Part shown: piece after piece, positions 1-64,000 of the stretch
Layout: the number at the start of each line of letters is the position of its first letter
Numbering within the stretch: position 1 is the first letter of the stretch
Assembly (NCBI GenBank): GCA_963784545.1
Contig: CAWARQ010000002.1
Coordinates: 571,512-635,511 of the forward strand
Length of the DNA stretch: 64,000 nucleotides
Direction: 5' to 3'
From: an uncultured Actinomycetota bacterium
GTDB taxonomy: Bacteria > Actinomycetota > Actinomycetes > Propionibacteriales > Nocardioidaceae
Position numbers and translations under genes: made by a program
Notes under the pieces: generated by a model
The model's input: only the letters and a program-made list of their open reading frames with translations
Database searches by the model: none
Told to the model about the DNA's origin: nothing

Positions 1-298
1 AGAAGAACCGCAGCTGCCGCAGCGCCGCGGAGTGGAAGGTGCGGGCCTGGACGCCCGACGCGCCGAGCTGCCGCAGCCGGGTGCGCATCTCGCCGGCCGC
101 GCGAGTGGTGAACGTGACGGCCAGGGTGCTGGCCGGCTCGTAGACTCCGGTGGCCACGCCGTAGGCGATCCGGTGGGTGATCGCCCGGGTCTTGCCCGTG
201 CCGGCCCCGGCGAGCACGCGCACGGGCCCGCGCAGCGCCTCCGCGACCTGCCGCTGCTCGGGGTCGAGCGCGTCGAGCAGCGAGTCGGGGGCGGGCAC
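1..298 (-). CDS. uvrD2: ATP-dependent DNA helicase UvrD2 (N-terminal part, runs off the window)
   Basis: Manual translation from GTG at 298: [47 protein letters not shown]...[11 protein letters not shown] (UvrD motifs Q, I, Ia). TAGGGT -10 lies 7 nt upstream. Order next to mycoredoxin, nudC and adnAB matches the known actinobacterial locus. Confidence 0.9.
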
Positions 299-328
299 AT
301 CACGAACCCTAGAGGGGCTCGCCGACAC

Positions 329-1324
329 TCAGCTCCGCAGCGCCTCGATCAGCTCGCGCTCCTCCTCGTCGCTCAGGCCGGCCCCTCGTGGATGGTCCTG
401 ACCCTCCTCCCAGGCGAGGACGTCGGCGAAGGTCTCGGCCAGCGGCCGGGAGACCAGCCCCGCGGCCTCGGCGCGCGCGGTGGAGCGGGTGGCGTGCCCG
501 GCGTACTCCTCGCTCGGGAGCCACATCGGCAAGGACCTCGGGCCCATCCACATCCCGACGCCGTGCGCCTCCAGCCACTCGACCGAGGCGGTGGCGAGCG
601 GTCCGTCGTGACCGGCGACCTCGCGGGCCGCCGCCAGGTGCTCGGCGAGCGGCCGGCCGTTGGCCAAGGCGTTGAAGACACCGTGGGTCCCGCGCTCGGC
701 GCTGAGCACCAGCCACTCGGCCAGGTCGCGGACGTCGATCACCGCGGCCGTCCACGTCTGGTCCTCGGGCACCAGCACGGTGCCGTCGGCCGTGGCGGGA
801 TGGGCGAAGCGCCAGGGCCAGTAACCCGTGCGGCCCGAGCGGTCACCCGGCCCGCCGATCAGCCCCGCCCGCGCGACCAGGCTCCGGTCGGGGCCGAGCT
901 TCTGCAGCACCGCGTGCTCACAGGCCACCTTGGCCGCGCCGTAGTCCGCCATCTCGGTCAGCTCGTCCGCCGCGAGCGGCTCGAAGACCCCGGCGTCCTC
1001 GTCGGCTCCGGGGACCGAGTCGTCGGTGTAGACGCTGACGGTCGAGACGAGCAGGTACCGGTCGGTGGACAGTGCCAGGGCCTCCACCGCCCGCCGCACG
1101 AACCCGGGCTGCGTCCCGATGTCGATCACGGCGTCCCAGGACTCGCCTGCCACCTCGTCGTACGCCGTGGGGCTGGTCCGGTCGGCGACCACGTGCGTGG
1201 CTCCCGCCGGCGGTAGGCCCTGGGTGCCGCGGGCGAGGCAGGTGACGTCGTGGCCGTGGGCCAGGGCCGCCTCGGCGACTGCTCGACCGACGAACGCGGT
1301 GCCGCCGAGGACCAGGATGCGCAT
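329..1324 (-). CDS. NAD-dependent epimerase/dehydratase family protein (extended SDR)
   Basis: N-terminal Rossmann motif LVLGGTAFVG and YGAAK (YxxxK); 331 aa. Confidence 0.85.
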   Translation of the reverse strand: MRILVLGGTAFVGRAVAEAALAHGHDVTCLARGTQGLPPAGATHVVADRTSPTAYDEVAGESWDAVIDIGTQPGFVRRAVEALALSTDRYLLVSTVSVYTDDSVPGADEDAGVFEPLAADELTEMADYGAAKVACEHAVLQKLGPDRSLVARAGLIGGPGDRSGRTGYWPWRFAHPATADGTVLVPEDQTWTAAVIDVRDLAEWLVLSAERGTHGVFNALANGRPLAEHLAAAREVAGHDGPLATASVEWLEAHGVGMWMGPRSLPMWLPSEEYAGHATRSTARAEAAGLVSRPLAETFADVLAWEEGQDHPRGAGLSDEEERELIEALRS

Positions 1325-1347
1325 GGGTCATCCAAGCACCGCGCCCG

Positions 1348-1374
1348 GGAATGTCGCGGGGGTCCGGGAGGTTG
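1348..1374 (+). promoter_or_regulatory. SigR/SigH-type ECF promoter for mycoredoxin
   Basis: GGAAT (1348-1352), exactly 18 nt, then GTTG (1371-1374). Matches the established GGAAT-N18-GTT consensus; ATG at 1382. Confidence 0.8.
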
Positions 1375-1381
1375 TTCACTC

Positions 1382-1636
1382 ATGGCTGATTCGCAATTCA
1401 CGATGTACTCCACGCCGTGGTGTGGCTACTGCCACCGCCTCAAGGGGCAGCTGGACCGGGAGGGCATCACCTACGAGGTCGTCGACATCGAGCAGCAGCC
1501 GGAGGCCGCCTCGATCGTCGAGTCCGCGAACAACGGCAACCAGACCGTCCCGACCCTGGTCTACTCCGACGGCACCGCGCAGACGAACCCGTCGCTGGCG
1601 CAGGTGAAGGAGAAGCTCACCGCCCTCGCGAGCTGA
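1382..1636 (+). CDS. mrx1: Mycoredoxin (glutaredoxin-like, CGYC)
   Basis: MADSQFTMYSTPWCGYCHRLK...NGNQTVPT; 84 aa from ATG 1382; expected position beside uvrD2. Confidence 0.9.
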   Translation: MADSQFTMYSTPWCGYCHRLKGQLDREGITYEVVDIEQQPEAASIVESANNGNQTVPTLVYSDGTAQTNPSLAQVKEKLTALAS

Positions 1637-1651
1637 CCCGTCACCACCTGC

Positions 1652-1684
1652 GCTGACCCGGCAGAACTTTTCTGCCGGGTCGGC
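1652..1684. terminator. Probable bidirectional terminator hairpin between convergent mrx1 and nudC
   Basis: GCTGACCCGGCAGAA-CTT-TTCTGCCGGGTCGGC: 15-bp stem with one G-U pair, followed by degenerate copies of the right arm. Confidence 0.6.
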
Positions 1685-1714
1685 GATTTTTCTGCCGGGC
1701 CGGCGATATCTGCC

Positions 1715-1765
1715 GGGCTCTGCCTACCAGCCCGACCCGGGCTCTGCCTACCAGCCCGACCCGGG
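1715..1765. repeat. Perfect 24-bp tandem duplication covering the nudC stop codon
   Basis: GGGCTCTGCCTACCAGCCCGACCC occurs at 1715-1738 and 1739-1762. Confidence 0.9.
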
Positions 1766-2644
1766 CAGGGGGGCGCCGTACCAGTCGATCAACAGCGACG
1801 AGCTGATCGAGACCCCCTGCGGGACCTTGATCTCGCCGTCGGCGACCGCGCGCTCGAAGTCGCTGCGCGCGAACCAGCGCGCCTCGGCGATCTCCGAGCC
1901 GTCGACCTCGATCTCCGTCGATTCGGCGTGCGCGACGAACCCGACCATCAGGCTGGCCGGCAGCGGCCACGGCTGGTTGCCGAAGTAGTCGACACGTCCC
2001 ACCGGGACGCCGACCTCCTCCATCACCTCCCGGCGTACGGCGTCCTCGAAGGTCTCTCCCGGCTCGACGAACCCGGCCAGAGTCGACCAGCGGTCCGGCG
2101 GCCAGACGCGCTGGCGGCCGAGCAGGATCGACTCCCCGTGGACGACGGCCATGATCACGGCCGGATCCGTCCGCGGGAACTGCGCCTTGCCGCACTGCGT
2201 GCACCGCAGCTCGTGCCCGGCCGCCTGCAGCTCGAGCCCACCGCCGCAGCGCGGGCAGTAGCGGGTCGCCCACAGCCACTCGGCCAGGCCCACGGCGTGG
2301 AAGAGCCAGGGCGCGTCCTCCCCGCCGTCCGTGAGGTAGGCGAACGCCCCGCGCAGCGACGTCCACTCGTCGTCCCCCGCCGCCTCGTCCGGGTCGACGA
2401 CGACGGCGAACCTGGTCACTCCCTCGCGTTCGCCCAGGAGGATCCGACGCCCCTCCGGCGCCTCGGAGGGGGCGACCCACTCCGGCGTACCGCCCACGAG
2501 TCGCAGGCGGGTGCCCGCCACCACGAGCACGAGCGTCGACGGATCGGCCCAACGCTCGGCCAGCCATGCGTCGTCGGTACGCCGCAGACCCTCGCGGTTG
2601 TGGGCGTGGGAGGACAGAGCGACGTGTGGGAGTTCGCGATCCAC
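1748..2644 (-). CDS. nudC: NAD(+)/NADH diphosphatase NudC
   Basis: Zn-ribbon CPRCG...CTQCG, FPRTDPAVI, Nudix box GFVEPGETFEDAVRREVMEEVG, QPWPLPASLM. Start set to GTG 2644 (TAGCCT -10 is 7 nt upstream). The longer ORF-track extension is antisense to deoD. Confidence 0.92.
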   Translation of the reverse strand: MDRELPHVALSSHAHNREGLRRTDDAWLAERWADPSTLVLVVAGTRLRLVGGTPEWVAPSEAPEGRRILLGEREGVTRFAVVVDPDEAAGDDEWTSLRGAFAYLTDGGEDAPWLFHAVGLAEWLWATRYCPRCGGGLELQAAGHELRCTQCGKAQFPRTDPAVIMAVVHGESILLGRQRVWPPDRWSTLAGFVEPGETFEDAVRREVMEEVGVPVGRVDYFGNQPWPLPASLMVGFVAHAESTEIEVDGSEIAEARWFARSDFERAVADGEIKVPQGVSISSSLLIDWYGAPLPGSGW

Positions 2645-2663
2645 GTGTGTGAGGCTAACGCTC

Positions 2664-2723
2664 GTGATCTCACCCCACTCGACCGCTCGCTTCGCTCGTG
2701 CTCTCGCGGGGACCCCGAAATGA
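2664..2723 (+). repeat. REP-like element (CTCGCTTCGCTCG core) directly upstream of deoD
   Basis: Core at 2686-2698 is shared with the elements at 10482-10562, 17991-18148 and about 18165-18205. Confidence 0.6.
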
Positions 2724-3421
2724 GCACCCACATCGGCGCCGCCTCCGGCGACATCGCCCCCACCGTCCTCCTCCCAGGCGACCCTCTGCGCGCCAAGTGG
2801 ATCGCGGAGAACTTCCTCGACGACGCCCGCTGCTACAGCGAGGTCCGCGGGATGCTCGGCTACACCGGCACCTGGAACGGCCAGCCGGTCTCGGTCCAGG
2901 GCTCGGGCATGGGCCAGCCGTCGATGGCGATCTACGTCAACGAGCTCTTCAAGGACTACGACGTCCAGAGCATCGTGCGAGTGGGCTCCTGCGGCGCGCT
3001 GACCGAGGACGTCGCGATCCGCGACCTGGTGATCGCCGTCGGCGCCTGCACCGACTCCTCGATGAACGACATCGCCTTCGAGGGGCTGCACTACGCGCCG
3101 GTGGCCGACTTCGCCCTCCTCCGGGACGCGGCAGCGGCGGCGCCCGAGGCGCACGTCGGCCTGATCTTCTCCTCCGACTCCTTCTACCCCGCACGGCCCG
3201 AGCTGATGAGCCGGATGGTCGAGCACGGCGTGCTGGCGGTGGAGATGGAGGCGGCGGGGCTCTACACGCTGGCGAAGAAGTACGGGCGGAAGGCGCTCGC
3301 GATCTGCACCGTCTCCGACCACATCGTCACCGGCGAGGAGACGACCGCGCAGGAGCGCGAGCAGACCTTCGAGAGGATGATCGACGTCGCGCTCACGGCT
3401 GCGCTGGGTCAGCCGGAGTAA
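2720..3421 (+). CDS. deoD: Purine-nucleoside phosphorylase, DeoD type
   Basis: MSTHIGAASGDIAPTVLLPGDPLRAKWIAE, GSGMGQPS, RVGSCG, VEMEAAGLY; 233 aa from ATG 2720. Confidence 0.93.
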   Translation: MSTHIGAASGDIAPTVLLPGDPLRAKWIAENFLDDARCYSEVRGMLGYTGTWNGQPVSVQGSGMGQPSMAIYVNELFKDYDVQSIVRVGSCGALTEDVAIRDLVIAVGACTDSSMNDIAFEGLHYAPVADFALLRDAAAAAPEAHVGLIFSSDSFYPARPELMSRMVEHGVLAVEMEAAGLYTLAKKYGRKALAICTVSDHIVTGEETTAQEREQTFERMIDVALTAALGQPE

Positions 3422-4068
3422 GGCACCTCGCTCGTCCACGCGTCGTCGTCGGGTCGCGTGGCGGCAGCGTGGATGGCCTCGGCGACCTTGTCCGGCGTGA
3501 ACGGCCCCTCCTTGCCGAGGGTGCCGCGGACGGTGACGCTCACGGCCCGGATGCCGTCGTCCTTGAGCGTCGCGTCGATCGAGTGCACGAGGTTGCGGAG
3601 GCCGGCCTTCTGGATGCCGAGGCTGGCGGCCTGGTTCCAGGGCTCGTCGGCGGCCATGCTGCCGGTCGCTGTGACCCGGCCGCCCTGGCTCATGAACGGC
3701 CGCGCCGCCTGCAGGGTCGTGAGCAGCCCGCCGACACCGAGGGTGACGTCCTCGAGCAGCTCCGCGACCGTCAGTGAGAGCGGGTCCTTCTCCCGGAAGG
3801 CGCTGGGATTGAAGTGCAGGACGTCGATGCGTTCGGTGTGCTCGCCGAAGCGTCGTACGGCGGCCCGGGTGGCGTGCTCGTCGGTGATGTCGGCGACCGC
3901 GTGACCGACGGCCACGCCTCGTGGCTCCAGGTCGGCGGCCAGGTCGTCGAGGACGGTCTGGTCCGCGCCAAGCAGCGCCACGTCGTACCCGTCGTCGGCG
4001 AACCTCCGGGCCACCGACCCGCTCACGCCTGGGCCGGCCCCGACGACCAGGATCACTGGGTTGCTCAT
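3409..4068 (-). CDS. Short-chain dehydrogenase/reductase
   Basis: VVGAGPGVSG Rossmann motif; 219 aa; TAGCCT -10 is 6 nt upstream; 3' end overlaps deoD by 13 nt. Confidence 0.8.
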   Translation of the reverse strand: MSNPVILVVGAGPGVSGSVARRFADDGYDVALLGADQTVLDDLAADLEPRGVAVGHAVADITDEHATRAAVRRFGEHTERIDVLHFNPSAFREKDPLSLTVAELLEDVTLGVGGLLTTLQAARPFMSQGGRVTATGSMAADEPWNQAASLGIQKAGLRNLVHSIDATLKDDGIRAVSVTVRGTLGKEGPFTPDKVAEAIHAAATRPDDDAWTSEVPYSG

Positions 4069-4090
4069 GGGTGGAGGCTAACCCGGCCGA

Positions 4091-7000
4091 TCAGCCGGGC
4101 AGCAGGGCGATCAGCTCGTCCCGGCCCGGTAGCTCGCCTGGCTCCACCAGGTCGTCGGTGCGGACGTAGTAGAACGCCGCCCGCACGCGATCCGGATCCA
4201 CTTCGTGCAGCTCGGCCCAGGCCTGGCGGTAGATCGCCAGCTGGAGCGGGTCGGCGGACTGGGTGCGATTCGTCTTCCAGTCGACGACCAGGAACGAGCC
4301 GTCCTCCTCCCGGTACACGGCGTCGATCCGGCCACGGATCACCTGCCCGTCGAGGACGAGCGAGAACGGTGCCTCCACGGCGTACGGCGCCCGCTCGCCG
4401 AACTGGCCGGCCTCGAACCGCGCGATCACCTCGCGCAGCTCGTCGTCGGAGTCGATGCCCGTGTCGGCCCGGCCCGGGACGTCGTCGTAGTCGATGAGGT
4501 CCTGCTGGCCGAAGCGCGACTCGACCCAGCCGTGGAACCGCGTGCCGAAGCGGGCCGCCGGCATCGGCTCGCGGGGCATCGGCCGGGCTAGCTCCCGGGC
4601 GAACGCCTCGGGATCGGACTCCAGGCGGGCCAGCCCGGTGGCGGACAGGCTCTCGGGCAGCGGAACGGCGACGTCGTGCGACCGGGTGCTCCTGGCCTCC
4701 CGCACGAGCCGGGCGAGCTCCTCGTCCCACTCGGCGACGAGGGCGGCCTGCACCATGTCCAGGCCCTCGTCGGGCGCGGTGGGGTCGGCGGACCGCACCA
4801 GGTCGGCGGCCGCAAGCCGACGGCGCGCCTCCTCGCCCTGCCCGGTCGGCGGCCACGGTCGGGACTGGTCGACCTCGTCGTTCGGGTTGGGCTGCTTGCC
4901 CTCCGGCTTGTCGAGCCAGTGCTCGACCGGCTCGCCCCACTCCTCGAGCTGGTCGCGGACCACGCGCTGGTAGTGCGAGGGTCCGAACGCGGAGGTCCGG
5001 TCACCCCAGACGTACGACGTCACCGCGAGGTGGTGCGCGGCGCGGGTGAACGCGACGTACCCGAGCCGCAGCTCCTCCTCGGCGTCGTGCGCTCGCGTGT
5101 CCATCCGATAGGCGTCCAGCGCCGCCTTGTCGTAGCCCTGGAGGGCGGGCTGGTCGGCCCGGTCGCCGCGCAGCGGGGCCGGCAGCACGGCCGGGGAGGA
5201 GGTCCACAGCGTGCGCGACCGCCCGCTGGGGAACCGGGTCTCCCCCACGCCGACGCAGAACACGTGGGCCCACTCGAGGCCCTTCGCCCGGTGGACCGTC
5301 AGGAGCTTGACCGAGTCAGCGGCGGTCGGAGTCGCCACGTCCAGCCCGTTGCCCTGGCTGTCCTCGGCGGTCAGGTAGGCGAGCAGCGCGGGGAGCGTGA
5401 CGTCCCCGTCGACCGACTGGAACTCCGCCACCGCCTTCACGAACAGGTCGACGTTGTCGCGCCGGGCCGCCGCCGCGGTGGAGGTGGCCGAGGCGAGCTC
5501 GACGTCGACCCCGGTGGTGTCGATGATCCGGCGGACCAGCTCCAGCAGCGGCTCGCCCACGTGACCGCGCAGCCGACGGAGCTCGGTGGCGAGGAGCCCG
5601 AACCGCTCGAGGGCCTCGGCGGAGTACGTCGCCTCCCCCGGTGACTCGAGCGCGTCGTTGAGCGCGGGCAGCTCCGTGGGCTCGATGCCGTCGGCGATCT
5701 GCAGCAGCTGGTCGGCGACCGAGGCCGCCGCCTTCCGACCGCGAGCACCGGAGATCTCGGCCGCGCGCAGCGCGAGCAGCCGCAGGTCTCGGGGACCGAT
5801 GGCCCAGCGGGCTCCGGTGAGCAGGGTGAGCATCGAGGGATTGGCGGTGACGTCGTGCAGCAGCGTGAGCGTGGCGACGATCTCGGCGACCTCGGGCAGC
5901 CGGATCAGCCCGGAGAGCCCGACGATCTCGACCGGGACGTCGACGCTCGTGAGCACGTCGTACACCTCCTCGGCCTGGGCGTTGTCGCGCGACAGCACGC
6001 CGATGTCCGACCACGCGGCTCCCCCGTCATGGGCGGCCCGGACGGCCTGCGCCAGCCACTCCAGCTCCTCCGCGGCCCGCTCGAACACCAGGGTCTCCAC
6101 CGTGCCCTCCCCGGCGTCCTCGGCCGGTTGCAGGCGGGCGACCTTGTCGCCGAACCGCTCCAGCAACGGCTCGGCGAGCCGGTTGGCGACCTCGAGGATC
6201 CGTCGGTCCGAGCGCCGGTTGATCGTCAGTGGCAGGCGGTGGACCCGGCCGTCGGCCGCCGGGAAGGTCTCGTCGAAGTTCAAGATGTTGGAGACCGAGG
6301 CTCCGCGCCAGCCGTAGATCGCCTGGTTGGGGTCGCCGACCGCCATGACCGGGTGCCCCCCGGAGAACAGCCGGGCCAGCATCGTGGCCTGGGCGACCGA
6401 GGTGTCCTGGTACTCGTCGAGCAGCACGACCCGGAACCGCTCCCGCTCGAGCGCCCCCACCTCCGGCTGCTCCTCGACCAGCCGGGCCGCCAGCTCGATC
6501 TGGTCGCCGAAGTCCATGAGGCCGAGGTCGGCCTTGAGCCGGCGGTAGCCGGCCACCAGCTGGAGCAGCTCGGAGCGACGGTCGATGGCGTGGACCGCCT
6601 TGCCGATCGCCTCCAGGTAGGTCTTGCGCGCCTTGCCCGCCTCCTCCTCGGCGTACGCCGCGGCGAACCCGGCGCGCGCCTCGGCATCGACGGCGCGGAC
6701 GTCGGCCTCGGAGGCGAGGTGCTCGCTCATCGCACCGTCGAGGGCGAGGAGGTTCTGGATCGCGGTGGCCGGATGGTCGGTCAGGGACTCGATGTGACCG
6801 GTGAACCGCTCGATCACCCGCGCACCGAGCTGGTAGCGCGAGGCGTCGGTGATGACCCGGGTGTCCGGCTCGTGCCCGATCCGCAGGCCGTGGTCGGTCA
6901 ACAGGGTGGCGGCGTAGGCGTGATAGGTGGCGACGGTGGGCTCGAGCACGTCCTCGCCCTCCACGACGACGGACCGGTCGAGCAGGCCGGCGTCGCCGAG

Positions 7001-7273
7001 CGCCCGGGTGATCCGCTGGCGCAGCTCGGCGGCCGCCTTGGTCGTGAAGGTGAGGCCGAGGATCTCCTCGGGCCGCACACGCCCCGTCGCGACCAGCCAC
7101 ACCACCCGCTGGGCCATCAGGGTCGTCTTCCCCGAGCCGGCGCCGGCGACCACGACGGTGGGTCGGAGGTCGGCGGTGATCGCCTGCCACTGCTCGGGGC
7201 TCGCCTGGGGACCGCCCATGAGCGCCTGGAGCTCGGCCGGTGTGTCCACCGCGCGAGTGGTCGTGTCGGTCAC
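4091..7273 (-). CDS. adnB: Helicase-nuclease AdnB (UvrD-like motor plus C-terminal PD-(D/E)xK nuclease)
   Basis: AGAGSGKTT, LDEYQDT, TVHRAKGLEW, YVAFTRA, GRIDAVY...VVDWKT. GTG 7273 overlaps the adnA stop (GTGA). Confidence 0.88.
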   Translation of the reverse strand: MTDTTTRAVDTPAELQALMGGPQASPEQWQAITADLRPTVVVAGAGSGKTTLMAQRVVWLVATGRVRPEEILGLTFTTKAAAELRQRITRALGDAGLLDRSVVVEGEDVLEPTVATYHAYAATLLTDHGLRIGHEPDTRVITDASRYQLGARVIERFTGHIESLTDHPATAIQNLLALDGAMSEHLASEADVRAVDAEARAGFAAAYAEEEAGKARKTYLEAIGKAVHAIDRRSELLQLVAGYRRLKADLGLMDFGDQIELAARLVEEQPEVGALERERFRVVLLDEYQDTSVAQATMLARLFSGGHPVMAVGDPNQAIYGWRGASVSNILNFDETFPAADGRVHRLPLTINRRSDRRILEVANRLAEPLLERFGDKVARLQPAEDAGEGTVETLVFERAAEELEWLAQAVRAAHDGGAAWSDIGVLSRDNAQAEEVYDVLTSVDVPVEIVGLSGLIRLPEVAEIVATLTLLHDVTANPSMLTLLTGARWAIGPRDLRLLALRAAEISGARGRKAAASVADQLLQIADGIEPTELPALNDALESPGEATYSAEALERFGLLATELRRLRGHVGEPLLELVRRIIDTTGVDVELASATSTAAAARRDNVDLFVKAVAEFQSVDGDVTLPALLAYLTAEDSQGNGLDVATPTAADSVKLLTVHRAKGLEWAHVFCVGVGETRFPSGRSRTLWTSSPAVLPAPLRGDRADQPALQGYDKAALDAYRMDTRAHDAEEELRLGYVAFTRAAHHLAVTSYVWGDRTSAFGPSHYQRVVRDQLEEWGEPVEHWLDKPEGKQPNPNDEVDQSRPWPPTGQGEEARRRLAAADLVRSADPTAPDEGLDMVQAALVAEWDEELARLVREARSTRSHDVAVPLPESLSATGLARLESDPEAFARELARPMPREPMPAARFGTRFHGWVESRFGQQDLIDYDDVPGRADTGIDSDDELREVIARFEAGQFGERAPYAVEAPFSLVLDGQVIRGRIDAVYREEDGSFLVVDWKTNRTQSADPLQLAIYRQAWAELHEVDPDRVRAAFYYVRTDDLVEPGELPGRDELIALLPG

Positions 7274-10200
7274 TGGCTGATCACCGACCCTGCGCTCTTG
7301 GCCGGGCAGATGGCGACGAACTGGCACTCGCGGCAGTACGGACCGGCGGTCGCGGGGAAGGTCTCGGCGCGCACCAGCAGGGAGGCACGGGTCAAGCCGA
7401 GCTGCAGGGTCTCCCGCTCGGGGCCATCCTCGGCGTGCGCCGCCTGCGGTTGCACCTTCGCCCCGGTGGAGTCGTCCTCCACGCCGAGCTGGACGAGCTC
7501 GGCACCTCCGGAGCGGGCCGGGCGTCCGAGCTGCTCGTCGACGGCTCCGGTGTCGACGGCGTACTGGTAGAGCGCCAGCTGCAGGTCGCTCTTCACCTGC
7601 GGGCCGGTCGGGGCGCCACGTGAGGTCTTGAAGTCGACGACCACGACGCCCCCGTCGGCGTCCAGCTCCAGCCGGTCGGCGAACCCGACCAGCTCGATCT
7701 CCTGGTCGTCGATCGTGACCGTGCTCGCGAACTTCGCCTCGGCGGCGATCAGCTCGCGCGGGTTGGACTCGTGCCAGGCGACGAAGCGGTCGACGGCCCT
7801 GCGGATCCGCTCGTGCTCGCGGTGTCGCGACCACGGCGTGCGGAAGGCGAGCCGGTCCCAGACGGCGTCGACCTCGGCCATGAGGACGGCCGGGTCGGCC
7901 GGCAGCTCCTGCTTCGCGACGCGTTCGGCGAGGGCGTGCAGGATCTGGCCGAGGTTGGCGGCCTGGTGGGCCAGGGACACTCCCCCGGCCTCACGCTCGA
8001 AGTACCACTGGGCCGGGCAGACGACCATCGACTTCAGCATGCTGGCCGACACCGGCACGGGCCGGCCTGGGTCGCGCACCGGCGTCACGGCACGGGTGGC
8101 GGAACGTGTGCCCCACCAGGAGGACGGGTCGGCCGCGGGCACGAGCGCCCGGCCGTCGACCTCCTCGGCCGCGAGGGCGCCCAGACGGCGCGCCGCCGCC
8201 TCCCGCAACGGCACCGGGGTGGCGGGGTCGGCCGCCGTACGGCGGAGCTCGGCGACCAAGCCGCCCAGGGACAGGGGGCGGGGCGGGCGGCCGTCGCGGT
8301 GCTCGATCGTCACGCCGAGCTCGGCGAGGAAACGGGACGGCTGCTCACCGTCGTCCTCGGGGGACTGCACGGCGGTCACCACCAGCCGCCGGCGGGCCCG
8401 CGTGCAGGCGACGTAGAAGAGCCGGCGCTCCTCCATCAGCAGGGCGCGGGCGCTGGGCGGCTCCACCAGCTGCGCGCGACCGTCGGCGTGCAGGCCGATG
8501 CGGTCGGCACCGAGCAGTGACGTCCGTCGGCGTACGTCGGGCCAGCCCTCCTGCTGGACGTGCGCGACCACGACCAGCTCCCACTCGAGTCCCTTCGAGC
8601 GGTGGGCGGTGAGGAGCCGGACCGCTGACCCGCGCACCCCCTTCTCGGCCAGGGTGTCGGCCGGGATCTGCTGGGCCGAGAGCGAGGCGAGGAAGTCCGC
8701 GACACCGACGTGCTCGCGCTGCTCGGCGGCCCGCCCGGCCAGGTCGAACAGCGCCACGACCGAGTCGAGGTCGCGGTGGGCCCGGCGCGCCGACGCGCCG
8801 CCCGCCTCCACCTGGTCGCGCAGCCGGCGCGGCCAGGAGGTGCCGTTCCAGAGGTGCCAGATCAGGTCCTCGGCACCGGCGCCCCCGATGAGCAGGTCGG
8901 CCCCGGACCGCAGCAGGCCGGCGAGCCGCGCGGCCCGCTCGGTCTCCGGGCCGGAGAGGCCGTCGAGGAAGCCGTGCTGGACGACGGCGAGGCGCAGCAG
9001 CTCGCGCGACGGGCGAGGCCCGGATGTGGGTGGCTGGGCCTTGTCCCGGGCGCGCAGCCGACGGACGAGGGCTCGGAGGTCGCTGGCGTCCAGCCCGCCC
9101 AGCGGCGACAGCAGCAGGCCCTCGATCCGGCCAGGGTCGAGGTAACCGGAGTCGTCAGGATCGTGGTTGTCGAGGTTCACCACAGCGCGGACGGCGTCCA
9201 GCAGCGGCCGCACCGCCGGGTCGAGCACGAGCGGCAGGTCGTCGCCAGCGATCTCGACCGGGACGCCCGCCGCCGCGAGCGCGCGGCGCAGGGCGGGAAG
9301 GGTGGCGCGGCCGGAGCGCACCAGCACGGCCATGTCGTGCCACGCCAGGCCGTCCTCGAGGTGCGCCCGGCGGAGCAGGTCCCCGACGCGCTCGGCCTCG
9401 GCCCGCTCGGTGTCGAAGGTGAACACCTCGACCCGGCCGTCACCGTGCGGCCCCGGCTCAGCCAAGGGCTCGGCGAACGCGGCTCGGTCGGTGGGATCGA
9501 TGCTGCCGGTGAGGGTGAGGCGCTCGGCGACCCGGCCGGCCGCGAGCATCAGCCGGGGACCGAACCTCCGCGTGCGCCGCAGCACCACGACGGGGGCCTT
9601 GCTGCCGTCGGGGGCCGGGAACTGAACCGGGAAGTCGAGGATGCCGCGGACCTCGGCGCCCCGGAACCCGTAGATCGACTGGTGGGGGTCGCCGACCACG
9701 ACGAGGTTGCGGCCGTCCCCCGCCAGCGCACGCAGCAGGGCGACCTGGCCCGGGTCGGTGTCCTGGTACTCGTCCACGAAGACGTGGCTGAACTGCCGCC
9801 GCAGGTCCTCGCGGTGCGTCTCGGCCTCGATCACGGCGCGGCGGATGAGGTCGGGGTAGTCGGTCGCGCCGAGGTTGTCGAGGATCGTGAGGTACTGCTC
9901 GAGGAAGCGCCCCGCCGCGAGGAACTCCGGGACGCCGTCCTCACCGAGCCCGATCAGCCCGCCGGGGTCGAGCCCCTTCTCCCGGGCGCGGGCGAGCACC
10001 GCCTGCACCTCGAGGGCGAAGCCGCGCGTGCCCAGCGCGCGTTGGAGCTGCTCGGGCCAGGTGATCGACTCGGGGTTGTCGGTGAGCAGGGCACGCAGCA
10101 CCACGTCGGCCTCGGGCGCCGACAGCAGCCGCAACGGGGCGTCGTACAGCTCGCGGGGGCTGGAGGAACGGACGAGCCCATAGGCGAAGGAGTGGAACGT

Positions 10201-10485
10201 CGAGGCGATCGGCTGCGCGAGGGCGCGCCCGAGCCGCGCCGTGATCCGGTCGCGCAGCTGCTCGGCCGCCTTGCGGGAGAACGTGAGGGCCAGGATCGCC
10301 TCCGGCTTCACGCCGTCCTCGACCTTGCGGACGATCGCCTCGACCAGCGTCGTGGTCTTGCCGGTGCCGGGACCGGCCAGGACCAGGAGCGGCCCTCCGG
10401 TGTGGTCGACCACTCGCTGCTGCTCGGCGTCGAGCACCGGCGGCGCGAGGTGCGGCCGCTCGCGCACGAGCGTGTAGGTGGTCAT
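7270..10485 (-). CDS. adnA: Helicase-nuclease AdnA (UvrD-like plus nuclease with Fe-S cysteines)
   Basis: AGPGTGKTT, VDEYQDT, TAHRSKGLEW, GFADRLE...VVDFKT, CPAQW and CRECQFVAICP. Start set to ATG 10485 (MTTYTL), with a GAGGCGG SD. Confidence 0.88.
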   Translation of the reverse strand: MTTYTLVRERPHLAPPVLDAEQQRVVDHTGGPLLVLAGPGTGKTTTLVEAIVRKVEDGVKPEAILALTFSRKAAEQLRDRITARLGRALAQPIASTFHSFAYGLVRSSSPRELYDAPLRLLSAPEADVVLRALLTDNPESITWPEQLQRALGTRGFALEVQAVLARAREKGLDPGGLIGLGEDGVPEFLAAGRFLEQYLTILDNLGATDYPDLIRRAVIEAETHREDLRRQFSHVFVDEYQDTDPGQVALLRALAGDGRNLVVVGDPHQSIYGFRGAEVRGILDFPVQFPAPDGSKAPVVVLRRTRRFGPRLMLAAGRVAERLTLTGSIDPTDRAAFAEPLAEPGPHGDGRVEVFTFDTERAEAERVGDLLRRAHLEDGLAWHDMAVLVRSGRATLPALRRALAAAGVPVEIAGDDLPLVLDPAVRPLLDAVRAVVNLDNHDPDDSGYLDPGRIEGLLLSPLGGLDASDLRALVRRLRARDKAQPPTSGPRPSRELLRLAVVQHGFLDGLSGPETERAARLAGLLRSGADLLIGGAGAEDLIWHLWNGTSWPRRLRDQVEAGGASARRAHRDLDSVVALFDLAGRAAEQREHVGVADFLASLSAQQIPADTLAEKGVRGSAVRLLTAHRSKGLEWELVVVAHVQQEGWPDVRRRTSLLGADRIGLHADGRAQLVEPPSARALLMEERRLFYVACTRARRRLVVTAVQSPEDDGEQPSRFLAELGVTIEHRDGRPPRPLSLGGLVAELRRTAADPATPVPLREAAARRLGALAAEEVDGRALVPAADPSSWWGTRSATRAVTPVRDPGRPVPVSASMLKSMVVCPAQWYFEREAGGVSLAHQAANLGQILHALAERVAKQELPADPAVLMAEVDAVWDRLAFRTPWSRHREHERIRRAVDRFVAWHESNPRELIAAEAKFASTVTIDDQEIELVGFADRLELDADGGVVVVDFKTSRGAPTGPQVKSDLQLALYQYAVDTGAVDEQLGRPARSGGAELVQLGVEDDSTGAKVQPQAAHAEDGPERETLQLGLTRASLLVRAETFPATAGPYCRECQFVAICPAKSAGSVISQ

Positions 10486-10562
10486 GAGGCCGCCTCGCGA
10501 GGACACGAGCGCAGCGAGGCCCGGAGCGAGGTGCGCCGAGTGGCCAATCCAGGACCGGTCAT
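10482..10562 (-). mobile_element. 77-bp start-codon-associated element, copy 3; 26-aa mini-ORF MTGPGLATRRTSLRASLRSCPREAAS coupled to adnA
   Basis: Similar to the copies at 17991-18148. ATGACC appears at both ends, and the stop TGA overlaps the adnA ATG. The mobile-element label is inference. Confidence 0.6.
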
Positions 10563-10604
10563 GGAACCAACCCAATCATCCGGGGCCGACACTAGGGTCG
10601 AGCC

Positions 10605-11765
10605 ATGACCGAAGGCCCGCTCTCCGACCTGCTCGTCCTCGACCTGACCCGTGCGCTCGCGGGGCCGCACGCGGGGATGATGCTGGCCGACCAGGGCGCC
10701 CGCGTGATCAAGGTCGAGTCCCCCACCGGCGACGACTCGCGCGGGTGGGGGCCGCCGTTCGTCGGGCCGGACGACGCGCAGGAGTCGACGTACTTCTTCT
10801 CGGCCAACCGCAACAAGGAGTCCGTGGTCCTCGACCTCAAGGCCGACTCCGACAAGGAGACGCTCGCGCGGCTGATCGAGCGGGCCGACGTGCTGCTGGA
10901 GAACTTCCGGGTCGGCGTCCTGGACCGGCTCGGGTTCTCGGTCGCGCGGATGCACGAGCTCAACCCGCGGCTGGTGATCATGCAGATCACCGGGTTCGGC
11001 CACGACGGACCCGAGGCCACGCGCGCCGGCTACGACCAGATCGCCCAGGGTGAGGGCGGCCTGATGTCGCTGACCGGCACCGACCAGCCGACCAAGGTCG
11101 GCGTCCCGGTGGCCGACCTGATCGCGGGGATGTACGGCGCCTTCGGCGTGCTGGCCGCCCTGCACGAGCGCACGATCACGGGTCGCGGGAAGGTCGTCCA
11201 CACCTCACTGCTGGCCGGCATGGTCGGCGTGCACGCGTTCCAGGGCACCCGGTGGACGGTCGCCGGTGAGGTCCCGGGGCTGGCCGGTGGGCACCACCCG
11301 GCGATCGCGCCGTACGGGATGTTCGCCTCTGCGACGGCCCCGGTGCAGATCGCGTGCGGCTCGGAGAGCCTCTGGCGGGCGATGTGTGCGGCGTTCGGCT
11401 GGGACGCGACCGATCCGCGGTTCGCCACCAACGCTCTGCGGGTGCAGAACCGCGATGCTCTGATCGAGCAGATCGAGGGGCACTTCGCCTCGGCTCCGGC
11501 CGAGGACTGGCTGGCCGCCCTGGCCGAGGCCGGGGTGCCGGCCGGCAAGGTCCGGTCGCTGGACGACGTCTACTCCTGGGAGCAGACCCTGTCCCAGGGC
11601 TTGCTCGTCTCGGTCGACCACCCGACCGTCGGCCCGATCGACCTGCCCGGGTCCGCGCTCCGGTACGACGACAACGCCTACGCCGGTGGGCGGCCGGTCA
11701 ACGACCCGCCGCCCACCCTCGGCCAGCACACCGACGCCGTACGCCGCTGGCTGGACGGGAGCTGA
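10605..11765 (+). CDS. CoA-transferase family III (CaiB/BaiF)
   Basis: VLDLTRALAGP, VIKVESPTGDDSR, NRNKESVVLDLK, ENFRVG, GYDQIAQG; TAGGGT -10 is 6 nt upstream. Confidence 0.92.
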   Translation: MTEGPLSDLLVLDLTRALAGPHAGMMLADQGARVIKVESPTGDDSRGWGPPFVGPDDAQESTYFFSANRNKESVVLDLKADSDKETLARLIERADVLLENFRVGVLDRLGFSVARMHELNPRLVIMQITGFGHDGPEATRAGYDQIAQGEGGLMSLTGTDQPTKVGVPVADLIAGMYGAFGVLAALHERTITGRGKVVHTSLLAGMVGVHAFQGTRWTVAGEVPGLAGGHHPAIAPYGMFASATAPVQIACGSESLWRAMCAAFGWDATDPRFATNALRVQNRDALIEQIEGHFASAPAEDWLAALAEAGVPAGKVRSLDDVYSWEQTLSQGLLVSVDHPTVGPIDLPGSALRYDDNAYAGGRPVNDPPPTLGQHTDAVRRWLDGS

Positions 11766-11783
11766 CTGGGCAGTTCTGCTGGT

Positions 11784-12890
11784 TCAGCCGAGGTCGACGA
11801 TCGCGGCCACGGGGCCGCCGCCGTCGGGGCCCTGGTGGGCCGCGGAGACCGAGACGAAGACCGCCGGGTCGCCGGTGACCGCCGCGGTCACGCCGCCGAC
11901 GCAGGCCTTGATCTGGCGGTGCCAGTGGACGTCGGAGTCGTCGAGCATGGCGTTGCGGCGTCCGCGGACCTGACCGTCCTGGGAGACCTCGCACTTGAGG
12001 AACACGTTGACCAGCCGGCCGTCGAGGTCGGAGGTGTGCGGCCGCTCGGGGAGGTCGAGACCGGCGTCCTTGATGGCGTTCCAGATGCCGTCGGCGTCCA
12101 GGGCGTCCTTCATGACCGAGTGGCCGATCCGGTACCGCCCGCCGACGCCCTTCGCGTTGCCGACGACCACGATCTGCGCCTGGTCGAGCTCGACACCGGA
12201 GGAGCACGAGGCGACGCTCGAGAACAGGTCGCGGTTGTGCATGACGTCCTCGTCCGAGGGCATCTCGATCTCGCCGAGCGCGACCGCGATGCCGAGCCCG
12301 GTGGTGCCGTTGGAGAGGTCCATGGACTCGTGCGTGTGCTCGGTCCACACCGTCTTGCCGCGTGACTTGGCGTCGCGGATGGTGTGGATGGTCAGCAGCG
12401 GCGTCTTGGTCTGGACGTAGTGGACGTCGGCCGGGTCGGTGATGCCGGCCCGCTCCATCGCCACCTTCACGCCGTCGGCGACCTTGCGGATCATCCCGAC
12501 GTACCCGATCTCCTCGGGGAGGATCGCCTCGCTCATGGCGAACCCGGCCGTCAGCCGCATCTCCTCCTTCGACGGGTCGTCGTCGGCCACGTCAGTGGTG
12601 GCGAAGATCGTGGCGTGCGGGCTGATGACGCCGTCGGTGCCGCCGGACCACACGATCGGGACGCCCTTGACCTGCTCGGGGTCGGCGCCCTTGGCGACCA
12701 GCGCCTCGCGGAACGCCCGGTCGGCGATGATCCGCGTGTAGTCGTTGACCCCGCCGTTGCCCTCGGTCTTGCCGATGATCGCGAAGACGCGGTCGGCGGC
12801 GATGACGCCGTCGTCGATCAGCTTCGTGAGCTCCGAGGCGTCGGCGACGGAGTGGATCGGGACCTTGCGGACTTCGATCGCAGAGGGCAT
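11784..12890 (-). CDS. bar: Barbiturase (cyclic amide hydrolase, AtzD/Bar family)
   Basis: [21 protein letters not shown]...[62 protein letters not shown]. Closely follows the Rhodococcus barbiturase sequence as I recall it; 368 aa from ATG 12890. Confidence 0.88.
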
Positions 12891-12912
12891 GGGGTTTCCT
12901 TCCGGTTGTCTT

Positions 12913-13890
12913 CTACTCGGGTACGACGGTGTCGAGGTCGTCACCAGGGACGACGACGGTGCCGACGGTCTCACCGGACGCGAGTCCGGCGACGGCACGG
13001 GCGATGCTGGGCAGGTCGGTGATGACGCCGGGGCGTCCGGTGTGCTCGACGAAGCGGCAGACGGCGTCCACCTTCGGCCCCATCGAGCCGCTGGCGAAGT
13101 GGCCGGCGTCGGCGTGCTCGCGCATCTGGGCCAGCGTGACCCGGCCGACGTCCTCGGCGTCCGGGGTGCCGAACGACAGGACGGCGTGCGGGACGTCAGT
13201 CGCGACGATGAGTGCGTCGGCCTCGACCGAGCGGGCCAGCAGCGCAGCGCCGAGGTCCTTGTCGATGACGGCCTCGACTCCGGCCAGAGAGCCGTCGGGC
13301 TGGCGGGTGACCGGGATGCCGCCGCCGCCGTTCGCGATCACGACGAAGCCGGCCTCGATCAGGGCGAGCACTGCCGGGGCGTCGAGGATCTCCAGCGGCT
13401 CGGGCGAGGCCACGACCCGGCGCCAGCCCTTCTCGCCGCGGTCCTCCCACGTCTCGCCGTGCTGGACCAGCAGCCGCGCCTCGGCCTCGGGCAGGAACCG
13501 CCCGATCGGCTTGGTCGGCTTGGTGAACCCCGCGTCGCTGCGGTCGACGAGCGTGCGCGTCACCACGGTCGCCGTACGCCGCTCGACGCCGCGCTTCGCG
13601 AGGGCGGCCTCGAGGGCGTCCATGAGCACGAACCCGAGGGTCGCCTGCGTCTGCGCCCCACACCAGTCCAGCGGGACCGGCGGGACGACCGCAGCGGCGA
13701 GCTCGTTCTTCACCAGGAGGTTGCCGACCTGGGGGCCGTTGCCGTGGGTGATGACCACGTCGTGCCGGTCGGCCAGCAGCTCGGCGACCGACGCCATCGC
13801 CGTCTCGGCGGCCTCGATCTGGTCCTCCGGACGAGCCCGGCCCTCCGCGTTGGTCATGGCGTTGCCGCCGAGCGCGAGGAGGACCTTCAT
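12913..13890 (-). CDS. arcC: Carbamate kinase
   Basis: [56 protein letters not shown]; ATG 13890 with TAGCGT -10 7 nt upstream. Confidence 0.95.
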
Positions 13891-13927
13891 GAAGGCAACG
13901 CTAATGAGCGCCACCCGACCTCCCATC

Positions 13928-13972
13928 GGCAAGACTTGTCAGGCGCGCAAGAGGGTGACGGCAGGAGTTGCC
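13928..13972 (-). promoter_or_regulatory. Paired GGCA-N5-TGCC boxes (candidate PucR sites) at the arcC-bar promoter
   Basis: GGCAAGACTTGTC at 13928-13940 and GGCAGGAGTTGCC at 13960-13972 (32 bp apart); proximal box 24 nt from the -10. Confidence 0.65.
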
Positions 13973-14000
13973 AACGGGCCGTTCGGGCGAGACCGCCGCG

Positions 14001-14777
14001 TCAGAACGGGACGGCCACCCGGAGCAGCCCGTCGCCGGTGGCGCGCTGGGACGTGATCCGACAGAACTCGACAGCGTCGAGCCGCAGCTCCTCCGCAGAT
14101 GGATCGCCGAAGCGGCCGCCGGCCGGGCCCTCGAGCACCAGGTCCACCGGTCGGCCGTGCCGTTCCAGCCACTCCCGCGCAACACCGGCGACGACCCAGC
14201 CGTCGTGGTCGGCGGTGAGGAGCGGCTCCGAGCCCAGCGCCCGTGCCACGTCGATCCGGTGCATCCAGGCGTCCCGCGTGAGGATGACGTCCACCAGGTA
14301 GCCGAGGCTCCACCGCTCCTTCGCACCGGGCACCTCCACCGGGAACGTGACCAAGCGCCGCATCGGGCCCGGCGTGTTCCGGCGGCCGCGTGCGGCCGGA
14401 CCCACCATCGAGCCGAGCTCGGCCACCAGCTCCGCGGTGCCGAGAGACGCAGTGCGTTCGACCTGGATCTCGGTCATCACGTCCGTGTCGTTGTCCTCGC
14501 TCCGCCGGGACCGTCGTTTGACCTCGATCTGCTGGCTGGCGAACTCCTTGAGCGAGGCGGCGGCGCGCATGGCGCCGAGCACGTGCCCCGCCATGGTGCG
14601 GACGTCCCACCCCGGGCACTCGGTCGGTGTCTCCCACTGCTCGGGGGTGAGGCCGGCAACCGCGTCCACGAACCGCTGGTAGGCAACCTCGGCCTCGTGC
14701 AGGGCACGCGCGCGGTCGTGGTCGGGTGGCACGAACCGGGTGCCGGGGGTGCGCTGGATCGGGCTGGTGGTGCTCAT
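14001..14777 (-). CDS. Mycothiol-dependent maleylpyruvate isomerase (MDMPI)/DinB-like family protein
   Basis: LTPEQWETPTECPGWDVRTMAGHV and DAWMHRIDV His motifs; 258 aa. Confidence 0.85.
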   Translation of the reverse strand: MSTTSPIQRTPGTRFVPPDHDRARALHEAEVAYQRFVDAVAGLTPEQWETPTECPGWDVRTMAGHVLGAMRAAASLKEFASQQIEVKRRSRRSEDNDTDVMTEIQVERTASLGTAELVAELGSMVGPAARGRRNTPGPMRRLVTFPVEVPGAKERWSLGYLVDVILTRDAWMHRIDVARALGSEPLLTADHDGWVVAGVAREWLERHGRPVDLVLEGPAGGRFGDPSAEELRLDAVEFCRITSQRATGDGLLRVAVPF

Positions 14778-15370
14778 GCGTGCTCCTCGTCGGGCTCGGT
14801 GGTCAGACCGACGTGGTCACAGAACATCGTGACCGCCTCGTCGGCGAGGCTGGACCAGCGATCACCGCTGGGATCGTTGGACATCTGTTGCGCGGCCAGT
14901 CCCGAGATGACCGAGGTCCACAGGTCGTGGTGCCGGGACTCGGTGACGCCGACTCCGGCGAGGGCCTGGTTGGTGAACTCCAAGTTGTCGACGGCCAGGG
15001 CGTAAGACTCCGGCGAGGGCTCGAACCCGGGGACCGCGCGCTGGAACATCAGCAGGTAGCGGGCCGGATCTTCGACGCAGAACTGCAGGAAGGCCCGGGC
15101 TCCCCGCCGCAGTCGAGCCCGGGGTGGACCGGAGTCGTCGAGGCCGCTCAGGACGTGCGCCAGCTGGCGCTGGCCCTGGGCGAACATCAGGTCGTAGATG
15201 CCCTCCTTCGACGCGACGTAGGTGTAGAGGCTGGGCGCACGCATGCCGACCTCGGCGGCCACGTCACGCAGCGAGATCGCGGCCAACCCGCGCTCGCGCG
15301 CGATCGACCATGCGACCTCGAGGATCTGCTGGCGGACGTGGTCCCGTCGGCCTTCGCGTGCGTCTAACAT
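14774..15370 (-). CDS. TetR/AcrR family transcriptional regulator
   Basis: N-terminal HTH ISLRDVAAEVGMRAPSLYTYVASKEG; stop overlaps the MDMPI start. Confidence 0.92.
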   Translation of the reverse strand: MLDAREGRRDHVRQQILEVAWSIARERGLAAISLRDVAAEVGMRAPSLYTYVASKEGIYDLMFAQGQRQLAHVLSGLDDSGPPRARLRRGARAFLQFCVEDPARYLLMFQRAVPGFEPSPESYALAVDNLEFTNQALAGVGVTESRHHDLWTSVISGLAAQQMSNDPSGDRWSSLADEAVTMFCDHVGLTTEPDEEHA

Positions 15371-15406
15371 CGTTAGGATGATCTAACGATGTTAGAGGTT
15401 CGTCAA
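15363..15406 (-). promoter_or_regulatory. TetR promoter with double palindromic operator
   Basis: CTAAC-N3-GTTAG at 15364-15376 and 15383-15395, together forming a perfect 14-bp inverted repeat. Promoter reads TTGACG-N17-GATCAT-N7-ATG. Confidence 0.8.
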
Positions 15407-16078
15407 CCCCCGTGGGCCCCGACCCAGCAGCGCGCGCAAGGGCAGAGTGCCGACGGGCAGGCCGTGCGCGTCGTAGTAGGCGAACATCGCCGACAGCCAG
15501 GGGTGGCTGCGGGGGTCGGGGACCTGGGTGGCGCCGACCCCCGCCTCTGCGGCCAGCTCGGCGACGGTCGCGACCCGGCTGGCGAGCTCGTACGTCGCGC
15601 CGGCGTGCCCGTCCTCGGCCAGCACGACGGTGGCGACCTCGCCGAGGTCGGCCAGGTCGAGGAAGCCGAAGAGGGCGTCGACGGAGTACGGCACCTCGAG
15701 CGGCCGCGACCGGTCGAAGTTCTGCAGGTAGACGCCGGGCTGGAGGATCGTCCAGGCGAGGCCACTGCGCCGCACCAGGTCCTCCGAGGCGGCCTTGCCG
15801 AGGTGGTGCGGCATCTCCGGCACGTACGGCGAGGCCACCGAGTGGTAGACCACCCGATCGACTCCGGCCGCCCGGAGCGCGCCGAGCGCGGCGGCGACGT
15901 AGGTCGGCTCGTCGGGGTGCAGGTTCGGCGCGATGAGGTACGCCGCCTCGCAGCCGCGCAGACCGGCGGCGAGGTCGTCGCGCCGGCCCAGCGGCACCGG
16001 GTCTGTCCCGCGTGCCTCCAGCGCCGAGGACACCGCACGCCCGGTCTTGCCGTGGCCGCCCAGGATCGCGACGCGCAT
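15392..16078 (-). CDS. NmrA-like NAD(P)H-binding protein
   Basis: VAILGGHGKTGR Rossmann motif, TILQPGVYLQN; TGATG-coupled to hydantoinase B. Confidence 0.85.
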   Translation of the reverse strand: MRVAILGGHGKTGRAVSSALEARGTDPVPLGRRDDLAAGLRGCEAAYLIAPNLHPDEPTYVAAALGALRAAGVDRVVYHSVASPYVPEMPHHLGKAASEDLVRRSGLAWTILQPGVYLQNFDRSRPLEVPYSVDALFGFLDLADLGEVATVVLAEDGHAGATYELASRVATVAELAAEAGVGATQVPDPRSHPWLSAMFAYYDAHGLPVGTLPLRALLGRGPRGLTNL

Positions 16079-17994
16079 CAGACCAGGTCGACCTCGGCGT
16101 GGGCGGCACCGTCGGCGAGCGTGGCGTAACCCGGCCCGCGGTCGAACATCGGAGCCTCCGCGCGCGCGGCCGCCAGCTCGCCCCGGCGGGTGGACGTGGC
16201 GTCAAGGTCCACGGCGAGCGAGTCGTCGTCGAGCGAGCCGGTCAGCACGACGCCGTACTGGTCGGAGGCGGCCTCGAGGGAGACCTTGCGCCAGACCACG
16301 TCGCGACACACGAGCGCCGGGTCGCGTTCAAGAGGGTCCCCCCAGCCGCCGCCACCGGTGGTCCGGATCCGGATCAGCTCTCCGGCCTTCACCGGCTCCG
16401 CGTCGGCCAGCGCGTCGACCTCGCGCTCGTGCGGCCCACCCGGGTCGACGGTCACCTGGAACGGAGAGCCCGCGAGGCCGCCCTTGACCCCCCAGCACGC
16501 CAGGATCGACCGGTCGGCGATCGACATGAAGTGGGCGTCCTTGAGCATCCGGATCTGCTTCTCGTAGCCCAGCCCGCCGCGGAACTTGCCCGCCCCACCG
16601 GAGTCGACCGCCAACGACAGCGATTCGACGAGGAACGGGAACCGCGACTCGGTGAACTCGCTCGGCAGGTTCCGCGAGTCCGGGACGACGTGGATGGTGT
16701 CCTCGCCGTCGGCGTAGTAGCGGCCACCGGAGCCGCCGCCGAGCACCTCCCGCATGAGGTAGGGCCGGCCCTCGCGGTCCTCGCCGTACACACCGGTGTA
16801 GCGGATCGTCTCCTGGTCCGCCGGCATCTTGCCGTCGACCGCCTTCGCGACGACACCGGCGAGGACGCCGAGCAGTCGCAGGATCACGAACGTGCGGGCG
16901 TTGGTCGGCGCCGGGAAGACCGGCGTGATCAGCGTCCCGGGCTCCGGGAAGCGCATCTCGATCAGCGGCACGATCCCCTCGTTGACGTCGAGCTCGGCCA
17001 TCCGCTCCGGCGACTCCGCCAGGTTGCGCAGGATCGGTGCCAGCCACTTCTTGAGGAAGACCCCGTCGGAGTAGTCGCCGCAGTGGTTGATCGGCCCCTT
17101 GGCCTGCGGGCCGGTGCCGTCGAAGTCGAGGACCAGCCGCTCACCGTCGGGGTCGTCGGCGGCCGTCCGGGTCAGGGTGATCCGCTGCGTGTGCAGCCGC
17201 GGCTCGTCGACGCCGTCGTGCTCGGCGTAGTCCTCCCAGGTCCAGGTCCCGACCGGGATCACCGACAGGATCTCGCGGCGGTACGTCGTGGTGGTGCGGT
17301 CGAGGATGGCGTCGAAGCAGGACTCCACGACCTCGACGCCGTACCGGTCGAACATCTCCCCCAGCCGGCGCGCGCCCATGAGGCAGGCGCTGCACTCGGC
17401 GTCCAGGTCGGCCGCCAGCGACTCGGGCATCCGGGAGTTGCGGGTCATGATCGCCAGCGCCGACCGGTTGGGGACGCCGGCGTCCCACAGCTTGATCGGC
17501 GGGACCATCAGCCCCTCCTCGAAGACGCTGGTCGCCTGGCTCGGCATGGAGCCGGGGACCGCGCCGCCGATGTCGTCGTGGTGGCCGAACGCCTGGACGA
17601 ACGCGACCACCCTGCCCGCGGAGAGGACAGGGACAGTCACGCAGAGGTCCGGGAGATGGCCGATGCCGCCCTCGGAGCGGTAGACGTCGTTGTGGAAGAA
17701 GACGTCGCCCTCCCTCATCTCCGCCAACGGGAAGTCGCGCGCGACCGGGTGGACGAGAGCGGAGTACGACCGACCGGTCAGCTTGCGCAACAGCCGGTCG
17801 TGGATGCCCGCACGGAAGTCGTGGGCGTCGCGGATCATCGGGCTTCGGCTGGTGCGCGCGATCGCGGTCTCGACCTCCATCTCGACGCTCGCCAGAGTGC
17901 CCTGGACGATCTCGACCAGCACCGGGTCGGCGCCCGCGCCGGCATCGTCGGTGAGGAAGCCGTACGGGAACTGGGTGGGTGCGCGCCTGCTCAT
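16078..17994 (-). CDS. Hydantoinase B/5-oxoprolinase family subunit
   Basis: RTSRSPMIRDAHDF, GGIGHLPD, GHHDDIGGAVPGSM, SIADRS, IRTTGGGGWGDPLERD. Start set to ATG 17994. Confidence 0.92.
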   Translation of the reverse strand: MSRRAPTQFPYGFLTDDAGAGADPVLVEIVQGTLASVEMEVETAIARTSRSPMIRDAHDFRAGIHDRLLRKLTGRSYSALVHPVARDFPLAEMREGDVFFHNDVYRSEGGIGHLPDLCVTVPVLSAGRVVAFVQAFGHHDDIGGAVPGSMPSQATSVFEEGLMVPPIKLWDAGVPNRSALAIMTRNSRMPESLAADLDAECSACLMGARRLGEMFDRYGVEVVESCFDAILDRTTTTYRREILSVIPVGTWTWEDYAEHDGVDEPRLHTQRITLTRTAADDPDGERLVLDFDGTGPQAKGPINHCGDYSDGVFLKKWLAPILRNLAESPERMAELDVNEGIVPLIEMRFPEPGTLITPVFPAPTNARTFVILRLLGVLAGVVAKAVDGKMPADQETIRYTGVYGEDREGRPYLMREVLGGGSGGRYYADGEDTIHVVPDSRNLPSEFTESRFPFLVESLSLAVDSGGAGKFRGGLGYEKQIRMLKDAHFMSIADRSILACWGVKGGLAGSPFQVTVDPGGPHEREVDALADAEPVKAGELIRIRTTGGGGWGDPLERDPALVCRDVVWRKVSLEAASDQYGVVLTGSLDDDSLAVDLDATSTRRGELAAARAEAPMFDRGPGYATLADGAAHAEVDLV

Positions 17995-18148
17995 GAGGCC
18001 ACCTCGCGAGGACACGAGCGAAGCGAGGCCCGGAGGGAGGTGTGCCGAATGGGCGATTCAATCCGGCTCATGAGGCCACCTCGCGAGGACACGAGCGCAG
18101 CGAGGCCCGGAGTGGGGTGTGCCGAATGGGCGATTCAGAACTGCTCAT
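17991..18148 (-). mobile_element. Two tandem 77-bp elements, each encoding a 26-aa mini-ORF, between hydantoinase A and B
   Basis: Units 17991-18067 and 18068-18144 are near-identical. Mini-ORFs are 18068-18148 (MSSSESPIRHTPLRASLRSCPREVAS) and 17991-18071 (MSRIESPIRHTSLRASLRSCPREVAS). ATGA overlaps occur at 18145-18148, 18068-18071 and 17991-17994. Confidence 0.8.
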
Positions 18149-20271
18149 TGCCCTGCCTCCGTGCGGGGGTTTCGAGACGCTCGCTGCGCTCGCTCCTCAA
18201 CCACCGACGACCTCCGGACGATCAGGTTGCGGTAGTCGTCGACGGTCGCGGTGAAGCCGGGGTGGATCGGCACGGTGGACCCGAACTCCTCGACGATCGC
18301 CGGACCGGGGACGACGGACCCAGGCCCCAGGTCGGGGCGCCACAGCAGCGGCGTCTCGACATACCCGTCGGTGGCGTCGAAGCAGACCTGGCGGGTGCCT
18401 CGCTCCGTCGGGTCGGGGGTTGCGCCGCCTGGCTCGGACCTACGGATCTCCGGGCGCTGGATCGGGCCGATGCCGCTGACCCGGAGGTTCACCCACTCGA
18501 CCTGCTGGCTCGGGTCGGTGGCGAAGTCGTAGCCGTAGAGCGCGCGGTGCTCGGTGTGGAAGGTGTCCGCGACCGCGGTCAGCGCCGCTGCGTCCAGGTC
18601 GCCGGCCGGCACCGGCACCCGGACCTCGAAGGCCTGGCCGAAGTAGCGAAGGTCGGCGGTGCGCTCGAAGACGTGCGCATCACCGGGGAATCCCTCCTTG
18701 TCCAGGGCGATCCGGGCCTGGTCGGTGAGCTCGGCGTACACGGCGTCGACCTCTCCCGCGTCCAGCGACTCCGCGAGCGCGACGTGGGTCTGGACGTAGT
18801 CGTTCTTCACGTCGACCGTGAGCAGCCCGAAGGCGGACACGTTGCCGGGGTCCGGTGGCACGAGGACCGTCGGGATGCCGAGGATGTCCATCAGCCGGCA
18901 CAGCAACAACGAACCGGAGCCGCCGAAGGTGGTGAGCGTGAAGTCCCGGACGTCGAGGCCGCGCTTGACGGTGACCTGCCGCAGGGCGTTGGCCTGGTTC
19001 CACGCCGAGATTTCCAGGACGCCGGCCGCGGCCGCCTCGGGGCTCAGCCCGAGCTGCGCGGCGAGAGCCGTCACGCCGCTCTTCGCCGCCTCGGCGTCGA
19101 GAGGGATCTCGCCCCCGAGCAGGTGCGGCGGGATGCGGCCGAGGAAGAGGTGCGCGTCGGTGATGGTGACGTCGCTCCCGCCCTTGGCGTAGCAGAGCGG
19201 ACCTGGGTCCGCGCCCGCGCTCTGCGGCCCGACCTTGAGCGTGCCCTCGGGGCTCAGCCACGCGATCGAGCCGCCGCCCGCGCCGACCGTGACGACGTCG
19301 ATCATCGGGATCTTGCTGGGGAACGCGCCGACGCTCCCCTCGGTCGTGAGCGTCGGGTTGCCGTCGATCACCACGCTGACGTCGGTCGAGGTTCCTCCGC
19401 CGTCGCTGGTCAGCACCCGGTCGAAGCCGGCGACCTTCGCGATCAGCGCGGCACCCAGGGCTCCGGCCGCCGGTCCCGACAGCACCGTGGTGATCGGCTG
19501 GTGCACGACCTCGTCGGCGGAGAGGACGCCGCCGTTGGACTTCATCACGTAGAACGGCAGCGAGCGCTGGGCGTTGTCGGCCAGCCGGCTCTTGATGTTG
19601 TTGACGTACGCCGAGAGCCGAGGCTTGACCGCGGCATCGACCAGCGTCGTCATCGCGCGCTCGTACTCGCGGTACTCGCGCAGCACCTCGCTGGAGATCG
19701 AGACGACCGCGTCCGGGTGCTCCTCGCTGAGGATGACCCGCATCCGCTCCTCGTGCGCGGGGTTGGCGTAGGCGTGCAGGAAGCAGACGCCGAGGGTGTT
19801 GATCCCCTGGTCCTTGAACCAGCGCGCAGCCGTGCGCGCCAACTCCTCGTCGAACGGCCGGACCTCGGCGCCGGTGAAGTCCAGGCGGCCGCCGACCTCC
19901 TTGACCAGGTGTCGCGGGACGATCCGGTCGGGCTTGACCCAGAAGTAGGAGTTGCCGTACCCGTCGGGCACCGACTGGCGAGCGATCTCCAGCATCGCGC
20001 CGTAGCCCTCGGTGGTGAGGTAGCCGAGCGCTTCGACCTTGCCCTCGAGCAGCTGGTTGGTGGCCACGGTCGTGCCGTGGGAGACGGCGGTGACGGCGTC
20101 GTACTCGGCGCCGATGAGGTCCAGCACCTTGTCGATCCCGGCCAGGAACCCGTCGGCGGGGTTGCTCGGGGTGGACGGCGTCTTGGTCGTGACGACCCGG
20201 CCGGAGTCCTCCTCGAAGGCGACGACGTCGGTGAACGTGCCCCCGGTGTCGATCCCGATCCTGATCCGCAT
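18145..20271 (-). CDS. Hydantoinase A/5-oxoprolinase family ATP-binding subunit
   Basis: IGIDTGGTFTD, HGTTVATN, SGPAAG, DGGGTSTDV, GAGGGSIA, GPQSAGADPGP; 708 aa. Confidence 0.93.
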   Translation of the reverse strand: MRIRIGIDTGGTFTDVVAFEEDSGRVVTTKTPSTPSNPADGFLAGIDKVLDLIGAEYDAVTAVSHGTTVATNQLLEGKVEALGYLTTEGYGAMLEIARQSVPDGYGNSYFWVKPDRIVPRHLVKEVGGRLDFTGAEVRPFDEELARTAARWFKDQGINTLGVCFLHAYANPAHEERMRVILSEEHPDAVVSISSEVLREYREYERAMTTLVDAAVKPRLSAYVNNIKSRLADNAQRSLPFYVMKSNGGVLSADEVVHQPITTVLSGPAAGALGAALIAKVAGFDRVLTSDGGGTSTDVSVVIDGNPTLTTEGSVGAFPSKIPMIDVVTVGAGGGSIAWLSPEGTLKVGPQSAGADPGPLCYAKGGSDVTITDAHLFLGRIPPHLLGGEIPLDAEAAKSGVTALAAQLGLSPEAAAAGVLEISAWNQANALRQVTVKRGLDVRDFTLTTFGGSGSLLLCRLMDILGIPTVLVPPDPGNVSAFGLLTVDVKNDYVQTHVALAESLDAGEVDAVYAELTDQARIALDKEGFPGDAHVFERTADLRYFGQAFEVRVPVPAGDLDAAALTAVADTFHTEHRALYGYDFATDPSQQVEWVNLRVSGIGPIQRPEIRRSEPGGATPDPTERGTRQVCFDATDGYVETPLLWRPDLGPGSVVPGPAIVEEFGSTVPIHPGFTATVDDYRNLIVRRSSVVEERAQRASRNPRTEAGQ

Positions 20272-20278
20272 GACCGCA

Positions 20279-20354
20279 ATTGTCCCGGCCAGCCGACGCC
20301 CCCGGCTAAGGCATCATCTGCCGACGGATGGGCGATCCGTTGTCATCTCCTGCC
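20279..20354 (-). promoter_or_regulatory. Hydantoinase operon promoter with paired GGCA-N5-TGCC boxes
   Basis: GGCATCATCTGCC at 20310-20322 and GTCATCTCCTGCC at 20342-20354 (32 bp apart). GACAAT -10 (20279-20284) is 25 nt from the proximal box and 7 nt from the ATG. Confidence 0.65.
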
Positions 20355-20365
20355 AGGGCCGCTCC

Positions 20366-20437
20366 GGGTAACGGTAGTTGCTGGACGCTCCCGGCCCCGT
20401 ATACGCCCCCGGGAGCGTCAACCTGATGGCGTTACCC
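20366..20437 (-). terminator. Long imperfect hairpin at the MarR gene 3' end (probable terminator)
   Basis: Inner stem GACGCTCCCGG/CCGGGAGCGTC (20384-20394 and 20409-20419); outer stem GGGTAACG/CGTTACCC. Confidence 0.5.
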
Positions 20438-20983
20438 AGGAGGGGGGCGCGCCGCGGTCCGGGCCGCCGGGCAGCGGCCCTGCGCGCGGCCGCAGGCGGT
20501 CAGGTCGCAGGTGCGGCACAGCCACGGCTCGCTCCCGCCCTCGCGACGGCGCGCCAGCCGGTGCTCGGTGAGGCGGCGGACGAGCGCGTCCAGCAGCCGC
20601 TCGAGCTCGGCGGAATCCCCCGGGTCGAGGGCATCCACGAGCGCGGTGGCGGCTGCGGAGCGGGCTCGCGTCGCCGCCTCCGCCGTACGCCGTCCGGCGG
20701 CGGTGAGCCGCACGCCGACCTCGCGGCCGTCCCCGAGCTGCTCGCGACGCACGAGCCCGGCCTCGGCGAGCTGGGCGACCAGCCGCACCGCGCCTGAGTG
20801 GCTCAGCCCGAGCACGTCGGCCAGCGAGCCGATCCGGGAGCCGTCGAGGAACTCGTGCAGCGCGACCACCCCCGCGGTCGCCGACTCCGAGAGGCCCGTG
20901 GCCGCGGTGGCGGCCCGGCGCTGCTCGTCGGCGAGGCCGGTGGCGAGCACTGCGACCAGGTTGCTCAGACGTGCGGAGGCCAT
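20432..20983 (-). CDS. MarR family regulator with Cys-rich C-terminus
   Basis: LADVLGLSHSGAVRLVAQL...DGREVGVRLTAAG winged HTH; tail WLCRTCDLTACGRAQGRCP; ATG 20983. Confidence 0.82.
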   Translation of the reverse strand: MASARLSNLVAVLATGLADEQRRAATAATGLSESATAGVVALHEFLDGSRIGSLADVLGLSHSGAVRLVAQLAEAGLVRREQLGDGREVGVRLTAAGRRTAEAATRARSAAATALVDALDPGDSAELERLLDALVRRLTEHRLARRREGGSEPWLCRTCDLTACGRAQGRCPAARTAARPPPG

Positions 20984-21032
20984 GAGAACAGGATATTGTA
21001 TGAGTGAGTCATATATCGAGGAGCTGATGTGC

Positions 21033-21458
21033 ATGTCCGGACACACCGCCACCGCCACCGCCCAGGTCGACGCCTCCCGCGAGGAGGTCTGGGCCGCGCT
21101 CACCGACCCCGCGAGGATCGAGACCTGGATGAGCGGCAGCAAGGTCGAGACGAGCTGGGAGGTCGGGAGCCCGATCACCTGGCAGGGCGAGCACGACGGT
21201 CGCGCGTACGAGGACAAGGGCGAGGTCCTGGTCTTCGACGAGCCGCAGAGGCTGTCCATGACCCACTACAGCCCGATGATGGGGCAGCCGGACGAGCCGG
21301 AGAACTACCACACGCTCGTCTACACGTTGAGCGAGAACGACGGCGGCACCCGCGTCGAGCTGACGCAGGACGGCTGCGACGACGAGGCGCAGGCCGAGCA
21401 GTTCTCCGCCAGCTGGCAGCAGATGCTCGACGGCCTCAAGGCGACCGCCGAGCGCTGA
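21033..21458 (+). CDS. SRPBCC (AHSA1-like) domain protein
   Basis: VDASREEVWAALTDP...W, GGTRVELTQ, WQQMLDGLK; GAGGAG SD upstream. Start could also be 21027. Confidence 0.85.
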   Translation: MSGHTATATAQVDASREEVWAALTDPARIETWMSGSKVETSWEVGSPITWQGEHDGRAYEDKGEVLVFDEPQRLSMTHYSPMMGQPDEPENYHTLVYTLSENDGGTRVELTQDGCDDEAQAEQFSASWQQMLDGLKATAER

Positions 21459-21461
21459 CCA

Positions 21462-22391
21462 CTAGGAGATCGGCGGGGTGGTGCTCGCCTCGTGCGCGAC
21501 GATGTCGCGGGCCAGGCTCTCCCACTTCGCGTAGGCGTCCGGGCAGCACGAGCGCTGCACCGCCTGCGCGGCCTGGGTGACCGTCATCGACTGCCACCCG
21601 CCGATGTCGACCAGGCCCGGGTTGCTGGTGTGCGAGGCGACTCCGTAGAACGCCTTCGAGGAAAGGACCGGGTCCATGATCTGCGCCTCGGTCCCCCAGC
21701 CCTGGGAGGTCCGCTGCTGGAAGAGACCCAGCGAGTCCCGGTCGCCGTAGTCGATGTTCATCAGCGTCGACTCCTGCATCGAGGTGGCCAGCGCGATCAC
21801 CCACCCGTACTCCGGCACGCCCGCGCCCTTGCCGACGCCGATGATCGTCCGGGCGTTGCGCTTCTGCTCCGCCGAGAGTGACCCGTACGTCGTCCCGGGG
21901 GTGCCGCTCGAGCCGCCACCGAAGAGCGCCTGCCAGGTCTGGGACCCGGCGATCCCGTCGACGCCGAGACCGTGGCTGCTCTGGAAGCTGCGGACGGCCG
22001 AGTCGGTCGCCGGGCCGAACGCCCCGTCGGTCGAGAGGCCGTTCCCGTACTTGTTCAGCTGGACCTGGAGGGCCTGGACCGCGGCCCCGTTGTCACCCTG
22101 GCGCACCGTCACCACGAGCGCGCCGAAGGTCTGCTGCCCGGCGACTCCGTCGGCGGTCAGGCCGTGGTCGGCCTGGAAGGCCTGCACGGCCGCTTTCGTG
22201 CCGCTGCCGAAGTCGCCGTCCGCGGTGGTCGTGTAGCCGCGGGCGGTCAGGAGGTACTGCAGGCTGGTGACGTCCGCTCCGGTCGAGCCGACGCTGAGCG
22301 TGGGGTACGCCGCGGACGCGGGCGCCTGGAGTCCGAGGGTCGCGACGACGGCGACCAGGAGGGTGACCACGAGACGTCGGAGGGTGGGCAT
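21462..22391 (-). CDS. Secreted peptidoglycan-binding protein with C-terminal lysozyme-like domain
   Basis: Signal peptide ending ASA; repeated PG-binding motifs (DGDFGSGTKAAVQAFQ, DGAFGPATDSAVRSFQ); MQESTLMNIDYGDRDSLGLFQQR. Confidence 0.85.
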   Translation of the reverse strand: MPTLRRLVVTLLVAVVATLGLQAPASAAYPTLSVGSTGADVTSLQYLLTARGYTTTADGDFGSGTKAAVQAFQADHGLTADGVAGQQTFGALVVTVRQGDNGAAVQALQVQLNKYGNGLSTDGAFGPATDSAVRSFQSSHGLGVDGIAGSQTWQALFGGGSSGTPGTTYGSLSAEQKRNARTIIGVGKGAGVPEYGWVIALATSMQESTLMNIDYGDRDSLGLFQQRTSQGWGTEAQIMDPVLSSKAFYGVASHTSNPGLVDIGGWQSMTVTQAAQAVQRSCCPDAYAKWESLARDIVAHEASTTPPIS

Positions 22392-22461
22392 GGCTGAGCG
22401 GGGTTCCCGAGAGAAGAACATGCCTTCCACCCAAGCACCGATTGCGCGAGCGGTGAACCCC

Positions 22462-23130
22462 TCAGGCGTCGGGCGGCCGCTCGTTGTACACGCCCGCCGG
22501 CTCCTGGCCGGACAGCTCCTGGATGGCACCCATGATCCGGTCGGTCACCTCGCGGCGGGCCTTCCCGGCCGGCACCCCGTCGTACCGGCCGGCGAAGCTC
22601 AGCGGCTCGCCGAAGGCGACCCGCACCTTCACCAGGCGCGGCAGGGTCGTGCCGACCGGCTGGAGGTCCTGGGTGCCGTGCAGCCCGACCGGGACGACGG
22701 GGGCGCCCGTGGTCAGCGCCAGCTGGGCGACACCGACGCGGCCGCGGTAGAGCCGCCCGTCGCGGGAACGGGTGCCCTCGGGGTAGATGCCGAACGCCTC
22801 CCCGCGCGCCAGCACGTCCCGCGCGGTGTCGAGGCTGGCGAGGGCGGCCCTGGTGTCGTCGCGGTCGACCGGCAGCATGCCCAGCCCGGTGAACCAGGCC
22901 TTCGACAGCGCACCCTTGAACCCGGGTGAGTCGAAGTAGTCCGACTTGGCCAGGAAGACCACCTTGCGCGGCACCACGATCGGGATCACCACGCTGTCGG
23001 CGAAGCTGAGGTGGTTGCTGGCCAGGATCACCGGTCCGGTGGAGGGCACGTGGTCGAGGCCGACCACCTCCGGGCGCCACACCGCACGGGCCAGCGGCGG
23101 GACCACCGCGTGCATCGCCTCGTAGAGCAT
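22462..23130 (-). CDS. Lysophospholipid (1-acyl-sn-glycerol-3-phosphate) acyltransferase family
   Basis: ASNHLSFADS (HxxxxD), YPEGTRS, PVVPVGL. Start uncertain (23130, 23139 or 23142). Confidence 0.9.
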   Translation of the reverse strand: MLYEAMHAVVPPLARAVWRPEVVGLDHVPSTGPVILASNHLSFADSVVIPIVVPRKVVFLAKSDYFDSPGFKGALSKAWFTGLGMLPVDRDDTRAALASLDTARDVLARGEAFGIYPEGTRSRDGRLYRGRVGVAQLALTTGAPVVPVGLHGTQDLQPVGTTLPRLVKVRVAFGEPLSFAGRYDGVPAGKARREVTDRIMGAIQELSGQEPAGVYNERPPDA

Positions 23131-23186
23131 GGGGGCCATCATGCCGGTGCTGGCCCGGGACGCCGCGAACCGACCCTGACATAGGT

Positions 23187-23223
23187 GAAGGGCCCTCGTC
23201 GGTATGAGCGACAAGGGCCCTTC
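23187..23223 (-). terminator. 15-bp stem hairpin, likely terminator of an upstream minus-strand RNA
   Basis: GAAGGGCCCTTGTCG-CTCATAC-CGACGAGGGCCCTTC on the minus strand. The single mismatch is a G-U pair only in this orientation. Confidence 0.65.
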
Positions 23224-23428
23224 GAGTGGTTCGGACTCCACCGTCGACCAAGGTCGATGGCTTCGTCCTCCCCGGTGATCGGTACTGGTGATGCTCCCAA
23301 TCGATGCACCCCTCGACTCCGGTCCCAGCCGCCTCATCACCGGCGACTGCGGCCTTCCCCAGCGAACCGGTTCCGGCCGGATGGACCCTCGTCTCCGAGC
23401 CATCCCGCTCTCCCTTGCGGGAGGGCGT
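23187..23428 (-). ncRNA. Candidate structured non-coding RNA (~240 nt)
   Basis: No credible ORF; several hairpins (CTCCC-GCAA-GGGAG, GTCGACC-AA-GGTCGAT); terminator at the 3' end; promoter-like TTGTGG-N18-TAGAAC upstream. Confidence 0.4.
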
Positions 23429-23567
23429 AGGAGAGTTCTATGTCCCGAAACCCCTACGCCACAAGGGATTTCGCGAAAGTTCTTTCACAAACTTCTGGTT
23501 CCACCGGGTCCTCCCCAGATCACCGGCCCCTTGTCCCCAGAAGTGCCGACGTTGTCCACAGATTCGT

Positions 23568-23984
23568 TCACCGGCTGTGGAGCACGGACTGGTCCACCGC
23601 GGCCACGGCCTCGACCTCGACGAGCTGTCCCTCGTAGCCGAGGAGCGGGACGGCGACCAGGGTGCTCGGGGCGTCGTGGTCTCCGAACGCGGCCCGGACG
23701 ACCTGCCAGGCGGTGACCAGGTCGTCCCGGTCGTCGGTGGCGACGTACACCGTGGACTTGGCGACGTCGGTGAGCGTGGCACCGGTCGCGGCGAGCGCCT
23801 GCTCCAGGTTGCGCATGACCAGGGCGGCCTGCCCGGCCAGGTCGCCGAGCGGTGTCACTTCGCCGTTCTCGTCCAGCGGGCAGGCGCCGGCGGTGAACAC
23901 CAGGGACCCCTGGGCCACGACGGCGGCGTAGGCGTAGGGCACCTCGTCGGAGAGTGCCTCGGACCGGATCAGCTCGACAGGCAT
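23568..23984 (-). CDS. RidA/YjgF/YER057c family protein
   Basis: VFTAGACP, DVAKSTVYV, STLVAVPLL...LVEVEAVA; TAGCGT -10 is 6 nt upstream and overlaps the amidase stop. Confidence 0.88.
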   Translation of the reverse strand: MPVELIRSEALSDEVPYAYAAVVAQGSLVFTAGACPLDENGEVTPLGDLAGQAALVMRNLEQALAATGATLTDVAKSTVYVATDDRDDLVTAWQVVRAAFGDHDAPSTLVAVPLLGYEGQLVEVEAVAAVDQSVLHSR

Positions 23985-23993
23985 GCGCCGACG

Positions 23994-25373
23994 CTAGTCG
24001 AGGGCCTCGAAGGCGCCCGCGATCTCGAGCAGCCGGCGGTCCGCGCCGTGTGGCGCCACCAGCTGGAGACCGACGGGCAGCCCGTCGGAGGTCGTGCCGG
24101 CCGGGACGCTGATCGCGGGGCAGCCGGTGACGGTGATGAGGTACGCCGACCGCATCCACGCCAGGTAGTCGGGCTGCTCGACCCCGTTGATCGCGGTGGG
24201 AAACTCCTGGTCAGCCGGGAACGGCGGGACCGCGGAGACCGGCAGGGCCAGCACGTCGTACTGGTCGAAGAACAGCCGCATCGTCTCGGCGAGTGCCGTG
24301 CGCTGGGCGTACGCGCGGGCGACGTCGGCGCCGGTGAGCGACTCCCCCGCGCGGATGTTGGCGGCCAGGCTCGCCTTGAAGCCGTCGGGGTGCTCGTCGA
24401 GCAGCCCGGCGAACCGCGCCTGGAAGTGCCACGCGCGGAGCGTGCGGAACGTGTCGTCGCCGAGCGCCAGGTCCGGATGGGCGCCGGAGACGGTGGCGCC
24501 GGCGGCGGCCAGGCGTGCGCCGGCCTGCTCGACCACGGCGGCGACCTCGTGATCGACCGTGAGCAGCCCGCCCAGGTCGACGCTGAGCGCGACCCGCAGG
24601 CCGCCGAGGGTGCCGGAGAGCGGGGGCGCGAACGCCGCGCCCGGGTCGCCGAGCGCCATCGGGACGCGCGGGTCTGGCCCGGCCAGCACGCTGAGCAGCA
24701 GGGCGACGTCGCCGACGGTCCGGCCGAGCGGCCCGCCGACCGACGTGGTCTCCCACTGGTTGGTCTTCGGCCACTCCGGCACCCGGCCCAGGCTCGGCCG
24801 GAGCCCGACCACGCCGCAGAACGAGGCGGGGTTGCGCAGGCTGCCGCCCATGTCCGAGCCCTCGGCGAGCGCGACCATGCCCGACGCCAGGGCGCAGGCC
24901 GCTCCCCCGCTGGAGCCGCCGGCGCTACGGGTGGGGTCGACCGGGTTGAGGGTGGTGCCGAAGACCGGGTTGAACGTGTGCGAGCCGGCCGCGAATTCCG
25001 GCACGTTGGTCTTGCCGAGGATCACCGCGCCGGCGCCCCTGATCCGCTCGACGATCAGCTCGTCGTGCTCGGGGACGTGGTCGGCGAACAGCGCCGAGCC
25101 GTACGTCGTGCGCCAGCCCGCGACCGCGTGGGTGTCCTTCACCGCGAACGGCAGGCCGTGCAACGGCCCGGTGGGGGCCCCGCTCGCCGTGCGCTCGTCG
25201 GCGGACTGCGCCGCGGCCCGCGCCTTCTCCTCGTCGAGGCTGACGATCGCGTTGAGCTCCGGATTGCGCTCGGCGATCCGGGCCAGGTGCAGCTCGAGCA
25301 GCTCGCGCGCGGAGATCTCCCGGCGTCGTACGGCGTCCGCCTGCTCGCGGGCGGTCGATTCGGGGGTGATCAT
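23994..25373 (-). CDS. Amidase (amidase-signature family)
   Basis: FAVKD, GKTNVPEF, GGSSGGAA, GSDMGGSLRNPASFCG (Lys-Ser-Ser triad). An alternative in-frame GTG start lies at 25475. Confidence 0.92.
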   Translation of the reverse strand: MITPESTAREQADAVRRREISARELLELHLARIAERNPELNAIVSLDEEKARAAAQSADERTASGAPTGPLHGLPFAVKDTHAVAGWRTTYGSALFADHVPEHDELIVERIRGAGAVILGKTNVPEFAAGSHTFNPVFGTTLNPVDPTRSAGGSSGGAACALASGMVALAEGSDMGGSLRNPASFCGVVGLRPSLGRVPEWPKTNQWETTSVGGPLGRTVGDVALLLSVLAGPDPRVPMALGDPGAAFAPPLSGTLGGLRVALSVDLGGLLTVDHEVAAVVEQAGARLAAAGATVSGAHPDLALGDDTFRTLRAWHFQARFAGLLDEHPDGFKASLAANIRAGESLTGADVARAYAQRTALAETMRLFFDQYDVLALPVSAVPPFPADQEFPTAINGVEQPDYLAWMRSAYLITVTGCPAISVPAGTTSDGLPVGLQLVAPHGADRRLLEIAGAFEALD

Positions 25374-25383
25374 GCGGCCGTCG

Positions 25384-25475
25384 GTTTCCCCGCCTGGGCG
25401 GGGAAACTGGCACTTGTAGGCCGTTGCAACCCCCTCCCAGTGCAGGTTTCCCCGCCCAGGCGGGGAAACCTGCAC
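25384..25475. repeat. Inverted REP-like palindrome doublet between coxG-like gene and amidase
   Basis: GTTTCCCCGCC-TG-GGCGGGGAAAC (25384-25407) and GTGCAGGTTTCCCCGCC-CA-GGCGGGGAAACCTGCAC (25440-25475). Confidence 0.85.
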
Positions 25476-25479
25476 GCGC

Positions 25480-26103
25480 TCACCTCCGCCGCCCGAGCAG
25501 CGCGCCGGCGACCACGCCCGCCAGCACCAGCCCGGCTCCGACGGCGATGCCCTTGACGAAGTCCGACTGCGAGGTGACCCGGCCCGGGGTGGCGGCGGGA
25601 TCGACGTACACCTTGGGCATCCCCGGCTCCGCGCTCTCGACCGAGGCGGCGCCCGCCTCCGCGGTCGGCGAGAGGATCGCGCGTTCGACGTTGGCGAAGA
25701 ACTCGCCCGCCATCCGCTTCGAGACGCTGGACAGCATCCGCTGACCGACCCCGCCGATCATGCCGCCCACGACAGCGTCGGCGTCGTACGACACCGAGGT
25801 GCCACCGTCGCCCGGGGCGAACGAGACGTTGACCGTCGCGCCGATGGTGCCGGGCGCACCGGCACCGTCGAGCTTCATCACCAGCGACTGGTGCTGCTGG
25901 AGGTCCGCGAGGGCGCACGAGCCGGAGTAGGTGCCCTTGATCGCGGCGACGCCGGCAGTGACGGTCATCGCGTAGGAGTTCTCGCCCGTCTCCTCCAGCC
26001 GCTCGCAGCCGGGGATGGTCCGCACGAGGACGGCGGGGTCGAGCAGGGCGTCCCACACCTGCTCGACGGGCGCCTGGAGGGTGTTCTGGCCGGTGAACCT
26101 CAT
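25480..26103 (-). CDS. CoxG-like SRPBCC accessory protein with C-terminal membrane anchor
   Basis: MRFTGQNTLQAPVEQVWDALLDPAVLVRTIPGCE, VGGMIGGVGQRML; ATGA-coupled to the large subunit. Confidence 0.88.
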   Translation of the reverse strand: MRFTGQNTLQAPVEQVWDALLDPAVLVRTIPGCERLEETGENSYAMTVTAGVAAIKGTYSGSCALADLQQHQSLVMKLDGAGAPGTIGATVNVSFAPGDGGTSVSYDADAVVGGMIGGVGQRMLSSVSKRMAGEFFANVERAILSPTAEAGAASVESAEPGMPKVYVDPAATPGRVTSQSDFVKGIAVGAGLVLAGVVAGALLGRRR

Positions 26104-28478
26104 GGGGTGTGCTCCTGTCGAAGGTGGAACAGCTCGGACGGCGAGATCGGCATCGCCGTGATCGGGAAGCCCTCGGCGTCCTCGATCGCGGCGGCGAAGA
26201 CGGCCGCCGACGGGATGACTCCGGCCTCGCCCGCCCCCTTGATGCCGAGCGGGTTCAGCGGGGACGGCGTCTCGAGGTGGTCGATCTCGATCGAGGTGGG
26301 CACCTCGGTGACGTAGGGCATGAGGAAGTCCATGAAGGAGGCGTTGAGCAGCTGTCCGGACTCGTCGTAGGCCATCCGCTCGTACAGGGCGCCGCCGACG
26401 CCTTGCGCCACTCCGCCGTGGATCTGCCCCTCGACGATCATCGGGTTGATCAGGTGGCCGCAGTCGTGGACCACGGCGTACTTGAGGATCTTCACCTCGG
26501 CGGTCTCCGGGTCGGTCTCGACGATCACCGCGTGCATGCCGGAGGCGAAGGTCGAACGCTCGGGCGAGTGGAAGTCCTTGCCCTCCAGGCCGGGCTCCTC
26601 GCCGCGCGCGATGGGTGGCTTGCCCGGGTCGCCGACGGAGAACTGGGTGGCCGCCTTGGAGGCCTCGTCGAAGGCGTAGCGCAGCGGGTTGGACAGGACG
26701 GCGATGGTGCCGAGGTCGATGGAGGCGTCCGTGCCCTTGACGCTCACGACCCCGTCGTTGATCTCCAGGTCGCTCTCGTCGGCCTCGAGCGCCTCGGCCG
26801 CGATCCGCAGTGCCTTCTCGCGGGTCCGCAGGGCGGCGAGGTGGATCGCCGAGCCGCTCATGACGGCCGCACGCGAGGCGAAGGTGCCCACGGCGTACGG
26901 CATCTTGCGGGTGTCGCCGGTGGTGATCTCGACGTCCTCGAACCTCACGCCGAGGGCGTCGGCGACGATCTGCGCGAAGGCGGTCTGGTGCCCCTGCCCC
27001 TGGGTCGTGAGGCCGGTCGCGACCTTGACCTTGCCCGAGGTCTCGACGTGCACGTGCGCGCCCTCGTACGGACCGACGCCGGTGCCCTCGACGTAGCAGG
27101 CGAGCCCGATGCCGAGGCGTCGCCCCTCCTTCGCTGCGGCCGCCTTCAGGGCGGGGAACTCGTCCCACCCGACCAGCGCCTTGAGCTTGTCCAGGGACGC
27201 CGGGTAGTCGCCGGAGTCGTACTCGAGCTCGCGACCGTCCTGGAAGATCAGGCCGTGGTCGTAGGGGAATTCGTCGGGCTGGATGAAGTTCGCCGACCGG
27301 ACCTCCGTGCGGTCCTTGCCGAGGTAGGCGGCGATCGCGTCCATGGTGCGCTCCATGACGAAGCAGCCCTGCGGCCGCCCCGCGCCGCGGTAGGGCGTGA
27401 CCATCACCGTGTTGGTGTACAGGCTCTCGAAGACGACGCGGTAGTTGTCCGGCTTGTACGGGCCGAGCAGCTGGGTGGAGGTGATGATCGGCACGATCAG
27501 CCCGTACGGCGTGTAGGCGCCGTGGTCGTGCCAGAACTCGACGTTCAGGCCGAGCAGCCGGCCGTCGTCGTCGAACCCGACGTCCACGTGGTGCTCCTGG
27601 GCGCGCTCGTGCGCTGAGGAGATGAAGTGCTCGCGGCGGTCCTCGGTGAACTTCACCGGGACGCCCAACGTGCGGGCCGCCAGGGGGACCAGCAGCTCCT
27701 CGGGCCAGGGGTGGTTGATCTTCACCCCGAAGCCGCCACCGACGTCGGGGGTGATCACGTCGACCTGGGCGAGGTCGAGCTGGAGCTTGGCCGCGACGCA
27801 CCCGCGGACACCGGTGGAGGTCTGAGTGGACGACCACACCGTGAGCCGCGAGGTGTCGGGGTCCCAGCGGGCGACGACGCCGCGGCCCTCCATCGGGGTG
27901 CAGGCGGAGCGCTCGATGTCCAGGTCGAGCGAGAGCGTGTGCGGTGCGCTGGCGATCGCCGCGCGAGCGTCGCCGTTCTCCTGCTCCAGGCGGGCGCCGA
28001 CGTTGTCGGGTACGTCCTCGTGCACGGCGTTCTTCGCGGCGCGGGCTGCGGGGATGCCCACCACGACGGGCAGGGACTCGTAGGAGACGCGGATCTTCGA
28101 GACGGCGTCCTCGGCGAGGTAGCGGTCCTCGGCGACGACGAACGCGATCGCCTCGCCGACGTAGTTCACCTCGCCGTCGGCCAGCGCGTACTGCGTCCGC
28201 CCCTGCGTCAGGGCGGGGTGCGGGATCAGCAGCGGCAGCGGCTCGGCCATCGGGCCGGACAGGTCGTCGATCGTCCACACCAGGTGCACGCCGTCGACGT
28301 CGAGCACGTCGCTGACGTCGATGTCGGTGATCCGAGCGTGCGCGTGCGGCGACCGGAGGACGGCTGCGTGCAGGACCTTCTGACCGACCAGGACGTCGTC
28401 GACGTAGCGGCCCTGGCCGCGGACGAACCGCTGGTCCTCGACCCGGGGCACCTTGGTCCCGAACAGCTTGGTGGTCAT
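26100..28478 (-). CDS. Molybdenum hydroxylase large subunit (XDH/CoxL family; candidate uracil/thymine dehydrogenase)
   Basis: LRSPHAHA, DVGGGFGVK, PYRGAGRP, QGQGHQTAFAQ, GQIHGGVAQGVG, GIKGAGE; ATG 28478. Confidence 0.9.
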   Translation of the reverse strand: MTTKLFGTKVPRVEDQRFVRGQGRYVDDVLVGQKVLHAAVLRSPHAHARITDIDVSDVLDVDGVHLVWTIDDLSGPMAEPLPLLIPHPALTQGRTQYALADGEVNYVGEAIAFVVAEDRYLAEDAVSKIRVSYESLPVVVGIPAARAAKNAVHEDVPDNVGARLEQENGDARAAIASAPHTLSLDLDIERSACTPMEGRGVVARWDPDTSRLTVWSSTQTSTGVRGCVAAKLQLDLAQVDVITPDVGGGFGVKINHPWPEELLVPLAARTLGVPVKFTEDRREHFISSAHERAQEHHVDVGFDDDGRLLGLNVEFWHDHGAYTPYGLIVPIITSTQLLGPYKPDNYRVVFESLYTNTVMVTPYRGAGRPQGCFVMERTMDAIAAYLGKDRTEVRSANFIQPDEFPYDHGLIFQDGRELEYDSGDYPASLDKLKALVGWDEFPALKAAAAKEGRRLGIGLACYVEGTGVGPYEGAHVHVETSGKVKVATGLTTQGQGHQTAFAQIVADALGVRFEDVEITTGDTRKMPYAVGTFASRAAVMSGSAIHLAALRTREKALRIAAEALEADESDLEINDGVVSVKGTDASIDLGTIAVLSNPLRYAFDEASKAATQFSVGDPGKPPIARGEEPGLEGKDFHSPERSTFASGMHAVIVETDPETAEVKILKYAVVHDCGHLINPMIVEGQIHGGVAQGVGGALYERMAYDESGQLLNASFMDFLMPYVTEVPTSIEIDHLETPSPLNPLGIKGAGEAGVIPSAAVFAAAIEDAEGFPITAMPISPSELFHLRQEHTP

Positions 28479-28954
28479 CGTCCGAGCTCCGCGGCGCGCA
28501 GCACGGACTTCACGATGTTCTGGTAGCCGGTGCAGCGGCACAAGTTCCCGGCGATCATCTCCCGCGCCTCGTCCTCGGTCGGGTCGGGGTTCTCCTCGAG
28601 CCCGGCGGTGATCGTGGTGAGGAACCCGGGCGTGCAGAAGCCGCACTGCAGACCGTGGCAGTCGCGGAACGCCTGCTGCACCGGGCTCAGGGTGCCGTCG
28701 GCGTCGGCGAGCCCCTCGACGGTGGTGATCGCAGCACCCTCGGCCGAGACGGCCAGCATCAGGCACGAGCGCATCGGCCTGCCGTCGACCAGCACCGTGC
28801 AGGCACCGCAGACACCGTGCTCGCACCCCACGTGGGTGCCGGTCAGGCCGCAGTCGTGCCGCAGGGCGTCGGAGAGCAGCCGACGGCCGGGCACCTCGAC
28901 CACGTGGGTCGCGCCGTTGACCTCCAGCCGGACCTCGTGCAGCTCCTCAGACAC
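28475..28954 (-). CDS. Molybdenum hydroxylase small [2Fe-2S] subunit (CoxS-like)
   Basis: GCEHGVCGACTV, QCGFCTPG, NLCRCTGY. Confidence 0.93.
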   Translation of the reverse strand: MSEELHEVRLEVNGATHVVEVPGRRLLSDALRHDCGLTGTHVGCEHGVCGACTVLVDGRPMRSCLMLAVSAEGAAITTVEGLADADGTLSPVQQAFRDCHGLQCGFCTPGFLTTITAGLEENPDPTEDEAREMIAGNLCRCTGYQNIVKSVLRAAELGR

Positions 28955-29798
28955 TCCGCTCCCCTCTCCGGGACATCTCCTGGGCGCGCGCCAGCACGCG
29001 CTCGGTCAGCACGCGCACCAGGTGGGCGCGGTAGTCGGCGGTGGCGTGGATGTCGTCGACGGGTTCGAGCACGGCCAGGGCCGCAGACGCCGGGTCGTCG
29101 TCGCCGGTCACGTCCACCACCGTGGGGACGTCGCTGACCGAGAGGTAGCCGAGCCGCGTGCGCTCGGGCGTCACGTGCGCTGCGACGCCGACGAGGGCGT
29201 AGTCGCCGTGTCGCCGGGCGATCTCCTCGAAGGCGACGCCGCTGCCGGCCGCCAGCGCCGGGACGTACGCCGACACCGCGAGCTCGTCGGCCGCGAGGGT
29301 CGACTCGAGCGGGCCGGCGTACAGCTCCGCGGCCGGGATCGTCCGGGAGCCGCGGACCGAGGTCACGTCCACCGAGCCGCCCAGCAGCGAGAGCACCATC
29401 GGCATCTCGGCCGCAGCGTCGGCGTGGACGATCGAGCCGACCGTGGTCCCGCGGTTGCGGATCGTCGGGTGCGCGACGTGCGAGAGCGCCATCCGCAGCA
29501 GGGGCTGCACCTCGGCCGCGCCGTCGTGGGCCAGCAGGTCCGCGTGCCGCACGAGGGCGCCGAACCGGACGCCGGCCCCAGCCCCCGACGGGGTCACCTC
29601 GACGGCGTCGAGGCCAGGCACCCGGTTGACGTCGACGACCACGTCCGGCGCCGCCAGTCGCATCGAGAGCAGCGGGACCAGGCTCTGGCCGCCGGCCAGC
29701 ACCTTCGCGCTGCCGCCCCCCTCAGCACTGCCGGCCAGGGTCTCCAACGCCTCCTGGAGAGTGCCTGGCCGGCGGTAGCTGAAGGGTGCTGGCTTCAC
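28947..29798 (-). CDS. Molybdenum hydroxylase FAD subunit (CoxM-like)
   Basis: KPAPFSYRRP, VLAGGQSLVPLLSMRLA, IRNRGTTVGS, ARRHGDYA. Confidence 0.93.
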   Translation of the reverse strand: MKPAPFSYRRPGTLQEALETLAGSAEGGGSAKVLAGGQSLVPLLSMRLAAPDVVVDVNRVPGLDAVEVTPSGAGAGVRFGALVRHADLLAHDGAAEVQPLLRMALSHVAHPTIRNRGTTVGSIVHADAAAEMPMVLSLLGGSVDVTSVRGSRTIPAAELYAGPLESTLAADELAVSAYVPALAAGSGVAFEEIARRHGDYALVGVAAHVTPERTRLGYLSVSDVPTVVDVTGDDDPASAALAVLEPVDDIHATADYRAHLVRVLTERVLARAQEMSRRGERSV

Positions 29799-29813
29799 TG
29801 TTCCCTGGGTGTC

Positions 29814-31313
29814 CTAGTCCTGCCGGTGGGTTCCCGGGGTCCCCGAGGTCCCCGTCGTGCCTGTGGTCCCCGTGGTACCGGTGGTGCCCATCGTGCCCGG
29901 GGTCTGGGAATCGGCGCCCTCGGGGCCGACGGTCATCGCCCCGGCCTCGAGGTCCGTGCCCGCGCTGCGCGCGACCATCCGGGCGACGTGGTAGCCCACG
30001 ACGATGATCAAGGTACCCATCGCGATGCCGCCCAGCGGGAAGTCGCTCGTGATGTTGAAGAAGGAGTTGTCGCTCAGGCCGATGCCCATGGTCAGGCCCG
30101 CGGCGACCGGCACCAGGTTGACCGGGTTGGCGAAGTTGACGCCGTTCTCCACCCAGATCTTGGCGCCGAGCAGGCCGATCATCCCGTAGAGCACCAGAGT
30201 GATGCCGCCGAGCACGCCACTCGGCGTGGTGGCCACCAGCGCCCCGAACTTCGGGATGAAGCCGAAGAAGATCGCGACGATCGCCGCGACGAAGTACGCC
30301 GCCGTCGAGTAGACCCGAGTGGCCGCCATGACGCCGATGTTCTCGGCGTACGTCGTGGTGGGCGAGCCACCGACGAACGAGGCCAGCGTCGTGCCGACAC
30401 CGTCAGCGGCGACCGCCTTGCCCATGACCGGGTCGAGGTTGCGACCGGTCATGCCCGAGACCGCCTTGACGTGACCCATGTTCTCCGCCACCAGCGCGAT
30501 CACGGCCGGCAGGGCGAGCAGGGTGAAGGTGATCGAGAGGCTCGGCAGGTGCCAGCCGACCAGGTCGTAGTGCGTGCCACCGGAGAAGGGGCTCTGGTTG
30601 CCCACCAGCCCGTCAGCGGTGTGCGGTGGGAAGCCGAACCAGTCGGCGCTCTTGACGTTGTCCCAGTTCACCCGGTCACCGTCCACGCCGCCGACGCCGA
30701 TCGCGTCGAACAGGAGGGACAGCACGAAGCCGAAGATCAGGCCGAGGAAGATCGCGATGCGGCCGAAGAAGCCGCGCAGCCCGACGGCCATGAGGATGAC
30801 CGCGAACATCGTGATGAGGGCGACCCAGCGGTCGGCCGGCATGTAGATGCCGGTGGCGACCCGGCAGAGGTTGAAGCCGATCAGCATGACGACGGCGCCG
30901 GTGACCACCGGGGGCAGCAGTCCGTTGACGAAGCCGGGGCCGGCGAAGTGGATCGCGACACCGACCAGCGCCAGCACGATGCCGGAGACCATGATCGCGC
31001 CGGTGACGTCGGAGGGGCCGCCGCCCTGGGCATAGATCGCGGCCGCGCCGCCGACGAAGGACGCCGACGTGCCGAGGTAGCTCGGCACCGTGCCCTTGAC
31101 GATGAGCAGGAAGCAGATCGTCGCGATACCGCTCATCATGATCGCCAGGTTGGCGTTCAGGCCCATCACGATCGGGAACACGAAGGTCGCACCGAACATC
31201 GCGACGACGTGCTGGGCGCCGAGCCCGACGGTCTTGCCCCACGCCAGTCTCTCGTCCGGGGCCACCGCCTGACCAGGTGCGGGATCGACTTCCCGCCAGG
31301 TGAACATCGACAT
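29814..31313 (-). CDS. NCS2 family nucleobase permease (UraA/PbuX-like)
   Basis: LGAQHVVAMFGAT, PSYLGTSASF, PPVVTG, ENMGH, TTYAENIG; GGAGGA SD before ATG 31313; 499 aa. Confidence 0.92.
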   Translation of the reverse strand: MSMFTWREVDPAPGQAVAPDERLAWGKTVGLGAQHVVAMFGATFVFPIVMGLNANLAIMMSGIATICFLLIVKGTVPSYLGTSASFVGGAAAIYAQGGGPSDVTGAIMVSGIVLALVGVAIHFAGPGFVNGLLPPVVTGAVVMLIGFNLCRVATGIYMPADRWVALITMFAVILMAVGLRGFFGRIAIFLGLIFGFVLSLLFDAIGVGGVDGDRVNWDNVKSADWFGFPPHTADGLVGNQSPFSGGTHYDLVGWHLPSLSITFTLLALPAVIALVAENMGHVKAVSGMTGRNLDPVMGKAVAADGVGTTLASFVGGSPTTTYAENIGVMAATRVYSTAAYFVAAIVAIFFGFIPKFGALVATTPSGVLGGITLVLYGMIGLLGAKIWVENGVNFANPVNLVPVAAGLTMGIGLSDNSFFNITSDFPLGGIAMGTLIIVVGYHVARMVARSAGTDLEAGAMTVGPEGADSQTPGTMGTTGTTGTTGTTGTSGTPGTHRQD

Positions 31314-31340
31314 GGTTCCTCCACTCGTTAAGGGCCCCGA

Positions 31341-31424
31341 GCGCCACAAGTTAGTGGCGCCCATCACACACCCTCGACGGCGAGAAATGCCGAAGGAACG
31401 CCGTCGGCACTGGCAGAGGTTGCG
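31341..31424 (-). promoter_or_regulatory. Permease-coxMSLG operon promoter with paired GGCA-N5-TGCC-like boxes
   Basis: GGCGAGAAATGCC at 31379-31391 and GGCAGAGGTTGCG at 31412-31424 (33 bp apart). TAACTT -10 (31348-31353) is 25 nt from the proximal box. Confidence 0.6.
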
Positions 31425-31471
31425 GCGGTCCAGACCGGTCCGGAGCGTGCGAAAGCCCCCGGAACGGGGTC

Positions 31472-32740
31472 CTAGCCGCCGATCTCGAGCACCCGGAGGG
31501 CGACCGCGACGTCGAGTCGCAGGTCCGGGTCGGTGGAGACCGGACCGAGCAGCCGCTCGAGCTTGCCGAGGCGGTAGCGCATCGTGTTGTAGTGGAAGAA
31601 CTGCAGCCGCGCCGCCTCGGCGACGTTGAAATTGGTGTCCAGCAGCCGCTGCAGCGTTTCCCGCAGGCTCGCCGCCTCCTCGGTGGCTTCGGCCAGCGGC
31701 CCGAGCACGTCGTGGGTGAACGACTCCAGCTCGGCCCGCTCCGGCACCAGGGCGATGAGCCGATGGACACCGAGCTGGTCGAAGTGGGTGGTGGACCCCG
31801 GGCCGCGGATCCGCCGGCCGGTGCTCACGGCGCGCTCGGCCTGCGCGAAGGCGTCGGGGAGGTCGGCCACGGACGACGCGACCCGGCTCACCCCGACGCT
31901 GAAGCTCCGCCGGCCGCCGCCCTTGTCGCCGGTGACGGCGCGGACGGCGCGGGTCACCACCTGCGCGCCCGGCGGGCCCGATGCCCCCGTCTCGTCGACC
32001 GGCAGCAAGGTGACGACCTCGTTGCCGAAGTCGACCGAGGGGCTCGCCGGCGCCTGCTGCTCGGTGACCATCCGCCAGGCCGCCGCGAAGCGCTCCTGCC
32101 ACTGTCGCCCCCGCGCCTGGGCGGGCGGCTCGCTCTTGCCGGCGGGATCGAGCTCGGCGACGACCACGACCAGCGGCCGGCGCAGGTCCCAGCCGAAGCC
32201 GGCCGCATGCTCGGCGACGTACGCCGGATCGCCGGCCCGGCGCAGGAACACGTCGCGCAGGAAGTCCCCGCGGTACTTGTTCTCGACCGCGTTGACCGCG
32301 TCCTGCCGGGTGATGACGAGGGCGCCGACGATGGCGGCCCGCTCCAGGGCCTGGACGTCCTCCTCGGTGATCTCGCCGTCCTCGCGGTAGGCGACCAGGC
32401 GGGCGAGGTCGGTGCCGCCGGCGACCACGCGGAGGGTCCGCACCCAGCCGGTCCCGGACGGGCCGGGGACCTGGACGCCCTGGCCGCCGAGCCGCTCGAC
32501 CCGGAGTCGCCCGGAGGACTCGATCACCTCGGCCTCCGTCAGCTGGGCCCGCTGCGCGTCGCTCAGGTGGGCGCCCCGCTCCCTGCCGTCGGTGGAGGTG
32601 AAGGCGGCGCCCAGGTCGAGGACCTCCGCCACCTCGCGCGCGATCACTCCCAGGTCACCTCCCTCGAGGACGATGCCGGTGAGCCCGATGTGCAGCGCGT
32701 CGCTCCGGGCGAGCCCGGCAGCGTGTCCACGCGCAGCCAT
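31472..32740 (-). CDS. PucR/CdaR family transcriptional regulator
   Basis: C-terminal HTH LRETLQRLLDTNFNVAEAARLQFFHYNTMRYRLGKLERLLG; GGDEF-like core; AGGAGG SD before ATG 32740. Confidence 0.9.
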   Translation of the reverse strand: MAARGHAAGLARSDALHIGLTGIVLEGGDLGVIAREVAEVLDLGAAFTSTDGRERGAHLSDAQRAQLTEAEVIESSGRLRVERLGGQGVQVPGPSGTGWVRTLRVVAGGTDLARLVAYREDGEITEEDVQALERAAIVGALVITRQDAVNAVENKYRGDFLRDVFLRRAGDPAYVAEHAAGFGWDLRRPLVVVVAELDPAGKSEPPAQARGRQWQERFAAAWRMVTEQQAPASPSVDFGNEVVTLLPVDETGASGPPGAQVVTRAVRAVTGDKGGGRRSFSVGVSRVASSVADLPDAFAQAERAVSTGRRIRGPGSTTHFDQLGVHRLIALVPERAELESFTHDVLGPLAEATEEAASLRETLQRLLDTNFNVAEAARLQFFHYNTMRYRLGKLERLLGPVSTDPDLRLDVAVALRVLEIGG

Positions 32741-32755
32741 GAGGGCCTCCTGACT

Positions 32756-32832
32756 ATCAACTCTTGAGTGCGACCACCGAGGGTCGTTGGCAAGACCTCA
32801 CATCGAACATACCCAACTCGGGTCGTTAGCGT
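32756..32832 (+). promoter_or_regulatory. DUF2877-fdrA-DUF1116 promoter with degenerate paired boxes
   Basis: GGCAAGACCTCAC at 32789-32801 is 25 nt before TAGCGT -10 (32827-32832). A degenerate ATCAACTCTTGAG lies 33 bp upstream. Confidence 0.55.
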
Positions 32833-32838
32833 CGGGGC

Positions 32839-33654
32839 ATGATCCCCGTCGCCGCACCTCCACGGGTCCGGGACCGGCTGCGCTCTGCCGAGGGACCGGT
32901 CCGGGTCCTCCACACCGGCGCCGAGGCGTGGTACGTCGAGGTCGACGGACACGCCGTCGGGCTGCTGTCCCGCGACGCCGCCCGCGTCCCCTGCGGGCTG
33001 CGCAGCCACCTGCCAGGGCGCTCGCTCCTCGAGGGCGACGACCCGGGCAAAACTGGGTACCTTGAGGGTGGGACCTTGTGGCTGGGCGGACGGGCCTTCG
33101 GGCTCACCAGATCCGTGGATGTTCGCGCACCACGGATCACCGTCACTCACGGGTTCCGCACGGCGAGCTCGGCCACCGTCACGGCCACCCCCCCGGCCCA
33201 GGTGGCCGAGTTCGTCCGGGGGTTCCTGAGGCGCGCCGACGAGCTGGACGGGCTCGACGACCACCGGATGGCCGAGCTGGCTCCCGCGCTGGTCGGTGCC
33301 GGCCCTGGTCTCACGCCGCTGGGCGACGACCTGCTGTGCGGATGGCTGGCCGCGCACCGGGCGGCGGGTCGCGCGACCCCCGCCACCGATGCCGTCCTCG
33401 ACCTGCTGGTCGGGTCAGGGCGCCGCCTGGAGGGTCCCGCCACCACCCTGCTCTCGGCGACGCTGCTGGACTGCGCCCGCCACGGGGAGGTCCTGCCCGA
33501 GCTCGGCTCGTGGCTCGGTGCTCTGGGCACCCCAGAGGAGGGCGCACGGCTGGCCCGCCTCCAGACGATCGGCTCCACGTCGGGAGCCGGCCTCGCCGAA
33601 GGAGCCCGCCTGGCGCTCCTGTCCCTGTCCGCACCCGCGAAAGTGGCCCCATGA
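32839..33654 (+). CDS. DUF2877 protein (YlbF/AllH-like oxamate carbamoyltransferase subunit)
   Basis: LVGAGPGLTPLGDDLLCG and IGSTSG family motifs; adjacent to FdrA and DUF1116. Confidence 0.82.
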   Translation: MIPVAAPPRVRDRLRSAEGPVRVLHTGAEAWYVEVDGHAVGLLSRDAARVPCGLRSHLPGRSLLEGDDPGKTGYLEGGTLWLGGRAFGLTRSVDVRAPRITVTHGFRTASSATVTATPPAQVAEFVRGFLRRADELDGLDDHRMAELAPALVGAGPGLTPLGDDLLCGWLAAHRAAGRATPATDAVLDLLVGSGRRLEGPATTLLSATLLDCARHGEVLPELGSWLGALGTPEEGARLARLQTIGSTSGAGLAEGARLALLSLSAPAKVAP

Positions 33655-35057
33655 CCGATTCAGTGATCCTCCGCTCGGGCGCCTACGCCGACTCGGTGAC
33701 CCTCCTGCAGGTCAGCCGCACGGTGCAGGGCGCGCCCGGGGTGGTGACCGCCCAGGTCGCCATGGCCACCCCGCTCAACGTCGAGGTGCTCACCGGCATG
33801 GGCTTCGCCGTCCCCGCAGAGGCGACCACCAACGACCTGGTGATCGCCCTGCGCCTGGAGTCCCCGGACGGACTGGACGCCGCACTCGCGGCCGTCGACG
33901 AGGCGCTGACCTCCCGTCGTACGTCGTCGGGCGAGTCGACGCACGCGCCGCACCGCACCACCGGGGCGGCCCTCCGCGAGCGGCCCGGCCTGGCGCTGGT
34001 GTCGGTGCCGGGCGCGAGCGCCGCGGTCGAGGCGATGGACGCCCTGGAGTCGGGGTGCGACGTGATGGTCTTCAGCGACAACGTGCCGGTCGACCAGGAG
34101 GTCGCGCTCAAGCGGTACGCCGCCGAACGGTCCCTGCTGGTCATGGGGCCCGACTGCGGCACCGCCGTCGTGGGCGGCGTCGGGCTCGGGTTCGCCAACA
34201 CCACCGACCCCGGCCCGGTCGGCCTCGTCGCCGCCTCGGGCACCGGGTGCCAACAGCTGTTGGCGCTCCTCGACCACGCCGGGGTGGGCGTCACGGACGC
34301 CCTCGGGGTGGGCGGGCGCGACCTGTCGGCGGAGGTCGGCGGCCTCTCCACGCGCGAGGGCATGCGCCGGCTCGACGCCGACCCCTCCGTCGAGCTGATC
34401 GTCGTCGTGTCCAAACCACCCGCTCCCGAGGTCGCCGCCAGCATCGGCTCGTACGCCGACAGCCTCACCACCCCGGTCCAGCTGGCCCTGCTCGGGGCCG
34501 GCCAGCCCGACCTCACGGCAGCCGCGGAGGCGATCCTCAGCAGCCTCGAGCGGGACGTGCCCGACTGGCCGGTCGACGGGACGGCCTCACGCGTCGCGCG
34601 CGGCGAGCGGCTCGAGGGACTCTTCGTCGGCGGCACCCTGTGCAGCGAGTCGCGGCTGATCGCGGAGCCGGTGCTCGGGTCCGACCGGTGCCGGTTCGTC
34701 GACTTCGGCGACGACGAGTACACCCAGGGCCGCGCTCACCCGATGATCGACCCGGGGCTACGCCTGGAGGAGATCGCGCGGATCGGAGCCGATCCGGCCA
34801 CCGGCGTCGTCCTCCTCGACGTCGTCCTGGGCCACGGTGCCGAGCCCGACCCGGCCGCCGCCCTGGCGCCCGTCCTGTCCGGGCTCGAGGTGCCCGTCGT
34901 CGCCAGCGTCGTCGGCACCCGCCTCGACCCGCAGGACCGCGCCCGCCAGGTGGCCGCGCTGGTCGAGGCCGGGGTCGAGGTCCACCTGTCCAACGCCCGC
35001 GCCACCCGGCGCGCCCTCGAGCTGCTCGCCCCCGAGCCGGACGGAGCCCCCCGATGA
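33651..35057 (+). CDS. fdrA: FdrA (AllF-like) acyl-CoA synthetase-fold protein
   Basis: GAYADSVTLLQVS, ALVSVPG, MVFSDNV, MGPDCGT, ASGTG, VGGRDLS, GGTLCSE, DFGDDEYTQGRAHPMIDP; ATGA overlaps at both ends. Confidence 0.9.
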   Translation: MTDSVILRSGAYADSVTLLQVSRTVQGAPGVVTAQVAMATPLNVEVLTGMGFAVPAEATTNDLVIALRLESPDGLDAALAAVDEALTSRRTSSGESTHAPHRTTGAALRERPGLALVSVPGASAAVEAMDALESGCDVMVFSDNVPVDQEVALKRYAAERSLLVMGPDCGTAVVGGVGLGFANTTDPGPVGLVAASGTGCQQLLALLDHAGVGVTDALGVGGRDLSAEVGGLSTREGMRRLDADPSVELIVVVSKPPAPEVAASIGSYADSLTTPVQLALLGAGQPDLTAAAEAILSSLERDVPDWPVDGTASRVARGERLEGLFVGGTLCSESRLIAEPVLGSDRCRFVDFGDDEYTQGRAHPMIDPGLRLEEIARIGADPATGVVLLDVVLGHGAEPDPAAALAPVLSGLEVPVVASVVGTRLDPQDRARQVAALVEAGVEVHLSNARATRRALELLAPEPDGAPR

Positions 35058-36448
35058 CCGCACCCGACCACGTCGTCAGCACCGGAGCCGACCTCTTCGC
35101 CGACGCCCTCGACGCCCAGGCCGTCGGAGTCGACCGCGTGGAGTGGCGCCCGCCGATGCCCGGCACCGAGTCCGACCTCTCCACCGTCGCCCTGGATCCG
35201 AGACGGCCCGCCGCCAACCAGCAGGCGCTCGAGGCCATGCTCGGTGTCACCGCGCGTCTGGTCGACGTCGCACCGGCCTCCGAGCTCCTCGGCCTCGAGC
35301 GGGGACAGTTCCTGCACGCGGGCCCGCCGATCGCCTGGGAGCGCGCCAGCGGCCCGCTGCGCGGCGCCCTCATGGGGGCTGCGGCGCTGGAGGGTCTGGT
35401 CGAGGACCCGGAGGACGCCGAGGCGCTGTTCGCCCATGGCGACTCGGTCTCGCTCGAGCCCTGCCACCACCGGAGCGCGGTCGGCCCGATGGCCGGGGTC
35501 GTCAGCCCGTCGATGTGGATGTGGGTGCTCGAGGACGGTGCCGACGGGGACCGCCGGACGTACTGCACCTTGAACGAGGGCCTCGGCAAGGTGCTGCGCT
35601 ACGGCGCCTACGGCCCCGAGGTGCTCGACCGGCTGCGCTGGATGAACGACGTCCTCGGGCCGCTGCTCCGGGCCGCCGTACGCCGCGTGGGTGCGGACTC
35701 CGGTCCGGTCGACGTCACCGGGATCCTCACGCAGATGCTGCAGATGGGCGACGAGGCGCACAACCGCAACCGGGCCGGGACGCTCATGCTGCTGCGCGAC
35801 CTCGGCCCGGCGATGGTGACCTCCGGCGACCCGGTCGACGTGGCGGAGGCGTTGCGCTTCGTCGGCGGCAACGACCACTTCTTCCTCAACCTCGCGATGC
35901 CGGCCTGCAAGCTGGCGCTCGACGCCGGCCGCGACATCCCCGGCTCCACGATGGTCGTCGCGATGGCCCGCAACGGCACCGACTTCGGCATCCAGGTCTC
36001 CGGCACCGGCGACGAGTGGTTCACCGGGCCGGCCCAGCTGGCCGACGGGCTGTTCCTCGGCGACTACGGCCCCGAAGACGCCAACCCGGACATCGGGGAC
36101 TCGGCGATCACCGAGACGGCCGGGATCGGGGGGTTCGCGATGGCGACCGCTCCCGCGATCGTGCGGTTCGTGGGTGGCTCGGTGCCGGACGCGCTGGCCA
36201 CCACCCGCCGCATGCACGAGATCACGCTCGGGGAGAACCCGCGCTGGGCGGTCCCGGTCCTGGAGTTCCAGGGCACCCCGACCGGCATCGACGTCGCCAA
36301 GGTCTGCCGGACCGGCATCCTCCCCCAGATCAACACCGGCATGGCCGGCCGCGTCGCCGGGGTCGGTCAGGTCGGCGCGGGGCTCGTCACTCCGCCGGCC
36401 GAGATCTTCCCCGCGGCGCTCCGCCGGCTGGCCGAGCTCGCCGGCTGA
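35054..36448 (+). CDS. DUF1116 protein (YlbE/AllG-like)
   Basis: FLHAGPPIAW, PCHHRSAVGPMAG, LNEGLGKVLRYGA, MGDEAHNRN, MARNG, DIGDSAITETAGIGG, INTGMAG. Confidence 0.9.
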   Translation: MTAPDHVVSTGADLFADALDAQAVGVDRVEWRPPMPGTESDLSTVALDPRRPAANQQALEAMLGVTARLVDVAPASELLGLERGQFLHAGPPIAWERASGPLRGALMGAAALEGLVEDPEDAEALFAHGDSVSLEPCHHRSAVGPMAGVVSPSMWMWVLEDGADGDRRTYCTLNEGLGKVLRYGAYGPEVLDRLRWMNDVLGPLLRAAVRRVGADSGPVDVTGILTQMLQMGDEAHNRNRAGTLMLLRDLGPAMVTSGDPVDVAEALRFVGGNDHFFLNLAMPACKLALDAGRDIPGSTMVVAMARNGTDFGIQVSGTGDEWFTGPAQLADGLFLGDYGPEDANPDIGDSAITETAGIGGFAMATAPAIVRFVGGSVPDALATTRRMHEITLGENPRWAVPVLEFQGTPTGIDVAKVCRTGILPQINTGMAGRVAGVGQVGAGLVTPPAEIFPAALRRLAELAG

Positions 36449-36451
36449 GCG

Positions 36452-36523
36452 CATGTAACACCGTGTTCCACATCTAACGACGCGAAGTTTCGCCGTGGTA
36501 GATGTGGAACACGGTGTTACATG
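36452..36523. repeat. Perfect 25-bp inverted repeat with 22-nt structured spacer
   Basis: CATGTAACACCGTGTTCCACATCTA (36452-36476) and TAGATGTGGAACACGGTGTTACATG (36499-36523), between convergent genes. Confidence 0.9.
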
Positions 36524-36542
36524 AGCCCGGCCCCGAGCGGCG

Positions 36543-36869
36543 TCACCCGAGGTGGGGCTCTGCGAAGGCGGCGGCCAGGTCGACGCGGGTGCGGACACCG
36601 GACTCCTTGAGCGGGGTGCCCTCGTCGCGGTAGCGCGCCAGGGCCTCGCCCTGGTGGGACGGCGGGAGGGTGCCGTCGGAGCGCACGACCCGCCACCACG
36701 GCACGGGTCCGCCGTGGCGGGCCATCACGTTCCCGACCTGCCGCGGTCCCCCGCCGCCGAGCACGTCGCCGACGACGAGCGCGATCGCGCCGTACGTCGT
36801 GACCCGGCCGGACGGCACCGACTCGGCGCAGCGCAGCACCAGCTCGGCGTACTCCTCCGGATCGATCAC
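36543..36869 (-). CDS. MGMT family / alkyltransferase-like (Atl) DNA-binding protein
   Basis: VPSGRVTTYGAIA...GPRQVG...PWWRVV; Trp in place of the catalytic Cys, as in Atl proteins; GTG 36869. Confidence 0.88.
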   Translation of the reverse strand: MIDPEEYAELVLRCAESVPSGRVTTYGAIALVVGDVLGGGGPRQVGNVMARHGGPVPWWRVVRSDGTLPPSHQGEALARYRDEGTPLKESGVRTRVDLAAAFAEPHLG

Positions 36870-37399
36870 GAGATCTCCTGCGGCGCCATCAGCGTCGCGA
36901 CCACCGCCGCTCCTGCGATGGCGAGCATGCCGGTCACCCACATCCACGGCGGCGCGGGCTGGTCGCGGATCGCCAGCGCCAGGAGGTACAGGGCCGGGAC
37001 CGGCAGGTAGACCAGGATCCCGCGCCGGAGCCAGAGCAGTACCAGCGGCCGGGAGACGGGCAGCGAGGGCGGTCCGTAGCCGGCGAGCGTCAGGCACAGG
37101 TGGGTCGCCAGCACGCACGCGGCCGCGCCCAGGACGGCGGGGTGGTCCAGGTCGCGGAAGGCCAGGCCCCACCACGCGACCACCACTCCGAGCAAGGCGG
37201 CTCCGGCCGTTGACTCCGGAGCGAGCGCGGCGAACAGGCCGAGGCCGAGGACGAGGATCACCAGCTTCGGGTCGGGGCGGACCCCCGAGACCGCCGTCAA
37301 CCAGACGGCCCCCTGGGTGAGCACCAGCACCAGCCCGCGCAGCACCACCTGGCCGCGGGTCCAGCGGCCGGAGGTGACGCGCAGCCACCACGCCGTCAT
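36866..37399 (-). CDS. Hypothetical membrane protein of the MoxR cluster
   Basis: Several hydrophobic helices; 4-nt overlaps with both neighbours. Confidence 0.75.
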   Translation of the reverse strand: MTAWWLRVTSGRWTRGQVVLRGLVLVLTQGAVWLTAVSGVRPDPKLVILVLGLGLFAALAPESTAGAALLGVVVAWWGLAFRDLDHPAVLGAAACVLATHLCLTLAGYGPPSLPVSRPLVLLWLRRGILVYLPVPALYLLALAIRDQPAPPWMWVTGMLAIAGAAVVATLMAPQEIS

Positions 37400-38706
37400 C
37401 GGACCCGCACCTGGGGGACCTGGGAGCGGCGGGCGAGCCGCATCAGCACCTCGTCGAGGGTGCCCGGGCCCAGCCAGCGCACGATCGGGCAGCCCGCTCC
37501 GGCGAGCATCGCCAGGACGGCGTCCCGCTCCAGCCGGCGGATCCGCCAGGCCAGCTCGGCGGTCACCGGGTCCTGCCCCTCGATCCGGGCGGGCACGACC
37601 TCCTCGGGCAGGGTGTCGATCACCAGCACGGTCAGCCCCCGGGCGACGAGCGAGGCCGCGGTCGTCGCGACGAGCGAGGAGAGCATCGGGGTCAGGACGA
37701 GGACGATCGTCCCGGCCGTGGCACGCACCTGGATGCGGGTGAGGTCGCGCGGCTCACCCGGTCGCACCCGGGAGAGCAGCCCCTGGATCCGGCGCAGCTG
37801 CCGACGACCGGCCCGCGGCGGCGCGTGCTCCTGCCCGAGCCCGGCCACCCGCAAGGAGACGCGGTCGCCGGTGCGGATGTAGTGCTCCGCCACCGCGGCC
37901 GCCGCCCGCACGGTGATGTCGAGGCTGCTCGCGGCGCCGTCCACCCCGCCCGACTGCCCGTGGTCGCCCAGTGCGTCGACGAGGAGCAGGATGCTGGCGT
38001 CCTCCTCCGAGAGCGCGCTGACCACGTGCAGGTCCTGCGAGCGCGCAGACACGCGCCAGTTGATCCGGCGCAACCGGTCGCCGGCCCGGAAGGGCCGGAT
38101 CGAGGCGAACTCCGACCCGTCACCCGTACGCCGGGAGCGGTGCTGCCCGACCAGGCCGAGCGGCTGCGGCACGGCCGCGTGGGCGTCGAACGGCGCCGGC
38201 TGCGGCAGCACGAACATCTCCGGGCCGCCCTGCCGCATGAGGCCGGTGAGCTTGCCCGGCCCGACCCGGAACCCGCACCAGGGACTGGTGAGTCCCACGT
38301 ACTCCGAGCCGACGTGGCGGGCTCCCCACCGCCGAGGGCTCACCTCGAGGACCGGGTGGGGCTCGGTCCTGGTGAGGTAGCCGAGGTTCCCGTCGGCGGG
38401 ATGCAGCGCGACGTGCTCCGCGGGGATCGCGACGCGGGTGATGTGCTCGATCCCCTCCGGCACCGTGCTGAACACCAGGCGGGTCCGCGTGCCCTGTCCC
38501 TCGTGCAGCTGTGGGTGGTCGATCCGGGTGTACATCTCCGGTGGGTCGGTCCGGGGCCGCGTGAGCAGCCCCATCGCGACCACCAGGGCGAAGGGGGCGG
38601 CGACGATCAGGGGGGTGGGGTCGCCCAGAGCCACGCCCATCCCGAGCCCCAGCGCCGCCAGGAACAAGGCCCGGACCAGCGAGGTCGTCGCGAGCCACGC
38701 GGTCAC
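37396..38706 (-). CDS. DUF58 domain protein
   Basis: EFASIRPFRAGDRLRRINWRVSAR motif; follows a MoxR ATPase. Confidence 0.9.
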   Translation of the reverse strand: MTAWLATTSLVRALFLAALGLGMGVALGDPTPLIVAAPFALVVAMGLLTRPRTDPPEMYTRIDHPQLHEGQGTRTRLVFSTVPEGIEHITRVAIPAEHVALHPADGNLGYLTRTEPHPVLEVSPRRWGARHVGSEYVGLTSPWCGFRVGPGKLTGLMRQGGPEMFVLPQPAPFDAHAAVPQPLGLVGQHRSRRTGDGSEFASIRPFRAGDRLRRINWRVSARSQDLHVVSALSEEDASILLLVDALGDHGQSGGVDGAASSLDITVRAAAAVAEHYIRTGDRVSLRVAGLGQEHAPPRAGRRQLRRIQGLLSRVRPGEPRDLTRIQVRATAGTIVLVLTPMLSSLVATTAASLVARGLTVLVIDTLPEEVVPARIEGQDPVTAELAWRIRRLERDAVLAMLAGAGCPIVRWLGPGTLDEVLMRLARRSQVPQVRVR

Positions 38707-39680
38707 GCGGAAGGGGCCTCTCGCGTGCTCGGGGTGGGGACGTCGCGCAGGACCGCGTCCACCACGCGGGTGCCGCTCGTCTGCGTCATCCAGAGCTCCG
38801 GTCGGATGGCGACCCGGTGCCCGAGGACGGCGCGGGCGACGACCTTCACGTCCTCCGGTACGACGTAGTCGCGGCCGCGCAGCACGGCGAACGCCCGCGC
38901 GGCCAGCATCAGTCCCAACGACCCTCGGGGCGAGGCGCCGGTGAGTGCGTCGGTGTGTTCGCGGGTCGCGGCGGCGAGGTCGACGCAGTAGCGCCCGACG
39001 GTGTCGTCGACCTCGACGGACTCGACCGCCGCCTGCATCGCCAGCAACCCGTCGGTGTCGGTCACCGCCGGGACCTGAGCCTCCTCCTGCCGCCGGCGGA
39101 GGCGGTTGCGGAGGACGTCGTGCTCCTGCTCCAGCGTGGGGTAGCCGAAGGAGACCCGCATGAGGAAGCGGTCGAGCTGGGCCTCGGGCAACGGGTACGT
39201 CCCCTCGTACTCGATCGGGTTCGCGGTGGCCAGCACGTGGAAGGGCCTCGCGAGGGGGAACGTCTCGCCCTCGACGGTGACCTGCCCTTCCTGCATCGCC
39301 TCGAGCAGCGCGGACTGCGTCTTCGGCGGCGTCCGGTTGATCTCGTCGGCCAGCAGCAGGCCGGTGAAGATCGGGCCGCGGCGGAACTCGAAGCTGCCCT
39401 CGCGCTGGTTGTAGAGGAAGGAGCCGGTGAGGTCGGCCGGCAGCAGGTCGGGCGTGAACTGGGCCCGGGCGAAGTCCAGGCCCAGCGCTTGGGCGAAGGA
39501 GCGCGCGGCCAGCGTCTTGCCGAGCCCTGGGAAGTCCTCGAGCAGCACGTGCCCCTTGGCCAGGATCGCCGCGAGCACGAGGGTGAGCGGCTCGCGCTTG
39601 CCCACCACCACCTCGCCCACGGCGTCCAGCACCGCGCCGGCCCGTTCGCTCGCCTCGGCGGGTGTCATCACGTCACTCAT
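38703..39680 (-). CDS. MoxR family AAA+ ATPase
   Basis: HVLLEDFPGLGKT, FTPDLLPADLTG, LADEINRTPPKTQSALLEAM, ATANPIEYEGTYPLPEAQLDRF; ATG 39680. Confidence 0.95.
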   Translation of the reverse strand: MSDVMTPAEASERAGAVLDAVGEVVVGKREPLTLVLAAILAKGHVLLEDFPGLGKTLAARSFAQALGLDFARAQFTPDLLPADLTGSFLYNQREGSFEFRRGPIFTGLLLADEINRTPPKTQSALLEAMQEGQVTVEGETFPLARPFHVLATANPIEYEGTYPLPEAQLDRFLMRVSFGYPTLEQEHDVLRNRLRRRQEEAQVPAVTDTDGLLAMQAAVESVEVDDTVGRYCVDLAAATREHTDALTGASPRGSLGLMLAARAFAVLRGRDYVVPEDVKVVARAVLGHRVAIRPELWMTQTSGTRVVDAVLRDVPTPSTREAPSA

Positions 39681-40150
39681 AGCTCCTCGATCCTCGTCAC
39701 GATCCGGTCGATCTCGGTCTTGGTCAGCCGGCGCACGGGGCCGCGAAGCACGTCCAGCGTGCGGGTGTCCAGCAGGTCGGCGGCCTCGGGGTCGGACAGC
39801 CCGACCCCGTGGTTCTGGCGCAACCGCGCCTCGGCCAGCCGGGCGAGGCGGTCGCGCAGCATCGGCGTGGGCTCGGAGGTGGTCAGGTGGTTCTCCAGCA
39901 TCCGCATCGCCGAGTTGGTCCCGACGTCCAGCCCGAGCGGGCGCATGGAGACCGTCTCCTGGGGCTTCCAGCCGATGGGGGCGTCCCCGAACGACTGGTA
40001 CGCGACGGAGAAGAGGGCGGTCCCGACCGCGACGTACAGCGTCAGCAGGGCGAGGTCGGGGCGGAAGTCCATGACGGTGGCCACCACCCAGGCCAGGACG
40101 GTGATGATGACGGCGAACGGGATCCGGAGCAGCCACTGGCGGACGGTCAT
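39677..40150 (-). CDS. Hypothetical membrane protein of the MoxR cluster
   Basis: Two N-terminal TM helices; coupled overlaps on both sides. Confidence 0.75.
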   Translation of the reverse strand: MTVRQWLLRIPFAVIITVLAWVVATVMDFRPDLALLTLYVAVGTALFSVAYQSFGDAPIGWKPQETVSMRPLGLDVGTNSAMRMLENHLTTSEPTPMLRDRLARLAEARLRQNHGVGLSDPEAADLLDTRTLDVLRGPVRRLTKTEIDRIVTRIEEL

Positions 40151-40878
40151 CGGCGCGCCCTCCGCTCCAGCAGGCTGCCCTGGATCGCGAGCAGGGCCGT
40201 CCGGGCGTCGGCCCTCGCCTGCTCGCCCATCGGGTGGGTGGAGTAGCGGGCCTCCCGGTAGAGGCCTTCCAGCCGCATCACGGCGCCGCGGTCGGCGGAG
40301 ACGACCGCGAGCATGCGCAGCACGAACTCCGACGAGGTCTCCCAGGACCGGCGCCCGTACCCGAGCTCGTCCGCACTGACCTCGAACCTCTCCCAGGCTG
40401 CCACGATGGCGTTGCGCGGCTCTCCGTCGTCCAGCAGCCCGAGCGCGGCCTGGGTCTCCCGCTCCACCCGTTCGGGCGACGGGACCGGCTCCTCGAGCAC
40501 GTCGAACTCCAGGTGCTCGCGCCGCTCGGGCGCGCGCACCCGTTCGCGCCAGGCCCGCAGAGTCCGGCGCACGAGCCTGGCCAGGAGCCAGATCAGCACA
40601 CCGGCGAGCAGCAGCTCGACCAGCAGGGCGATCAGCTTGAGGACCGGACTGGCCTCCCCCGGGTGTTCCAGGGTCCGTTCGACGTCGTTGTTGCTCGACA
40701 CCGACGGCGACGGTGACTCGCTCGTCGGCGACGCGACGTCGGTGACCCGTTCGAGCCCCGGGCCACGCAGCGCCCGGTCCGGCCCGATGGAGGCCGCCCA
40801 GAGGGCGACGACCAGGAGCAGGCAGACAGCGCCCACCACCGCCGCCACCGAGGTCACGGCGGCTCGACGGGGCGTCAT
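40147..40878 (-). CDS. DUF4129 domain membrane protein
   Basis: PRNAIVAAW...WETSSEFVLR...LYREARYSTH pattern. Confidence 0.82.
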   Translation of the reverse strand: MTPRRAAVTSVAAVVGAVCLLLVVALWAASIGPDRALRGPGLERVTDVASPTSESPSPSVSSNNDVERTLEHPGEASPVLKLIALLVELLLAGVLIWLLARLVRRTLRAWRERVRAPERREHLEFDVLEEPVPSPERVERETQAALGLLDDGEPRNAIVAAWERFEVSADELGYGRRSWETSSEFVLRMLAVVSADRGAVMRLEGLYREARYSTHPMGEQARADARTALLAIQGSLLERRARR

Positions 40879-40937
40879 GCGCCAGAACCTACCCGCGGCG
40901 TCCGGGGTTGCCGACGACCCGATCGATCACAGTGTGG

Positions 40938-41774
40938 TCACGGCGTGAGGCCGGAGAACGGCTCCGTGCCCTGGACCAGCCGCAGGCCGGCGATGCCGGA
41001 GTGCTGCTGGGCGAAGGCGAGCTCCTTGGCCAGGGAGCCGACGCCGTTGGACCCCACGGTCGGGGCAAGCGTGAGCGTCGACAGGACGCCGACCGCCCGC
41101 CCCGAGGAGTCCAGGAAGCCGGAGCCGGAGTCGCCCGGCACGCCCGGGCTGGCCGTGTAGACCTCGAAGCCCCAGCCGGCGTTGGTGCGCTGCAGGGTCA
41201 GGCCCGTCTTGGCCGAGACCGCGTCGGTCGGTCGCAAGCTGGAGTATCCCCAGCTGTAGACCTGGTCGCCCTGCTTCGGTGCGGCGGCCACCCCGGTCGG
41301 TCCCCCCCATGTGGGGACCGAGGGGTTGACCTTCGCGACGTCGCCCTGATCCACGCGAACGAGCGCGAGGTCGTTGGCGGCGCACGTGGGGGCATCCGTG
41401 GTGCCGAGCCGGTGCTCGGTGATCCACGAGCTGTAGACGAGGGTGCCGTGGCCGACGGTGGTGCCCCCGCCGGCCAGCGTGCCCTCGCGCGCGAAGCGCA
41501 CCGAGGTCCCCCGTGGGTGCGAGCCGGACCGGCAGCCGTCGGTGTCGGTGGCCGCTCCCGTGCCCGCGCAGTGGGCCGCGTAGCCGACGTACACGCGGTC
41601 GGCGCGGTCGGTGAAGACGAAGTTGGCGGTGCACTGCGCGCCCTCGGTGTACATCTGCACACCCGGCGTGATGGTGGCGCGGCCGGCAGGTGCCCACCGA
41701 CCCGCCGCGGCCGGTGCCGCGCCGGCGGCGAGGAGGCCGAGAACGACCAGGATGCCGAGAACGGTGCGCTTCAT
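40938..41774 (-). CDS. Secreted chymotrypsin-like serine protease, paralog 1
   Basis: Signal peptide; YAAHC, NDLALV, PGDSGSG triad. Confidence 0.85.
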   Translation of the reverse strand: MKRTVLGILVVLGLLAAGAAPAAAGRWAPAGRATITPGVQMYTEGAQCTANFVFTDRADRVYVGYAAHCAGTGAATDTDGCRSGSHPRGTSVRFAREGTLAGGGTTVGHGTLVYSSWITEHRLGTTDAPTCAANDLALVRVDQGDVAKVNPSVPTWGGPTGVAAAPKQGDQVYSWGYSSLRPTDAVSAKTGLTLQRTNAGWGFEVYTASPGVPGDSGSGFLDSSGRAVGVLSTLTLAPTVGSNGVGSLAKELAFAQQHSGIAGLRLVQGTEPFSGLTP

Positions 41775-41787
41775 ACCGACACAACGA

Positions 41788-41822
41788 GCACCGCCCCGTC
41801 CGAGTCACGGACGGGGCGGTGC
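41788..41822 (-). terminator. Perfect 15-bp hairpin between the two protease genes
   Basis: GCACCGCCCCGTCCG-AGTCA-CGGACGGGGCGGTGC. Confidence 0.65.
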
Positions 41823-41841
41823 CGGAACTGCGCTCGTCACC

Positions 41842-42738
41842 TCACAGGATGGGCGAGAACGGCTCCGTGCCGTTGACCAGCGTGAGGCCGGAGACGCCGT
41901 GCGTGTTCGCGTAGGCCATCTCCTTGGCCAGGTCACCGATGTTGTTCGAGGCCGGGAGCGGCGCCAGGCCGATCGTCGACAGGACACCGACAGCCTTGCC
42001 ACCGTCGCTCATGAAGCCCGAGCCCGAGTCTCCGGGGACGCCGGGGGTCACCGAGTACAGCGGGTGGCTCCAGCCTCCGTCGGCCGGGTCGTCCCCGAGG
42101 CTGACGCCCTGGTGCGGGCTGAGCTGCTCGATGCCGGCTCGCAGGCTGGAGTTGCCGTAGGTGTACAGGTTGTCGCCGAGGTCGGTGCCGTTGGTGTCGA
42201 GGCCCGTCGGGCCGCCCCAGAACGGAACGGTCGGGTTGACCTTGGACACGTCCGCCGCGTTGACCTTGACCAGCGCGAGGTCGTTGTAGGCGCACGCGTT
42301 CGGGTCGGTCTCGCCGGCCTTCTTCATGGCGATCCACGAGCTGTAGGCGAGCGTGCCGCCGCCGACGCGGGTGCCGCCGGAGACGAGCGAGCCGTCCTCG
42401 ACGAAGTCGACCTTGGTGCCCAGCGGCAGGGAGTCGGTGTTGCAGCCGTTGGTGTCCGTGGCCGCACCGGTGCCGGCGCAGTGCGCGGCGTAACCGACGT
42501 AGGTGTTGCCGGCGCCGTCGGTGTAGACGAAGTTGGCGGTGCACTGCGCACCGTCGGTGTACATCATCGTGCCCGGGTGGATCGCGGCCGTGGCGGCCGG
42601 CGCCCAGCTCTGGGCCGTGGTGGCGCTCTTGTGCTTCGCGGCCAGGGCCGGCGCGGACGTGGACGCGGCCACGGCCAGGGCGACGGACGCACCGGCGGCT
42701 GCCACTCCCGCCAGGCGGCGCTTGATGGTGATGCTCAT
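41842..42738 (-). CDS. Secreted chymotrypsin-like serine protease, paralog 2
   Basis: MSITIKRRLAG signal peptide; YAAHC, NDLALV, PGDSGSG; ATG 42738 with GGAGG SD. Confidence 0.85.
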   Translation of the reverse strand: MSITIKRRLAGVAAAGASVALAVAASTSAPALAAKHKSATTAQSWAPAATAAIHPGTMMYTDGAQCTANFVYTDGAGNTYVGYAAHCAGTGAATDTNGCNTDSLPLGTKVDFVEDGSLVSGGTRVGGGTLAYSSWIAMKKAGETDPNACAYNDLALVKVNAADVSKVNPTVPFWGGPTGLDTNGTDLGDNLYTYGNSSLRAGIEQLSPHQGVSLGDDPADGGWSHPLYSVTPGVPGDSGSGFMSDGGKAVGVLSTIGLAPLPASNNIGDLAKEMAYANTHGVSGLTLVNGTEPFSPIL

Positions 42739-42858
42739 TGGAGTTCCTCCCTCGGTTGCCGGCGTGCCGGCAGGGGTCAGTAGCTCGTGCACCAGGTGCA
42801 ACGAGCCGACCCGGGAAGGGTTACGCGCAGATAGTCAATTCGGACTAGTCCCCGGCCG

Positions 42859-44058
42859 TCAGTACGACGGCTGGGAGGGGTCGACCTGGTTGACCCAGGC
42901 CACCACGCCACCACCCACGTGGACGGCGTCGGAGTAGCCCGCGCCCTTGAGCACCGCCAGCGCCTCGGCGGAGCGCACGCCCGACTTGCAGTGCAGCACC
43001 ACCGGCGTGTCCTGGGAGAGCTGCTCGAAGGCGTTGCCGTTGAGGAACTCCCCCTTGGGGATCAGCACGGAGCCGGGGATCTTGTTGATCTCGTACTCGT
43101 TCGGCTCGCGCACGTCGACCAGCACGAAGTCCCGGGTGCCCTCGTCGCGCTCCTTGAGCATGTGCTCGAGCGTGGTGACCGAGATCGTGGAGCCGGCGGC
43201 CGCCTCGGCGGCGTCCTCACTGATCGCCCCGCAGAAGGCCTCGTAGTCGATCAGCTCGGTCACGGTGGGGTTGTCCCCGCACAGCGCGCAGCCGGGGTCC
43301 TTGCGGACCCTGAGCTTGCGCCACTCCAGCTCGAGGGCGTCGTAGATGACCAGCCGGCCGATCGCCGGGTCGCCGATGCCGGTCAGCAGCTTGATCGCCT
43401 CGTTCACCTGGATCGAGCCGATGCTGGCGCACAGGACGCCGAGGACGCCGCCTTCGGCGCAGGAGGGGACCATGCCCGGCGGCGGCGGCTCGGGGTACAG
43501 GCAGCGGTAGCAGGGCGCGTCGTCGGCGAGCGTCGGCGCGAAGACCGAGGCCTGGCCGTCGAAGCGGTAGATCGAGCCCCAGACGTAGGGGATGCCGAGG
43601 AAGTACGCCGCGTCGTTGACCATGTAGCGGGTCGCGAAGTTGTCGGTGCCGTCGACGATCAGGTCGTAGCCGCGGAACACGTCCAGGACGTTGTCGTTGT
43701 CGAGCCGCTCCTCGTGCAGCACGACGTCGACCAGCGGGTTGACCTCGTGCACGGACTCCTTGGCCGACTGCGCCTTGGACCGGCCCACGTCGGACTGGCC
43801 GTGGATGACCTGGCGCTGGAGGTTGGACTCGTCGACCTCGTCGAACTCCGCGATCCCCAAGGTGCCCACACCGGCCGCGGCCAGGTACAGCAGCGCAGGG
43901 CTCCCGAGCCCGCCGGCGCCGATGACCAGCACCTTGGCGTTCTTCAGGCGCTTCTGCCCGGTCATGCCGACGTCCGGGATGATGAGGTGCCGGCTGTAGC
44001 GGCGTACCTCGTCGATGGTGAGCTCCTCGGCAGGCTCGACGAGCGGCGCGAAGGTCAC
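42859..44058 (-). CDS. moeZ: Adenylyltransferase/sulfurtransferase MoeZ (MoeB plus rhodanese)
   Basis: RRYSRHLIIPDVG, GAGGLGSP, DESNLQRQ, CYRCLYP, rhodanese HCKSGVRS; GTG 44058 with GGAGG SD. Confidence 0.95.
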   Translation of the reverse strand: MTFAPLVEPAEELTIDEVRRYSRHLIIPDVGMTGQKRLKNAKVLVIGAGGLGSPALLYLAAAGVGTLGIAEFDEVDESNLQRQVIHGQSDVGRSKAQSAKESVHEVNPLVDVVLHEERLDNDNVLDVFRGYDLIVDGTDNFATRYMVNDAAYFLGIPYVWGSIYRFDGQASVFAPTLADDAPCYRCLYPEPPPPGMVPSCAEGGVLGVLCASIGSIQVNEAIKLLTGIGDPAIGRLVIYDALELEWRKLRVRKDPGCALCGDNPTVTELIDYEAFCGAISEDAAEAAAGSTISVTTLEHMLKERDEGTRDFVLVDVREPNEYEINKIPGSVLIPKGEFLNGNAFEQLSQDTPVVLHCKSGVRSAEALAVLKGAGYSDAVHVGGGVVAWVNQVDPSQPSY

Positions 44059-44097
44059 GAGATTCCTCCAGTAATCGGTTTCGGGCGGGTGACCGGT

Positions 44098-44124
44098 CAA
44101 CCACCGGCAGTCCCGACTTCTTCC
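44098..44124 (-). promoter_or_regulatory. SigR/SigH-type promoter for moeZ
   Basis: Minus strand GGAAG (44124-44120), 18 nt, then GTTG (44101-44098). Confidence 0.6.
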
Positions 44125-44306
44125 CACCATGGTGATGGTCGAGGAGGCGACGACCCCACGGCGACCGGGATGCGGACTGCCCTTTCGGGCACCGACCGAA
44201 GGTTCTTGGGCCCAACGGTTGATCCACCCACGATCTTCGGTGAGTGTGCTGTCCGGCGGCCCCTTCGTCGTCTCGGGCCACGTCTCCCACCTTCGAAAGG
44301 TCCCTC

Positions 44307-46604
44307 GTGAAGAAACTGGCTACCAGCCTGCTGGCTGGCACGGCCGCGTTGGCGCTGGGTGCAGCCGCACTCCCATCCGCGTCCGCCTCCCCCACCAGCG
44401 ATTCGCCGCGGTCCGGCGCTTCCTCCCACCGGACCGACAACCGGCCAGGTCCGCTGACCAGGAAGCAGGACCGGTTGCGCACCAAAGCGCTCAGCCTCCT
44501 CGACAACGGCTCCGCCACCATGAAGCGGCAGCCCGGCGGCGGCGCGACCGTCGCGATGCCGAAGGGTCCAAGCGGCAGCGGCGCCTCGTCCTACGAGTTC
44601 CCGGTGAACCGCACCGACAAGATCTTCACGATCCTGGCGCAGTTCTCCGACCTGCCGCACAACAGCATCCCGCAGCCCGACCGCTCGGTCGACAACTCGA
44701 CGTACTGGGAGCCGGACTTCAACCAGACTCACTACAACGAGATGTTCAACGGCTCTACCGGTGGAGGGGGCGAGTCCTTCCACGACTACTACCGGCAGCT
44801 CTCCAGCGGCCGCTACGACGTGAACGTCGGCGTGAGCGACTGGGTGACCGTGCCAGGCGCCGGCTCGTCGTACGGCAGCAACCCGCACGAGGACGAGGGC
44901 GGCAGCTGGGACTACATCTCCGACGCCGGCAACGCCTGGTACGCCGACCAGGTCGCGCAGGACAAGACGCCGGCCCAGATCCGGCAGGAGCTGTCGCAGT
45001 ACGACCAGTGGGACCGCTACGACTACGACGGTGACGGCAACTTCAACGAGCCCGACGGCTACATCGACCACTTCCAGGCCATTCACTCCGGTGAGGGCGA
45101 GGAGGCCGGTGGTGGCTCGCTCGGCGAGGACGCCATCTGGTCGCACCGGTGGTACGTCAACCGCGGTTTCGGCAGCACCGGCCCCGACGACGGCGGGCAG
45201 TTCGGCGGCACCGAGATCGGTGACTCCGGCATCTGGATCGGCGACTACACCGTGGAGCCGGAGAACGGCGGCCTCGGCGTCTTCGCGCACGAGTTCGGCC
45301 ACGACCTCGGCCTGCCCGACTACTACGACACCGCAGGCGGCGAGAACAGCACTGCCTTCTGGACTCTGATGTCCTCCGGCTCGTGGCTCAGCCACGGCGA
45401 GGAGGCCGGCGACGGCATCGGGACGACGCCGGGCCTGATGGGCCCGGAGGAGAAGTACGAGCTCGGGTGGCTCGACTACTCGGAGGTCGACCCGGGTGAG
45501 AGCGCGACGGTGAACCTCGGGCCGGCCCAGCACACCTACGACGACCCCTCCACGCAGGCCAACGAGGCCGACCAGGCAGTGAAGGTCAACCTGCCGGACA
45601 AGGCGACCACGATCGACTACGTCACCCCGCTCGCGAGCGGCCACGCCTGGTGGTCGGGGCGCGCGGACAACCTGCAGAACACCCTGACCCGCGAGGTGTC
45701 GACGAGTGGCAGGACGACGGTGACCGCCAAGGCCTGGTACGAGATCGAGTCCGGCTACGACTACCTCTTCGGGGAGTACTCCACCGACGGCGGGAAGAGC
45801 TGGACCACGATCGACTCCGTCACCGGCAGCTCCGGTGGTCGTTGGAAGAGGCTGCGCTACAGCTACAAGGCGCACGACCCCTCGCTGTTCCGCTTCCGCT
45901 ACGCCACCGACGGCGGAGTGAACCTGGCCGGCGCCTTCCTGGACAGCATCGCCGTCAAGACTCCTTCGGGCACCTTCACCGACGGGGCTGAGAACGGCGC
46001 CAACGGCTGGACGGCAGACGGCTGGAAGATCTCGACCGGTGTCGAGACCAAGACGACCAAGCAGTACTACCTGATGGAGAACCGTCAGTACGTCGGCTAT
46101 GACGACACGCTGAGCACCGGGCCGTACCAGTTCTGCTGCGCATACACGATGCCGAACTGGGTGGAGTTCTTCTTCTTCCGACCCGGCATGCTCGTCTGGT
46201 ACGTCGACCTCGCCCAGGCCGACAACAACACCTCGGCGGACCCGGGCCGCGGGGCGGTCCTGCCCGTGGACTCCTACCCGGAGCCGTTCAACTACCCGGA
46301 CGGCACGATGCCGAGCAACCGGCGGCAGCCGTTCGACGCGACGTTCGGCCTCGGGACGAACCCGAGGACGTGCCTGCACAAGGAGGTCCTCGTAGGCAAG
46401 GGTCAGAAGGCGAGCGTCCAGACCCTCGAGGCGTGTGCACCCGAGCGTGCGCAGAAGGCGACCTTCCTCGACAGCCGCGAGGACGCGTACTGGTCCTCGG
46501 CGAACCCCTGGGGCTCGACGAAGCTGCCCGGCTCGGGCGTTCGGGCGACCGTCACCGCCGAGAGTGCGAACCACTTCCTCACGGTGTCGGTGACCAACCC
46601 CTGA
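44307..46604 (+). CDS. Immune inhibitor A (M6) family secreted metalloprotease
   Basis: Signal peptide; EPDGYIDHFQAIHSG, AIWSHRW, HEFGHDLGLPDYY, WTLMSSGSW; GTG 44307. Confidence 0.92.
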   Translation: MKKLATSLLAGTAALALGAAALPSASASPTSDSPRSGASSHRTDNRPGPLTRKQDRLRTKALSLLDNGSATMKRQPGGGATVAMPKGPSGSGASSYEFPVNRTDKIFTILAQFSDLPHNSIPQPDRSVDNSTYWEPDFNQTHYNEMFNGSTGGGGESFHDYYRQLSSGRYDVNVGVSDWVTVPGAGSSYGSNPHEDEGGSWDYISDAGNAWYADQVAQDKTPAQIRQELSQYDQWDRYDYDGDGNFNEPDGYIDHFQAIHSGEGEEAGGGSLGEDAIWSHRWYVNRGFGSTGPDDGGQFGGTEIGDSGIWIGDYTVEPENGGLGVFAHEFGHDLGLPDYYDTAGGENSTAFWTLMSSGSWLSHGEEAGDGIGTTPGLMGPEEKYELGWLDYSEVDPGESATVNLGPAQHTYDDPSTQANEADQAVKVNLPDKATTIDYVTPLASGHAWWSGRADNLQNTLTREVSTSGRTTVTAKAWYEIESGYDYLFGEYSTDGGKSWTTIDSVTGSSGGRWKRLRYSYKAHDPSLFRFRYATDGGVNLAGAFLDSIAVKTPSGTFTDGAENGANGWTADGWKISTGVETKTTKQYYLMENRQYVGYDDTLSTGPYQFCCAYTMPNWVEFFFFRPGMLVWYVDLAQADNNTSADPGRGAVLPVDSYPEPFNYPDGTMPSNRRQPFDATFGLGTNPRTCLHKEVLVGKGQKASVQTLEACAPERAQKATFLDSREDAYWSSANPWGSTKLPGSGVRATVTAESANHFLTVSVTNP

Positions 46605-46630
46605 CCGGGAGCACCACCTTCGCACGACCC

Positions 46631-46660
46631 GAGGGGCTCTGCCGGAAGGCAGGGCCCCTC
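46631..46660 (+). terminator. Hairpin terminator after the M6 protease
   Basis: GAGGGGCTCTGCC-GGAA-GGCAGGGCCCCTC. Confidence 0.6.
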
Positions 46661-46679
46661 GGCCGATAGGGTGAGGCAC

Positions 46680-47318
46680 GTGACCAGTTCGGACAGCCAG
46701 GTCGACGCGCAGCGTCCCCGTGGTGGGCGGCTGCCCCGCAAGGAGCGCCGCGAGCAGCTGCTCGGGTCTGCGCTCGAGGTCTTCGTCGCGCAGGGCTACC
46801 ACGCCGCCGCGATGGACGACATCGCCGAACGCGCCGGGGTCTCGAAGCCGGTGCTCTACCAGCACTTCCCGGGCAAGCTGGAGCTCTACCTGGCCCTGCT
46901 GGACCGCTCGTGCGACCAGGTCATCGAGAACTGCCGCGTCGCGCTGGAGTCGACCTCGGACAACAAGCTCCGGGTCGAGGCCGCCATGCGCGCCTTCTAC
47001 GACTACATCGCCGGCGACTCGGGTGCCTTCCGGCTCGTCTTCGAGTCCGACCTCACCAGCGAGCCCGCCGTACGCACCGCCATCGACCGCGTCACCACCG
47101 AGTGCGCGGCCTACATCGCCGCCGTCATCCACGACGACACCGGTCTCCCGGGGCCGGCGGCTCGGCTGCTGGCGGTGTCGCTGGTGGGAATGGCGCAGGT
47201 GTCGGCGCGGTTCTGGCTGGCGGACAGCGGCGACATCAGCAAGGCCGACGCCGAGACGCTGGTCAGCGGACTGGCTTGGCGCGGCATCGGCGGGTACCCG
47301 CTGAACGAAGACCACTGA
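46680..47318 (+). CDS. TetR/AcrR family regulator
   Basis: GYHAAAMDDIAERAGVSKPVLYQHFPGK; GTG 46680, 7 nt after TAGGGT. Confidence 0.92.
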   Translation: MTSSDSQVDAQRPRGGRLPRKERREQLLGSALEVFVAQGYHAAAMDDIAERAGVSKPVLYQHFPGKLELYLALLDRSCDQVIENCRVALESTSDNKLRVEAAMRAFYDYIAGDSGAFRLVFESDLTSEPAVRTAIDRVTTECAAYIAAVIHDDTGLPGPAARLLAVSLVGMAQVSARFWLADSGDISKADAETLVSGLAWRGIGGYPLNEDH

Positions 47319-47377
47319 CCGAGGTTCTGGCCTGGAATTCTGGGCCCAAGTTCCGGTCGAAACTCTGAGAGGGAGAC

Positions 47378-47596
47378 ATGGAGATCAAGATCGGCGTGCA
47401 GTACTCCAGCCGCGAGCTCGTGCTGGAGGTCGACGAGACGGTGGAAGCGGTGGAGAAGCTCGTCGCCGCGGCCGTCGCCGACGGAGGCGTTCTCACCCTC
47501 GACGACACCAAGGGCCGACGCGTCCTCGTCCCCGCCACCCAGCTGTCGTACGTCGAGCTGGGCACCGGCACCATCGGAACCGTCGGGTTCCGCTGA
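47378..47596 (+). CDS. DUF3107 domain protein
   Basis: MEIKIGVQYSSRELVLE...LDDTKGRRVLVPA..YVELG pattern. Confidence 0.88.
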   Translation: MEIKIGVQYSSRELVLEVDETVEAVEKLVAAAVADGGVLTLDDTKGRRVLVPATQLSYVELGTGTIGTVGFR

Positions 47597-47614
47597 CCTC
47601 ACAGGAGGGTTCTC

Positions 47615-47914
47615 ATGGGCTTCTTCGGCATCATCGGCCTCATCATCGGAGGCGCGATCATCGGCTTCCTCGGACGGGTGGTCGCTCCGGGCGACCGCGA
47701 CAAGATCCCGCTGTGGCTCACGATCCTGTGCGGCATCGGCGGGATCCTGCTCGGCAGCTTCCTCTACTTCGCGGTGTACGGCGGCTCGCGCGGTCACGAC
47801 GACATGTTCGACACCAGCCGAGGCTTCGACTGGTGGCGGCACGTGTGGGAGATCGTCACCGCCGCCGTGCTGGTGATGGTCGCTGCGACCGCCACCGGCC
47901 GCAGCAGGCGCTGA
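47615..47914 (+). CDS. GlsB/YeaQ/YmgE family stress-response membrane protein
   Basis: GAIIGFLGRVVAPG...TILCGIGGILLG. Confidence 0.82.
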   Translation: MGFFGIIGLIIGGAIIGFLGRVVAPGDRDKIPLWLTILCGIGGILLGSFLYFAVYGGSRGHDDMFDTSRGFDWWRHVWEIVTAAVLVMVAATATGRSRR

Positions 47915-47926
47915 CCGTCGGGCGGG

Positions 47927-48652
47927 TCAGGCCTCGAGACCGAGGCCTGACATCCGCTCGGCGTGCCGCTCGGTGATCCGGGTGAACATGCGGCCGATGG
48001 CCGCGAGGTCGAGGCCCGGACGGTCGACGCCCCCGGCCAGGAGCGAGGACAGGGCGTCCCGCTCGGCGGCGACGCGCTGCGCCTGGGTGAGGGCCTCCCC
48101 CATGAGCCGCCGCCCCCAGAGGGCCAGCCGCCCGCCCAGCTTGGGGTCCGCGGCGATCCCGGCCCGGACCCGGTCGACGACGAACGCCGACTGACCGGCG
48201 TCCTCGAGCGAGGAGACGATCAGGTCGCGCGTGCGCGTGTCCAGGTACGCCGCGATCTCGCGGTAGAAGTCGGCGGCCATGCCGTCGCCCACGTACGCCT
48301 TCACCAGCGACTCGTACCAGTCGGCCGGGGTGGTGCGCTCGTGCCACTCGTCGAGGGCACGCGTGAACGGAGCCATCGCCTCGTAGGGGTCGGTTCCGAG
48401 CTCGGTGAGCCGGTCGGTCAGGAGCTCGAGGTGGCGGAACTCCGTGGTGGCCATGCGGGCCATCGCGACCTTGTCGGCCAGCGTGGGCGCCGACCTCGCG
48501 TCCTCCGCGAGCCGCTCGAACGCGGAGATCTCGCCGTACGCGATCGCGCCGAGCATGTCGATGACGGCCTGCTTGTACTCCGGGTCGGCGAACACCTCCG
48601 GGGGCGGGGAGAGCGACTGCTCCGTGGACTCACCGCTCGGGGATTCAGGCAC
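47927..48652 (-). CDS. Ferritin-like fold protein (MiaE-like)
   Basis: LGAIAYGEISAFERLA, DWYESLVKAYVGDG, LALWGRRLMGEAL; conserved neighbour of the DEAD-box helicase. Confidence 0.85.
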   Translation of the reverse strand: MPESPSGESTEQSLSPPPEVFADPEYKQAVIDMLGAIAYGEISAFERLAEDARSAPTLADKVAMARMATTEFRHLELLTDRLTELGTDPYEAMAPFTRALDEWHERTTPADWYESLVKAYVGDGMAADFYREIAAYLDTRTRDLIVSSLEDAGQSAFVVDRVRAGIAADPKLGGRLALWGRRLMGEALTQAQRVAAERDALSSLLAGGVDRPGLDLAAIGRMFTRITERHAERMSGLGLEA

Positions 48653-48818
48653 GTGCGCAGCCTACCGATAGGCTCAGGGGTGACCGGCCACTCGAGGTCT
48701 GTCCCGTATGTGCGCGGCTCGTCTGTTGAACTCGTGAGTGATCGGGCCGCATCGGATCCGAAAAGCACCGGCTGCACCGCCCTGCGCGGCCCGGCCGACC
48801 ACGAGAGAGAACAGAACA

Positions 48819-50306
<1,488 letters not shown>

Positions 50307-50317
50307 GCCGTCTCCGG

Positions 50318-51013
50318 CTACACCACGACGACGTGAGTGCCGACCGGCGCGAAGTCCCACAGGGCGATCGCGTCGGCCGTGCGCTGACGGATGCATCCGT
50401 GCGACTGCGGCGTGCCCAGGTCCCGCACGCTCTGCAACGGCTCCCCGAGCCGCGTCGGGATCGTGTGGAAGCCGATCGTGGACCGCGTCCCGTGGGCGAA
50501 CCGCACGTAGTACTGCATGACACCGGAGTCGTCGACCCCGACGGCCCAGCGTGACTTCGAGTAGACCTCGTACGAGCCCGGGTCGAGGTTGTCCAGGAGG
50601 CTCCCGGAGACCAGGTAGGTACGGCTCACGGTCTCGTCGGAGTCGACCAGCCACACCCGCTGGGCGGCCTCGCTGAACACGATCCGGCGGCCGGTTCCCG
50701 AGTCCGCCGGGAGCGCGGTCTCGTCGCCGTGCCGGGCGTCGACCTGACCCGAGGCGCGCGAGCCCGACCTGCTCGCGGCCGGGGCGCCCTGGATCGGCTG
50801 GCTGGTGGAGCTGGAGGTCTCCGCGGTCGTCCCCCGGTCGACCAGCGCCGCCGGGTCGAGGGCTTGCTGGACGGGGGGTCGGTGCTGGGTCCCGGCGGTG
50901 GACGGCAGCAGCCCCACCCCGCCGATCAACGACAGGACCGTCACCGCGACCGCTGCCACCAGCGCCGTCAGCCGCCCGTAGCGGGGGCGGACCTGCGCGC
51001 GGTGGCTGCCCAT
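50318..51013 (-). CDS. L,D-transpeptidase (YkuD domain)
   Basis: N-terminal TM helix; IGFHTIP...QSHGCIRQ catalytic motif; ATG 51013. Confidence 0.85.
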   Translation of the reverse strand: MGSHRAQVRPRYGRLTALVAAVAVTVLSLIGGVGLLPSTAGTQHRPPVQQALDPAALVDRGTTAETSSSTSQPIQGAPAASRSGSRASGQVDARHGDETALPADSGTGRRIVFSEAAQRVWLVDSDETVSRTYLVSGSLLDNLDPGSYEVYSKSRWAVGVDDSGVMQYYVRFAHGTRSTIGFHTIPTRLGEPLQSVRDLGTPQSHGCIRQRTADAIALWDFAPVGTHVVVV

Positions 51014-51015
51014 GG

Positions 51016-51795
51016 TCAGCGCCCTGCCCGGGCCATGAGGTTGGCCGCCACCTCGCGGTAGGCGGTCGCGCCCTTGCTGCTCCGGCTGGTGGCGAGGATC
51101 GACCGGCCCGCGGCCGGAGCCTCGGCGAACTTGATGGTCTTCGGGATCGGCGGCTCGATGACGTCGAGACCGTAGGTCTCCGAGATCGTCTCCAGCACCC
51201 GGCGCGCGTGGTTGGTGCGGCCGTCGTACAACGTCGGGAGCACGCCCCACACCTCGAGGTCGCGGTTGGTGAAGCGGCGGACGTCGTGGACGGTGTCGAG
51301 CAGCTGCCCGACGCCGCGGTGCGACAGGGTCTCGCACTGGAGCGGGATGAGGACACCGTCGGCGGCGGTGAGTGCGGCGACCGTGAGGACGCCCAGGCTC
51401 GGCGGGCAGTCCAGCAGGATCCAGTCGTAGACGAGGTCGTGCTCGTCGAGCAGCTCCAGCGCGGCGCGGATCGCCTGCTCGCGCCCGGTGCGGGTGAGGA
51501 GGTCGGCCTCGGCGCGGGCGAGCTCGATCGTGGCGGGCAGCAGGTCCACGCCGTCGTCGGTCTGGAGGAGCACCTCGCCGGGCGCCAGCCCCTTGGTCAG
51601 CACGTGGTGGATCGAGACCTCGAGGTCCTCGGGGTCGATGCCGAGGGAGAACGTGAGGCACGCCTGCGGGTCCAGGTCGACCAGCAGCACCTTCTGGCCG
51701 AGCTCGGCCAGCGCCGCTCCCAGGGAGGCGACCGAGGTCGTCTTGGCGACGCCGCCCTTCTGGTTGGCGACGGCGAGGGTGGTGGTCCGGGTCAT
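51016..51795 (-). CDS. ParA/Soj family ATPase
   Basis: ANQKGGVAKTT, VDLDPQ, LDCPPSLG. Confidence 0.92.
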   Translation of the reverse strand: MTRTTTLAVANQKGGVAKTTSVASLGAALAELGQKVLLVDLDPQACLTFSLGIDPEDLEVSIHHVLTKGLAPGEVLLQTDDGVDLLPATIELARAEADLLTRTGREQAIRAALELLDEHDLVYDWILLDCPPSLGVLTVAALTAADGVLIPLQCETLSHRGVGQLLDTVHDVRRFTNRDLEVWGVLPTLYDGRTNHARRVLETISETYGLDVIEPPIPKTIKFAEAPAAGRSILATSRSSKGATAYREVAANLMARAGR

Positions 51796-51856
51796 GGTGC
51801 TGCCCATCATGCCGGACCGGGTTGGCGGATCGCCGCAACCCCGGTTTGCTGGACCC

Positions 51857-52630
51857 ATGAGTTCCTCCCCCCACTCCGGCCGTACCTCCCTGGTCACCGG
51901 CGCGACCGCCGGGATCGGCCTGGAGTTCGCCCGCCAGCTCGCCGCACGCGGGGACGACCTGGTGCTGGTCGCCCGCGACACCGCCCGGCTGGACGAGGTG
52001 GCCGAGGACCTGCGGCGCGGGTTCGGCGTCGAGGTCGAGGCCCTGAGCGCCGACCTGGTCGAGGCGGGCCAGCTCGCGACCGTCGAGGCGCGGCTGCTGG
52101 CGACGGACCGGCCGATCGACCTGCTGGTCAACAACGCCGGCTTCGGGCTCAAGCAGCGCTTCCTGGACAACCCGGTCGAGGCCGAGCAGGCCATGCTCGA
52201 CGTCCTGGTGACCGCGGTCCTGCGGCTGAGCCACGCAGGCCTGCGCGCGATGACCGAGCGCGGCAGCGGGGGGATCATCAACGTCAGCAGCGTCGCAGCG
52301 TTCCTCCCCCGCGGCACCTACGCGGCGGCGAAGGCCTGGGTGAACTCCTTCAGCGAGTGGGCGCACCACGAGTACGCCGACCGCGGCGTCGTGGTGATGG
52401 CGCTCTGCCCCGGCTTCACGAAGACGGAGTTCCACCAGCGGATGGACGTCACCCGCGGCACCGGCTTCATGTGGCTGGAGCCGGAGTTCCTCGTCCGCCG
52501 GGCTCTGGCCGACTTCGACAAGGGCCGGGCCTACTCGATCCCCGGCGCGCAGTACCGCACCATCACCGCCCTCACGCGGCTGGTCCCCAACCGCGCGCTC
52601 CAGGCCTACCAGTCCATCGGGCGGCGGTAA
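51857..52630 (+). CDS. Short-chain dehydrogenase/reductase
   Basis: LVTGATAGIG, VNNAGFG, NVSS, YAAAK. Confidence 0.92.
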   Translation: MSSSPHSGRTSLVTGATAGIGLEFARQLAARGDDLVLVARDTARLDEVAEDLRRGFGVEVEALSADLVEAGQLATVEARLLATDRPIDLLVNNAGFGLKQRFLDNPVEAEQAMLDVLVTAVLRLSHAGLRAMTERGSGGIINVSSVAAFLPRGTYAAAKAWVNSFSEWAHHEYADRGVVVMALCPGFTKTEFHQRMDVTRGTGFMWLEPEFLVRRALADFDKGRAYSIPGAQYRTITALTRLVPNRALQAYQSIGRR

Positions 52631-52660
52631 CCGCAGCCGGGTTCGCCCGTTGGACCGGGC

Positions 52661-54217
52661 ATGCGTCGATGCCTCCCGAACCTGTCGGCCGTCCTCCTCT
52701 GCGCGGTCATCGCGCTGGCGCTGAGTGCCACGGCGTACGCCGTCCCCGGCCCCGCACGCCAGTCCGCGCCCATCCCCCAGGGTCCGGGCGCGGACGCGCC
52801 TGCGGCCTACCTCGGCGCGCCGGTCGAGTCCCGGCCGATCCACCGCGGGTCCTTCGCCCCGCGCCATCCCTTCATGGCCGCCAACGGGAGCAGCAACCTG
52901 CACGACGACGCCTACCAGTCCGATGCGGGGACCAGGCCCGGTCCGCTGGGACGCGATCCCCAGGTCGTCTCGAACTTCTTCTCCGAGGAGTGCGCGAGCC
53001 ACACCTTCGACCGCGAAGGCCGACTCGTGACGGTGTGCGTGGGTCTCGAGGAGGTCACGCTGCGGATGCTCGACCCGCAGACCCTCGACGTGCTGGCGGA
53101 GTATCCCCTGCCGCCGCGGCAGCCCTCCAGCACGCCGTTCAGCTCCTTCGGCGGCGGCGGCTACTTCTACCTCGACCAGCGTGACCGGGTCGTCGTCCCC
53201 ACCTCGCAGGGCACCATCGAGGTGATCAAGGAGGCCGGCACCGACGCTGCGCCGGCCTTCGCGCCGGTGCGCAGCTACGACGTGTCCGCGGCGGTCGGCG
53301 ACTCGCTCGTCCTCTCCGCGTTGCCGGACTGGCACGGGCGCCTGTGGTTCGTCACCGGCTCCGGTGTGGTCGGCATGGTCGCCCGGCACAGCGGCAAGGT
53401 CCGCGCGGTGGACCTGCACGAGAAGATCGGCAACTCCTTCGCCGTGGACGAGACCGGCGGGGTGCTGATCGTCTCCGACGACGCGCTCTACCGCTTCCAC
53501 GCCCGGCACCGGCGGCCGGCGGTCACCTGGCGGCGACCCTACGACCACGGCGACCGGCAGAAGCCCGGCCAGACGCAGACCGGCTCCGGCACGACCCCGA
53601 CCGTGGTCTCGCGCCACGGACGGCGGTTCGTCGCGATCACCGACAACGCCGACCCACGCATGCACGTGCTCGTCTACCGGATCGGGCACCGGGAGCCGGT
53701 CTGTCGGGCCCCGGTCTTCGGCCGTGGGACGTCCGACACCGACAACTCCCTCGTCGCCTTCGGCAGCTCGATCGTGGTGGAGAACAACTACGGCTACACC
53801 GGACCGCAGGAGCAGCCGCCCGCCCCCACGCCCGAACGCCAGACGCCGACGACCGAGCCCGGCGTGACGCGGATCGTCGTCGACTACCGCCACGGCGGCT
53901 GCCGCCGGGCGTGGACCGCCGACGTGCGGGTGCCCTCCAGCGTCTCGAAGGCCTCGACCCGGACCGGCCTGGTCTACGTCTACGAGCACCCCGCCGCCGA
54001 GGAGGTGGACTACCCCGAGGGGGAACCGCCCACCGGACCGCAGGACCCGTGGTACCTCACTGCCCTCGACGCCCGCACCGGCCAGCGACGCTGGTCGGTC
54101 CGGACCGGGGTCGGCCTCGGCTTCAACAACAACTACGCACCCATCACCCTCGGCCCCGACGGGACGGCGTACGTCGGCGTGCTGGGCGGGATCGTGGCGG
54201 TCCGGGACACCCCGTAG
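52661..54217 (+). CDS. Secreted hypothetical protein (probable beta-propeller)
   Basis: Signal peptide; beta-rich repeats; C-terminal LTALDARTGQRRWS...PITLGPDGTAYVG. Confidence 0.7.
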   Translation: MRRCLPNLSAVLLCAVIALALSATAYAVPGPARQSAPIPQGPGADAPAAYLGAPVESRPIHRGSFAPRHPFMAANGSSNLHDDAYQSDAGTRPGPLGRDPQVVSNFFSEECASHTFDREGRLVTVCVGLEEVTLRMLDPQTLDVLAEYPLPPRQPSSTPFSSFGGGGYFYLDQRDRVVVPTSQGTIEVIKEAGTDAAPAFAPVRSYDVSAAVGDSLVLSALPDWHGRLWFVTGSGVVGMVARHSGKVRAVDLHEKIGNSFAVDETGGVLIVSDDALYRFHARHRRPAVTWRRPYDHGDRQKPGQTQTGSGTTPTVVSRHGRRFVAITDNADPRMHVLVYRIGHREPVCRAPVFGRGTSDTDNSLVAFGSSIVVENNYGYTGPQEQPPAPTPERQTPTTEPGVTRIVVDYRHGGCRRAWTADVRVPSSVSKASTRTGLVYVYEHPAAEEVDYPEGEPPTGPQDPWYLTALDARTGQRRWSVRTGVGLGFNNNYAPITLGPDGTAYVGVLGGIVAVRDTP

Positions 54218-54223
54218 CCGGGC

Positions 54224-54829
54224 TCAGCCCTGGCCGGCGATGAAGGCCCGCACCGAGTCGGCGACCAGCTGCACCGCGATCGCCGACAGCAGCAGACCGG
54301 CGATCCGGGTGACCAAGAGGACCCCTGACTCCCGGACCAGCTTGAGGATCGGCAGGCTGTAGCGCATCGCGGCCCACAGGGCGAGGTGCACGGCGATCAC
54401 GCCGAGCGCCACGGCCGTGAAGGCGCCGAACGAGTGGATCTGCTTGACGAACAGCATGGTCGCGACGATCGCCCCCGGCCCGGCCAGCAGCGGCGTGCCC
54501 AACGGCACCATCGCCACGTTGGTCCCGACCACCGCGGTCTGCTCCTTCTCGTTGCCGGTCAGCAGCTCGAGGGCGACCAGCAGCAGGAGCAGCCCGCCGG
54601 CCCCCTGCATCGCCGGCAGCGAGATGTGCAGGTAGGTCAGGATCTGCTGGCCGAAGAAGGCGAAGATGCTGATCACCAGGAAGGACACCGCGACCGCCTG
54701 CCACGCCGCGCGGCGGGCGTACGACGTCTTCTGCCCCGCGGTGAGCGAGAGGAAGATCGGCACCGTCCCGACCGGGTCCATGATGACGAAGAGGGTCACG
54801 AAGACCTCCACGAGCAGCACGGTGTCCAC
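54224..54829 (-). CDS. MarC family membrane protein
   Basis: LFVIMDPVGTVPIFL, VPLGTPLLAGPG, VTRIAGLLLSAIAVQ; GTG 54829. Confidence 0.92.
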   Translation of the reverse strand: MDTVLLVEVFVTLFVIMDPVGTVPIFLSLTAGQKTSYARRAAWQAVAVSFLVISIFAFFGQQILTYLHISLPAMQGAGGLLLLLVALELLTGNEKEQTAVVGTNVAMVPLGTPLLAGPGAIVATMLFVKQIHSFGAFTAVALGVIAVHLALWAAMRYSLPILKLVRESGVLLVTRIAGLLLSAIAVQLVADSVRAFIAGQG

Positions 54830-54890
54830 GGTGGTGGAATCTACCGTCGTGCCGGCCCGCCCGCGGGTGTCGGCGTGGTGGTGATCCCGC

Positions 54891-55506
54891 TCACCAGGGC
54901 GGGCGCGGTCCGTCGAAGGGCATCTCCACCAGCGGCGGGCCGACCCCCGAGACGTCGCGCAGGATCCACTCGTCGCGCAGCAGCAGCATCGCCGAGGCCG
55001 GTCGCATGACGATCCAGAGCCAGCGGCCGCCGGCCTCCCCGGCGAAGACCGAGCGGTCCCACTCGCCCGCGACCTCGCTGACCGACACCGGCCACAGCGG
55101 CACGCTCTGGCGCCCGATCCGCACGCGCACGGCCGGTGTGGTCGAGGCCCACGACGGGGCCGGGGTCGCCACCGGTCAGCCCGGCGCACCGGGCCCCCAG
55201 GCCGACGCCGGCCTCCTCGGCGACCACGATCGCGTCCACGGGGCCGTCGAGCTCGCTGGTGCCGGACACGCAGGTGAGCGTCGCCAGCGGGCCCTCGACG
55301 TGTGCGAAGTCGGTCACCGACCACCCCGGGCTCATCGGCCACGGCAGGTAGGTCGGGAAACGGCCCGCTCCCTCCAGGTGGAGCGTGAACGCCTCGTACG
55401 ACGACACCTCGGGCCGACGCAGCGCCGGCTGCGCGCCGTGGTCCCCGCAGGCACCGTCGTCGGCCAGCAGCCGAGGACAGCGGGGGCACCACGCCTCCAG
55501 AGCCAT
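54891..55506 (-). pseudogene. Frameshifted conserved actinobacterial hypothetical gene (DUF6758-like)
   Basis: N-half (CPRC...TYLPWPMSPGW...GGDPG) and C-half (PAVRVRIG...AGEAGGRWLW...MPF) are in different frames. One extra base near 55146 joins them. Confidence 0.7.
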
Positions 55507-55537
55507 GGCACGAGGGTTCCGGTGCGAGCGGGGAGCG

Positions 55538-56116
55538 TCAAGCGTTCCAGCGGAGGATGACCGGGCACTCGCGCTCCCAGCCGAGCACCGAGATCGTCGC
55601 GGTGTCGAGCCGGAAGTGCCGACCGTCGGTGACGGGCAGGCCGAGCCAGCGCGCGGTCAGGGCCCGCAGGCCGTGTCCGTGCCCGAAGACCAGCGACCGC
55701 TGGACGCCCTGGCAGCGCTCGACGACCCGGTCCAGCCGGGCTGACACCTCCGCGGCGGTCTCACCTTCCGGGCTCGGGTGGGTCCAGACCGTCCAGTCCG
55801 GGACGGTCTCGCGGATCTCCTCGGTCGTGCGCCCCTCGTAGTCGCCGTACGCCCACTCGGCCAGGTCGGGATCGGGCTCCGCCTCGGGGTGGCCGGCCAG
55901 CTCGGCCGTACGCCGGGCGCGTAACCGAGGGCTGGTCAGCACCAGGTCGAACGCGTCGGTCAGGCGCGGCGTGAGCGAGCGGGCCACCTCCTCGCCGTCC
56001 TCGGTCAGCGGGAGGTCGGTGGTGGAGGTGTGGCGGCCGTCGCGGCTCCACTCGGTCTCGCCGTGCCGGACGAGCCAGACCTCTGAGGACTCGGACCCCT
56101 GCCTGCCGTCGGTCAT
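55538..56116 (-). CDS. Histidine phosphatase family protein
   Basis: WLVRHGETEWS (RHG motif), TSPRLRARRT, FGHGH. Confidence 0.92.
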   Translation of the reverse strand: MTDGRQGSESSEVWLVRHGETEWSRDGRHTSTTDLPLTEDGEEVARSLTPRLTDAFDLVLTSPRLRARRTAELAGHPEAEPDPDLAEWAYGDYEGRTTEEIRETVPDWTVWTHPSPEGETAAEVSARLDRVVERCQGVQRSLVFGHGHGLRALTARWLGLPVTDGRHFRLDTATISVLGWERECPVILRWNA

Positions 56117-56142
56117 GAGCCCGAGTCTGCCAGCATGCCGGG

Positions 56143-57288
56143 GTGGAGAGCCTCCGGACGTCCCGCGGGGCAGCCGCGGCAGCGTTCTTCACCCAGGGTT
56201 TCGTGTTCATCAGCCTGACGACCCGGTTGCCAGACATCACCGACCGGTACGACCTCGGCGAGGTCGCCACCAGCCTCGTGCTGCTGATGATGGTGCTGCT
56301 GGCCGCGGCCGGCTCGCTGGCGGCCGAGAAGGGCGCCGCGCGCCGGACCAGCGCCACCATGCTGCGCGCCGGCCTGGTGGGGATCGCCCTGGCCCTGCCC
56401 TTCCTGGGGCTGGCCGGCTCCCTGCCGGTGTTCCTGGTCGGCCTGGCGGTCTACGGGATCGCGCTCGGGGCCGTCGACGCCACGACCAACATGCAGGCGG
56501 TCGCGCTCGAGCACCGGTATGCGCGGCCGATCCTGCCGTCCTTCCACGGCGCGTGGACCTTGGGCGGCATCGTGGGGTCCGCCCTCACCCTGGCCACCGC
56601 ACACCCCGACCTGTGGCTGCTGGCGGTGCTGGCCGTCGTACCCCTGGCCGCGGCAGCGGCGCCCCTGCTGCGTGGCGACCGGTCGGTCGTCGCTCCGGCG
56701 TCCGGTGCCGACGTGCCGTGGCGCCCGATCCTGCTGGTCGGCCTGGCGATGCTGCTCTTCTACATGGTCGACGTCGCGGCACAGACGTGGGGACCGACGT
56801 ACCTGCAGGACACCTTGGACTCCCCCGGCCGGCTGGTGGCGCTGGCCACCTTCCCCTACCTGGTGGCCAGCGGCCTCCTGAGGCTGGCGGGCGACGTGCT
56901 CGTGGCGCGGTTCGGCGCCGTGCTGGTGCTGCGGGTCGGCGCCGTGGTCGCCGCCGTGGGGCTGGCGGTGGTGGTGTTCGCCCCCACCTGGCCGCTCGGC
57001 GTCGTCGGCTTCACCCTCACCGGTGCCGGCGCGGCGGTGATCGCGCCGCTCAGCTTCTCCGCTGCTGCCCGGATCGCCGGCGACTCAGGCAGCCCCGACG
57101 AACGGCTCGCCCGGGTCGACGCGGTGATCGCGCGCTTCAACCAGTTCAATTACGTGGGCGCGCTGCTCGGCGCGGTGCTGACCGGCCTCGTGGGCGCCGG
57201 CAGCCTCCGGGTCGGCTTCGCCGTCCCCATGGTGCTCGTCCTGGCGATCGTCCTGCTCGCGCCCGCGTTCGTCGCCGAGACGGACTGA
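56143..57288 (+). CDS. MFS transporter
   Basis: About 12 hydrophobic helices; LRLAGDVLVARFG motif-A variant. Confidence 0.88.
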   Translation: MESLRTSRGAAAAAFFTQGFVFISLTTRLPDITDRYDLGEVATSLVLLMMVLLAAAGSLAAEKGAARRTSATMLRAGLVGIALALPFLGLAGSLPVFLVGLAVYGIALGAVDATTNMQAVALEHRYARPILPSFHGAWTLGGIVGSALTLATAHPDLWLLAVLAVVPLAAAAAPLLRGDRSVVAPASGADVPWRPILLVGLAMLLFYMVDVAAQTWGPTYLQDTLDSPGRLVALATFPYLVASGLLRLAGDVLVARFGAVLVLRVGAVVAAVGLAVVVFAPTWPLGVVGFTLTGAGAAVIAPLSFSAAARIAGDSGSPDERLARVDAVIARFNQFNYVGALLGAVLTGLVGAGSLRVGFAVPMVLVLAIVLLAPAFVAETD

Positions 57289-57299
57289 TCTACTCGGGG

Positions 57300-57836
57300 T
57301 TACTCGGGCGCTTCCGGCCCGGGCCAGTTCTTGTCCGCCTGTGGGACCGGACGTCCGGGCTGCTCGCCACCGCGCTCGTCGAGGTAGGACTTCTTGGGCA
57401 CCATCACCTTGCGGCGGAAGATGCACACGACCTTGCCGTCCTGGTTGTAGCCGATGGTCTCGACGTGGACGACGCCCCGGTCGTCCTTGGACCTCGACTC
57501 CCACTTGTCCAGCACGGTCGTCTCGCCGTACAGGGTGTCGCCGTGGAAGGTGGGCGCGACGTGACGCAGCGACTCGATCTCCAGGTTCGCGATCGCCTTG
57601 CCCGAGATGTCCGGGACGGACATGCCGAGCAGGATCGAGTAGACGTAGTTGCCCACCACGACGTTCTTGCCGAACTGCGTCGTCTCCTCGGCGTAGTGCG
57701 TGTCGAGGTGGAGCGGGTGGTGGTTCATCGTGAGGAGGCAGAACAGGTGGTCGTCGTACTCGGTCACCGTCTTGCCGGGCCAGTGCTTGTAGGTCGCGCC
57801 GACCTCGAACTCCTCATAGCTGCGTCCGAACTGCAT
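57300..57836 (-). CDS. MaoC family dehydratase
   Basis: FGRSYEEFEVG, KTVTEYDDHLF, NHHPLH, PTFHGDTL. Confidence 0.92.
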   Translation of the reverse strand: MQFGRSYEEFEVGATYKHWPGKTVTEYDDHLFCLLTMNHHPLHLDTHYAEETTQFGKNVVVGNYVYSILLGMSVPDISGKAIANLEIESLRHVAPTFHGDTLYGETTVLDKWESRSKDDRGVVHVETIGYNQDGKVVCIFRRKVMVPKKSYLDERGGEQPGRPVPQADKNWPGPEAPE

Positions 57837-57916
57837 GGACGCATCCTGCCAACTGACGCGCCGGCCGGCATCCCGATCTCAGGGCAGCCGGACGTGCGAT
57901 TGCTCACGCAGGGCTG

Positions 57917-58102
57917 TCAGGACCCGCCGCCGCCGGCCTTGCGGCGGTGCATCTTGGGGCCGGCTCCTCCGCGGACCTCGGAGCCGTGAGCCTTCTCGTG
58001 CACGGGGCCGTCCTGGTGGACGCCCTTCTCGTTGGCGTTCTTCTTCTCCAGCGCCTCCCGCATCTTCGCCTTGAGGTCGTCGTTGCTCTGCTGGTCGGCC
58101 AT
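57917..58102 (-). CDS. DUF5302 family small protein
   Basis: DDLKAKMREALEKK...MHRRKAG pattern; ATG 58102. Confidence 0.8.
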   Translation of the reverse strand: MADQQSNDDLKAKMREALEKKNANEKGVHQDGPVHEKAHGSEVRGGAGPKMHRRKAGGGGS

Positions 58103-58177
58103 GGCCAACTCCTCGTCGAGTCTGGGTGATGCGGACGTGCCCCACCATGCCAAACGGCACCGCGAGGGTCGAGCGGT

Positions 58178-59407
58178 TTAGCCCTTGCGCGCGAGTCGCC
58201 GGACCAGTCGCGCCCCGGACGAGGTGCGCGAGGCGTAGGCCCGCGCAGCGGACCTCAAGGGCCGAGACTGCCAGCGTTCGACCTGCCTGGTGTGCCGTCG
58301 CAGGAGACGTTCGTGCTGCTTCGTGAGCTTCGCGTGCCTCGCCTTGAGCCGGGCGGTGGCCGCGGCAGACGCGGACTCGTCCTCCGCGCGCTGCAGAGCC
58401 ATGGTCACCATGGCGTCCAGGGCGACCTCCAGCAGGGCCTCGGCCGTCGGCTCCGCCGCCTCCTCCAGGTGCTTGGAGAGATCTGGGCGAAGGTCCTCCA
58501 GGTCGCCGACGACGTCGACCCCCAGGGTCCGCAGACCCTCGATCCTCGCCTCGGCCTCCGCCTCGACCCAGGGATGCCAGGCCGGCGGGATCGTGGGCCG
58601 CCCGGCCTGGTCCGCACGTCCGACCAGCCCCTGCTTGGCCAGCTCGCGGGTGAAGAAGATGCGTCGGCTCTTGTCGTCCAACCCTTGCTCGCGCGCCCGG
58701 ATGTTCACCCGGCGCATGAGCTCCGAGGAGGTCACGCCCAAGCCGTCGTTACGTCGTGCCAGATCCATGTCCACGGGCACGTCCTCGACGCCGAGGACCC
58801 CGGCGAAGCGCTGCCAGAGTGCCTCCGGCGGCGCCCCGGGAGGAGGCACGGTGACGACATGGATGCGCTCGACGGGCACCTGGCTGGTCCAGCGCCCGAT
58901 GAGTGGGAGCAGGTCGTGCAGCCGCCAGAGCGGACGGTCCTCGCGCGGCAGGCTCTCGTCGGAGATCTGGCCCAGGAACTCCGGCCAGCTCGCCTCCCGC
59001 TTGTTGAGCACCGACTCCTGCCAGGACGCCGGGATGACCCGCGCCAGGTCTCGCACGGTGAAGACGACGTGCAGCTCTTTCGAGGACAGGGTCGTCACGA
59101 TCCGGTCGAGGTGCTCCGGCTGCACCCTGCTCAACCACTCCATGGAGACCACGGCGTCGCCGGACCAGGCCTGGATCTCCTGGGCGAGCCGGTCCCAGGA
59201 TCCCCGCACCTTCTTCCGTTGGTCCCGCCCACGGCTGGGCATGTTGCGCACGTCCCGGACGGCGAGGACCTGGCTGTTCCAGCCCTTCTTCCCCGGGAAC
59301 AGCAGGCCCTCCTGGGCGAGCCTGCGCTTGTTGTTCGACAGCACACCCTGGAGGAAGGTCGTTCCGCTCTTGGGGAGGCCGACGTGCAGGAAGACGCGGT
59401 TCGACAC
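58178..59407 (-). CDS. Sulfotransferase-like P-loop hypothetical protein with C-terminal coiled coil
   Basis: FLHVGLPKSGTTFLQ PAPS-loop-like motif, TVRDLARVIPASWQE; TAGGAT -10 is 6 nt upstream. Confidence 0.72.
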   Translation of the reverse strand: MSNRVFLHVGLPKSGTTFLQGVLSNNKRRLAQEGLLFPGKKGWNSQVLAVRDVRNMPSRGRDQRKKVRGSWDRLAQEIQAWSGDAVVSMEWLSRVQPEHLDRIVTTLSSKELHVVFTVRDLARVIPASWQESVLNKREASWPEFLGQISDESLPREDRPLWRLHDLLPLIGRWTSQVPVERIHVVTVPPPGAPPEALWQRFAGVLGVEDVPVDMDLARRNDGLGVTSSELMRRVNIRAREQGLDDKSRRIFFTRELAKQGLVGRADQAGRPTIPPAWHPWVEAEAEARIEGLRTLGVDVVGDLEDLRPDLSKHLEEAAEPTAEALLEVALDAMVTMALQRAEDESASAAATARLKARHAKLTKQHERLLRRHTRQVERWQSRPLRSAARAYASRTSSGARLVRRLARKG

Positions 59408-59440
59408 GTGGCGATCCTACGGGCCTCGCTCTCGGTCACG

Positions 59441-59530
59441 TCAGAGAGTCGCGTCGTACTTCTTCAGCAGCACGTGGGTCCGCTGGTCGTCGCGTTGCCC
59501 GGCCCGGAGCAGCACCTCGGCGATGACGTC
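59441..59530 (-). pseudogene. Orphan 3' gene fragment
   Basis: DVIAEVLLRAGQRDDQRTHVLLKKYDATL-stop with mostly G/C third positions, but no in-frame start before the upstream gene. Confidence 0.4.
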
Positions 59531-59563
59531 CCGCCGAGACCGACATCGCCGGGAGGCGGAGAC

Positions 59564-60760
59564 TCAGCCCTTGAGCCGGTAGTCCTTGAGCAGGTTGCGC
59601 CCGATGATCATCTTCTGGATGTCGGAGGTGCCCTCGCCGATGAGCATGAACGCCGCCTCCCGGTAGAGGCGCTCGATCTCGTACTCCTTGGAGTAGCCGT
59701 AGCCGCCATGGATCCGGAAGGAGGCCTCGACCACTTCGTTGCAGTACTCCGAGGCGAGCATCTTGGCCATGCCGGCCTCGACGTCCATCCGCTCGCCGGC
59801 GTCCTTGAGCCGGGCGGCGCGCACCATCATCGAGTGCGCCGCCTCCACCTTGGTCGCCATCTCCGCCAGCCGGAAGAGGATCGCCTGGTGCTGGGCGATC
59901 GGCTTGCCGAAGGTCTCCCGCTGCTGGGAGTACGCGATGCCGAGCTCGAAGGCCCGCAGCGCGATGCCGCAGGCGCGGGCGGCGACGTTCACGCGGCCGA
60001 CCTCGACGCCGTCCATCATCTGGTAGAAGCCCTGGCCGGGTGCCTCGCCCAGCACCTGCTCGGCGGAGATCTTGTGGCCCTCGAGCACCATCTCCGTGGT
60101 GTCGACGCCCTTGTAGCCCATCTTGTCGATCTTGCCGGGGATCGTGACGCCCTGGGCCGTCTCGCCGAAGCCCGGCTCCTTCTCGACCAGGAACGTGGTC
60201 ATGTTCTTGTAGACCGACTCATCCCCCTCGTCGGTCTTGGCGAGGAGGGCCACCAGCGTCGAGGTGCCACCGTTGGTCAGCCACATCTTCTGGCCGGTGA
60301 TCTCGAAGCCGTCGTCCGTCCTCGTGGCCTTGGTCTTCACCGCGGCGACGTCGGAGCCGAGACCCGGCTCGGACATGGAGAACGCGCCGCGGACCTCGCC
60401 GACGGCCATCTTGGGCAGGTACTTCTTCTTCTGCTCCTCGGTGCCGTGCCGCATGAGCATGTAGGCCACGATGAAGTGGGTGTTGATGACGCCCGAGACG
60501 CTCATCCAGCCGCGCGCGATCTCCTCGACGCAGAGCGCGTAGGTCAGCAACGACTCCCCCAGGCCGTCGTACTCCTCGGGGATCATCAGGCCGAAGATGC
60601 CGAGCTCCTTGAGGCCGTCGACGATCTCCTGCGGGTACTCGTCGGCGTGCTCGAGCTCGGTGGCGACCGGGAGGATCTTCTCGTCGACGAACTGTCGTAC
60701 GGCCTTGAGGATCTCGGTCTGGTCGTCGGTCAGTCCGTCGGTCTGGCAGAGTCGGCCCAT
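59564..60760 (-). CDS. Acyl-CoA dehydrogenase
   Basis: FSMSEPGLGSDV, GQKMWLTNG, KMGYKG, HGGYGYSKEYEIERLYRE, IGEGTSDIQ; ATG 60760. Confidence 0.95.
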   Translation of the reverse strand: MGRLCQTDGLTDDQTEILKAVRQFVDEKILPVATELEHADEYPQEIVDGLKELGIFGLMIPEEYDGLGESLLTYALCVEEIARGWMSVSGVINTHFIVAYMLMRHGTEEQKKKYLPKMAVGEVRGAFSMSEPGLGSDVAAVKTKATRTDDGFEITGQKMWLTNGGTSTLVALLAKTDEGDESVYKNMTTFLVEKEPGFGETAQGVTIPGKIDKMGYKGVDTTEMVLEGHKISAEQVLGEAPGQGFYQMMDGVEVGRVNVAARACGIALRAFELGIAYSQQRETFGKPIAQHQAILFRLAEMATKVEAAHSMMVRAARLKDAGERMDVEAGMAKMLASEYCNEVVEASFRIHGGYGYSKEYEIERLYREAAFMLIGEGTSDIQKMIIGRNLLKDYRLKG

Positions 60761-60917
60761 GGCTGGCGCGGTCCTTCCACGGTCGTGGTCCCCGGCCGTC
60801 TGCTGACCGAGGCGAGCATCCGCAGTATGCCGCGAACCGCAGGCGACGCACGGGTTCTGTGATCTATTCGGCACCAGCGTCCACGGTTGGGCGGTCGCCC
60901 GCGAGTAGCCTTCCCGC

Positions 60918-62165
60918 GTGAGCACCACCCCCACCCGCGTGTACGCCGCCCGCTTGGTCGGCCTGCCGATCTTCGACCCTCAGGGGGACCAGGTCGCCAA
61001 GGTCCGCGACCTCGTGGTGGCACTCCGCTCGGAGTCGAGCCAGCCCCGGGTGCTCGGGATGGTCGCCGAGGTCTTCGGGCGGCGGCGGATCTTCGTGCCG
61101 ATGACGCGCGTGACCAACATCGACGCCGGCCACATCTACACGACCGGGCTGCTGAACATGCGCCGGTTCGAGCAGCGCTCGACCGAGACGCTCGTCGTCG
61201 GCGAGCTGTTCGACAAGACCGTGACGATCACCCCCACCGGCACCACGGGAACGATCTACGACATCGGGCTCGAGCAGGCCAGGAACCGCGACTGGGTCGT
61301 GAGTCGGGTCGCGGTCCAGGAGCCCGCCAAGGCCCTGCGGCGGCGCGGTCAGACCCACGTCGTGGAGTGGGGCGAGGTGGAGGGCCTGACCCGACGCGAG
61401 TCCAGCCAGGGCGCCACGCAGCTCATCCACGCTCTCAACGAGCTGCGCCCGGCCGACGCGGCCAGCGTGATCCACGACCTGCCGCTCGCCCGCCGCTCGG
61501 CGGTCGTCGCCGCGCTGAGCGACGAGCGGCTGGCCGACGTCCTGGAGGAGCTGCCCGAGGAGGACCAGGTCCAGATCCTCGGCCAGCTCGAGGACGACCG
61601 TGCCGCCGACGTCCTGGAGGAGATGGACCCCGACGACGCCGCCGACCTGATGGCCGAGCTTCCCCCCGAGACGGCCGAGGCGCTGCTCCAGCTGATGGAG
61701 CCGGACGAGGCGGAGGACGTCAAGCGGCTGATGTCCTACGTCGAGAACACCGCCGGAGCGATGATGACCTCCGAGCCGGTCATCCTCGGGCCGGACGCGA
61801 CGGTGGCCGACGCACTGGCCCACGTGCGCAACCCCGACCTCACGCCGGCCCTGGCCGCACTGGTCTACATCTGTCGCCAGCCCCTCGAGACGCCGACCGG
61901 GAAGCTGCTGGGCGTCGCCCACATCCAACGGCTGCTCCGGGAGCCACCGTCCAGCCTGGTGGCGGGCGCGCTCGACGATTCCATGGAGAACCTGCGACCG
62001 GAGGCCTCGATCGAGGAGGTCGCCGCCCACCTGGCGACCTACAACCTCGTCGCCGCCCCCGTGGTGGACGACGCCGGCCACCTGGTCGGGGTGGTCACCG
62101 TCGACGACCTGCTCGACCACATGCTTCCCGACAACTGGCGCGACCGGAGGGTGACCCGTGGCTGA
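60918..62165 (+). CDS. MgtE N-terminal/CBS domain protein (soluble, PRC-barrel-like N-terminus)
   Basis: LEEMDPDDAADL, ENTAGAMMT, YNLVAAPVVD...VGVVTVDD. Confidence 0.9.
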   Translation: MSTTPTRVYAARLVGLPIFDPQGDQVAKVRDLVVALRSESSQPRVLGMVAEVFGRRRIFVPMTRVTNIDAGHIYTTGLLNMRRFEQRSTETLVVGELFDKTVTITPTGTTGTIYDIGLEQARNRDWVVSRVAVQEPAKALRRRGQTHVVEWGEVEGLTRRESSQGATQLIHALNELRPADAASVIHDLPLARRSAVVAALSDERLADVLEELPEEDQVQILGQLEDDRAADVLEEMDPDDAADLMAELPPETAEALLQLMEPDEAEDVKRLMSYVENTAGAMMTSEPVILGPDATVADALAHVRNPDLTPALAALVYICRQPLETPTGKLLGVAHIQRLLREPPSSLVAGALDDSMENLRPEASIEEVAAHLATYNLVAAPVVDDAGHLVGVVTVDDLLDHMLPDNWRDRRVTRG

Positions 62166-62679
62166 GACACGCACGCGGCGCCTCGACCAGCCCCGCGACA
62201 CCCGCCGCCGACCGCTGGTCCGGCGGCCGTCGTACGACGCCGACACGTTCGGGGTCTTCGCCGAGCAGTTCGCCCGCTTCATGGGGACCGCTCGGTTCCT
62301 CATCTACATGACCGGCTTCGTGCTGATCTGGGTCGGCTGGAACGTGCTCGCGCCCAAGGAGCTGCGCTGGGACGAGTACGAGTTCATCTTCCTGACCCTG
62401 ATCCTGAGCCTCCAGGCGTCCTACGCCGCCCCACTCATCCTGCTGGCCCAGAACCGGCAGGAGCAGCGCGACAAGGTCATCGCCGAGCAGGACCGTCAGG
62501 CCAACGCCCGGGCGCACGCGGACATGGAGTTCCTGGCCCGCGAGGTCGCCTCGCTCCGCATGGCCATCGGCGAGGTCGCGACCCGCGACTACGTCCGGTC
62601 CGAGCTGCGGTCGCTGCTCGCCGAGCTGGACGAGCGGGCCAGGGAGCCTGAGGCCCCCGAGTCCGGCAACCATCCCTGA
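62158..62679 (+). CDS. DUF1003 membrane protein
   Basis: FLTLILSLQASYAAPLILLAQNRQ motif. Confidence 0.92.
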   Translation: MAETRTRRLDQPRDTRRRPLVRRPSYDADTFGVFAEQFARFMGTARFLIYMTGFVLIWVGWNVLAPKELRWDEYEFIFLTLILSLQASYAAPLILLAQNRQEQRDKVIAEQDRQANARAHADMEFLAREVASLRMAIGEVATRDYVRSELRSLLAELDERAREPEAPESGNHP

Positions 62680-62719
62680 CCCGGGGTGACCTGGATCGCA
62701 CACCTAGACTCGACCCATC

Positions 62720-63883
62720 ATGAGCGAGCAGCAGCACCCCGAGATCTGGTCCGCCCTCTCCGGCGTCAACGACCCCGAGATCAAGCGCCCCATCACCGAG
62801 CTCGGCATGGTCGAGAGCATCGACCTGACCGACGGCTCGGCCACCGTGAAGATCCTGCTCACCGTCGCGGGGTGTCCGCTCAAGGACACGATCACCCGCG
62901 ACATCACCCAGGCGCTGATGCCGCTGGCCGGGGTCGAGCGGGTCCAGGTGGACATGGGGGTGATGTCGGCCGAGCAACGCGGAGAGCTGCAGGAGAACCT
63001 CCGCGGCGGGCAGGCCCAGCGAGAGATCCCCTTCGCCCAGCCCGGGTCGCTCACCAAGGTGTTCGCGATCGCCAGCGGCAAGGGCGGCGTCGGCAAGTCG
63101 TCGGTCACCGTGAACCTCGCGCTCGCGATGGCGGCGAAGGGCATGAGGGTCGGCGTGGTCGACGCCGACATCTACGGCCACAGCGTGCCGGCGATGCTGG
63201 GCGTCGCCGATGCACGGCCGACCCAGGTCGACGACCTGATCATGCCGGTGCCGACGCCGTCCGGCGTCAGCGTCATCTCCATCGGCATGCTCAAGCCGCG
63301 GCGCGACCAGGTGGTCGCCTGGCGCGGCCCGATGCTCGACCGAGCACTGGTCCAGATGCTGTCGGACGTCTACTGGGGCGACCTCGACATCCTCCTGCTC
63401 GACCTCCCGCCCGGCACCGGCGACATCGCCATCTCCCTCGGCCAGCACCTGCCCGGCGCCGAGGTGCTCGTCGTCACGACCCCGCAGGAGGCCGCGGCCG
63501 AGGTCGCCGAGCGCGCTGGGACGATGGCCTCGATGATGCACCAACGCGTGGTGGGCGTCGTGGAGAACATGAGCTTCCTGCTCTGCCCGCACTGCGTCGA
63601 CTCCGGGGCCCCGGAGCACCGGATCGAGGTCTTCGGGTCCGGTGGCGGCGAGCGCGTGGCCGCCACGCTGTCGTCGCGGTTCGGGTACGACGTGAAGGTG
63701 CTGGGCCAGATCCCGCTCGACACCTCGCTGCGCGAGGGCGGTGACGCCGGCAAACCGATCGTGGAGTCCAACCCGACGGCGCCGGCCGCGCTGGCGCTCC
63801 AGGACATCGCCGACACCCTGTCCGGCCGGGGCCGCGGTCTCGCCGGCATGCAGCTGGGACTGACTCCGACCAGTAAGTTCTGA
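62720..63883 (+). CDS. mrp: Mrp/NBP35 family Fe-S cluster carrier ATPase
   Basis: DPEIKRPITELGMV, LTVAGCP, ASGKGGVGKSS, WRGPM, DLPPGTGD, VENMS...CPHC. Confidence 0.95.
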   Translation: MSEQQHPEIWSALSGVNDPEIKRPITELGMVESIDLTDGSATVKILLTVAGCPLKDTITRDITQALMPLAGVERVQVDMGVMSAEQRGELQENLRGGQAQREIPFAQPGSLTKVFAIASGKGGVGKSSVTVNLALAMAAKGMRVGVVDADIYGHSVPAMLGVADARPTQVDDLIMPVPTPSGVSVISIGMLKPRRDQVVAWRGPMLDRALVQMLSDVYWGDLDILLLDLPPGTGDIAISLGQHLPGAEVLVVTTPQEAAAEVAERAGTMASMMHQRVVGVVENMSFLLCPHCVDSGAPEHRIEVFGSGGGERVAATLSSRFGYDVKVLGQIPLDTSLREGGDAGKPIVESNPTAPAALALQDIADTLSGRGRGLAGMQLGLTPTSKF

Positions 63884-63886
63884 CCC

Positions 63887-64000
63887 GTGTTCGGGATCGG
63901 GTTCAGCGAGCTGGCGGTCATCGCCTTCATCGCTGTGCTGGTCTTCGGTCCCGAGAAGCTCCCCGAGCTGGCCAAGCAGGCGGCTCAGCTGGTTCGCCAG
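63887..64000 (+). CDS. tatB: Sec-independent translocase subunit TatB (5' part)
   Basis: VFGIGFSELAVIAFIAVLVFGPEKLPELAKQAAQLVR; follows mrp. Confidence 0.85.
   Translation, partial: MFGIGFSELAVIAFIAVLVFGPEKLPELAKQAAQLVRQ

Follow-up and report, generated by a model that had tools for sequence, protein, structure and literature searches.

A start-codon repeat family resembling MIRU in an actinobacterial genome, and its copy at adnA

The adnA gene of this bacterium carries a 77-bp repeat unit on its start codon. The unit belongs to a family that occupies start codons throughout the host genome. Our preferred reading, to which we give a probability of about 0.8, is that a lineage-specific MIRU-like repeat inserted on the adnA start codon, and that its mini-ORF hands ribosomes to adnA. 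We analysed a window of 64,000 nucleotides (the whole stretch of DNA under study) together with the rest of the genome and the genomes of relatives. The features of the window are the following.

2670..2724, plus strand: probable decayed relic of a unit (weak match; window E=0.005 over a 27-nt core)
7270..10485, minus strand: adnA, 1071 codons, for the AdnA subunit of the AdnAB helicase-nuclease (family and structure matches, orthologues)
10482..10485, minus strand: ATGA overlap, with the mini-ORF TGA (10484..10482) over the adnA ATG (10485..10483)
10482..10562, minus strand: repeat unit, coextensive with the mini-ORF; 81 nt including both ATGA ends, inserted length 77 bp
10493..10497, minus strand: SD-like CGAGG within the unit, 7 nt 5' of the adnA ATG; putative function
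10559..10579, minus strand: ORF MIGLVP of the first-pass annotation; the string ATGATTGGGTTGGTTCCATGA (MIGLVP*) exists and lies inside the spacer, -10 element and discriminator
10570..10591, minus strand: predicted PafBC-type (RecA-NDp) promoter, with TGTCGG at 10591..10586, an N10 spacer and the -10 element TTGGGT at 10575..10570
10605..11765, plus strand: divergent family III CoA-transferase gene (family match)
17991..18148, minus strand: tandem pair of units from this family, lying between hyuA and hyuB with a spacing of exactly 77 nt; orthologues have an empty ATGA overlap

The unit at adnA and the empty sites of relatives

The 1071-codon ORF is the orthologue of AdnA. Among solved structures its product best matches chain A of M. 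smegmatis AdnAB (E=1e-108), and the AdnB chain follows with E=1e-33. Its orthologues reach 76% amino-acid identity. They come nearly all from Nocardioides, with two from Marmoricola and some from Actinomycetota/Propionibacteriales MAGs. Since the best of these orthologues are nearly all titled Nocardioides, we assign the host genome (3.11 Mb, 71% G+C) to this genus.

On the minus strand, the locus reads ...TAGTGTCGGCCCCGGATGATTGGGTTGGTTCC ATGACCGGTCCTGG...GAGGCGGCCTC ATGACCACCTACACG. The ATG at 10562..10560 opens the mini-ORF MTGPGLATRRTSLRASLRSCPREAAS*, of 26 codons. ATGACC flanks the unit on either side, and the separation between both copies is exactly 77 bp. The unit matches the family HMM with a nhmmer E-value of 1.1e-20 (0 matches expected from shuffles) and the model R1 with E=1.8e-23. 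It shows 84% identity over 85 nt with the two tandem units at hyuA/hyuB. A first-pass annotation of the window had described this stretch as a third copy of the 77-bp unit, with a 26-residue mini-ORF whose TGA overlaps the adnA ATG. Both descriptions were confirmed, and all its coordinates and strings are correct.

The SD-like element is not particular to this copy. Most units have (A/C/G)GAGG at equal spacing, 7 nt before the 3' start codon (alignment A1, columns 66-70).

The frame of adnA is open upstream as far as TTG 10575, a codon within the promoter -10 element. A start at this TTG would make the unit a 30-residue N-terminal extension of AdnA, and the first-pass annotation had named such a read-through as fatal to its own claim. 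We consider it next to impossible. Orthologues begin at the position of ATG 10485, with the N-terminus MTTYTLVR aligning with their M..TTYRLVR. The alignment with the solved AdnA begins at query residue 29 against chain residue 21. On these two results we reject the extension. Moreover, the TTG is the first triplet of the predicted -10 element and hence would lie upstream of the transcript start, and open frames this long are common at 71% G+C.

The family HMM found 0 matches in 80 orthologous adnA loci of other Nocardioides, each of about 7 kb. The first-pass annotation had proposed aligning the regions upstream of adnA for presence or absence of the unit and for the empty site. It would have given up its claim if all orthologues had this region with no empty site. 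In fact all 80 loci are empty, and the adnA unit is therefore an insertion. The junctions at the glycerol kinase gene, the XdhC-like gene, rsmI and hyuB are also empty in the orthologues examined. Relatives (L040, L045, L052 and L069) read ...TTGGGT-GGAGCC-ATGACCACG... at adnA, so the ancestral empty site can be reconstructed as TTGGGT-N6-7-ATGACCACC.

Other repeats were observed in these regions. Some other Nocardioides (L165, L172, L175 and L176) have different small inserts at the hyuA/hyuB ATGA junction, for example GGTCTCGACAAGCTCGACCACC and a tandem CAGCTCGACCACCGAAG. For several repeat families, this junction seems to act as a hot spot. A second dispersed repeat, CGGTGGTTGAGGAGCGAGCG(G/C)AGCGAGCGTCTCGAAACCCC, is present in the window at 18165-18206 (minus strand) and at no fewer than 54 sites in the host genome (G000), being commoner than the 77-nt family. 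One of its copies makes up the 3' end of hyuA, in frame (..SSVVEERAQRASRNPRTEAGQ*), and the two 77-bp units follow immediately. The relic at 2670-2724 (plus strand) preserves the core CTCGCTTCGCTCGTG..CTCGCGGGG, and its 3' end falls on the ATGAGC with which a nucleoside-phosphorylase-like gene starts at 2721.

The adnA promoter and the proposed ribosome relay

The published PafBC motif is tGTCgg(N10)tA(N3)T (PMC8635444), and mycobacterial adnA is exclusively PafBC-dependent (PMC8682763). The adnA promoter of the window reads in full TGTCGG-CCCCGGATGA-TTGGGT. Its spacing agrees exactly with the published motif, and T is found at -10 positions 1 and 6. Like mycobacterial PafBC/RecA-NDp promoters, it presents TGTCGG, a spacer of 10 nt and a -10 hexamer whose last base is T, and adnA is the gene controlled. 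However, the second base of its -10 element is T instead of A. Most Nocardioides orthologues likewise show T, G or C at this base, unlike the mycobacterial promoters. By its motif, the adnA promoter would be of the PafBC type, and we predict PafBC control here.

TGTC[GA]G occurs at most 200 nt upstream of adnA in 73 of the 80 orthologous loci. The majority of those 73 have TGTCGGnn-N8-TnnnnT, then the adnA ATG or GTG 6-7 nt on. In the host genome, the same motif with an ATG or GTG 6-7 nt later precedes sbcD, uvrB, uvrC, a recC-like gene, nth and others. It means that a PafBC-type regulon and the leaderless layout are present in this bacterium. Promoters of the form TGTCGG-N10-TAnnnT were located at C1:60444, C3:186998, C3:152079, C4:1381401, C4:1459811 and other positions, and tmk is also among their genes. 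One more is seen at the left edge of the window (about 298-327, minus strand), with a leaderless ATG/GTG, before a UvrD/PcrA-like helicase gene.

The ATG of the mini-ORF (10562) stands 7 nt past TTGGGT. The transcript is predicted to start at this ATG and to be leaderless.

The first-pass annotation had read this stretch differently. It proposed MIGLVP as a further mini-ORF coupled to the first, close behind a -10 element TAGTGT. TAGTGT is present at 10594..10589 (minus strand). It straddles the TGTCGG element and, on the opposite strand, the putative TAGGGT -10 of the CoA-transferase gene. Neither TAGTGT as a -10 element nor MIGLVP as a functional mini-ORF is supported. The stretch is a conserved PafBC-type promoter, and the ATG of the ORF falls in the spacer. 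Because it lies inside spacer, -10 element and discriminator, this ORF is probably not transcribed.

The CoA-transferase gene was observed to have TAGGGT (10593-10598, plus strand) and 6 nt before its ATG at 10605. Its promoter would be back to back with the adnA TGTCGG. This gene is probably leaderless as well, with TAGGGT as its putative -10.

In the preferred reading, the ancestral adnA, like adnA in other Nocardioides, would have been leaderless and driven by a PafBC-type DNA-damage promoter. The repeat would have inserted exactly at the (A/G)TGA of the adnA start codon, and the own ATG of the 77-bp insert would now occupy the old start position. For this reason, the leaderless transcript would open with the 26-codon mini-ORF. 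Ribosomes translating the mini-ORF would terminate at the UGA that overlaps the adnA AUG (AUGA) and restart there, aided by the CGAGG of the unit 7 nt upstream. Expression of adnA would thus survive the insertion.

The family across the host genome

Iterated nhmmer searches gave 42 units at 28 loci of the host genome; 19 of the loci have a single copy, and the other 9 have arrays of 2-3 units. The first-pass annotation was right to see the same device before an unrelated operon, but the unit is far from limited to two operons. The usual period of 77 nt rises to 89 or 101 nt in variants. At all 28 loci, the unit is co-oriented with the downstream ORF (83-1071 codons), whose start codon lies in the 3' (A/G)TGA of the unit. 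Both unit ends present xTGA at every locus.

At about 22 loci, a long upstream gene with high GC3 has its TGA in the start codon of the first unit. The orthologues of those operon junctions have a plain ATGA/GTGA stop/start overlap. Six loci, adnA included, are promoter-proximal. Four of the other five copies show TAnnnT at -12/-13 of the first unit's ATG (TACGGT, TACGCT, TAGGGT and TAGGAT), a pattern with a genome-wide frequency of 0.00035 per position. The sixth locus, rsmI, has CATGAT and 7 nt, and this hexamer is conserved before a leaderless-looking rsmI start in relatives. Since the operon and the promoter-proximal loci share the placement, xTGA start codons are occupied whether the gene is coupled or leaderless. 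In both placements, the first ATG of the insert replaces the old start ATG.

The reading frame of the unit is preserved. All 38 full-length units remain open over 26, 30 or 34 codons. None of the length variants (+12 and +24 nt, and +9 nt in genome G072) breaks the frame, and the three 5'-truncated copies are in frame with the overlapping upstream stop. The frame is intact at 27 of the 28 loci, the exception being the copy before metG. That copy (G000:C4:487271-487352) has 82 nt; one additional base joins the frames of the mini-ORF and metG, and 6 nt before the ATG there is a -10, TAGGAT. Either the copy has decayed or it extends the N-terminus by 27 residues. One point weighs against the argument from frame preservation: at 10-15% divergence, an open ORF is partly expected without selection.

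Intact frames would also suit a peptide with a function of its own, for example a small protein or a leader peptide regulating adnA. In its favor, the C-terminal half of the peptide, LRASLRSCP, is nearly invariant. However, the N-terminal third is hypervariable, and 28 unrelated genes have this same peptide before them. Between units, the 27-nt core does not vary at the nucleotide level, third codon positions included. Outside the core, the changes are mostly non-synonymous (codon 22 R/Q/H, codon 24 A/V/E). The unit is also missing from nearly all congeners (below). A function of the peptide is, for these reasons, very unlikely.

The invariant core could instead suggest a structured RNA or a REP-like palindrome, acting as a terminator, a stabiliser or a protein-binding site. 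We hold this to be exceedingly improbable. The unit folds no better than shuffled sequences do (z=-0.41). In the consensus fold only short helices form, the covariation term is -0.14 kcal/mol and no convincing structure emerges; an Rfam scan of 10300-10800 returned zero matches. The conservation of third positions in the core indicates that the DNA or RNA itself is constrained in some way, which the relay model does not account for.

The head of each first unit was matched against the gene downstream of it and, as a control, against permuted genes. In single copies, 0-2 nt are shared beyond xTGA, which is chance level (mean 0.75, permutation p=0.72). In contrast, arrays share 1-8 nt (mean 4.1, p<5e-5), and the difference between arrays and single copies is significant (Mann-Whitney p=7e-5). 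The heads of arrays are target-derived over about 7-12 nt. These bases are ancestral to the gene in element-free orthologues, which start with ATGAGCGT(C/G)CTC (glycerol kinase-like), M-x-W (XdhC-like), ATGACCGG (rsmI) and ATGAGC(A/C)G (hyuB). Unequal crossing-over or gene conversion was discarded as a source of these heads; the first unit of the array already has the head, and no core lies upstream of it.

The head of the adnA unit seems to have another origin. Its nearest relative is a unit of the rsmI array, with 6/81 mismatches. The ancestral rsmI start matches the head of the adnA unit, and the adnA start does not. This head would thus seem to come from the donor, and the 6-nt identity may have helped the event.

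These results bear on the mode of insertion. The first-pass annotation had taken the hexamer for a target-site duplication (TSD) that follows the target gene, as expected for a MITE-like element moved by transposase cut-and-paste. ATGACC flanks the adnA unit and ATGAGC the hyuB units, and arrays do share about 7-12 ancestral nucleotides with their gene. In addition, tetranucleotide direct repeats are taken as a sign of transposition in the account of MIRU given in PMC3184786. The hexamer duplication did not hold for adnA or the other single copies. The permutation test puts it within chance there, and only xTGA is common to all loci. What stood was the target-derived heads of tandem arrays. 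The head ATGACC (ATGACCGG) also occurs before an ATGAGC gene (C4:605489) and a GTGAGC gene (C4:1573237). Likewise, the shared flank varies from 3 to 12 nt while the 77-nt period is constant, which is impossible for a fixed staggered cut. No terminal inverted repeats were found in the unit, nor a stable fold, and a Y1 transposase gene was not found in four carrier genomes. Cut-and-paste transposition is unlikely.

Template switching at microhomology would fit the flank data, followed by slippage that becomes likelier as the flanking repeat lengthens. For the spread of the family, copy-choice or microhomology at xTGA seems to us more likely than a transposase that makes a TSD of fixed length. 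A fuller version can be proposed only tentatively, and we would sooner bet against it. Free of any transposase, the family would spread as replication switches templates at the xTGA microhomology of start codons, and at times a few bases of the target gene would be copied along. The resulting longer direct repeats would drive tandem amplification, and the leaderless adnA would become SD- and uORF-dependent. If true, the output of adnA would depend on reinitiation efficiency, and its translational control would be rewired.

Distribution and comparison with known repeats

We searched other genomes with the model R1, scoring 30 candidates per genome, so the counts per genome are lower bounds. A high copy number of the family was found in this genome only. 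Among 150 other Nocardioides genomes, 9 have any match and only 3 have good ones. The good copies are diverged and present the same xTGA architecture (at least 6 in G072, at least 4 in G111 and at least 1 in G036), one example lying between nadD and rsfS. In 150 Propionibacteriales genomes, there were zero convincing matches. In 150 genomes sampled across the class, nothing was convincing except in G376, a genome of another family of the class that has a related core. This core, CTCCGGGCCTCGCT..CGCTCGTGTCCTCGGGAGG..GTGA, is located between pntA and pntB (L138, G376:C1:2020459-2020531). This core may predate the Nocardioides expansion and reach further than it. The single BLAST match from a plasmid collection, in a Rhodococcus plasmid, lies inside a DoxX coding sequence and was rejected as chance. 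An exact-protein search with the adjacent CoA-transferase, aimed at sister strains, gave zero matches.

The Y1 transposase domain PF01797 is absent from the carriers G000, G072, G111 and G036; the same search was positive in 6 control genomes. Our literature search on MIRU-like elements of Nocardioides and other Actinobacteria yielded nothing of relevance. Compared with published families, the element seems to be a new, narrow-range MIRU-like family, undescribed as far as we found, for which we suggest "start-codon mini-ORF repeat".

The main interest of the family is twofold. First, the adnA copy lies at the predicted +1 of a conserved, leaderless PafBC-type promoter. With 80 empty relatives on one side and a mini-ORF slotted in at +1 on the other, it is a clean natural experiment. 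It offers a direct test of leaderless initiation plus termination-reinitiation sustaining a 1071-codon gene. Second, the heads of arrays contrast with those of single copies. That target-derived heads go together with arrays gives a clue to the movement of MIRU-like elements. On the practical side, such units can mislead gene callers into spurious small ORFs and wrong start codons, and the arrays are likely VNTR markers.

MITEs and REP/BIME elements are, like this family, short, non-autonomous and dispersed intergenic repeats. In contrast with them, the family keeps a strict phase and orientation relative to start codons. It shows neither the terminal inverted repeats and fixed-length TSD that define MITEs, nor the palindromic hairpin of REP elements. 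The Y1 HUH transposase gene of the REP/RAYT and IS200/IS605 systems (RAYT or IS200-type) is likewise missing from the carrier genomes.

The MIRU of mycobacteria are the closest in design. According to published summaries of Supply et al. 1997 (PMC12548453, PMC3184786) and to PMC4213456, MIRU units measure 40-100 bp, including a 77-bp class, with 40-50 copies per genome. They often form short tandem arrays between co-oriented genes and are transcribed within operons. They are summarised as having a small ORF that overlaps the adjacent stop and start codons, with -4 coupling and insertion at start codons. Tetranucleotide repeats at both ends, and empty and filled sites in related species, complete these descriptions. 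The present family agrees in unit size, in tens of loci and in short arrays (42 units, 28 loci, 9 arrays). It also agrees in co-orientation, in an internal ORF overlapping the stop and start codons of the neighbours, in empty against filled sites and in the tetranucleotide xTGA at both ends. By every structural criterion it shares the MIRU design, a likeness drawn from published descriptions and not from sequence homology.

There are two differences. The host belongs to a different order (Nocardioides, Propionibacteriales), and several copies, adnA included, sit on leaderless starts right behind the -10 element, a placement not mentioned in those summaries of MIRU. The MIRU design is then not a mycobacterial peculiarity, since it occurs in Nocardioides, with 42 units in one genome. 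In both cases, a repeat could occupy a start codon and leave the gene active, as it comes with a relay ORF and a ribosome-binding site of its own.

Follow-up and report, generated by a model that had tools for sequence, protein, structure and literature searches.

Organization of the locus

The window analyzed here, a 64,000-nt stretch of DNA from a soil-type actinobacterium, contains a conserved island of genes for oxidative uracil breakdown. On its minus strand lie the barbiturase gene bar (11784-12890; TIGR02714, 583 bits), a carbamate kinase gene (arcC/allK-like, 12913-13914; NF009007, TIGR00746), a gene for an NmrA-like NAD(P)-binding protein (15392-16078; PF13460, PF05368), hydB, encoding a hydantoinase B/oxoprolinase-family subunit (16078-17994; PF02538, 447 bits), and hydA, encoding a hydantoinase A-family subunit (18145-20271; PF01968, PF05378, PF19278). 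A further minus-strand operon starts with the gene of an NCS2 nucleobase:cation symporter (29814-31313; PF00860, 225 bits) and continues with coxM (FAD-binding medium subunit, 28947-29798; PF00941, PF03450), coxS ([2Fe-2S] small subunit, 28475-28954; PF01799, PF00111), coxL (large Mo-cofactor subunit of a CoxL-type hydroxylase, 26100-28478; NF040766, 1504 bits), coxG (CoxG-like SRPBCC subunit, 25480-26103), an amidase-signature amidase gene (23994-25475; PF01425, 363 bits) and, as the last gene, that of a RidA-family protein (23568-23984; PF01042). The coxG assignment is based on its reading frame and 54% identity to the COXG protein (PF06240) of genome G293. A PucR-type regulator gene (31472-32740, minus strand; PF13556, PF17853) is divergent from three plus-strand genes joined through ATGA overlaps, namely allH (AllH-like subunit, DUF2877, 32839-33654; PF11392, 68 bits), allF (AllF/FdrA-like subunit, 33651-35057; NF004760, PF00549) and allG (AllG-like subunit, DUF1116, 35054-36448; PF06545, 306 bits). 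These form a separate transcription unit about 20 kb from bar-arcC.

Pfam and NCBIfam profile matches thus recovered every gene named in a preliminary description of this locus, and the permease, hydroxylase, amidase and RidA genes indeed form one tightly packed unit (gaps of -8 to +15 nt). The 24.7-kb span as a whole is not a single operon, being interrupted by unrelated, non-conserved genes for MDMPI and TetR proteins (14001-15370) and for MarR, a peptidoglycan-binding protein and an acyltransferase (20432-23403). In addition, the earlier gene list had omitted the conserved hydA, hydB and NmrA-like genes, as well as a family III CoA-transferase gene just outside the span (10605-11765, plus strand; PF02515, 387 bits).

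Barbiturase and the adjoining carbamate kinase

Over its full length, the bar protein shares 84% identity (309/367) with the crystallized barbiturase of Rhodococcus erythropolis (PDB 5hwe). Its ATG start at 12890 lies 3' of the ribosome-binding site GGAAGGAA, and the open reading frame start at 12998 was rejected. With 467 bits, the protein is above the 360-bit cut-off of the NCBIfam AtzD equivalog model, and it shares the ring-opening amidohydrolase fold with AtzD/TrzD of the cyanuric acid pathway. However, that pathway continues through biuret and allophanate hydrolases, none of which is present in the island, and the match to barbiturase (666-672 bits) is far closer than that to cyanuric acid hydrolases (~314 bits). 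The automatic label "cyanuric acid amidohydrolase" is probably wrong. Sequence comparison strongly indicates a barbiturase, which would convert barbiturate to ureidomalonate.

As previously described, bar is paired with the carbamate kinase gene, which lies upstream of it across a 22-nt gap. The kinase scores above the cut-off of NF009007 (306 bits vs 266) and below that of TIGR00746 (328 bits vs 358), and it is the only carbamate kinase in the host genome. In 76 of 80 related loci, covering at least 15 named genera, arcC is the gene immediately upstream of bar, and the bar-adjacent ArcC proteins form one clade (support 96/95). Since an arginine deiminase gene is present elsewhere in the host genome, the kinase might additionally function in arginine catabolism.

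The permease-hydroxylase operon and accessory genes

The best NCBIfam models for the NCS2 permease are RutG and uracil permease, both below cut-off. The active-site loop of CoxL reads PYRGAGR, without the Cys-bearing CSFR. CoxL orthologues (at least 68% identity) were found in 89 of 401 Actinomycetes genomes, 85 of which are bar-positive. To our knowledge, the genes for the uracil/thymine dehydrogenase and ureidomalonase of R. erythropolis have never been assigned, and the CoxMSLG-type hydroxylase is a candidate for the former, otherwise sequence-orphan enzyme.

The amidase had been proposed to act as a malonamidase. Its PDB relatives are generic, with GatA and urethanases at ~200 bits and malonamidase E2 at 86 bits. 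Although the gene is present here, it is not part of the core: a nitrilase-superfamily hydrolase replaces it after coxG in G293, G004, G002 and other genomes, and the minimal cluster of genome G151 has neither enzyme. Because of this replacement and absence, sequence alone does not settle between a candidate malonamidase (malonamate to malonate and NH3) and a possible ureidomalonase. The RidA gene, likewise present in the unit, is lineage-specific: of the clusters compared, only that of G005 has an orthologue.

The hydA-hydB-NmrA unit is conserved beside arcC-bar in most relatives, with hydA in 46, hydB in 55 and the NmrA-like gene between hydB and arcC in 43 of the 80 related loci. The hydA product scores 506 bits with the caprolactamase alpha model (cut-off 1000), and the nearest NCBIfam model of the hydB product is caprolactamase beta, also below cut-off. 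HydA and HydB probably form an ATP-dependent cyclic-amide hydrolase. The CoA-transferase gene recurs in related clusters: 42 of 80 loci have it no more than 10 kb from bar, often directly upstream of arcC. Its best NCBIfam matches are dicarboxylate CoA-transferases, all below cut-off, making the protein a candidate malonate (or malonamate) CoA-transferase that would convert the C3 remainder to malonyl-CoA.

The AllHFG proteins and their closest known relatives

In Escherichia coli, AllF-AllG-AllH is an oxamic transcarbamylase and AllK a catabolic carbamate kinase, together a carbamoyl-phosphate-forming system (Kim & Kim 2022, 2024; PMC9843812, PMC11326118); the enzyme was characterized in the reverse direction only, its Km for oxamate being 37 mM. 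The island shares with it the FdrA, DUF1116 and DUF2877 families and a carbamate kinase, with identities of 38% for AllF, 48% for AllG and 41% for the kinase. The AllF-like protein scores below the cut-off of NF004760 (370 bits vs 433), and AllH gave no BLASTP match to E. coli AllH at E 1e-5. The proposed chemistry, in which an N-carbamoyl amide (acylurea) is cleaved phosphorolytically to carbamoyl phosphate and ATP is then made, would be alike, as would the physiological logic of nitrogen recovery without urease. In contrast, the trio is arranged H-F-G here and F-G-H in E. coli, the kinase gene is attached to bar, with E. coli-like attachment to the trio only in G151, and the neighbors are bar, the hydroxylase and the permease instead of allB/C/D/E. 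Moreover, the island occurs in aerobic actinomycetes whereas the E. coli operon is anaerobically induced and enterobacterial, and the proposed substrate, ureidomalonate, is one methylene longer than oxalurate. The bar-linked AllG proteins make up a distinct clade (support 97/95), apart from E. coli AllG and from relatives in biuret contexts. By analogy, AllH, AllF and AllG together are a candidate ureidomalonate phosphorylase (malonamate carbamoyltransferase).

Similar modules are known elsewhere. In nitrifiers, allFGHK genes adjoin biuret/triuret genes (PMC12625717), and two bar-less Actinomycetes loci (L107, L108) have allHFG-arcC beside biuret-type genes. In these modules, as proposed for the island, an AllHFG-type trio and a carbamate kinase are recruited to acylurea breakdown, sometimes with PucR; however, their partners are isochorismatase-family (BiuH-like) and allophanate hydrolases, and their AllG proteins belong to other clades, with ~51% identity to that of the window.

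Co-occurrence and cluster variants in Actinomycetes

Co-occurrence of bar with the trio, the test suggested in the preliminary description, was assessed in 401 Actinomycetes genomes. Of these, 90 have bar and 100 have AllG, which is present in 85 of the 90 bar-positive genomes; 82 genomes have bar, AllG and the CoxL orthologue. The association is strong (Fisher p ~1e-64), but because the genomes are related, the counts greatly overstate independence. Within the host genus, all three genes are present in 10 of 17 genomes and none of the three in the other 7; in this genus bar and AllG are gained and lost together, and they mostly share one island. The AllG-bar distance is usually 6-90 kb: by coordinate tally, 38 of 43 same-contig pairs are separated by no more than 100 kb, 30 of them by no more than 50 kb, and in five of five genomes AllG is single-copy and 12-39 kb from bar. 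In Nocardioides sp. R1-1, all parts are contiguous within 20 kb, in the order bar-arcC-nmrA-hydBA-amidase-coxGLSM-NCS2-pucR, divergent from allHFG.

The minimal cluster of G151 consists of coxLSM-bar-NCS2, divergent from allH-allF-allG-(140 aa)-arcC, and the genes on either side of it are unrelated lipid and polyketide genes. Its AllG falls inside the bar-linked clade but its carbamate kinase comes from a different lineage: one kinase was swapped for another, and the association persisted. Among the exceptions, G374 (100% complete) has NCS2-coxMSLG, bar and urease, without AllG and without arcC beside bar. G351 and G365 have arcC-bar, with neither AllG nor CoxL detected in these fragmented assemblies.

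Proposed pathway and alternative explanations

The identities and synteny of the genes, their co-occurrence and the structure of the clades lead us to consider it probable that the island encodes an oxidative pyrimidine pathway with a phosphorolytic last nitrogen-releasing step; its substrates after barbiturase, like that of the hydroxylase, are those we infer. Uracil, and probably thymine, would be imported by the NCS2 permease, and the CoxMSLG-type hydroxylase would oxidize uracil at C6 to barbiturate, whose ring barbiturase would open to ureidomalonate. AllH-AllF-AllG would then transfer the terminal carbamoyl group to phosphate, generating malonamate and carbamoyl phosphate, a step modeled on the E. 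coli reaction of oxalurate and Pi to oxamate and carbamoyl phosphate. From carbamoyl phosphate and ADP, the bar-adjacent kinase would form ATP, NH3 and CO2. An exchangeable amide hydrolase, amidase-signature here and nitrilase-superfamily in other lineages, would free the second nitrogen from malonamate, and the CoA-transferase would convert malonate to malonyl-CoA. This route, put forward in the preliminary description, is well supported by the co-occurrence, the G151 cluster, the AllG clade and the lack of urease, urea carboxylase and AllD in the host genome, although genes may also lie together because they share a regulon or travel on a mobile island. Speaking against it are the separate transcription of allHFG, about 20 kb from bar-arcC, and the fact that the operator-like box pairs described below were not found before allH. 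We found no description of it in the literature searched. If true, the opened pyrimidine ring would yield ATP via phosphate cleavage instead of urea by hydrolysis.

The first two steps and the barbiturase are common to the R. erythropolis pathway of uracil/thymine dehydrogenase, barbiturase and ureidomalonase, which ends in urea and malonate according to Soong et al. (2001, 2002), as cited in PMC3758960. If this hydrolysis operated here, the amide hydrolase encoded after coxG would be the ureidomalonase, and AllHFG and the kinase would act elsewhere or salvage a side product. Hydrolysis is an established reaction (Soong et al. 2001, cited in PMC3758960), G374 has bar without AllG, and the Rhodococcus-like G293 carries the full island. 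The hydrolase slot also persists across lineages, filled by non-orthologous enzymes, so amide hydrolysis of some kind is required. However, a genome-wide search of the host found no urease alpha and no urea carboxylase match above cut-off, and hydrolysis would therefore discard both ring nitrogens as urea; likewise, 63 of the 85 genomes with bar and AllG have no urease alpha match. Hydrolysis also leaves unexplained why the sole carbamate kinase gene adjoins bar, here and in nearly all related loci, and why AllG tracks bar, and the G151 cluster has allHFG-arcC without the amidase. We therefore regard it as unlikely.

Another explanation is a general nucleobase-nitrogen island, in which AllHFG and the kinase degrade oxalurate derived from purines or allantoin, or a biuret/allophanate-type acylurea, and merely share a PucR-controlled neighborhood with pyrimidine genes. 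PucR-type regulators are familiar from purine catabolism. The preliminary description noted neither an allantoinase nor a ureidoglycolate dehydrogenase in the window. In the 99% complete host genome, no Ldh_2/AllD-type ureidoglycolate dehydrogenase that could make oxalurate was found, whereas an allantoinase gene is present, albeit more than 200 kb from the island. Oxalurate is the substrate of the E. coli enzyme (PMC11326118), and the biuret-context modules of nitrifiers (PMC12625717) and bar-less Actinomycetes fit this explanation as well. Nevertheless, the bar-linked AllG clade is distinct from the proteins of both systems, the G151 cluster has no purine or biuret genes, and none of the six sampled genomes with cyanuric-acid-hydrolase-type homologues has AllG, which makes this explanation quite improbable.

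More improbable still is that the hydroxylase, HydAB and barbiturase degrade another heterocycle (such as a barbiturate with substituents, a hydantoin-type ring or a pyrimidine of plant or xenobiotic origin) whose acylurea AllHFG splits: the hydroxylase's sole family label is a CO-dehydrogenase-like group, HydAB resembles ATP-dependent lactamases and does not figure in the textbook pathway, and the permease falls below the uracil and RutG cut-offs, yet pyrimidine permeases are its closest models, the barbiturase is closely related to an enzyme characterized on barbiturate, and G151 does without HydAB.

Regulator and operator-like sequences

The PucR-type regulator probably controls the units of the island. 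Its gene adjoins NCS2 and allHFG in seven of seven other genomes in which the junction was examined and a PucR gene is present (G001-G005, G276 and G293). Paired GGCA-N5-TGCC-like boxes precede arcC (13928-13972, 32 nt apart, a candidate operator), hydA (20310-20354, 32 nt apart) and the permease gene (31379-31424, 33 nt apart); no such pair was found upstream of allH. Single boxes in the window are not above chance (3 seen vs 1.9 expected), and it is the pairing and the promoter positions that recur. Indeed, a box pair is also found upstream of hydA in G001, G003 and G005, and a similar one upstream of NCS2 in G003.

Organization of a probable pyrimidine catabolic island

The G+C content of the window is 72%, and genes were therefore called by third-position G+C, followed by family searches. 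The host genome is 3.1 Mb in size and 99% complete, and its nearest relatives mark the host as a Nocardioides-like actinomycete. Four catabolic units, spanning 10.6 to 36.4 kb, were found in the window. In the first, the carbamate kinase gene arcC (12913-13914, minus strand) is separated by 22 nt from the barbiturase gene bar (11784-12890, minus strand), with which a family III CoA-transferase gene (10605-11765, plus strand) is convergent. The second contains hydA (18145-20271), hydB (16078-17994) and an NmrA-like gene (15392-16078), all on the minus strand; the 150-nt gap between hydA and hydB (17995-18144) stands out, all other junctions of the island being tight. The third is a seven-gene operon running from 31313 to 23568 on the minus strand, which encodes an NCS2 nucleobase permease, CoxM, CoxS, CoxL and CoxG of a Mo-hydroxylase, an amidase-signature amidase and a RidA protein, with intergenic gaps of -8 to +15 nt. 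In the fourth, the regulatory gene pucR (31472-32740, minus strand) is divergent from allH-allF-allG (32839-36448, plus strand), three genes that are translationally coupled via ATGA overlaps. Genes for MDMPI, TetR, MarR, a peptidoglycan-binding protein and an acyltransferase lie between the units and are not conserved in relatives. All genes named in the preliminary description were thus recovered, and the HydAB-NmrA genes and the CoA-transferase gene, which it had missed, are added here.

A large ORF pair 3' of bar (4091-10575) was suspected to encode a urea carboxylase, and was found to represent housekeeping AdnA/AdnB-type helicase-nucleases, so that synteny on that side is merely positional. 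About 8 kb from bar, a NudC-type NUDIX gene (1748 to ~2700, minus strand) and a PNP_UDP_1-family nucleoside phosphorylase gene (~2700-3421, plus strand) were observed, the latter of which is a possible source of free bases for the island.

Identification of the barbiturase and the Mo-hydroxylase

Bar matches PF09663 over its full length (473 bits, profile positions 1-358) and TIGR02714 with 583 bits. Read from the ATG at 12890, it is 84% identical (309/367, 666 bits) end-to-end to the Rhodococcus erythropolis barbiturase of PDB 5hwe, and the best cyanuric acid hydrolase scores ~314 bits. Identities of Bar-type proteins among 401 Actinomycetes genomes are bimodal, falling at 61-93% or at 35-42%. 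Because of this end-to-end identity, the lower scores of cyanuric acid hydrolases and the clean split in identities, the assignment of the predicted protein as a barbiturase (EC 3.5.2.1) of the AtzD/TrzD/Bar ring-opening amidohydrolase group is considered sound. The NCBIfam equivalog model for cyanuric acid amidohydrolase (AtzD) also passes its cut-off of 360 on Bar (11784-12998, 467 bits), and standard annotation would probably misname it.

Form I aerobic CO dehydrogenases carry in CoxL the active-site loop AYxCSFR with a copper-binding cysteine. The loop of CoxL in the window is VTPYRGAGRPQG, in which PYRGAGR is found and the copper-binding CSFR that marks true CO dehydrogenases is absent. 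The form I model TIGR02416 gave 459 bits, below its cut-off of 991, and the NCBIfam "group 5" model gave 1504 bits. The operon of CoxMSLG is led by a pyrimidine-type permease gene, and orthologues of CoxL occur in 85 of 90 bar-positive genomes. CoxMSLG is therefore regarded as a candidate uracil/thymine dehydrogenase (EC 1.17.99.4), the large subunit of which would be labelled "aerobic carbon-monoxide dehydrogenase large subunit" in standard annotation.

The AllHFG trio and the carbamate kinase

In Escherichia coli, AllFGH converts oxalurate and Pi to oxamate and carbamoyl phosphate (PMC11326118), and AllK is its carbamate kinase partner (PMC9843812). The FdrA (AllF), DUF1116 (AllG) and DUF2877 (AllH) genes are adjacent in the window, with 68 bits for PF11392, 306 bits for PF06545 and 370 bits for NF004760, the last below its cut-off of 433. 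AllG is 48% identical to E. coli AllG and falls in a separate clade. In contrast to the E. coli allK operon, the kinase gene in the window lies 20 kb from the trio and adjoins bar; a joint operon of kinase and trio was seen only in the compared genome G151 and in modules from barbiturase-less genomes. Unlike the allantoin-to-oxalurate context of E. coli AllFGH (allB/C/E/D), the neighbours of the trio in the window are pyrimidine-type genes. Judged from the combination of the three families, the trio is a candidate relative of oxamate carbamoyltransferase (EC 2.1.3.5), found here outside an allK operon and away from allB/C/E/D. The carbamate kinase matches NF009007 above its cut-off (306 versus 266 bits) and the TIGR00746 equivalog below its cut-off (328 versus 358 bits).

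A second, divergent AllG/DUF1116 paralogue (245 bits) was observed ~24-31 kb upstream of the window, within a same-strand run (G000:C2:540683-547570, locus L105 10683-17570) with a glutamine-synthetase-like ligase, an AMP-binding enzyme, a metallo-beta-lactamase-fold hydrolase and an NCS1 nucleobase/allantoin-type permease. Neither AllF nor AllH was found beside it and its neighbours are unrelated genes, for which reasons it was excluded from the island. Its closest grouping in the tree of AllG proteins is with an AllG-only gene from another genome, and the run looks like a different system.

Conservation and co-occurrence of the island genes

We compared 80 loci carrying barbiturase relatives (78-95% identity, flanks of ±10 kb) from Nocardioides, Marmoricola, Aeromicrobium, Intrasporangium, Janibacter, Terrabacter, Knoellia, Phycicoccus, Humibacillus, Tetrasphaera, Ornithinibacter, Agilicoccus, Pseudonocardia, Jatrophihabitans, a Streptosporangiaceae MAG and a Propionibacteriaceae isolate. 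The arcC gene is immediately upstream of bar in 76 loci, and the sequence ends at that point in the other four. Near bar, 55 loci have hydB, 46 have hydA, 43 have the NmrA-like gene and 42 have the CoA-transferase gene, and AllFGH was found within ±10 kb of bar in none of the 80. In all five genomes examined whole, the sole AllG copy lies 12-39 kb from bar, and every extended region around bar contains the same island. Nocardioides sp. R1-1 has an uninterrupted 20-kb cluster of bar, arcC, nmrA, hydB, hydA, the amidase gene, coxG/L/S/M, NCS2 and pucR, with allH/F/G divergent.

The preliminary description had set co-occurrence of bar and the trio as a test beforehand, and it held up: of 401 evenly sampled Actinomycetes genomes, 90 carry a barbiturase orthologue, 100 carry AllG and 85 carry both. 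Orthologues of CoxL (at least 68% identity) were found in 89 genomes, 85 of which are bar-positive, and bar, AllG and CoxL occur together in 82. Within the host genus (n=17), 10 genomes have all three genes and 7 have none. Where bar and AllG share a contig (43 genomes), they are at most 50 kb apart in 30 genomes and at most 100 kb apart in 38. AllG was present in none of the six sampled genomes with cyanuric-acid-hydrolase-type homologues. Since the sampled relatives are not independent, all of these figures are to be read as a pattern and not as a probability. The island is common, occurring in ~22% of the sampled genomes, and pipeline labels for its parts would be "CO dehydrogenase", "cyanuric acid amidohydrolase" and "acyl-CoA synthetase FdrA"; correction of these labels therefore affects many genomes.

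A minimal cluster in G151, flanked by unrelated lipid and polyketide genes, has coxL-coxS-coxM, bar, a 101-aa ORF and the NCS2 permease gene on one strand and allH, allF, allG, a 140-aa ORF and arcC on the opposite strand; HydAB, the amidase and PucR are missing from it. AllG of G151 lies inside the bar-linked AllG clade (support 97/95), whereas the carbamate kinase of this genome does not belong to the clade of bar-adjacent kinases (96/95), which indicates that the kinase partner was exchanged and the association kept. The two small ORFs (140 aa, L098 5431-5853, between allG and arcC; 101 aa, L097 19212-19517, after bar) gave no family match and have no homologue in the other compared clusters.

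The proposed pathway and alternative fates of ureidomalonate

Although knowledge of the oxidative pyrimidine pathway dates back to the 1950s, barbiturase is, to our knowledge, the only one of its genes to have been assigned. The island supplies gene candidates for the uracil/thymine dehydrogenase step and for the fate of ureidomalonate. In the proposed pathway, uracil would be imported by the permease, converted to barbiturate by the CoxMSLG hydroxylase and opened to ureidomalonate by barbiturase. All later steps are inferred from the gene content: an AllHFG-like complex would convert ureidomalonate and phosphate to malonamate and carbamoyl phosphate, the kinase would turn carbamoyl phosphate into ATP, NH3 and CO2, the exchangeable hydrolase would release malonate and NH3 from malonamate, and the CoA-transferase would form malonyl-CoA. 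The phosphorolytic step would be a direct one-carbon homologue of oxalurate phosphorolysis by E. coli AllFGH.

No urease alpha subunit, no urea carboxylase above cut-off and no Ldh_2/AllD-type ureidoglycolate dehydrogenase, a possible source of oxalurate, were found in the host genome. Its only carbamate kinase gene is the one beside bar, its allantoinase gene is more than 200 kb away and its arginine deiminase gene is on another contig. Likewise, 63 of the 85 genomes with both bar and AllG have no urease alpha match. If urea were the end product, the two nitrogens of the ring would be wasted in most carriers. If an AllHFG-like enzyme does split ureidomalonate with phosphate, ATP and free ammonia would be formed instead of urea, which would explain the use of pyrimidine nitrogen by the many urease-free carriers.

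The main alternative is hydrolysis of ureidomalonate by a ureidomalonase, a route established in Rhodococcus according to Soong et al. 2001, as cited in PMC3758960. This route fits the genome G374 (100% complete), which retains NCS2-coxMSLG and bar, carries urease (one copy on the same contig), lacks AllG genome-wide and has no arcC beside bar; no recognisable ureidomalonase candidate was found in its bar neighbourhood. However, hydrolysis leaves the kinase and the trio of the island unexplained, and the two routes may coexist. A general purine or biuret role of AllHFG is suggested by actinomycete modules without bar that adjoin isochorismatase-family and allophanate-hydrolase genes, as in nitrifiers (PMC12625717), but AllG of these modules belongs to other clades and such genes are not in the island. 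Two of these modules, from barbiturase-less Actinomycetes, have allH-allF-allG-arcC adjoining an isochorismatase-family (biuret-hydrolase-like) gene (L107 8538-13095; L108 6033-15136), the second with an additional allophanate-hydrolase-type gene and a PucR regulator; the same pairing of an AllFGH-type module with biuret-type genes is reported in nitrifiers (PMC12625717).

If ureidomalonate is indeed split with phosphate, a transcarbamylase family that was first identified in 2024 would gain a second class of substrates. More generally, AllFGH-type enzymes may form an acylurea-phosphorolysis module that different ring-breakdown pathways have recruited. A full-text search, from which subscription journals were mostly absent, found no literature in which AllFGH or carbamate kinase is connected with barbiturase or ureidomalonate. 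Known enzyme families would be combined here into a pathway ending that is undescribed, probably with a new substrate specificity. A broader reading, taken jointly, is unlikely: that the island is a complete, self-contained route from uracil/thymine to malonyl-CoA/methylmalonyl-CoA in aerobic actinomycetes, with substrate-level phosphorylation yielding one ATP for each ring. In this reading, the uracil/thymine dehydrogenase, long without an assigned sequence, would be CoxMSLG, the bar-linked clade of AllHFG would be a new "malonamate carbamoyltransferase", AllFGH enzymes in general would be acylurea phosphorylases recruited separately to oxalurate, biuret-type compounds and ureidomalonate, and HydAB-NmrA would be an ATP-driven opener of a ring that barbiturase cannot handle, such as 5-methylbarbiturate from thymine.

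Operator-like boxes and accessory hydrolases

Paired GGCA-N5-TGCC-like boxes with a spacing of 32-33 nt were found upstream of arcC (13928-13972), hydA (20310-20354) and the NCS2 permease gene (31379-31424). The hydA pair recurs in three compared genomes (G001, G003 and G005) and the NCS2 pair in one (G003). As a single site, GGCA-N5-TGCC is not enriched in the window (3 seen, 1.9 expected), and upstream of allH there is no pair, only the single half-match GGCAAGAC; the boxes therefore do not tie allHFG into a regulon.

The HydA and HydB subunit families of ATP-dependent hydantoinase/oxoprolinase/caprolactamase enzymes are both present and adjacent (PF01968, PF05378, PF19278 and PF02538). Their nearest models are the caprolactamase equivalogs, which score 506 and 176 bits, far below the cut-off of 1000. 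HydAB is conserved and resembles ATP-dependent lactamases but takes no part in the pathway proposed above, and our guess is that it could be an ATP-driven opener of a second ring, for example 5-methylbarbiturate from thymine.

The matches of the amidase to malonamidase E2 (86 bits) and AtzE (169 bits) are both weak and do not decide its substrate. The gene after coxG encodes an amidase-signature enzyme in Nocardioides, whereas Janibacter, Humibacillus, a Propionibacteriaceae genome and a Rhodococcus-like genome have a gene for a nitrilase-superfamily hydrolase there. The CN_hydrolase gene was observed in this slot at L100 2120-3022 (the Rhodococcus-like G293), and also in G004, G002 (L068), L025, L066 and L076. 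Its presence in the amidase slot is a non-orthologous replacement of the amide hydrolase of the pathway, and the exchange indicates that some amide hydrolysis is needed and that the enzyme is interchangeable.

Follow-up and report, generated by a model that had tools for sequence, protein, structure and literature searches.

Four promoters of a Nocardioides gene cluster for nitrogen-heterocycle breakdown share a pair of 13-bp inverted repeats whose positions are fixed. The box motif is a genuine cis-regulatory element and most likely represents the operator of the PucR-type regulator encoded in the same cluster. Because conservation of the repeats extends through the genus and relatives without pucR have none of them, a four-promoter PucR regulon is a well-supported prediction. 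We put the probability at about three in four that the eight boxes are the PucR operators of the cluster and that PucR activates the four units through the paired dyads.

The cluster and its probable regulator

The window is the whole stretch of DNA that was analysed, 64,000 nucleotides long, and all coordinates refer to it. The operon behind promoter P1 (11784..13890, minus strand) encodes carbamate kinase (arcC, 12913-13890) and an AtzD/TrzD ring-opening amidohydrolase (11784-12998), as assigned with Pfam and NCBIfam. The P2 operon (14001..20271, minus strand) encodes hydantoinase/oxoprolinase A (hyuA, 18145-20271) and B (16078-18015), assigned by Pfam and synteny, with co-directional downstream genes for NmrA-like (15392-16078), TetR (14774-15370), and MDMPI (14001-14777) proteins identified by Pfam. 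The P3 operon (23568..31313, minus strand), whose gene order is kept in syntenic relatives, comprises by Pfam a xanthine/uracil-family permease (29814-31313), the FAD (28947-29798), 2Fe-2S (28475-28954), and large (26100-28826) subunits of a Mo-hydroxylase, a CoxG-like protein (25480-26100), an amidase (23994-25475), and RidA (23568-23984). On the plus strand, the P4 operon (32839..36448) encodes AllH-like (32839-33654), FdrA/AllF-like CoA-ligase-fold (to 35057), and AllG-like (35054-36448) proteins, assigned through Pfam AllH, Ligase_CoA, and AllG. A MarR-like protein (20432-21259) is also encoded within the region. The genes between the operons had been regarded as unrelated, which is only partly right, as one of them, an acyltransferase, has syntenic counterparts in many relatives. 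The AtzD/TrzD enzyme scores above the NCBIfam cut-off for cyanuric acid amidohydrolase, and given this score the case for uracil, barbiturate, and ureidomalonate as PucR effectors is weaker than had been implied.

The pucR gene (31472..32740, minus strand) lies divergently from allH at a distance of 98 bp, in agreement with the predicted divergent position at one of the four promoters, and 71 of 80 loci retain this arrangement. Its product has a central GGDEF-like domain (GGDEF_2, PF17853; residues 172-306, 58.8 bits against a cut-off of 24.5) and a C-terminal HTH_30 (PF13556; residues 359-417, 59.9 bits against a cut-off of 27). The GGDEF-like domain occurs in about half of the PucR-type family. 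At E <= 0.001, the Pfam matches of the protein did not include the N-terminal PucR domain (PF07905), and residues 1-170 gave no domain. The PucR-type family is defined by this N-terminal domain in PMC7652997; MabR and other accepted members also have different N-termini (PMC11617747). The protein weakly matches the C-terminal structure of M. tuberculosis MabR/Rv2242 (9f80, E = 1e-4). Orthologs of PucR, found in 18 of 36 congeners, are only 55-69% identical, and the helix-turn-helix residues are invariant among 9 of them. Apart from PucR, no regulator is retained in the syntenic cluster of relatives, where the TetR, MarR-like, and MDMPI proteins had no match.

Paired dyads at four promoters

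Direct reading of the sequence confirmed the positions, box sequences, gaps, and offsets given in the original prediction. At P1, the proximal box (GACAAGTCTTGCC in transcription orientation; 13928-13940, minus strand) is centred at about -44 and the distal box (GGCAACTCCTGCC; 13960-13972, minus strand) at about -77. The -10 hexamer TAGCGT (13898-13903, minus strand) lies 7 nt before the arcC ATG at 13890, so placed that the promoter is presumably leaderless. Orthologous promoters have TAGGTT, TAGCGT, or TAGTTT at the same place and TGGCAAC-N3-TGCCAG as the distal box. P2 likewise appears leaderless, its hexamer GACAAT (20279-20284, minus strand) standing 7 nt before the hyuA ATG at 20271, compared with TTGAAT at 6-7 nt in orthologs. 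Its proximal box is GGCAGATGATGCC (20310-20322, minus strand; orthologs GTCGGCA-N5-TGCCgTcG) and its distal box GGCAGGAGATGAC (20342-20354, minus strand; orthologs ..CA-N5-TG(A/C)C then AACG), both in transcription orientation. P3 has the proximal box GGCATTTCTCGCC (31379-31391, minus strand; orthologs TTCGGCA-N4-TCGCCGtcG) and the distal box CGCAACCTCTGCC (31412-31424, minus strand; orthologs caCAAc-N3-TGCCAg), again in transcription orientation. Its hexamer TAACTT (31348-31353, minus strand; orthologs CACTA..TTG) is followed by 34 nt, including a GGAGGA Shine-Dalgarno sequence, up to the ATG at 31313.

At P4, on the plus strand, the proximal box GGCAAGACCTCAC (32789-32801; orthologs TTGGCAcAACCTCACAT) precedes a TAGCGT hexamer (32827-32832) located 6 nt before the allH ATG at 32839, a probably leaderless layout, and TAGCGT stands at the 24-25-nt gap in 66 of 71 orthologous allH promoters. 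The distal box TCAACTCTTGAGT (32756-32768) is the variant TATCAAC-N3-TTG. The stated consensus GGCA-N5-TGCC does not describe this box, which matches only one of the eight specified positions and is instead a conserved variant (tTaTCAAcactTGc in 71 orthologous promoters). Since the P4 distal box covers the positions 16-28 nt ahead of the pucR ATG, pucR expression is probably affected too, and with both P4 sites over the pucR upstream region, autoregulation is likely.

The consensus GGCA-N5-TGCC extends to T-GGCA-N5-TGCC-A, and averaging the eight site classes with equal weight gives ggCA..a..TGcC. This mean motif has a dyad correlation of 0.95 in register, which falls to about 0 once shifted, bearing out the claim that one motif is common to the four promoters. 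From P1 to P4, the gaps between proximal box and -10 hexamer are 24, 25, 25, and 25 nt, and the proximal-to-distal offsets are 32, 32, 33, and 33 bp. Such spacing corresponds to approximately three helical turns and therefore places both sites on the same face of the DNA. As the proximal site ends 24-25 nt upstream of TANNNT, its centre falls near -44, the usual place of a -35 element, and the distal site has its centre near -77. The boxes cover about -83 to -38, with starts taken from the -10 hexamers and the leaderless layout rather than mapped, and no box overlaps a -10 hexamer or presumed start. No sigma-70-type -35/-10 pair was found at P3 or P4, which says little because high-GC actinobacterial promoters often have no recognisable -35.

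Rarity in the genome and co-occurrence with pucR

Enrichment over background turned out to reside in the paired geometry and not in the literal pattern, which alone was not enriched in the window (3 exact matches against 1.9 expected). With up to 2 mismatches, the pattern occurs once per 132 bp, and pairs at this tolerance are found at the expected number (410 against 359). If each box is allowed one mismatch at most and the distance is 32/33 bp, the genome contains 10 pairs where 2.5 would be expected, and 3 of these fall within this 18-kb stretch. We scored all pairs spaced 31-34 bp in the 3.1-Mb genome with a weight matrix whose training set consisted of orthologous sites from other genomes only, and the four promoters took ranks 1, 2, 3, and 5. 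When each promoter class was left out of training in turn, the arcC and hyuA pairs kept first and second rank, the allH pair came 7th, and the permease pair was weak at rank 183 of 3.1 million positions. Among single sites, the P4 proximal box is the best in the genome and the P1 distal box the third best, the latter with the arcC class left out. The genome-wide search for further sites, as originally proposed, returned essentially only these four pairs, making the motif near-exclusive to these promoters.

Conservation at orthologous promoters, which the original prediction had demanded, was found in the form of a fixed geometry. The spacers drift across 80 PucR loci, drawn from Nocardioides, Marmoricola, and a single Pseudonocardia, while boxes, box spacing, and a gap of 24-25 nt to TANNNT are kept. 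In other genomes, all 132 promoters analysed (71 allH and 61 permease) show this gap together with a box spacing of 31-33 bp; the spacing is 33 bp in 60 of the 61 permease promoters. For the best-scoring pair, 52 of 74 allH promoters have a spacing of 32 bp and 57 of 65 permease promoters one of 33 bp. With a matrix built from allH and permease sites only, the 99.9th background percentile was exceeded in pucR-bearing genomes by 9 of 10 promoters of hyuA and by 4 of 8 of arcC. In Pseudonocardia acidicola, which belongs to another order, the regulator is likewise accompanied by these boxes.

Motif and pucR occur jointly and are lacking jointly, which lends indirect support to PucR binding. Five congeners have the complete cluster but for pucR, which is missing from precisely its place between allH and the permease gene, and a sixth, on a fragmented contig, is likewise without a pucR ortholog. 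No box pair was found in any of these six genomes, nor, for the five with the whole cluster, within 40 kb, and the allH and permease matrix placed none of 11 of their promoters above even the 95th percentile. In their homologous permease promoter, 21 nt at the P3 proximal box are replaced and the -10 region differs too, meaning that these promoters were rebuilt and not merely relieved. The flanks CGGCGTTCC and GGGTGTGTGATG of the permease promoter are conserved even without pucR, and so another factor may act there. At hyuA and arcC, these genomes have retained the -10 hexamers and the leaderless layout of the promoters but no boxes. In three of the hyuA promoters, all of one lineage, TGC immediately precedes the hexamer and might act as an extended -10 in compensation. 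The HyuB tree did not resolve the history of the five genomes, grouping three together and leaving two unplaced, and the joint absence of pucR and boxes may represent as few as one evolutionary event. By the measures used for regulons in comparative genomics, the motif stands at several operons, is orthologously conserved, is rare elsewhere, and co-occurs with PucR.

Proposed activation, its alternatives, and known PucR-type systems

An activator fits the site positions and the precedent of the family. An oligomeric PucR would most likely occupy both dyads at each promoter and recruit or stabilise RNA polymerase at promoters without a -35 match. It would thereby co-induce carbamate kinase and the ring-opening amidohydrolase, hydantoinase A/B, the permease with the Mo-hydroxylase and amidase, and the AllH/FdrA/AllG carbamoyltransferase-like genes.

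PucR could instead act at the boxes mainly as a repressor, or in a dual manner, with an effector relieving repression of four intrinsically active promoters. The box-free hyuA and arcC promoters of pucR-less relatives look as they would after loss of a repressor and its operators, for which this model gives a simpler account than an essential activator, and the allH distal box just upstream of the pucR start would suit negative autoregulation. B. subtilis PucR is both activator and repressor, as stated in PMC7652997. We nevertheless consider this model unlikely, as all boxes lie from about -38 upstream, other characterised PucR-type members are mostly activators (PMC7652997, PMC13599513), the pucR-less permease promoters were rebuilt, and three hyuA promoters gained a TG-type extended -10.

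The boxes might also be real operators of another transcription factor, either global or encoded elsewhere, next to which PucR stands by coincidence. The TetR and MarR-like genes of the region and the conserved flanks of the permease promoter speak for such a factor. However, the TetR and MarR-like proteins are without counterparts in the syntenic clusters of box-bearing relatives, a global factor should have many sites where the scan found essentially four pairs, and the boxes vanish exactly where pucR is missing and travel with it into Pseudonocardia, making this account quite improbable. Chance similarity in GC-rich DNA would agree with the unremarkable counts of exact and two-mismatch matches, and TTGGCA resembles TTGACA, as in the -35 element of an alternative sigma factor. 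The tests of conservation and ranking already contradict both of these readings, which seem very improbable: three promoters ranked 1 to 7 under cross-validation, conservation over about 80 genomes is specific to the boxes, and the sites are dyad-symmetric and lost together with pucR. As a -35 element, moreover, the box would have too long a gap of 24-25 nt to the -10 and a second copy 32-33 bp upstream.

The preferred activator model has a close parallel in GabR of C. glutamicum, which activates gabTDP and whose gene is divergent from its target. This PucR-type protein forms octamers and binds a pair of inverted repeats located from -87 to -23, both of which are needed for strong binding (PMC7652997). 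Both are actinobacterial PucR-type regulators whose gene shares an intergenic region with a divergent target operon, and the predicted footprint of two dyads per promoter, about -83 to -38, falls inside that of GabR. In contrast, GabR has no GGDEF-like domain, its repeats are 21 bp long instead of 13 bp and differ in sequence, it is local to one operon where PucR here is predicted to serve four promoters, and its binding was shown by EMSA where that of PucR is predicted. Bacillus subtilis PucR governs a regulon for purine catabolism (Beier et al. 2002, cited after PMC7652997). It resembles the present case in controlling several operons that serve the catabolism of nitrogen heterocycles, with a permease and a Mo-hydroxylase among their products, but it also represses some targets, and pathway and phylum differ. 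Its box is reportedly a non-palindromic consensus, WWWCNTTGGTTAA, unlike the dyad-symmetric motif here, and a search of the window for this consensus, with as many as 2 mismatches allowed, found nothing.

The GGDEF-like and C-terminal HTH_30 architecture is shared with Rhodococcus IppR (PMC13599513) and M. tuberculosis MabR/Rv2242 (PMC11617747) and with B. subtilis AdeR and PutR/PrcR; sequence similarity to PucR is confined to the helix-turn-helix region. Each of the four recognises a sequence unrelated to the box, and a four-promoter regulon of fixed-geometry paired dyads is reported for none. IppR binds a single 24-bp motif, and its GGDEF-like domain is a proposed effector pocket (PMC13599513). 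Most of the four bind inverted repeats in front of operons for catabolism or biosynthesis, most of them are activators, and most characterised PucR-type proteins are activators binding inverted repeats (PMC7652997; PMC13599513). The predicted PucR regulon is of a known kind.

Gene content and the paired boxes

The genes of the window (GC content 71.7%; host genome 3.1 Mb, assigned to Nocardioides from its relatives) were mapped using Pfam and NCBIfam. The minus strand encodes an AtzD/TrzD ring-opening amidohydrolase (11784-12998), a carbamate kinase (arcC, 12913-13890), an MDMPI protein (14001-14777), a TetR regulator (14774-15370), an NmrA-like protein (15392-16078) and the hydantoinase/oxoprolinase subunits B (16078-18015) and A (hyuA, 18145-20271). 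On the same strand lie genes for a MarR-like protein (20432-21259), a peptidoglycan-binding protein and an acyltransferase (22462-23403), together spanning 20432-23403, and those for RidA, an amidase, a CoxG-like protein, the large, 2Fe-2S and FAD subunits of a Mo-hydroxylase and a xanthine/uracil-family permease (23568-31313). The gene for the PucR-type regulator (pucR, 31472-32740, minus strand) is divergent from the AllH-, FdrA- and AllG-like genes on the plus strand (32839-36448). [quoted passage not shown] Many relatives' clusters (L021-L044) have a syntenic counterpart of the acyltransferase gene, which lies between the amidase gene and hyuA and may be part of the system rather than an unrelated insert; the peptidoglycan-binding gene has a match in only one relative's cluster (L044).

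The AtzD/TrzD enzyme had been labelled a barbiturase. Because it scored 467 bits on the NCBIfam cyanuric acid amidohydrolase equivalog model, above the cut-off of 360, this label is insecure, and the substrate of the pathway could be a pyrimidine or an s-triazine-like ring. Uracil and barbiturate as inducers are thus guesses.

The original prediction united the arcC, hyuA, permease and allH promoters by a proximal and a distal 13-bp dyad at each, described as GGCA-N5-TGCC. On reading the sequence, we found all eight boxes and the four -10 hexamers where they had been placed, with gaps of 24, 25, 25 and 25 nt from proximal box to hexamer and offsets of 32, 32, 33 and 33 bp between the boxes, in the above promoter order. 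The only discrepancy is the distal allH box, TCAACTCTTGAGT, which matches the description at one of eight specified positions. No further intergenic box sites were found within the window. At arcC, hyuA and allH, the -10 hexamer lies 6-7 nt ahead of the start codon, a distance suggestive of leaderless transcription. The permease gene is preceded by a leader that includes a GGAGGA Shine-Dalgarno sequence.

Signal above chance and conservation among relatives

Exact GGCA-N5-TGCC matches are not enriched in the window (three versus 1.9 expected), a site with up to two mismatches occurs every 132 bp, and across the genome, pairs allowing up to two mismatches in each box are about as frequent as chance predicts. 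Only the stricter pairs, the weight matrices and conservation give significance. Restricting pairs to 32/33-bp spacing and at most one mismatch in each box leaves 10 in the genome versus 2.5 expected, three of them at the arcC, hyuA and permease promoters. We trained a weight matrix on the orthologous promoters of other genomes, including no site of this genome, and scanned the full 3.1-Mb genome for pairs with 31-34 bp spacing; the four promoters ranked 1, 2, 3 and 5. Both results place the motif at this spacing beyond background. When each promoter class was dropped in turn, leaving the training set without a homologue of the tested promoter, the pair ranks among 3.1 million positions were 1 for arcC, 2 for hyuA, 7 for allH and 183 for the permease, the weakest pair of the four. 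These ranks indicate that four non-homologous promoters have a common motif.

The genome-wide search for more sites, suggested along with the original prediction, returned the four known pairs and no convincing additional member. Rank 4 in the pair scan is a single long inverted repeat with 15-bp arms (CTGGCAGAAATTGTC ... GACAATTCCTGCCGG) at C4:141479-141530, upstream of an imuB/dinB-like gene that adjoins a dnaE2-like gene; despite its pair-like score, it looks like a single hairpin or the operator of another system, and we rejected it as a box pair. Outside the window on contig C2, the genome's second-best single match is a near-perfect dyad (TGGGCAACTTTTGCCAT, 789416-789432) between the genes for an M20-type amidohydrolase and an ABC substrate-binding protein. 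It has no partner box and is unconvincing as a regulon member; it may be an additional target of PucR or a chance similarity. Two sites near ftsK and pgsA-like genes (C2:168331 and C2:170003) are likewise unconvincing. So is C3:59331-59410, where three weak GGCA-N5-TGCC-like boxes 33 bp apart, the last complete one 23 nt from a TACGTT hexamer, precede a leaderless aldo/keto reductase gene and score under the weight-matrix threshold.

PucR orthologs (55-69% identical) are present in 18 of 36 sampled congeneric genomes. Another 80 loci, from Nocardioides, Marmoricola and one Pseudonocardia acidicola, also contain an ortholog, and in 71 of them the order allH-pucR-permease is kept with allH divergent. 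At such identities, neutral intergenic sequence is expected to be scrambled. The boxes are nevertheless conserved amid variable spacers. Distal and proximal consensus sequences are tTaTCAAcactTGc and TTGGCAcAACCTCACAT for allH, caCAAc...TGCCAg and TCGGCA..tgTCGCCGT for the permease, ..Ca..accTGaC-AACG and GTCGGCA-N5-TGCC-gTcG for hyuA, and ggCAAcactTGCC and GGccg.a.tTGcC for arcC. Their equal-weight mean over the eight site classes, ggCA..a..TGcC, recovers the predicted consensus, and its dyad symmetry gives a correlation of 0.95 in register and about 0 at a shift of 1-2 nt. The predicted geometry also proved to be tightly kept. Of 74 allH promoters, 52 have their best pair at 32-bp spacing, and 57 of 65 permease promoters have theirs at 33 bp. 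A TANNNT hexamer follows the proximal box by 24-25 nt in all 132 promoters analysed (71/71 allH, 61/61 permease); it reads TAGCGT at 66 of the 71 upstream of allH.

In most Nocardioides allH promoters (L051-L130), a third block, CATCGGCAAACCGTAA, is strongly conserved between proximal box and -10 hexamer; the window's own allH promoter lacks it and has ATCGAACATACCCAAC instead. The pucR-allH intergenic region of L011 has tandem 15-bp repeats of the type GGGC(C/T)G(A/G)TCGAC; in L004 and L094, about 60 bp of this region, including the -10 stretch, are duplicated in tandem. Downstream of pucR in L016 (genome G009), a unit of about 38 bp is repeated in tandem in at least five copies.

Relatives without pucR

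Of the regulator genes in the cluster, pucR alone is conserved in synteny, and its helix-turn-helix recognition region is invariant across nine orthologs. The window's TetR, MarR-like and MDMPI genes have no counterpart in the examined relatives' clusters that keep the boxes, for which reason we rejected the TetR (14774-15370) and MarR-like (20432-21259) proteins as the cognate factor. The ring-opening amidohydrolase occurs in 24 of the 36 congeners versus 18 for pucR, and six genomes have hyuAB, arcC and the amidohydrolase without a pucR ortholog. In five of these (loci L138-L142 of G012, G034, G035, G029 and G010), the rest of the cluster was recovered and is complete, comprising allG-fdrA-allH, the divergent permease, Mo-hydroxylase and amidase genes and, at a greater distance, hyuAB, arcC and the amidohydrolase gene; the pucR gap lies exactly between allH and the permease gene.

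No box pair was found in any of the six pucR-less genomes (40 kb scanned in five, 20 kb in the sixth). With a matrix trained on allH and permease sites only, nine of 10 hyuA and four of eight arcC promoters from pucR-bearing genomes exceeded the 99.9th background percentile, those below it having one box or being fused into an upstream operon; in the pucR-less genomes, none of 11 promoters exceeded the 95th. The pucR-less permease promoter retains the flanks CGGCGTTCC and GGGTGTGTGATG, which may serve another factor, around 21 different nucleotides at the position of the proximal box. The Pseudonocardia locus has both the regulator and the boxes. Since the HyuB tree cannot separate one from up to three origins of the pucR-less state, the co-absence of pucR and boxes may be a single event.

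Direction of control and implications

Assuming a transcription start 6-8 nt past the -10 hexamer, the proximal dyad would be centred near -44, covering about -50 to -38, and the distal dyad near -77, covering about -83 to -71. They are three helical turns apart, placing them on the same DNA face, and the -10 hexamers and presumed starts are free of box overlap at all sites. A consensus scan found no sigma-70-type -35/-10 pair at the permease or allH promoter, which is weak evidence in DNA of about 71% GC. The boxes do not fit sigma-54 or ECF-sigma promoters in half-site spacing or distance to the -10 hexamer, and a second copy lies upstream.

GabR of C. glutamicum, a PucR-type activator whose gene is divergent from its target, is an octamer; its two inverted-repeat targets lie between -87 and -23, and it binds strongly only when both are present (PMC7652997). 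The layout predicted here from the -10 hexamers resembles it, with two dyads at every promoter and a divergent regulator gene. [quoted passage not shown] Considering this likeness and the mostly activating family, we favour a model in which oligomeric PucR would occupy both dyads at each promoter and activate all four upon a pathway intermediate, and would probably also regulate its own gene via the shared pucR-allH region. The predicted PucR might instead act as a repressor or in a dual role, a possible reading under which it is simple that the pucR-less hyuA and arcC promoters retain their -10 elements without boxes. It accounts less readily for the pucR-less permease promoter, changed in its core, and for the TG-type extended -10 of three pucR-less promoters, all from one lineage. 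In these hyuA promoters (L131, L132 and L135), TGC immediately precedes TTGAAT, where pucR-bearing hyuA promoters have GGA, CGG or CGC, and might compensate for activator loss in the three genomes.

The motif appears unrelated to the B. subtilis PucR box, whose consensus has no match in the window. To our knowledge, binding sites are known for only a few regulators of the PucR family. In the papers searched, we found no account of how this cluster is regulated, no PucR operator from Nocardioides, nothing relevant on PucR with barbiturase, hydantoinase or Nocardioides, and for no PucR-family regulator a multi-promoter regulon with fixed two-dyad geometry. The system is a new, computationally well-supported example of a predicted cluster-situated PucR-type regulator with paired inverted-repeat operators, unusual mainly in its four promoters with rigid geometry and its natural pucR-less variants. 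General principles of regulation are unchanged by this finding.

Taken as one claim, to which we tentatively assign about one chance in three, the regulator and all eight predicted operators would form one evolutionary unit, and the cluster of about 25 kb would exist in two wiring states within one genus: one with pucR and paired dyads at four promoters, the other with pucR cleanly absent, every box gone and some core promoter elements altered. The same claim holds that the cluster may encode an undescribed nitrogen-heterocycle pathway (pyrimidine or s-triazine-like) harvesting ATP via an AllFGH-type carbamoyltransferase and carbamate kinase, and that oligomeric PucR may stand in place of a -35 element at leaderless promoters.

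If true, the two wiring states would be a natural experiment in the gain or loss of a whole regulon. With eight natural variants of the predicted operator, each in about 80 orthologous versions, and natural pucR-less hosts, this case is a ready system for studying how the PucR family recognizes DNA and contacts RNA polymerase. The shared predicted operator is sequence evidence, independent of gene order, for placing four units in one pathway, namely permease/Mo-hydroxylase/amidase, hydantoinase A/B, AllH/FdrA/AllG, and the carbamate kinase and AtzD/TrzD amidohydrolase pair. It should help the functional assignment of several poorly annotated enzymes, such as the Mo-hydroxylase large subunit, which NCBIfam labels 'CO dehydrogenase'.

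Follow-up and report, generated by a model that had tools for sequence, protein, structure and literature searches.

A probable MIRU-type small repeat at the hyuA-hyuB junction of an uncultured Nocardioidaceae bacterium

The window analysed here, the whole stretch of 64,000 nucleotides, carries on its minus strand the genes for the two subunits of a hydantoinase. hyuA (18145..20271) encodes a hydantoinase/oxoprolinase A subunit of 708 aa with the Pfam domains Hydant_A_N, Hydantoinase_A (E 5e-91) and Hydant_A_C, and its nearest relatives, at 75-86% identity, are from Nocardioides and Nocardioidaceae. hyuB (16078..17994) encodes the B subunit of 638 aa (Hydantoinase_B, E 1e-133) and starts ATGAGCAGG at 17994. 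Between the two genes, at 17991-18148 on the same strand, lie two 77-nt units, unit 1 at 18072-18148 and unit 2 at 17995-18071, each with an ORF of 26 codons, and ATGA overlaps join hyuA to unit 1, unit 1 to unit 2, and unit 2 to hyuB. At the first junction (18148-18145), the HyuA stop TGA (18147-18145) overlaps the ATG (18148-18146) of mini-ORF 1, which extends to 18068 and reads MSSSESPIRHTPLRASLRSCPREVAS. Its TGA falls on the ATG of unit 2 at 18071-18068, where mini-ORF 2 (18071-17991; MSRIESPIRHTSLRASLRSCPREVAS) begins, and the TGA of mini-ORF 2 falls in turn on the hyuB start at 17994-17991. A length of 77 nt is 2 modulo 3, and no stop interrupts the frame; an ORF that begins at the 5' RTG of a unit therefore stops on a TGA overlapping the next RTG.

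The two units share an internal order that recurs throughout the family: a variable 5' third opening with RTGA, an invariant 25-nt core, an SD-like GAGG(Y)GG and CCTC. The core is CGGGCCTCGCTGCGCTCGTGTCCTC in unit 1 (18085-18109) and CGGGCCTCGCTTCGCTCGTGTCCTC in unit 2 (18008-18032). The SD-like GAGGTGG lies at 18076-18082 in unit 1 and at 17999-18005 in unit 2, followed in each by the 4 nt CCTC and then by the ATG of unit 2 or of hyuB. Tandem Repeats Finder reports a period of 77, 1.9 copies and 95% matches (score 277), and the alignment of the two units shows 7 differences in 77 positions. Thus the ATGAGC at three junctions, the exact period and the chain of 26-codon ORFs described in the earlier note are all present in the sequence; the identity of the unit 1 start to the hyuB start extends over 8 nt (ATGAGCAG).

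A second dispersed repeat, element B, occupies 18161..18208 on the minus strand, begins GGTGGTTGAGGAGCGAGCGCAGCGAGCGTCTCGAAACC and, read in frame, contributes the C-terminal ~20 aa of HyuA. The Pfam match of HyuA stops at aa 683 and the alignment with orthologs reaches only about aa 687-690. Element B is an imperfect palindrome with at least 50 copies in the genome by blastn. It is missing in the closest hyuA orthologs (L062, L061 and L005), and related inserts with an identical 3' end are found in the orthologs L028 and L045. The stretch just downstream of it, 18149-18160, is the source of the GGAGG that now precedes mini-ORF 1. Rickettsia palindromic elements are likewise small repeats tolerated in expressed regions with the frame kept, but they insert in frame inside coding sequences and join the protein, whereas the relay units form mini-cistrons of their own. 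Of the two repeats here, it is element B, at the HyuA tail, that behaves more like the Rickettsia elements.

Across the 3.1-Mb source genome, the family of the 77-nt unit yields 43 matches with nhmmer and 44 with Infernal, distributed over 28 loci, 9 of which carry tandem arrays of 2-3 units with a period of 77 or 89 nt. Unbiased array periods were 77 nt in thirteen cases and 89 nt in one; a candidate array with a period of 71 nt was rejected because its anchor, beside a tRNA gene, was false. Core columns are conserved in at least 90% across 30 copies, as are the GAGG columns of the SD-like motif, which is well spaced. At all 28 loci, the 3' junction is the RTGA start of a co-oriented ORF, and these downstream ORFs have a GC3 of at least 0.92 in 27 cases. 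Against a background of RTGA starts of about 35%, obtained with a heuristic start picker, this placement has a probability of approximately 1e-13. A third copy within the window (10486..10562, minus strand) stands alone between divergent genes; it starts ATGACC, and its 3' end abuts the start, again ATGACC (10485), of a gene of 1071 aa. Copies are therefore anything but randomly placed, as the earlier note had anticipated, and with a unit at 28 loci of identical junction anatomy the pattern at the hyuA-hyuB junction far exceeds chance.

The upstream junction is more variable. A high-GC3 upstream gene stops at unit positions 2-4 at 18 of the 28 loci. At the other 10, the overlapping upstream gene is absent and the 5' RTGA is still present; there it cannot serve coupling, which shows that the pair of RTGAs is primarily a signature of insertion. 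The earlier note read this signature as a 71-bp insert with a 6-bp target duplication, which does not hold as a general description, since the constant part of the repeat is (R)TGA alone. At single-copy loci, the direct repeat consists of (R)TGA plus 0-2 nt, with the additional positions at chance level. Direct repeats vary from 3 to 12 nt overall, the longer ones (up to 12 nt) being confined to tandem arrays. Matches to the cognate site beyond RTGA sum to 45 nt, compared to 22 nt in permutations (p=0.0002), an excess driven by the arrays. In pairs of filled and empty sites the insertion boundary is ambiguous.

Comparisons with relatives show that the hyuA-hyuB site was once empty and that the element has moved recently. 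In about 60 of 80 orthologs, including the closest (L062 and L061), hyuA and hyuB meet in a direct RTGA overlap, and hyuB begins (A/G)TGAGC-CG-CG-GCACCCACCCAGTTCCC directly on the hyuA stop. These plain overlaps, which the earlier note had expected, indicate that the hyuA-hyuB site was formerly empty. The exact junction sequence had 0 matches in metagenomes. Metagenome contigs from close relatives, with proteins 87-94% identical to those of the source genome, carry the 77-nt unit at 5 sites that are empty in the source genome, and at a sixth, shared site a single contig (L277) has 1 unit compared to 3; all of these polymorphic sites came from a scan with a subfamily 3' end. Such presence and absence, together with the difference in copy number, argues that the unit moved recently. 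The family had 0 matches in 24 genomes of the same genus and 16 of the same order. The Nocardioidaceae MAG SSC3 contains 57 matches, and 11 of its 13 mapped sites are not shared with the source genome; its units apparently constitute an independent expansion. Judged from placement, empty orthologs and filled/empty polymorphism, the relay unit is evidently a real and recently active element, much as the earlier note had proposed for a mobile repeat that lands on start codons, brings its own SD and re-creates the overlap.

The anatomy of the unit has a published counterpart in the MIRUs of Mycobacterium. As summarised from Supply 1997 in PMC12548453 and PMC3184786, the MIRU model is that of a mobile repeat whose small ORF overlaps the stop and start of its neighbours. 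The principle of a start-codon relay is thus not new; it is published for MIRUs and has been known since 1997. In the description given in PMC3184786, MIRUs measure 40-100 bp, including 77-bp and 53-bp classes, and this range accommodates the 77-nt unit and its 89- and 101-nt variants. According to PMC3184786 and PMC12548453, a genome has about 40-50 MIRUs, which are sense-oriented and located inside operons or immediately ahead of genes; the 43-44 copies, 28 loci and 9 arrays found here are comparable. The same two sources describe tetranucleotide direct repeats and empty and filled sites, which are paralleled by the (R)TGA repeat, the empty hyuA-hyuB orthologs and the five filled/empty pairs. 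They also describe variable tandem arrays, to which the one site with 1 unit compared to 3 may correspond. As in MIRUs, the ORF ends on the flanking codons, with the 3' RTGA invariable and the upstream stop, where present, at the MIRU -4 spacing. Consistent with this, authentic MIRU arrays, reached through the published MIRU292 of M. avium subsp. paratuberculosis, show the same succession of ATGA, SD and ATGA (consensus of 72 units: ATGACCCGCGCCGGCGACGATGCAGAGCGCAGCGATGAGGAGGAGCGGCGCCAATGA). However, reciprocal profile searches detected no sequence homology: the HMM of the unit family reached a best E of 2.6 against 584 kb of MIRU loci, and a MIRU HMM reached a best E of 0.03 in the source genome, away from the units. 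Only the short motif TCGCTGCGCTC is common to both, with its strand relative to the gene reversed, and the host is a member of the Nocardioidaceae rather than Mycobacterium. A limited search of the open-access literature returned nothing relevant on MIRU-like repeats outside mycobacteria.

Other known systems share some of these features. MITEs such as Correia/NEMIS, RUP and Nezha are likewise short, non-autonomous dispersed repeats, with sites that can be filled or empty, and are frequently transcribed together with genes. However, the unit lacks terminal inverted repeats, apart from the 4-5 nt ATGAG/CTCAT (AUGA/UCAU) that the junction palindrome creates, and has no target duplication of fixed length; MITEs show neither its strict placement at start codons nor its sense orientation. 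REP and BIME sequences are abundant, short, GC-rich extragenic repeats that are often clustered; the unit differs in having neither a stable hairpin nor a RAYT gene and in an orientation locked to that of the genes. At native 4-nt stop/start overlaps, ribosomes that terminate at ATGA start again on the ATG within it (PMC6728339, PMC10666635), and in synthetic bicistronic designs, as cited in PMC12548453, a short leader ORF brings ribosomes to a downstream gene. The unit is proposed to work in the same way, with a leader ORF that is itself a mobile repeat and can be chained 2-3 times.

We consider it probable that the two units at the hyuA-hyuB junction represent a small MIRU-type repeat that is non-autonomous and has moved recently. 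The locus went from a plain ATGA overlap, through insertion of element B into the 3' end of hyuA, to the arrival of the two 77-nt units. When a unit inserts into a native ATGA overlap, the upstream copy of the start codon stays with the original SD and still overlaps the stop of the upstream gene, and the downstream gene gains a new SD from the inserted unit. Ribosomes that finish hyuA or bind the old SD could then translate mini-ORF 1, terminate at its ATGA and start again on mini-ORF 2 and next on hyuB, or ribosomes may load directly at the SD of the last unit. Since both HyuB synthesis and coupling to HyuA would survive, the insertion would be nearly neutral and could persist. Array copy numbers change both up and down, perhaps because the direct repeats on either side recombine or slip.

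The strongest alternative, which is possible although we regard it as distinctly less likely, is a selfish repeat without a relay: the mini-ORFs would not be translated to a useful extent, HyuB would come from de novo initiation at the SD of the last unit, and the terminal RTGAs and the open frame would be by-products of the insertion mechanism and of common descent. The 10 loci with a 5' RTGA and no upstream gene are in line with this. An open frame of 26 codons is not rare at 71% GC, and because the copies are related by descent, their openness is not independent evidence. In addition, one copy in the source genome (C4:487276) measures 78 nt and runs in frame into the downstream gene, and units of 72 and 75 nt in relatives whose core is inverted are likewise in frame and form no relay, indicating that a strict relay is not obligatory. 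On the other hand, unit lengths in the source genome (77, 89 and 101 nt) change in steps that are multiples of 3, so that independent length variants are all 2 modulo 3; the same is true of the 68-, 77- and 89-nt classes in SSC3, apart from some -1 variants. None of the copies at operon junctions of the source genome has a length of 1 modulo 3, and there the original SD and stop overlap would deliver ribosomes directly to the mini-ORF start.

A domesticated module, in which the number of units would act as a tunable attenuator or internal promoter and the copies between hyuA and hyuB would set the HyuA:HyuB ratio, seems improbable. The shared site with 1 copy in one relative and 3 in the other would suit such a role, as would the promoter activity that PMC4213456 reports for the MIRU-containing senX3-regX3 spacer of M. 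tuberculosis and the possible 5-bp pairing of the SD with CCUC. However, sites are mostly unshared between lineages (11 of 13 differ in SSC3, and at 5 of the 6 metagenome sites the source genome lacks a unit), which fits neutral insertion better than conserved regulation. A scan for sigma-70-like promoters or terminators inside the units found none, and a structural signal (z 0.09) and covariation are both absent.

Structure also bears on a REP-like element, which would act as an mRNA stabiliser, as a terminator or as a hairpin that binds protein and would owe its mobility to a RAYT-type transposase; this explanation is largely refuted and we consider it very unlikely. Although the unit is short, GC-rich and dispersed, and element B beside it is imperfectly palindromic, the RNA fold of the unit is no better than that of shuffled sequences on either strand (z 0.09 and -0.54), and the consensus fold of 30 copies is weak (-7.6 kcal/mol, 2 covarying pairs). 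The hairpin between GCCTCGC and GAGGTGG put forward in the earlier note can indeed pair, but it has neither compensatory changes nor thermodynamic support, and a 2-bp extension of the helix pairs in only 52% of cells. Rfam gave no match in the window between 17000 and 19000 at E up to 1. The Y1 transposase domain (Y1_Tnp, PF01797), through which RAYT-type genes were sought, had 0 matches in the source genome, in SSC3 and in three further genomes, against positive results in 6 control genomes; no transposase or other mobilising gene was identified, and no parent IS was found. The strict sense orientation with genes is likewise not a property of REPs. Least credible of all are an assembly artefact, which short tandem repeats can produce, and a functional gene for a 26-aa peptide whose C-terminal half is conserved, given that the two units differ from each other, that arrays recur at the 9 loci and in an independent complete MAG chromosome and metagenome contigs, and that peptide conservation tracks nucleotide conservation of the core, which other lineages read on the opposite strand and in which substitutions show no synonymous bias.

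The core itself has a wider distribution. The exact 25-nt sequence occurs in relay repeats of Nocardioidaceae, several genera of Micrococcales and Nakamurella, in both orientations relative to the gene. Its centre, CGCTNCGCTC, recurs in authentic mycobacterial MIRUs and in element B, and also in a 71-nt relay family that looks unrelated and comes from a different Nocardioides MAG. These observations lead us to speculate, with considerable doubt, that a single ancient superfamily of repeats may target start codons and spread horizontally, with the core as its recognition module and a trans-acting, RTGA-targeting system as its mobiliser. If this were true, mycobacterial MIRUs would be one branch of it.

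For genome annotation, the relay units create spurious genes of 26 codons and shift predicted start codons, and element B adds repeat-derived tails to real proteins. To our knowledge, the movement of MIRUs has remained unexplained since 1997, and research on them has dealt almost exclusively with their use as markers for typing slow-growing pathogens. A family that is unrelated in sequence but has MIRU anatomy, in a harmless, fast-growing soil actinomycete, would be a tractable system, and recent insertion and changes in copy number among close relatives make the unit family practical for study. Such a system could address whether chained mini-ORFs hand on ribosomes and which machinery places a 77-nt element on a start codon.

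At the junction between hyuA and hyuB in the window, two tandem 77-nt units lie on the minus strand, and all of the sequence features attributed to this junction in the earlier note are present in the sequence, the ORF list, Pfam, and the Tandem Repeats Finder output. Read on the minus strand, the junction is ...GGAGGCAGGGCA-ATGAGCAGTTCTGAATCG...GAGGTGGCCTC-ATGAGCCGGATTGAATCG...GAGGTGGCCTC-ATGAGCAGGCGCGCACCC..., with ATGA at 18148-18145, 18071-18068, and 17994-17991. In the ORF list, hyuA (18145-20271, minus strand; Pfam Hydantoinase_A) is followed by a 26-codon ORF (18068-18148, minus strand), and hyuB extends on the same strand from the ATG at 17994 to 16078 (Pfam Hydantoinase_B); reading-frame analysis places a second 26-codon frame between them, ending at 17991 (minus strand). 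The tandem has a period of 77, 1.9 copies, and 95% matches by Tandem Repeats Finder, and alignment of the two units shows 7 differences over 77 positions, four of them within positions 7-11.

These units belong to a family dispersed through the 3.11-Mb, 71% GC genome (G000), of which an iterated nhmmer profile identified 43 copies, at 28 loci, and a sequence-only Infernal model 44. Nine loci have arrays of two or three units; the period is 89 nt at C4:1388075 (on contig C4) and 77 nt at the other eight. Anchor-based measurement, which assumes no frame, gave 13 periods of 77 nt and one of 89 nt, and the unit lengths in the genome are 77, 89 (+12), and 101 (+24) nt. An alignment of 30 distinct copies defined three zones: the 5' third is variable, the core, CCGGGCCTCGCTNCGCTCGTGTCCTC, almost invariant, and the SD-like tail, C(A/G)(C/G)GAGG(C/T)GGCCTC, conserved. 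Outside the window, a leader unit at C4:487276-487345 is 78 nt long, compared to the usual 77, which puts its ATG in the reading frame of a methionyl-tRNA-synthetase-like gene (HIGH motif) that has a GTG start; translation from the upstream ATG, if it occurs, would extend the protein by 26 residues. The 101-nt unit at C3:27712-27810, also outside the window, has a duplication of 24 nt within it. Its downstream ORF has coding-like GC3 and codon bias at the start but a mean GC3 of 0.48 over its 422-codon frame, which suggests a frameshift or pseudogene further downstream.

At all 28 loci, a co-oriented ORF has an RTGA start (ATGA or GTGA) exactly one base past the last modelled unit position. 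GC3 is at least 0.92 in 27 of the 28 downstream ORFs, the exception being C3:27712. At 18 loci, a same-strand upstream gene with high GC3 stops at unit positions 2-4, forming an RTGA overlap; at the remaining 10, units lie singly or in arrays in 5' leaders, some beside divergent genes, or are partial copies. Given that RTGA accounts for 35% of the starts of about 3,100 genes, as called by a rough SD-based start picker, the probability of finding it at 28 of 28 loci by chance is about 1e-13.

The distribution of the family points to recent movement. The model found no copies in 24 same-genus and 16 same-order genomes. SSC3, a Nocardioidaceae MAG, has 57 model matches, a diverged subfamily with the end GGAGGGGATCGC-ATGACC. 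No unit is present at the G000 ortholog of 11 of the 13 mappable SSC3 sites; one site (C4:182338) is common to both genomes, and another falls within the corresponding intergenic region, but by the gene that diverges from it. Scanning metagenomes with the 3' end of the subfamily yielded eight contigs of close relatives, whose downstream proteins are 87-94% identical to those of G000. At five of these gene starts, exactly one 77-nt unit is present in the relative and none in G000, with flanks that align base for base, and at a sixth the relative has one unit compared to three in G000. The strongest evidence for recent mobility of the element, and for arrays that change in length, comes from these filled/empty pairs and the copy-number difference. 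Together with the 28 RTGA starts and the empty orthologous sites, they bear out the main inference of the earlier note, a small mobile element at start codons. The observation at hyuA-hyuB is thus confirmed, and the element is real and recently active. More widely, a search over one genome per species found the exact 25-nt core in 30 stretches. In Metallococcus, Flexivirga, Branchiibius, Segeticoccus, Kineosphaera, Mobilicoccus, and Nakamurella (loci L093, L097, L103, L105, L107, L108, L112, L114, and L116-L121), the core runs in the opposite orientation to the gene. On the sense strand these units, too, have ATGAGC at their boundaries, and their lengths of 71, 72, or 75 nt indicate that some are relays and others are read in frame into the downstream gene.

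A 6-bp target duplication, which had been proposed from the ATGAGC at each junction, was not upheld. Perfect matches after RTGA between the 5' end of a unit and that of its own gene sum to 45 nt over 23 loci, compared to 22 nt for shuffled unit-gene pairings (p = 0.0002), and arrays, where the match runs 1-8 nt further, account for the excess. At the 15 single-copy loci it runs 0-2 nt further, as expected by chance, and the boundary is ambiguous in the filled/empty pairs: in L282 the gene retains its own ATGACC and the unit contributes ATGAGC, and in L283 the native ATGACG stays at the 5' end of the unit and the gene now starts with ATGAGC. The constant feature is thus the tetranucleotide (R)TGA at both ends. 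Longer direct repeats probably promote tandem amplification or arise from it.

Comparison of 80 orthologous hyuA loci, mostly from Nocardioides and Nocardioidaceae, places the organism in that group and bears on the history of the junction. The HyuA stop directly overlaps the HyuB start (gap -4) in about 60 of the 80, and this plain junction is found in the closest orthologs, L062 (86% identity; ...GAGTCATGAGCCGACGCGCACC) and L061. The HyuA of the window has about 20 additional C-terminal residues, SVVEERAQRASRNPRTEAGQ, past the Pfam domain, encoded in frame by a second repeat, element B (18161-18208, minus strand). Loci L028 and L045 have related inserts with the common end ...GAAACCCCGGAACGGAGGCAGGGCAGTGAGCAG and without 77-nt units. 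The plain junctions and these inserts indicate that an ATGA overlap was followed by element B and then by the 77-nt units. Element B (GGTGGTTGAGGAGCGAGCGNAGCGAGCGTCTCGAAACC), an imperfect palindrome, is itself dispersed in G000 and more abundant than the 77-nt unit, with at least 50 copies that lie in either orientation and often cluster (C2:725193-725960, C4:1159310-1159616, and C4:678311-678619, among others). The 13-mer CGAGCGCAGCGAG is common to element B and the reverse complement of the 77-nt core. We suggest, with lower confidence, that other species have acquired insertions at this junction independently. For example, the junction in L012 (positions 5095-5170), from a Nocardioides-like MAG, contains an unrelated-looking 71-nt ATGA-to-ATGA unit, whose dispersed family numbers at least 8 copies, two of them in tandem (genome G046, L285-L291), all on RTGA starts. 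Other small repeats, such as GGTTTCGACAAGCTCAACCACC and CTCGACAGGCTCG, occur in L027, L044, and L039 (around 5060-5190 of each locus) directly past the HyuB start codon as in-frame N-terminal extensions, and in L056 a 12-nt duplication, AGCCCAGAGATG, doubles the start codon.

The hairpin proposed for the SD-like end of the unit does not hold: the 5-bp core can pair (91% of cells), but the 2-bp extension does so in 52%, no compensatory change occurs among the copies, and units fold no better than shuffled sequences on either strand (z 0.09 and -0.54), with a weak consensus fold. There was no Rfam match in the hyuA-hyuB region, no promoter-like or terminator-like site in the units, and no Y1/RAYT transposase in G000 or SSC3, with control genomes positive.

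The closest parallel is the mycobacterial interspersed repetitive unit (MIRU), for which PMC12548453 cites a model published in 1997. For these elements Delihas 2011 (PMC3184786) reports 40-100 bp, 40-50 copies, tetranucleotide direct repeats resembling the (R)TGA ends described here, empty and filled sites, and ORF ends that overlap the neighbours. Starting from a published unit, MIRU292 of M. avium subsp. paratuberculosis (PMC7977185), we gathered over 100 authentic MIRU loci across a wide set of Mycobacterium species. These have the same ATGA...SD...ATGA anatomy. Reciprocal profile searches gave best E values of 2.6 and 0.03, with no match at the units. The 77-nt family is therefore MIRU-like in every architectural respect, and would work alike if its mini-ORFs are translated, as we infer, but the two are unrelated in sequence, and the host of the 77-nt family belongs to a different order of Actinomycetota. 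Four repeat families (the 77-nt units, authentic MIRUs at L123-L202, element B, and the L012 repeat) contain CGCTNCGCTC or its complement in their conserved part. Common ancestry of the four is possible, at lower confidence; this 10-mer is not rare, with 73 occurrences in G000, a count that 7% of permuted 10-mers reach, and it may be shared by chance. We found no description of such repeats outside mycobacteria in the open-access papers searched. The main inference of the earlier note is correct, but as a principle it restates the MIRU model. By its sequence organization, the 77-nt family is a MIRU-type element, for which the principle is already known and the family itself is new.
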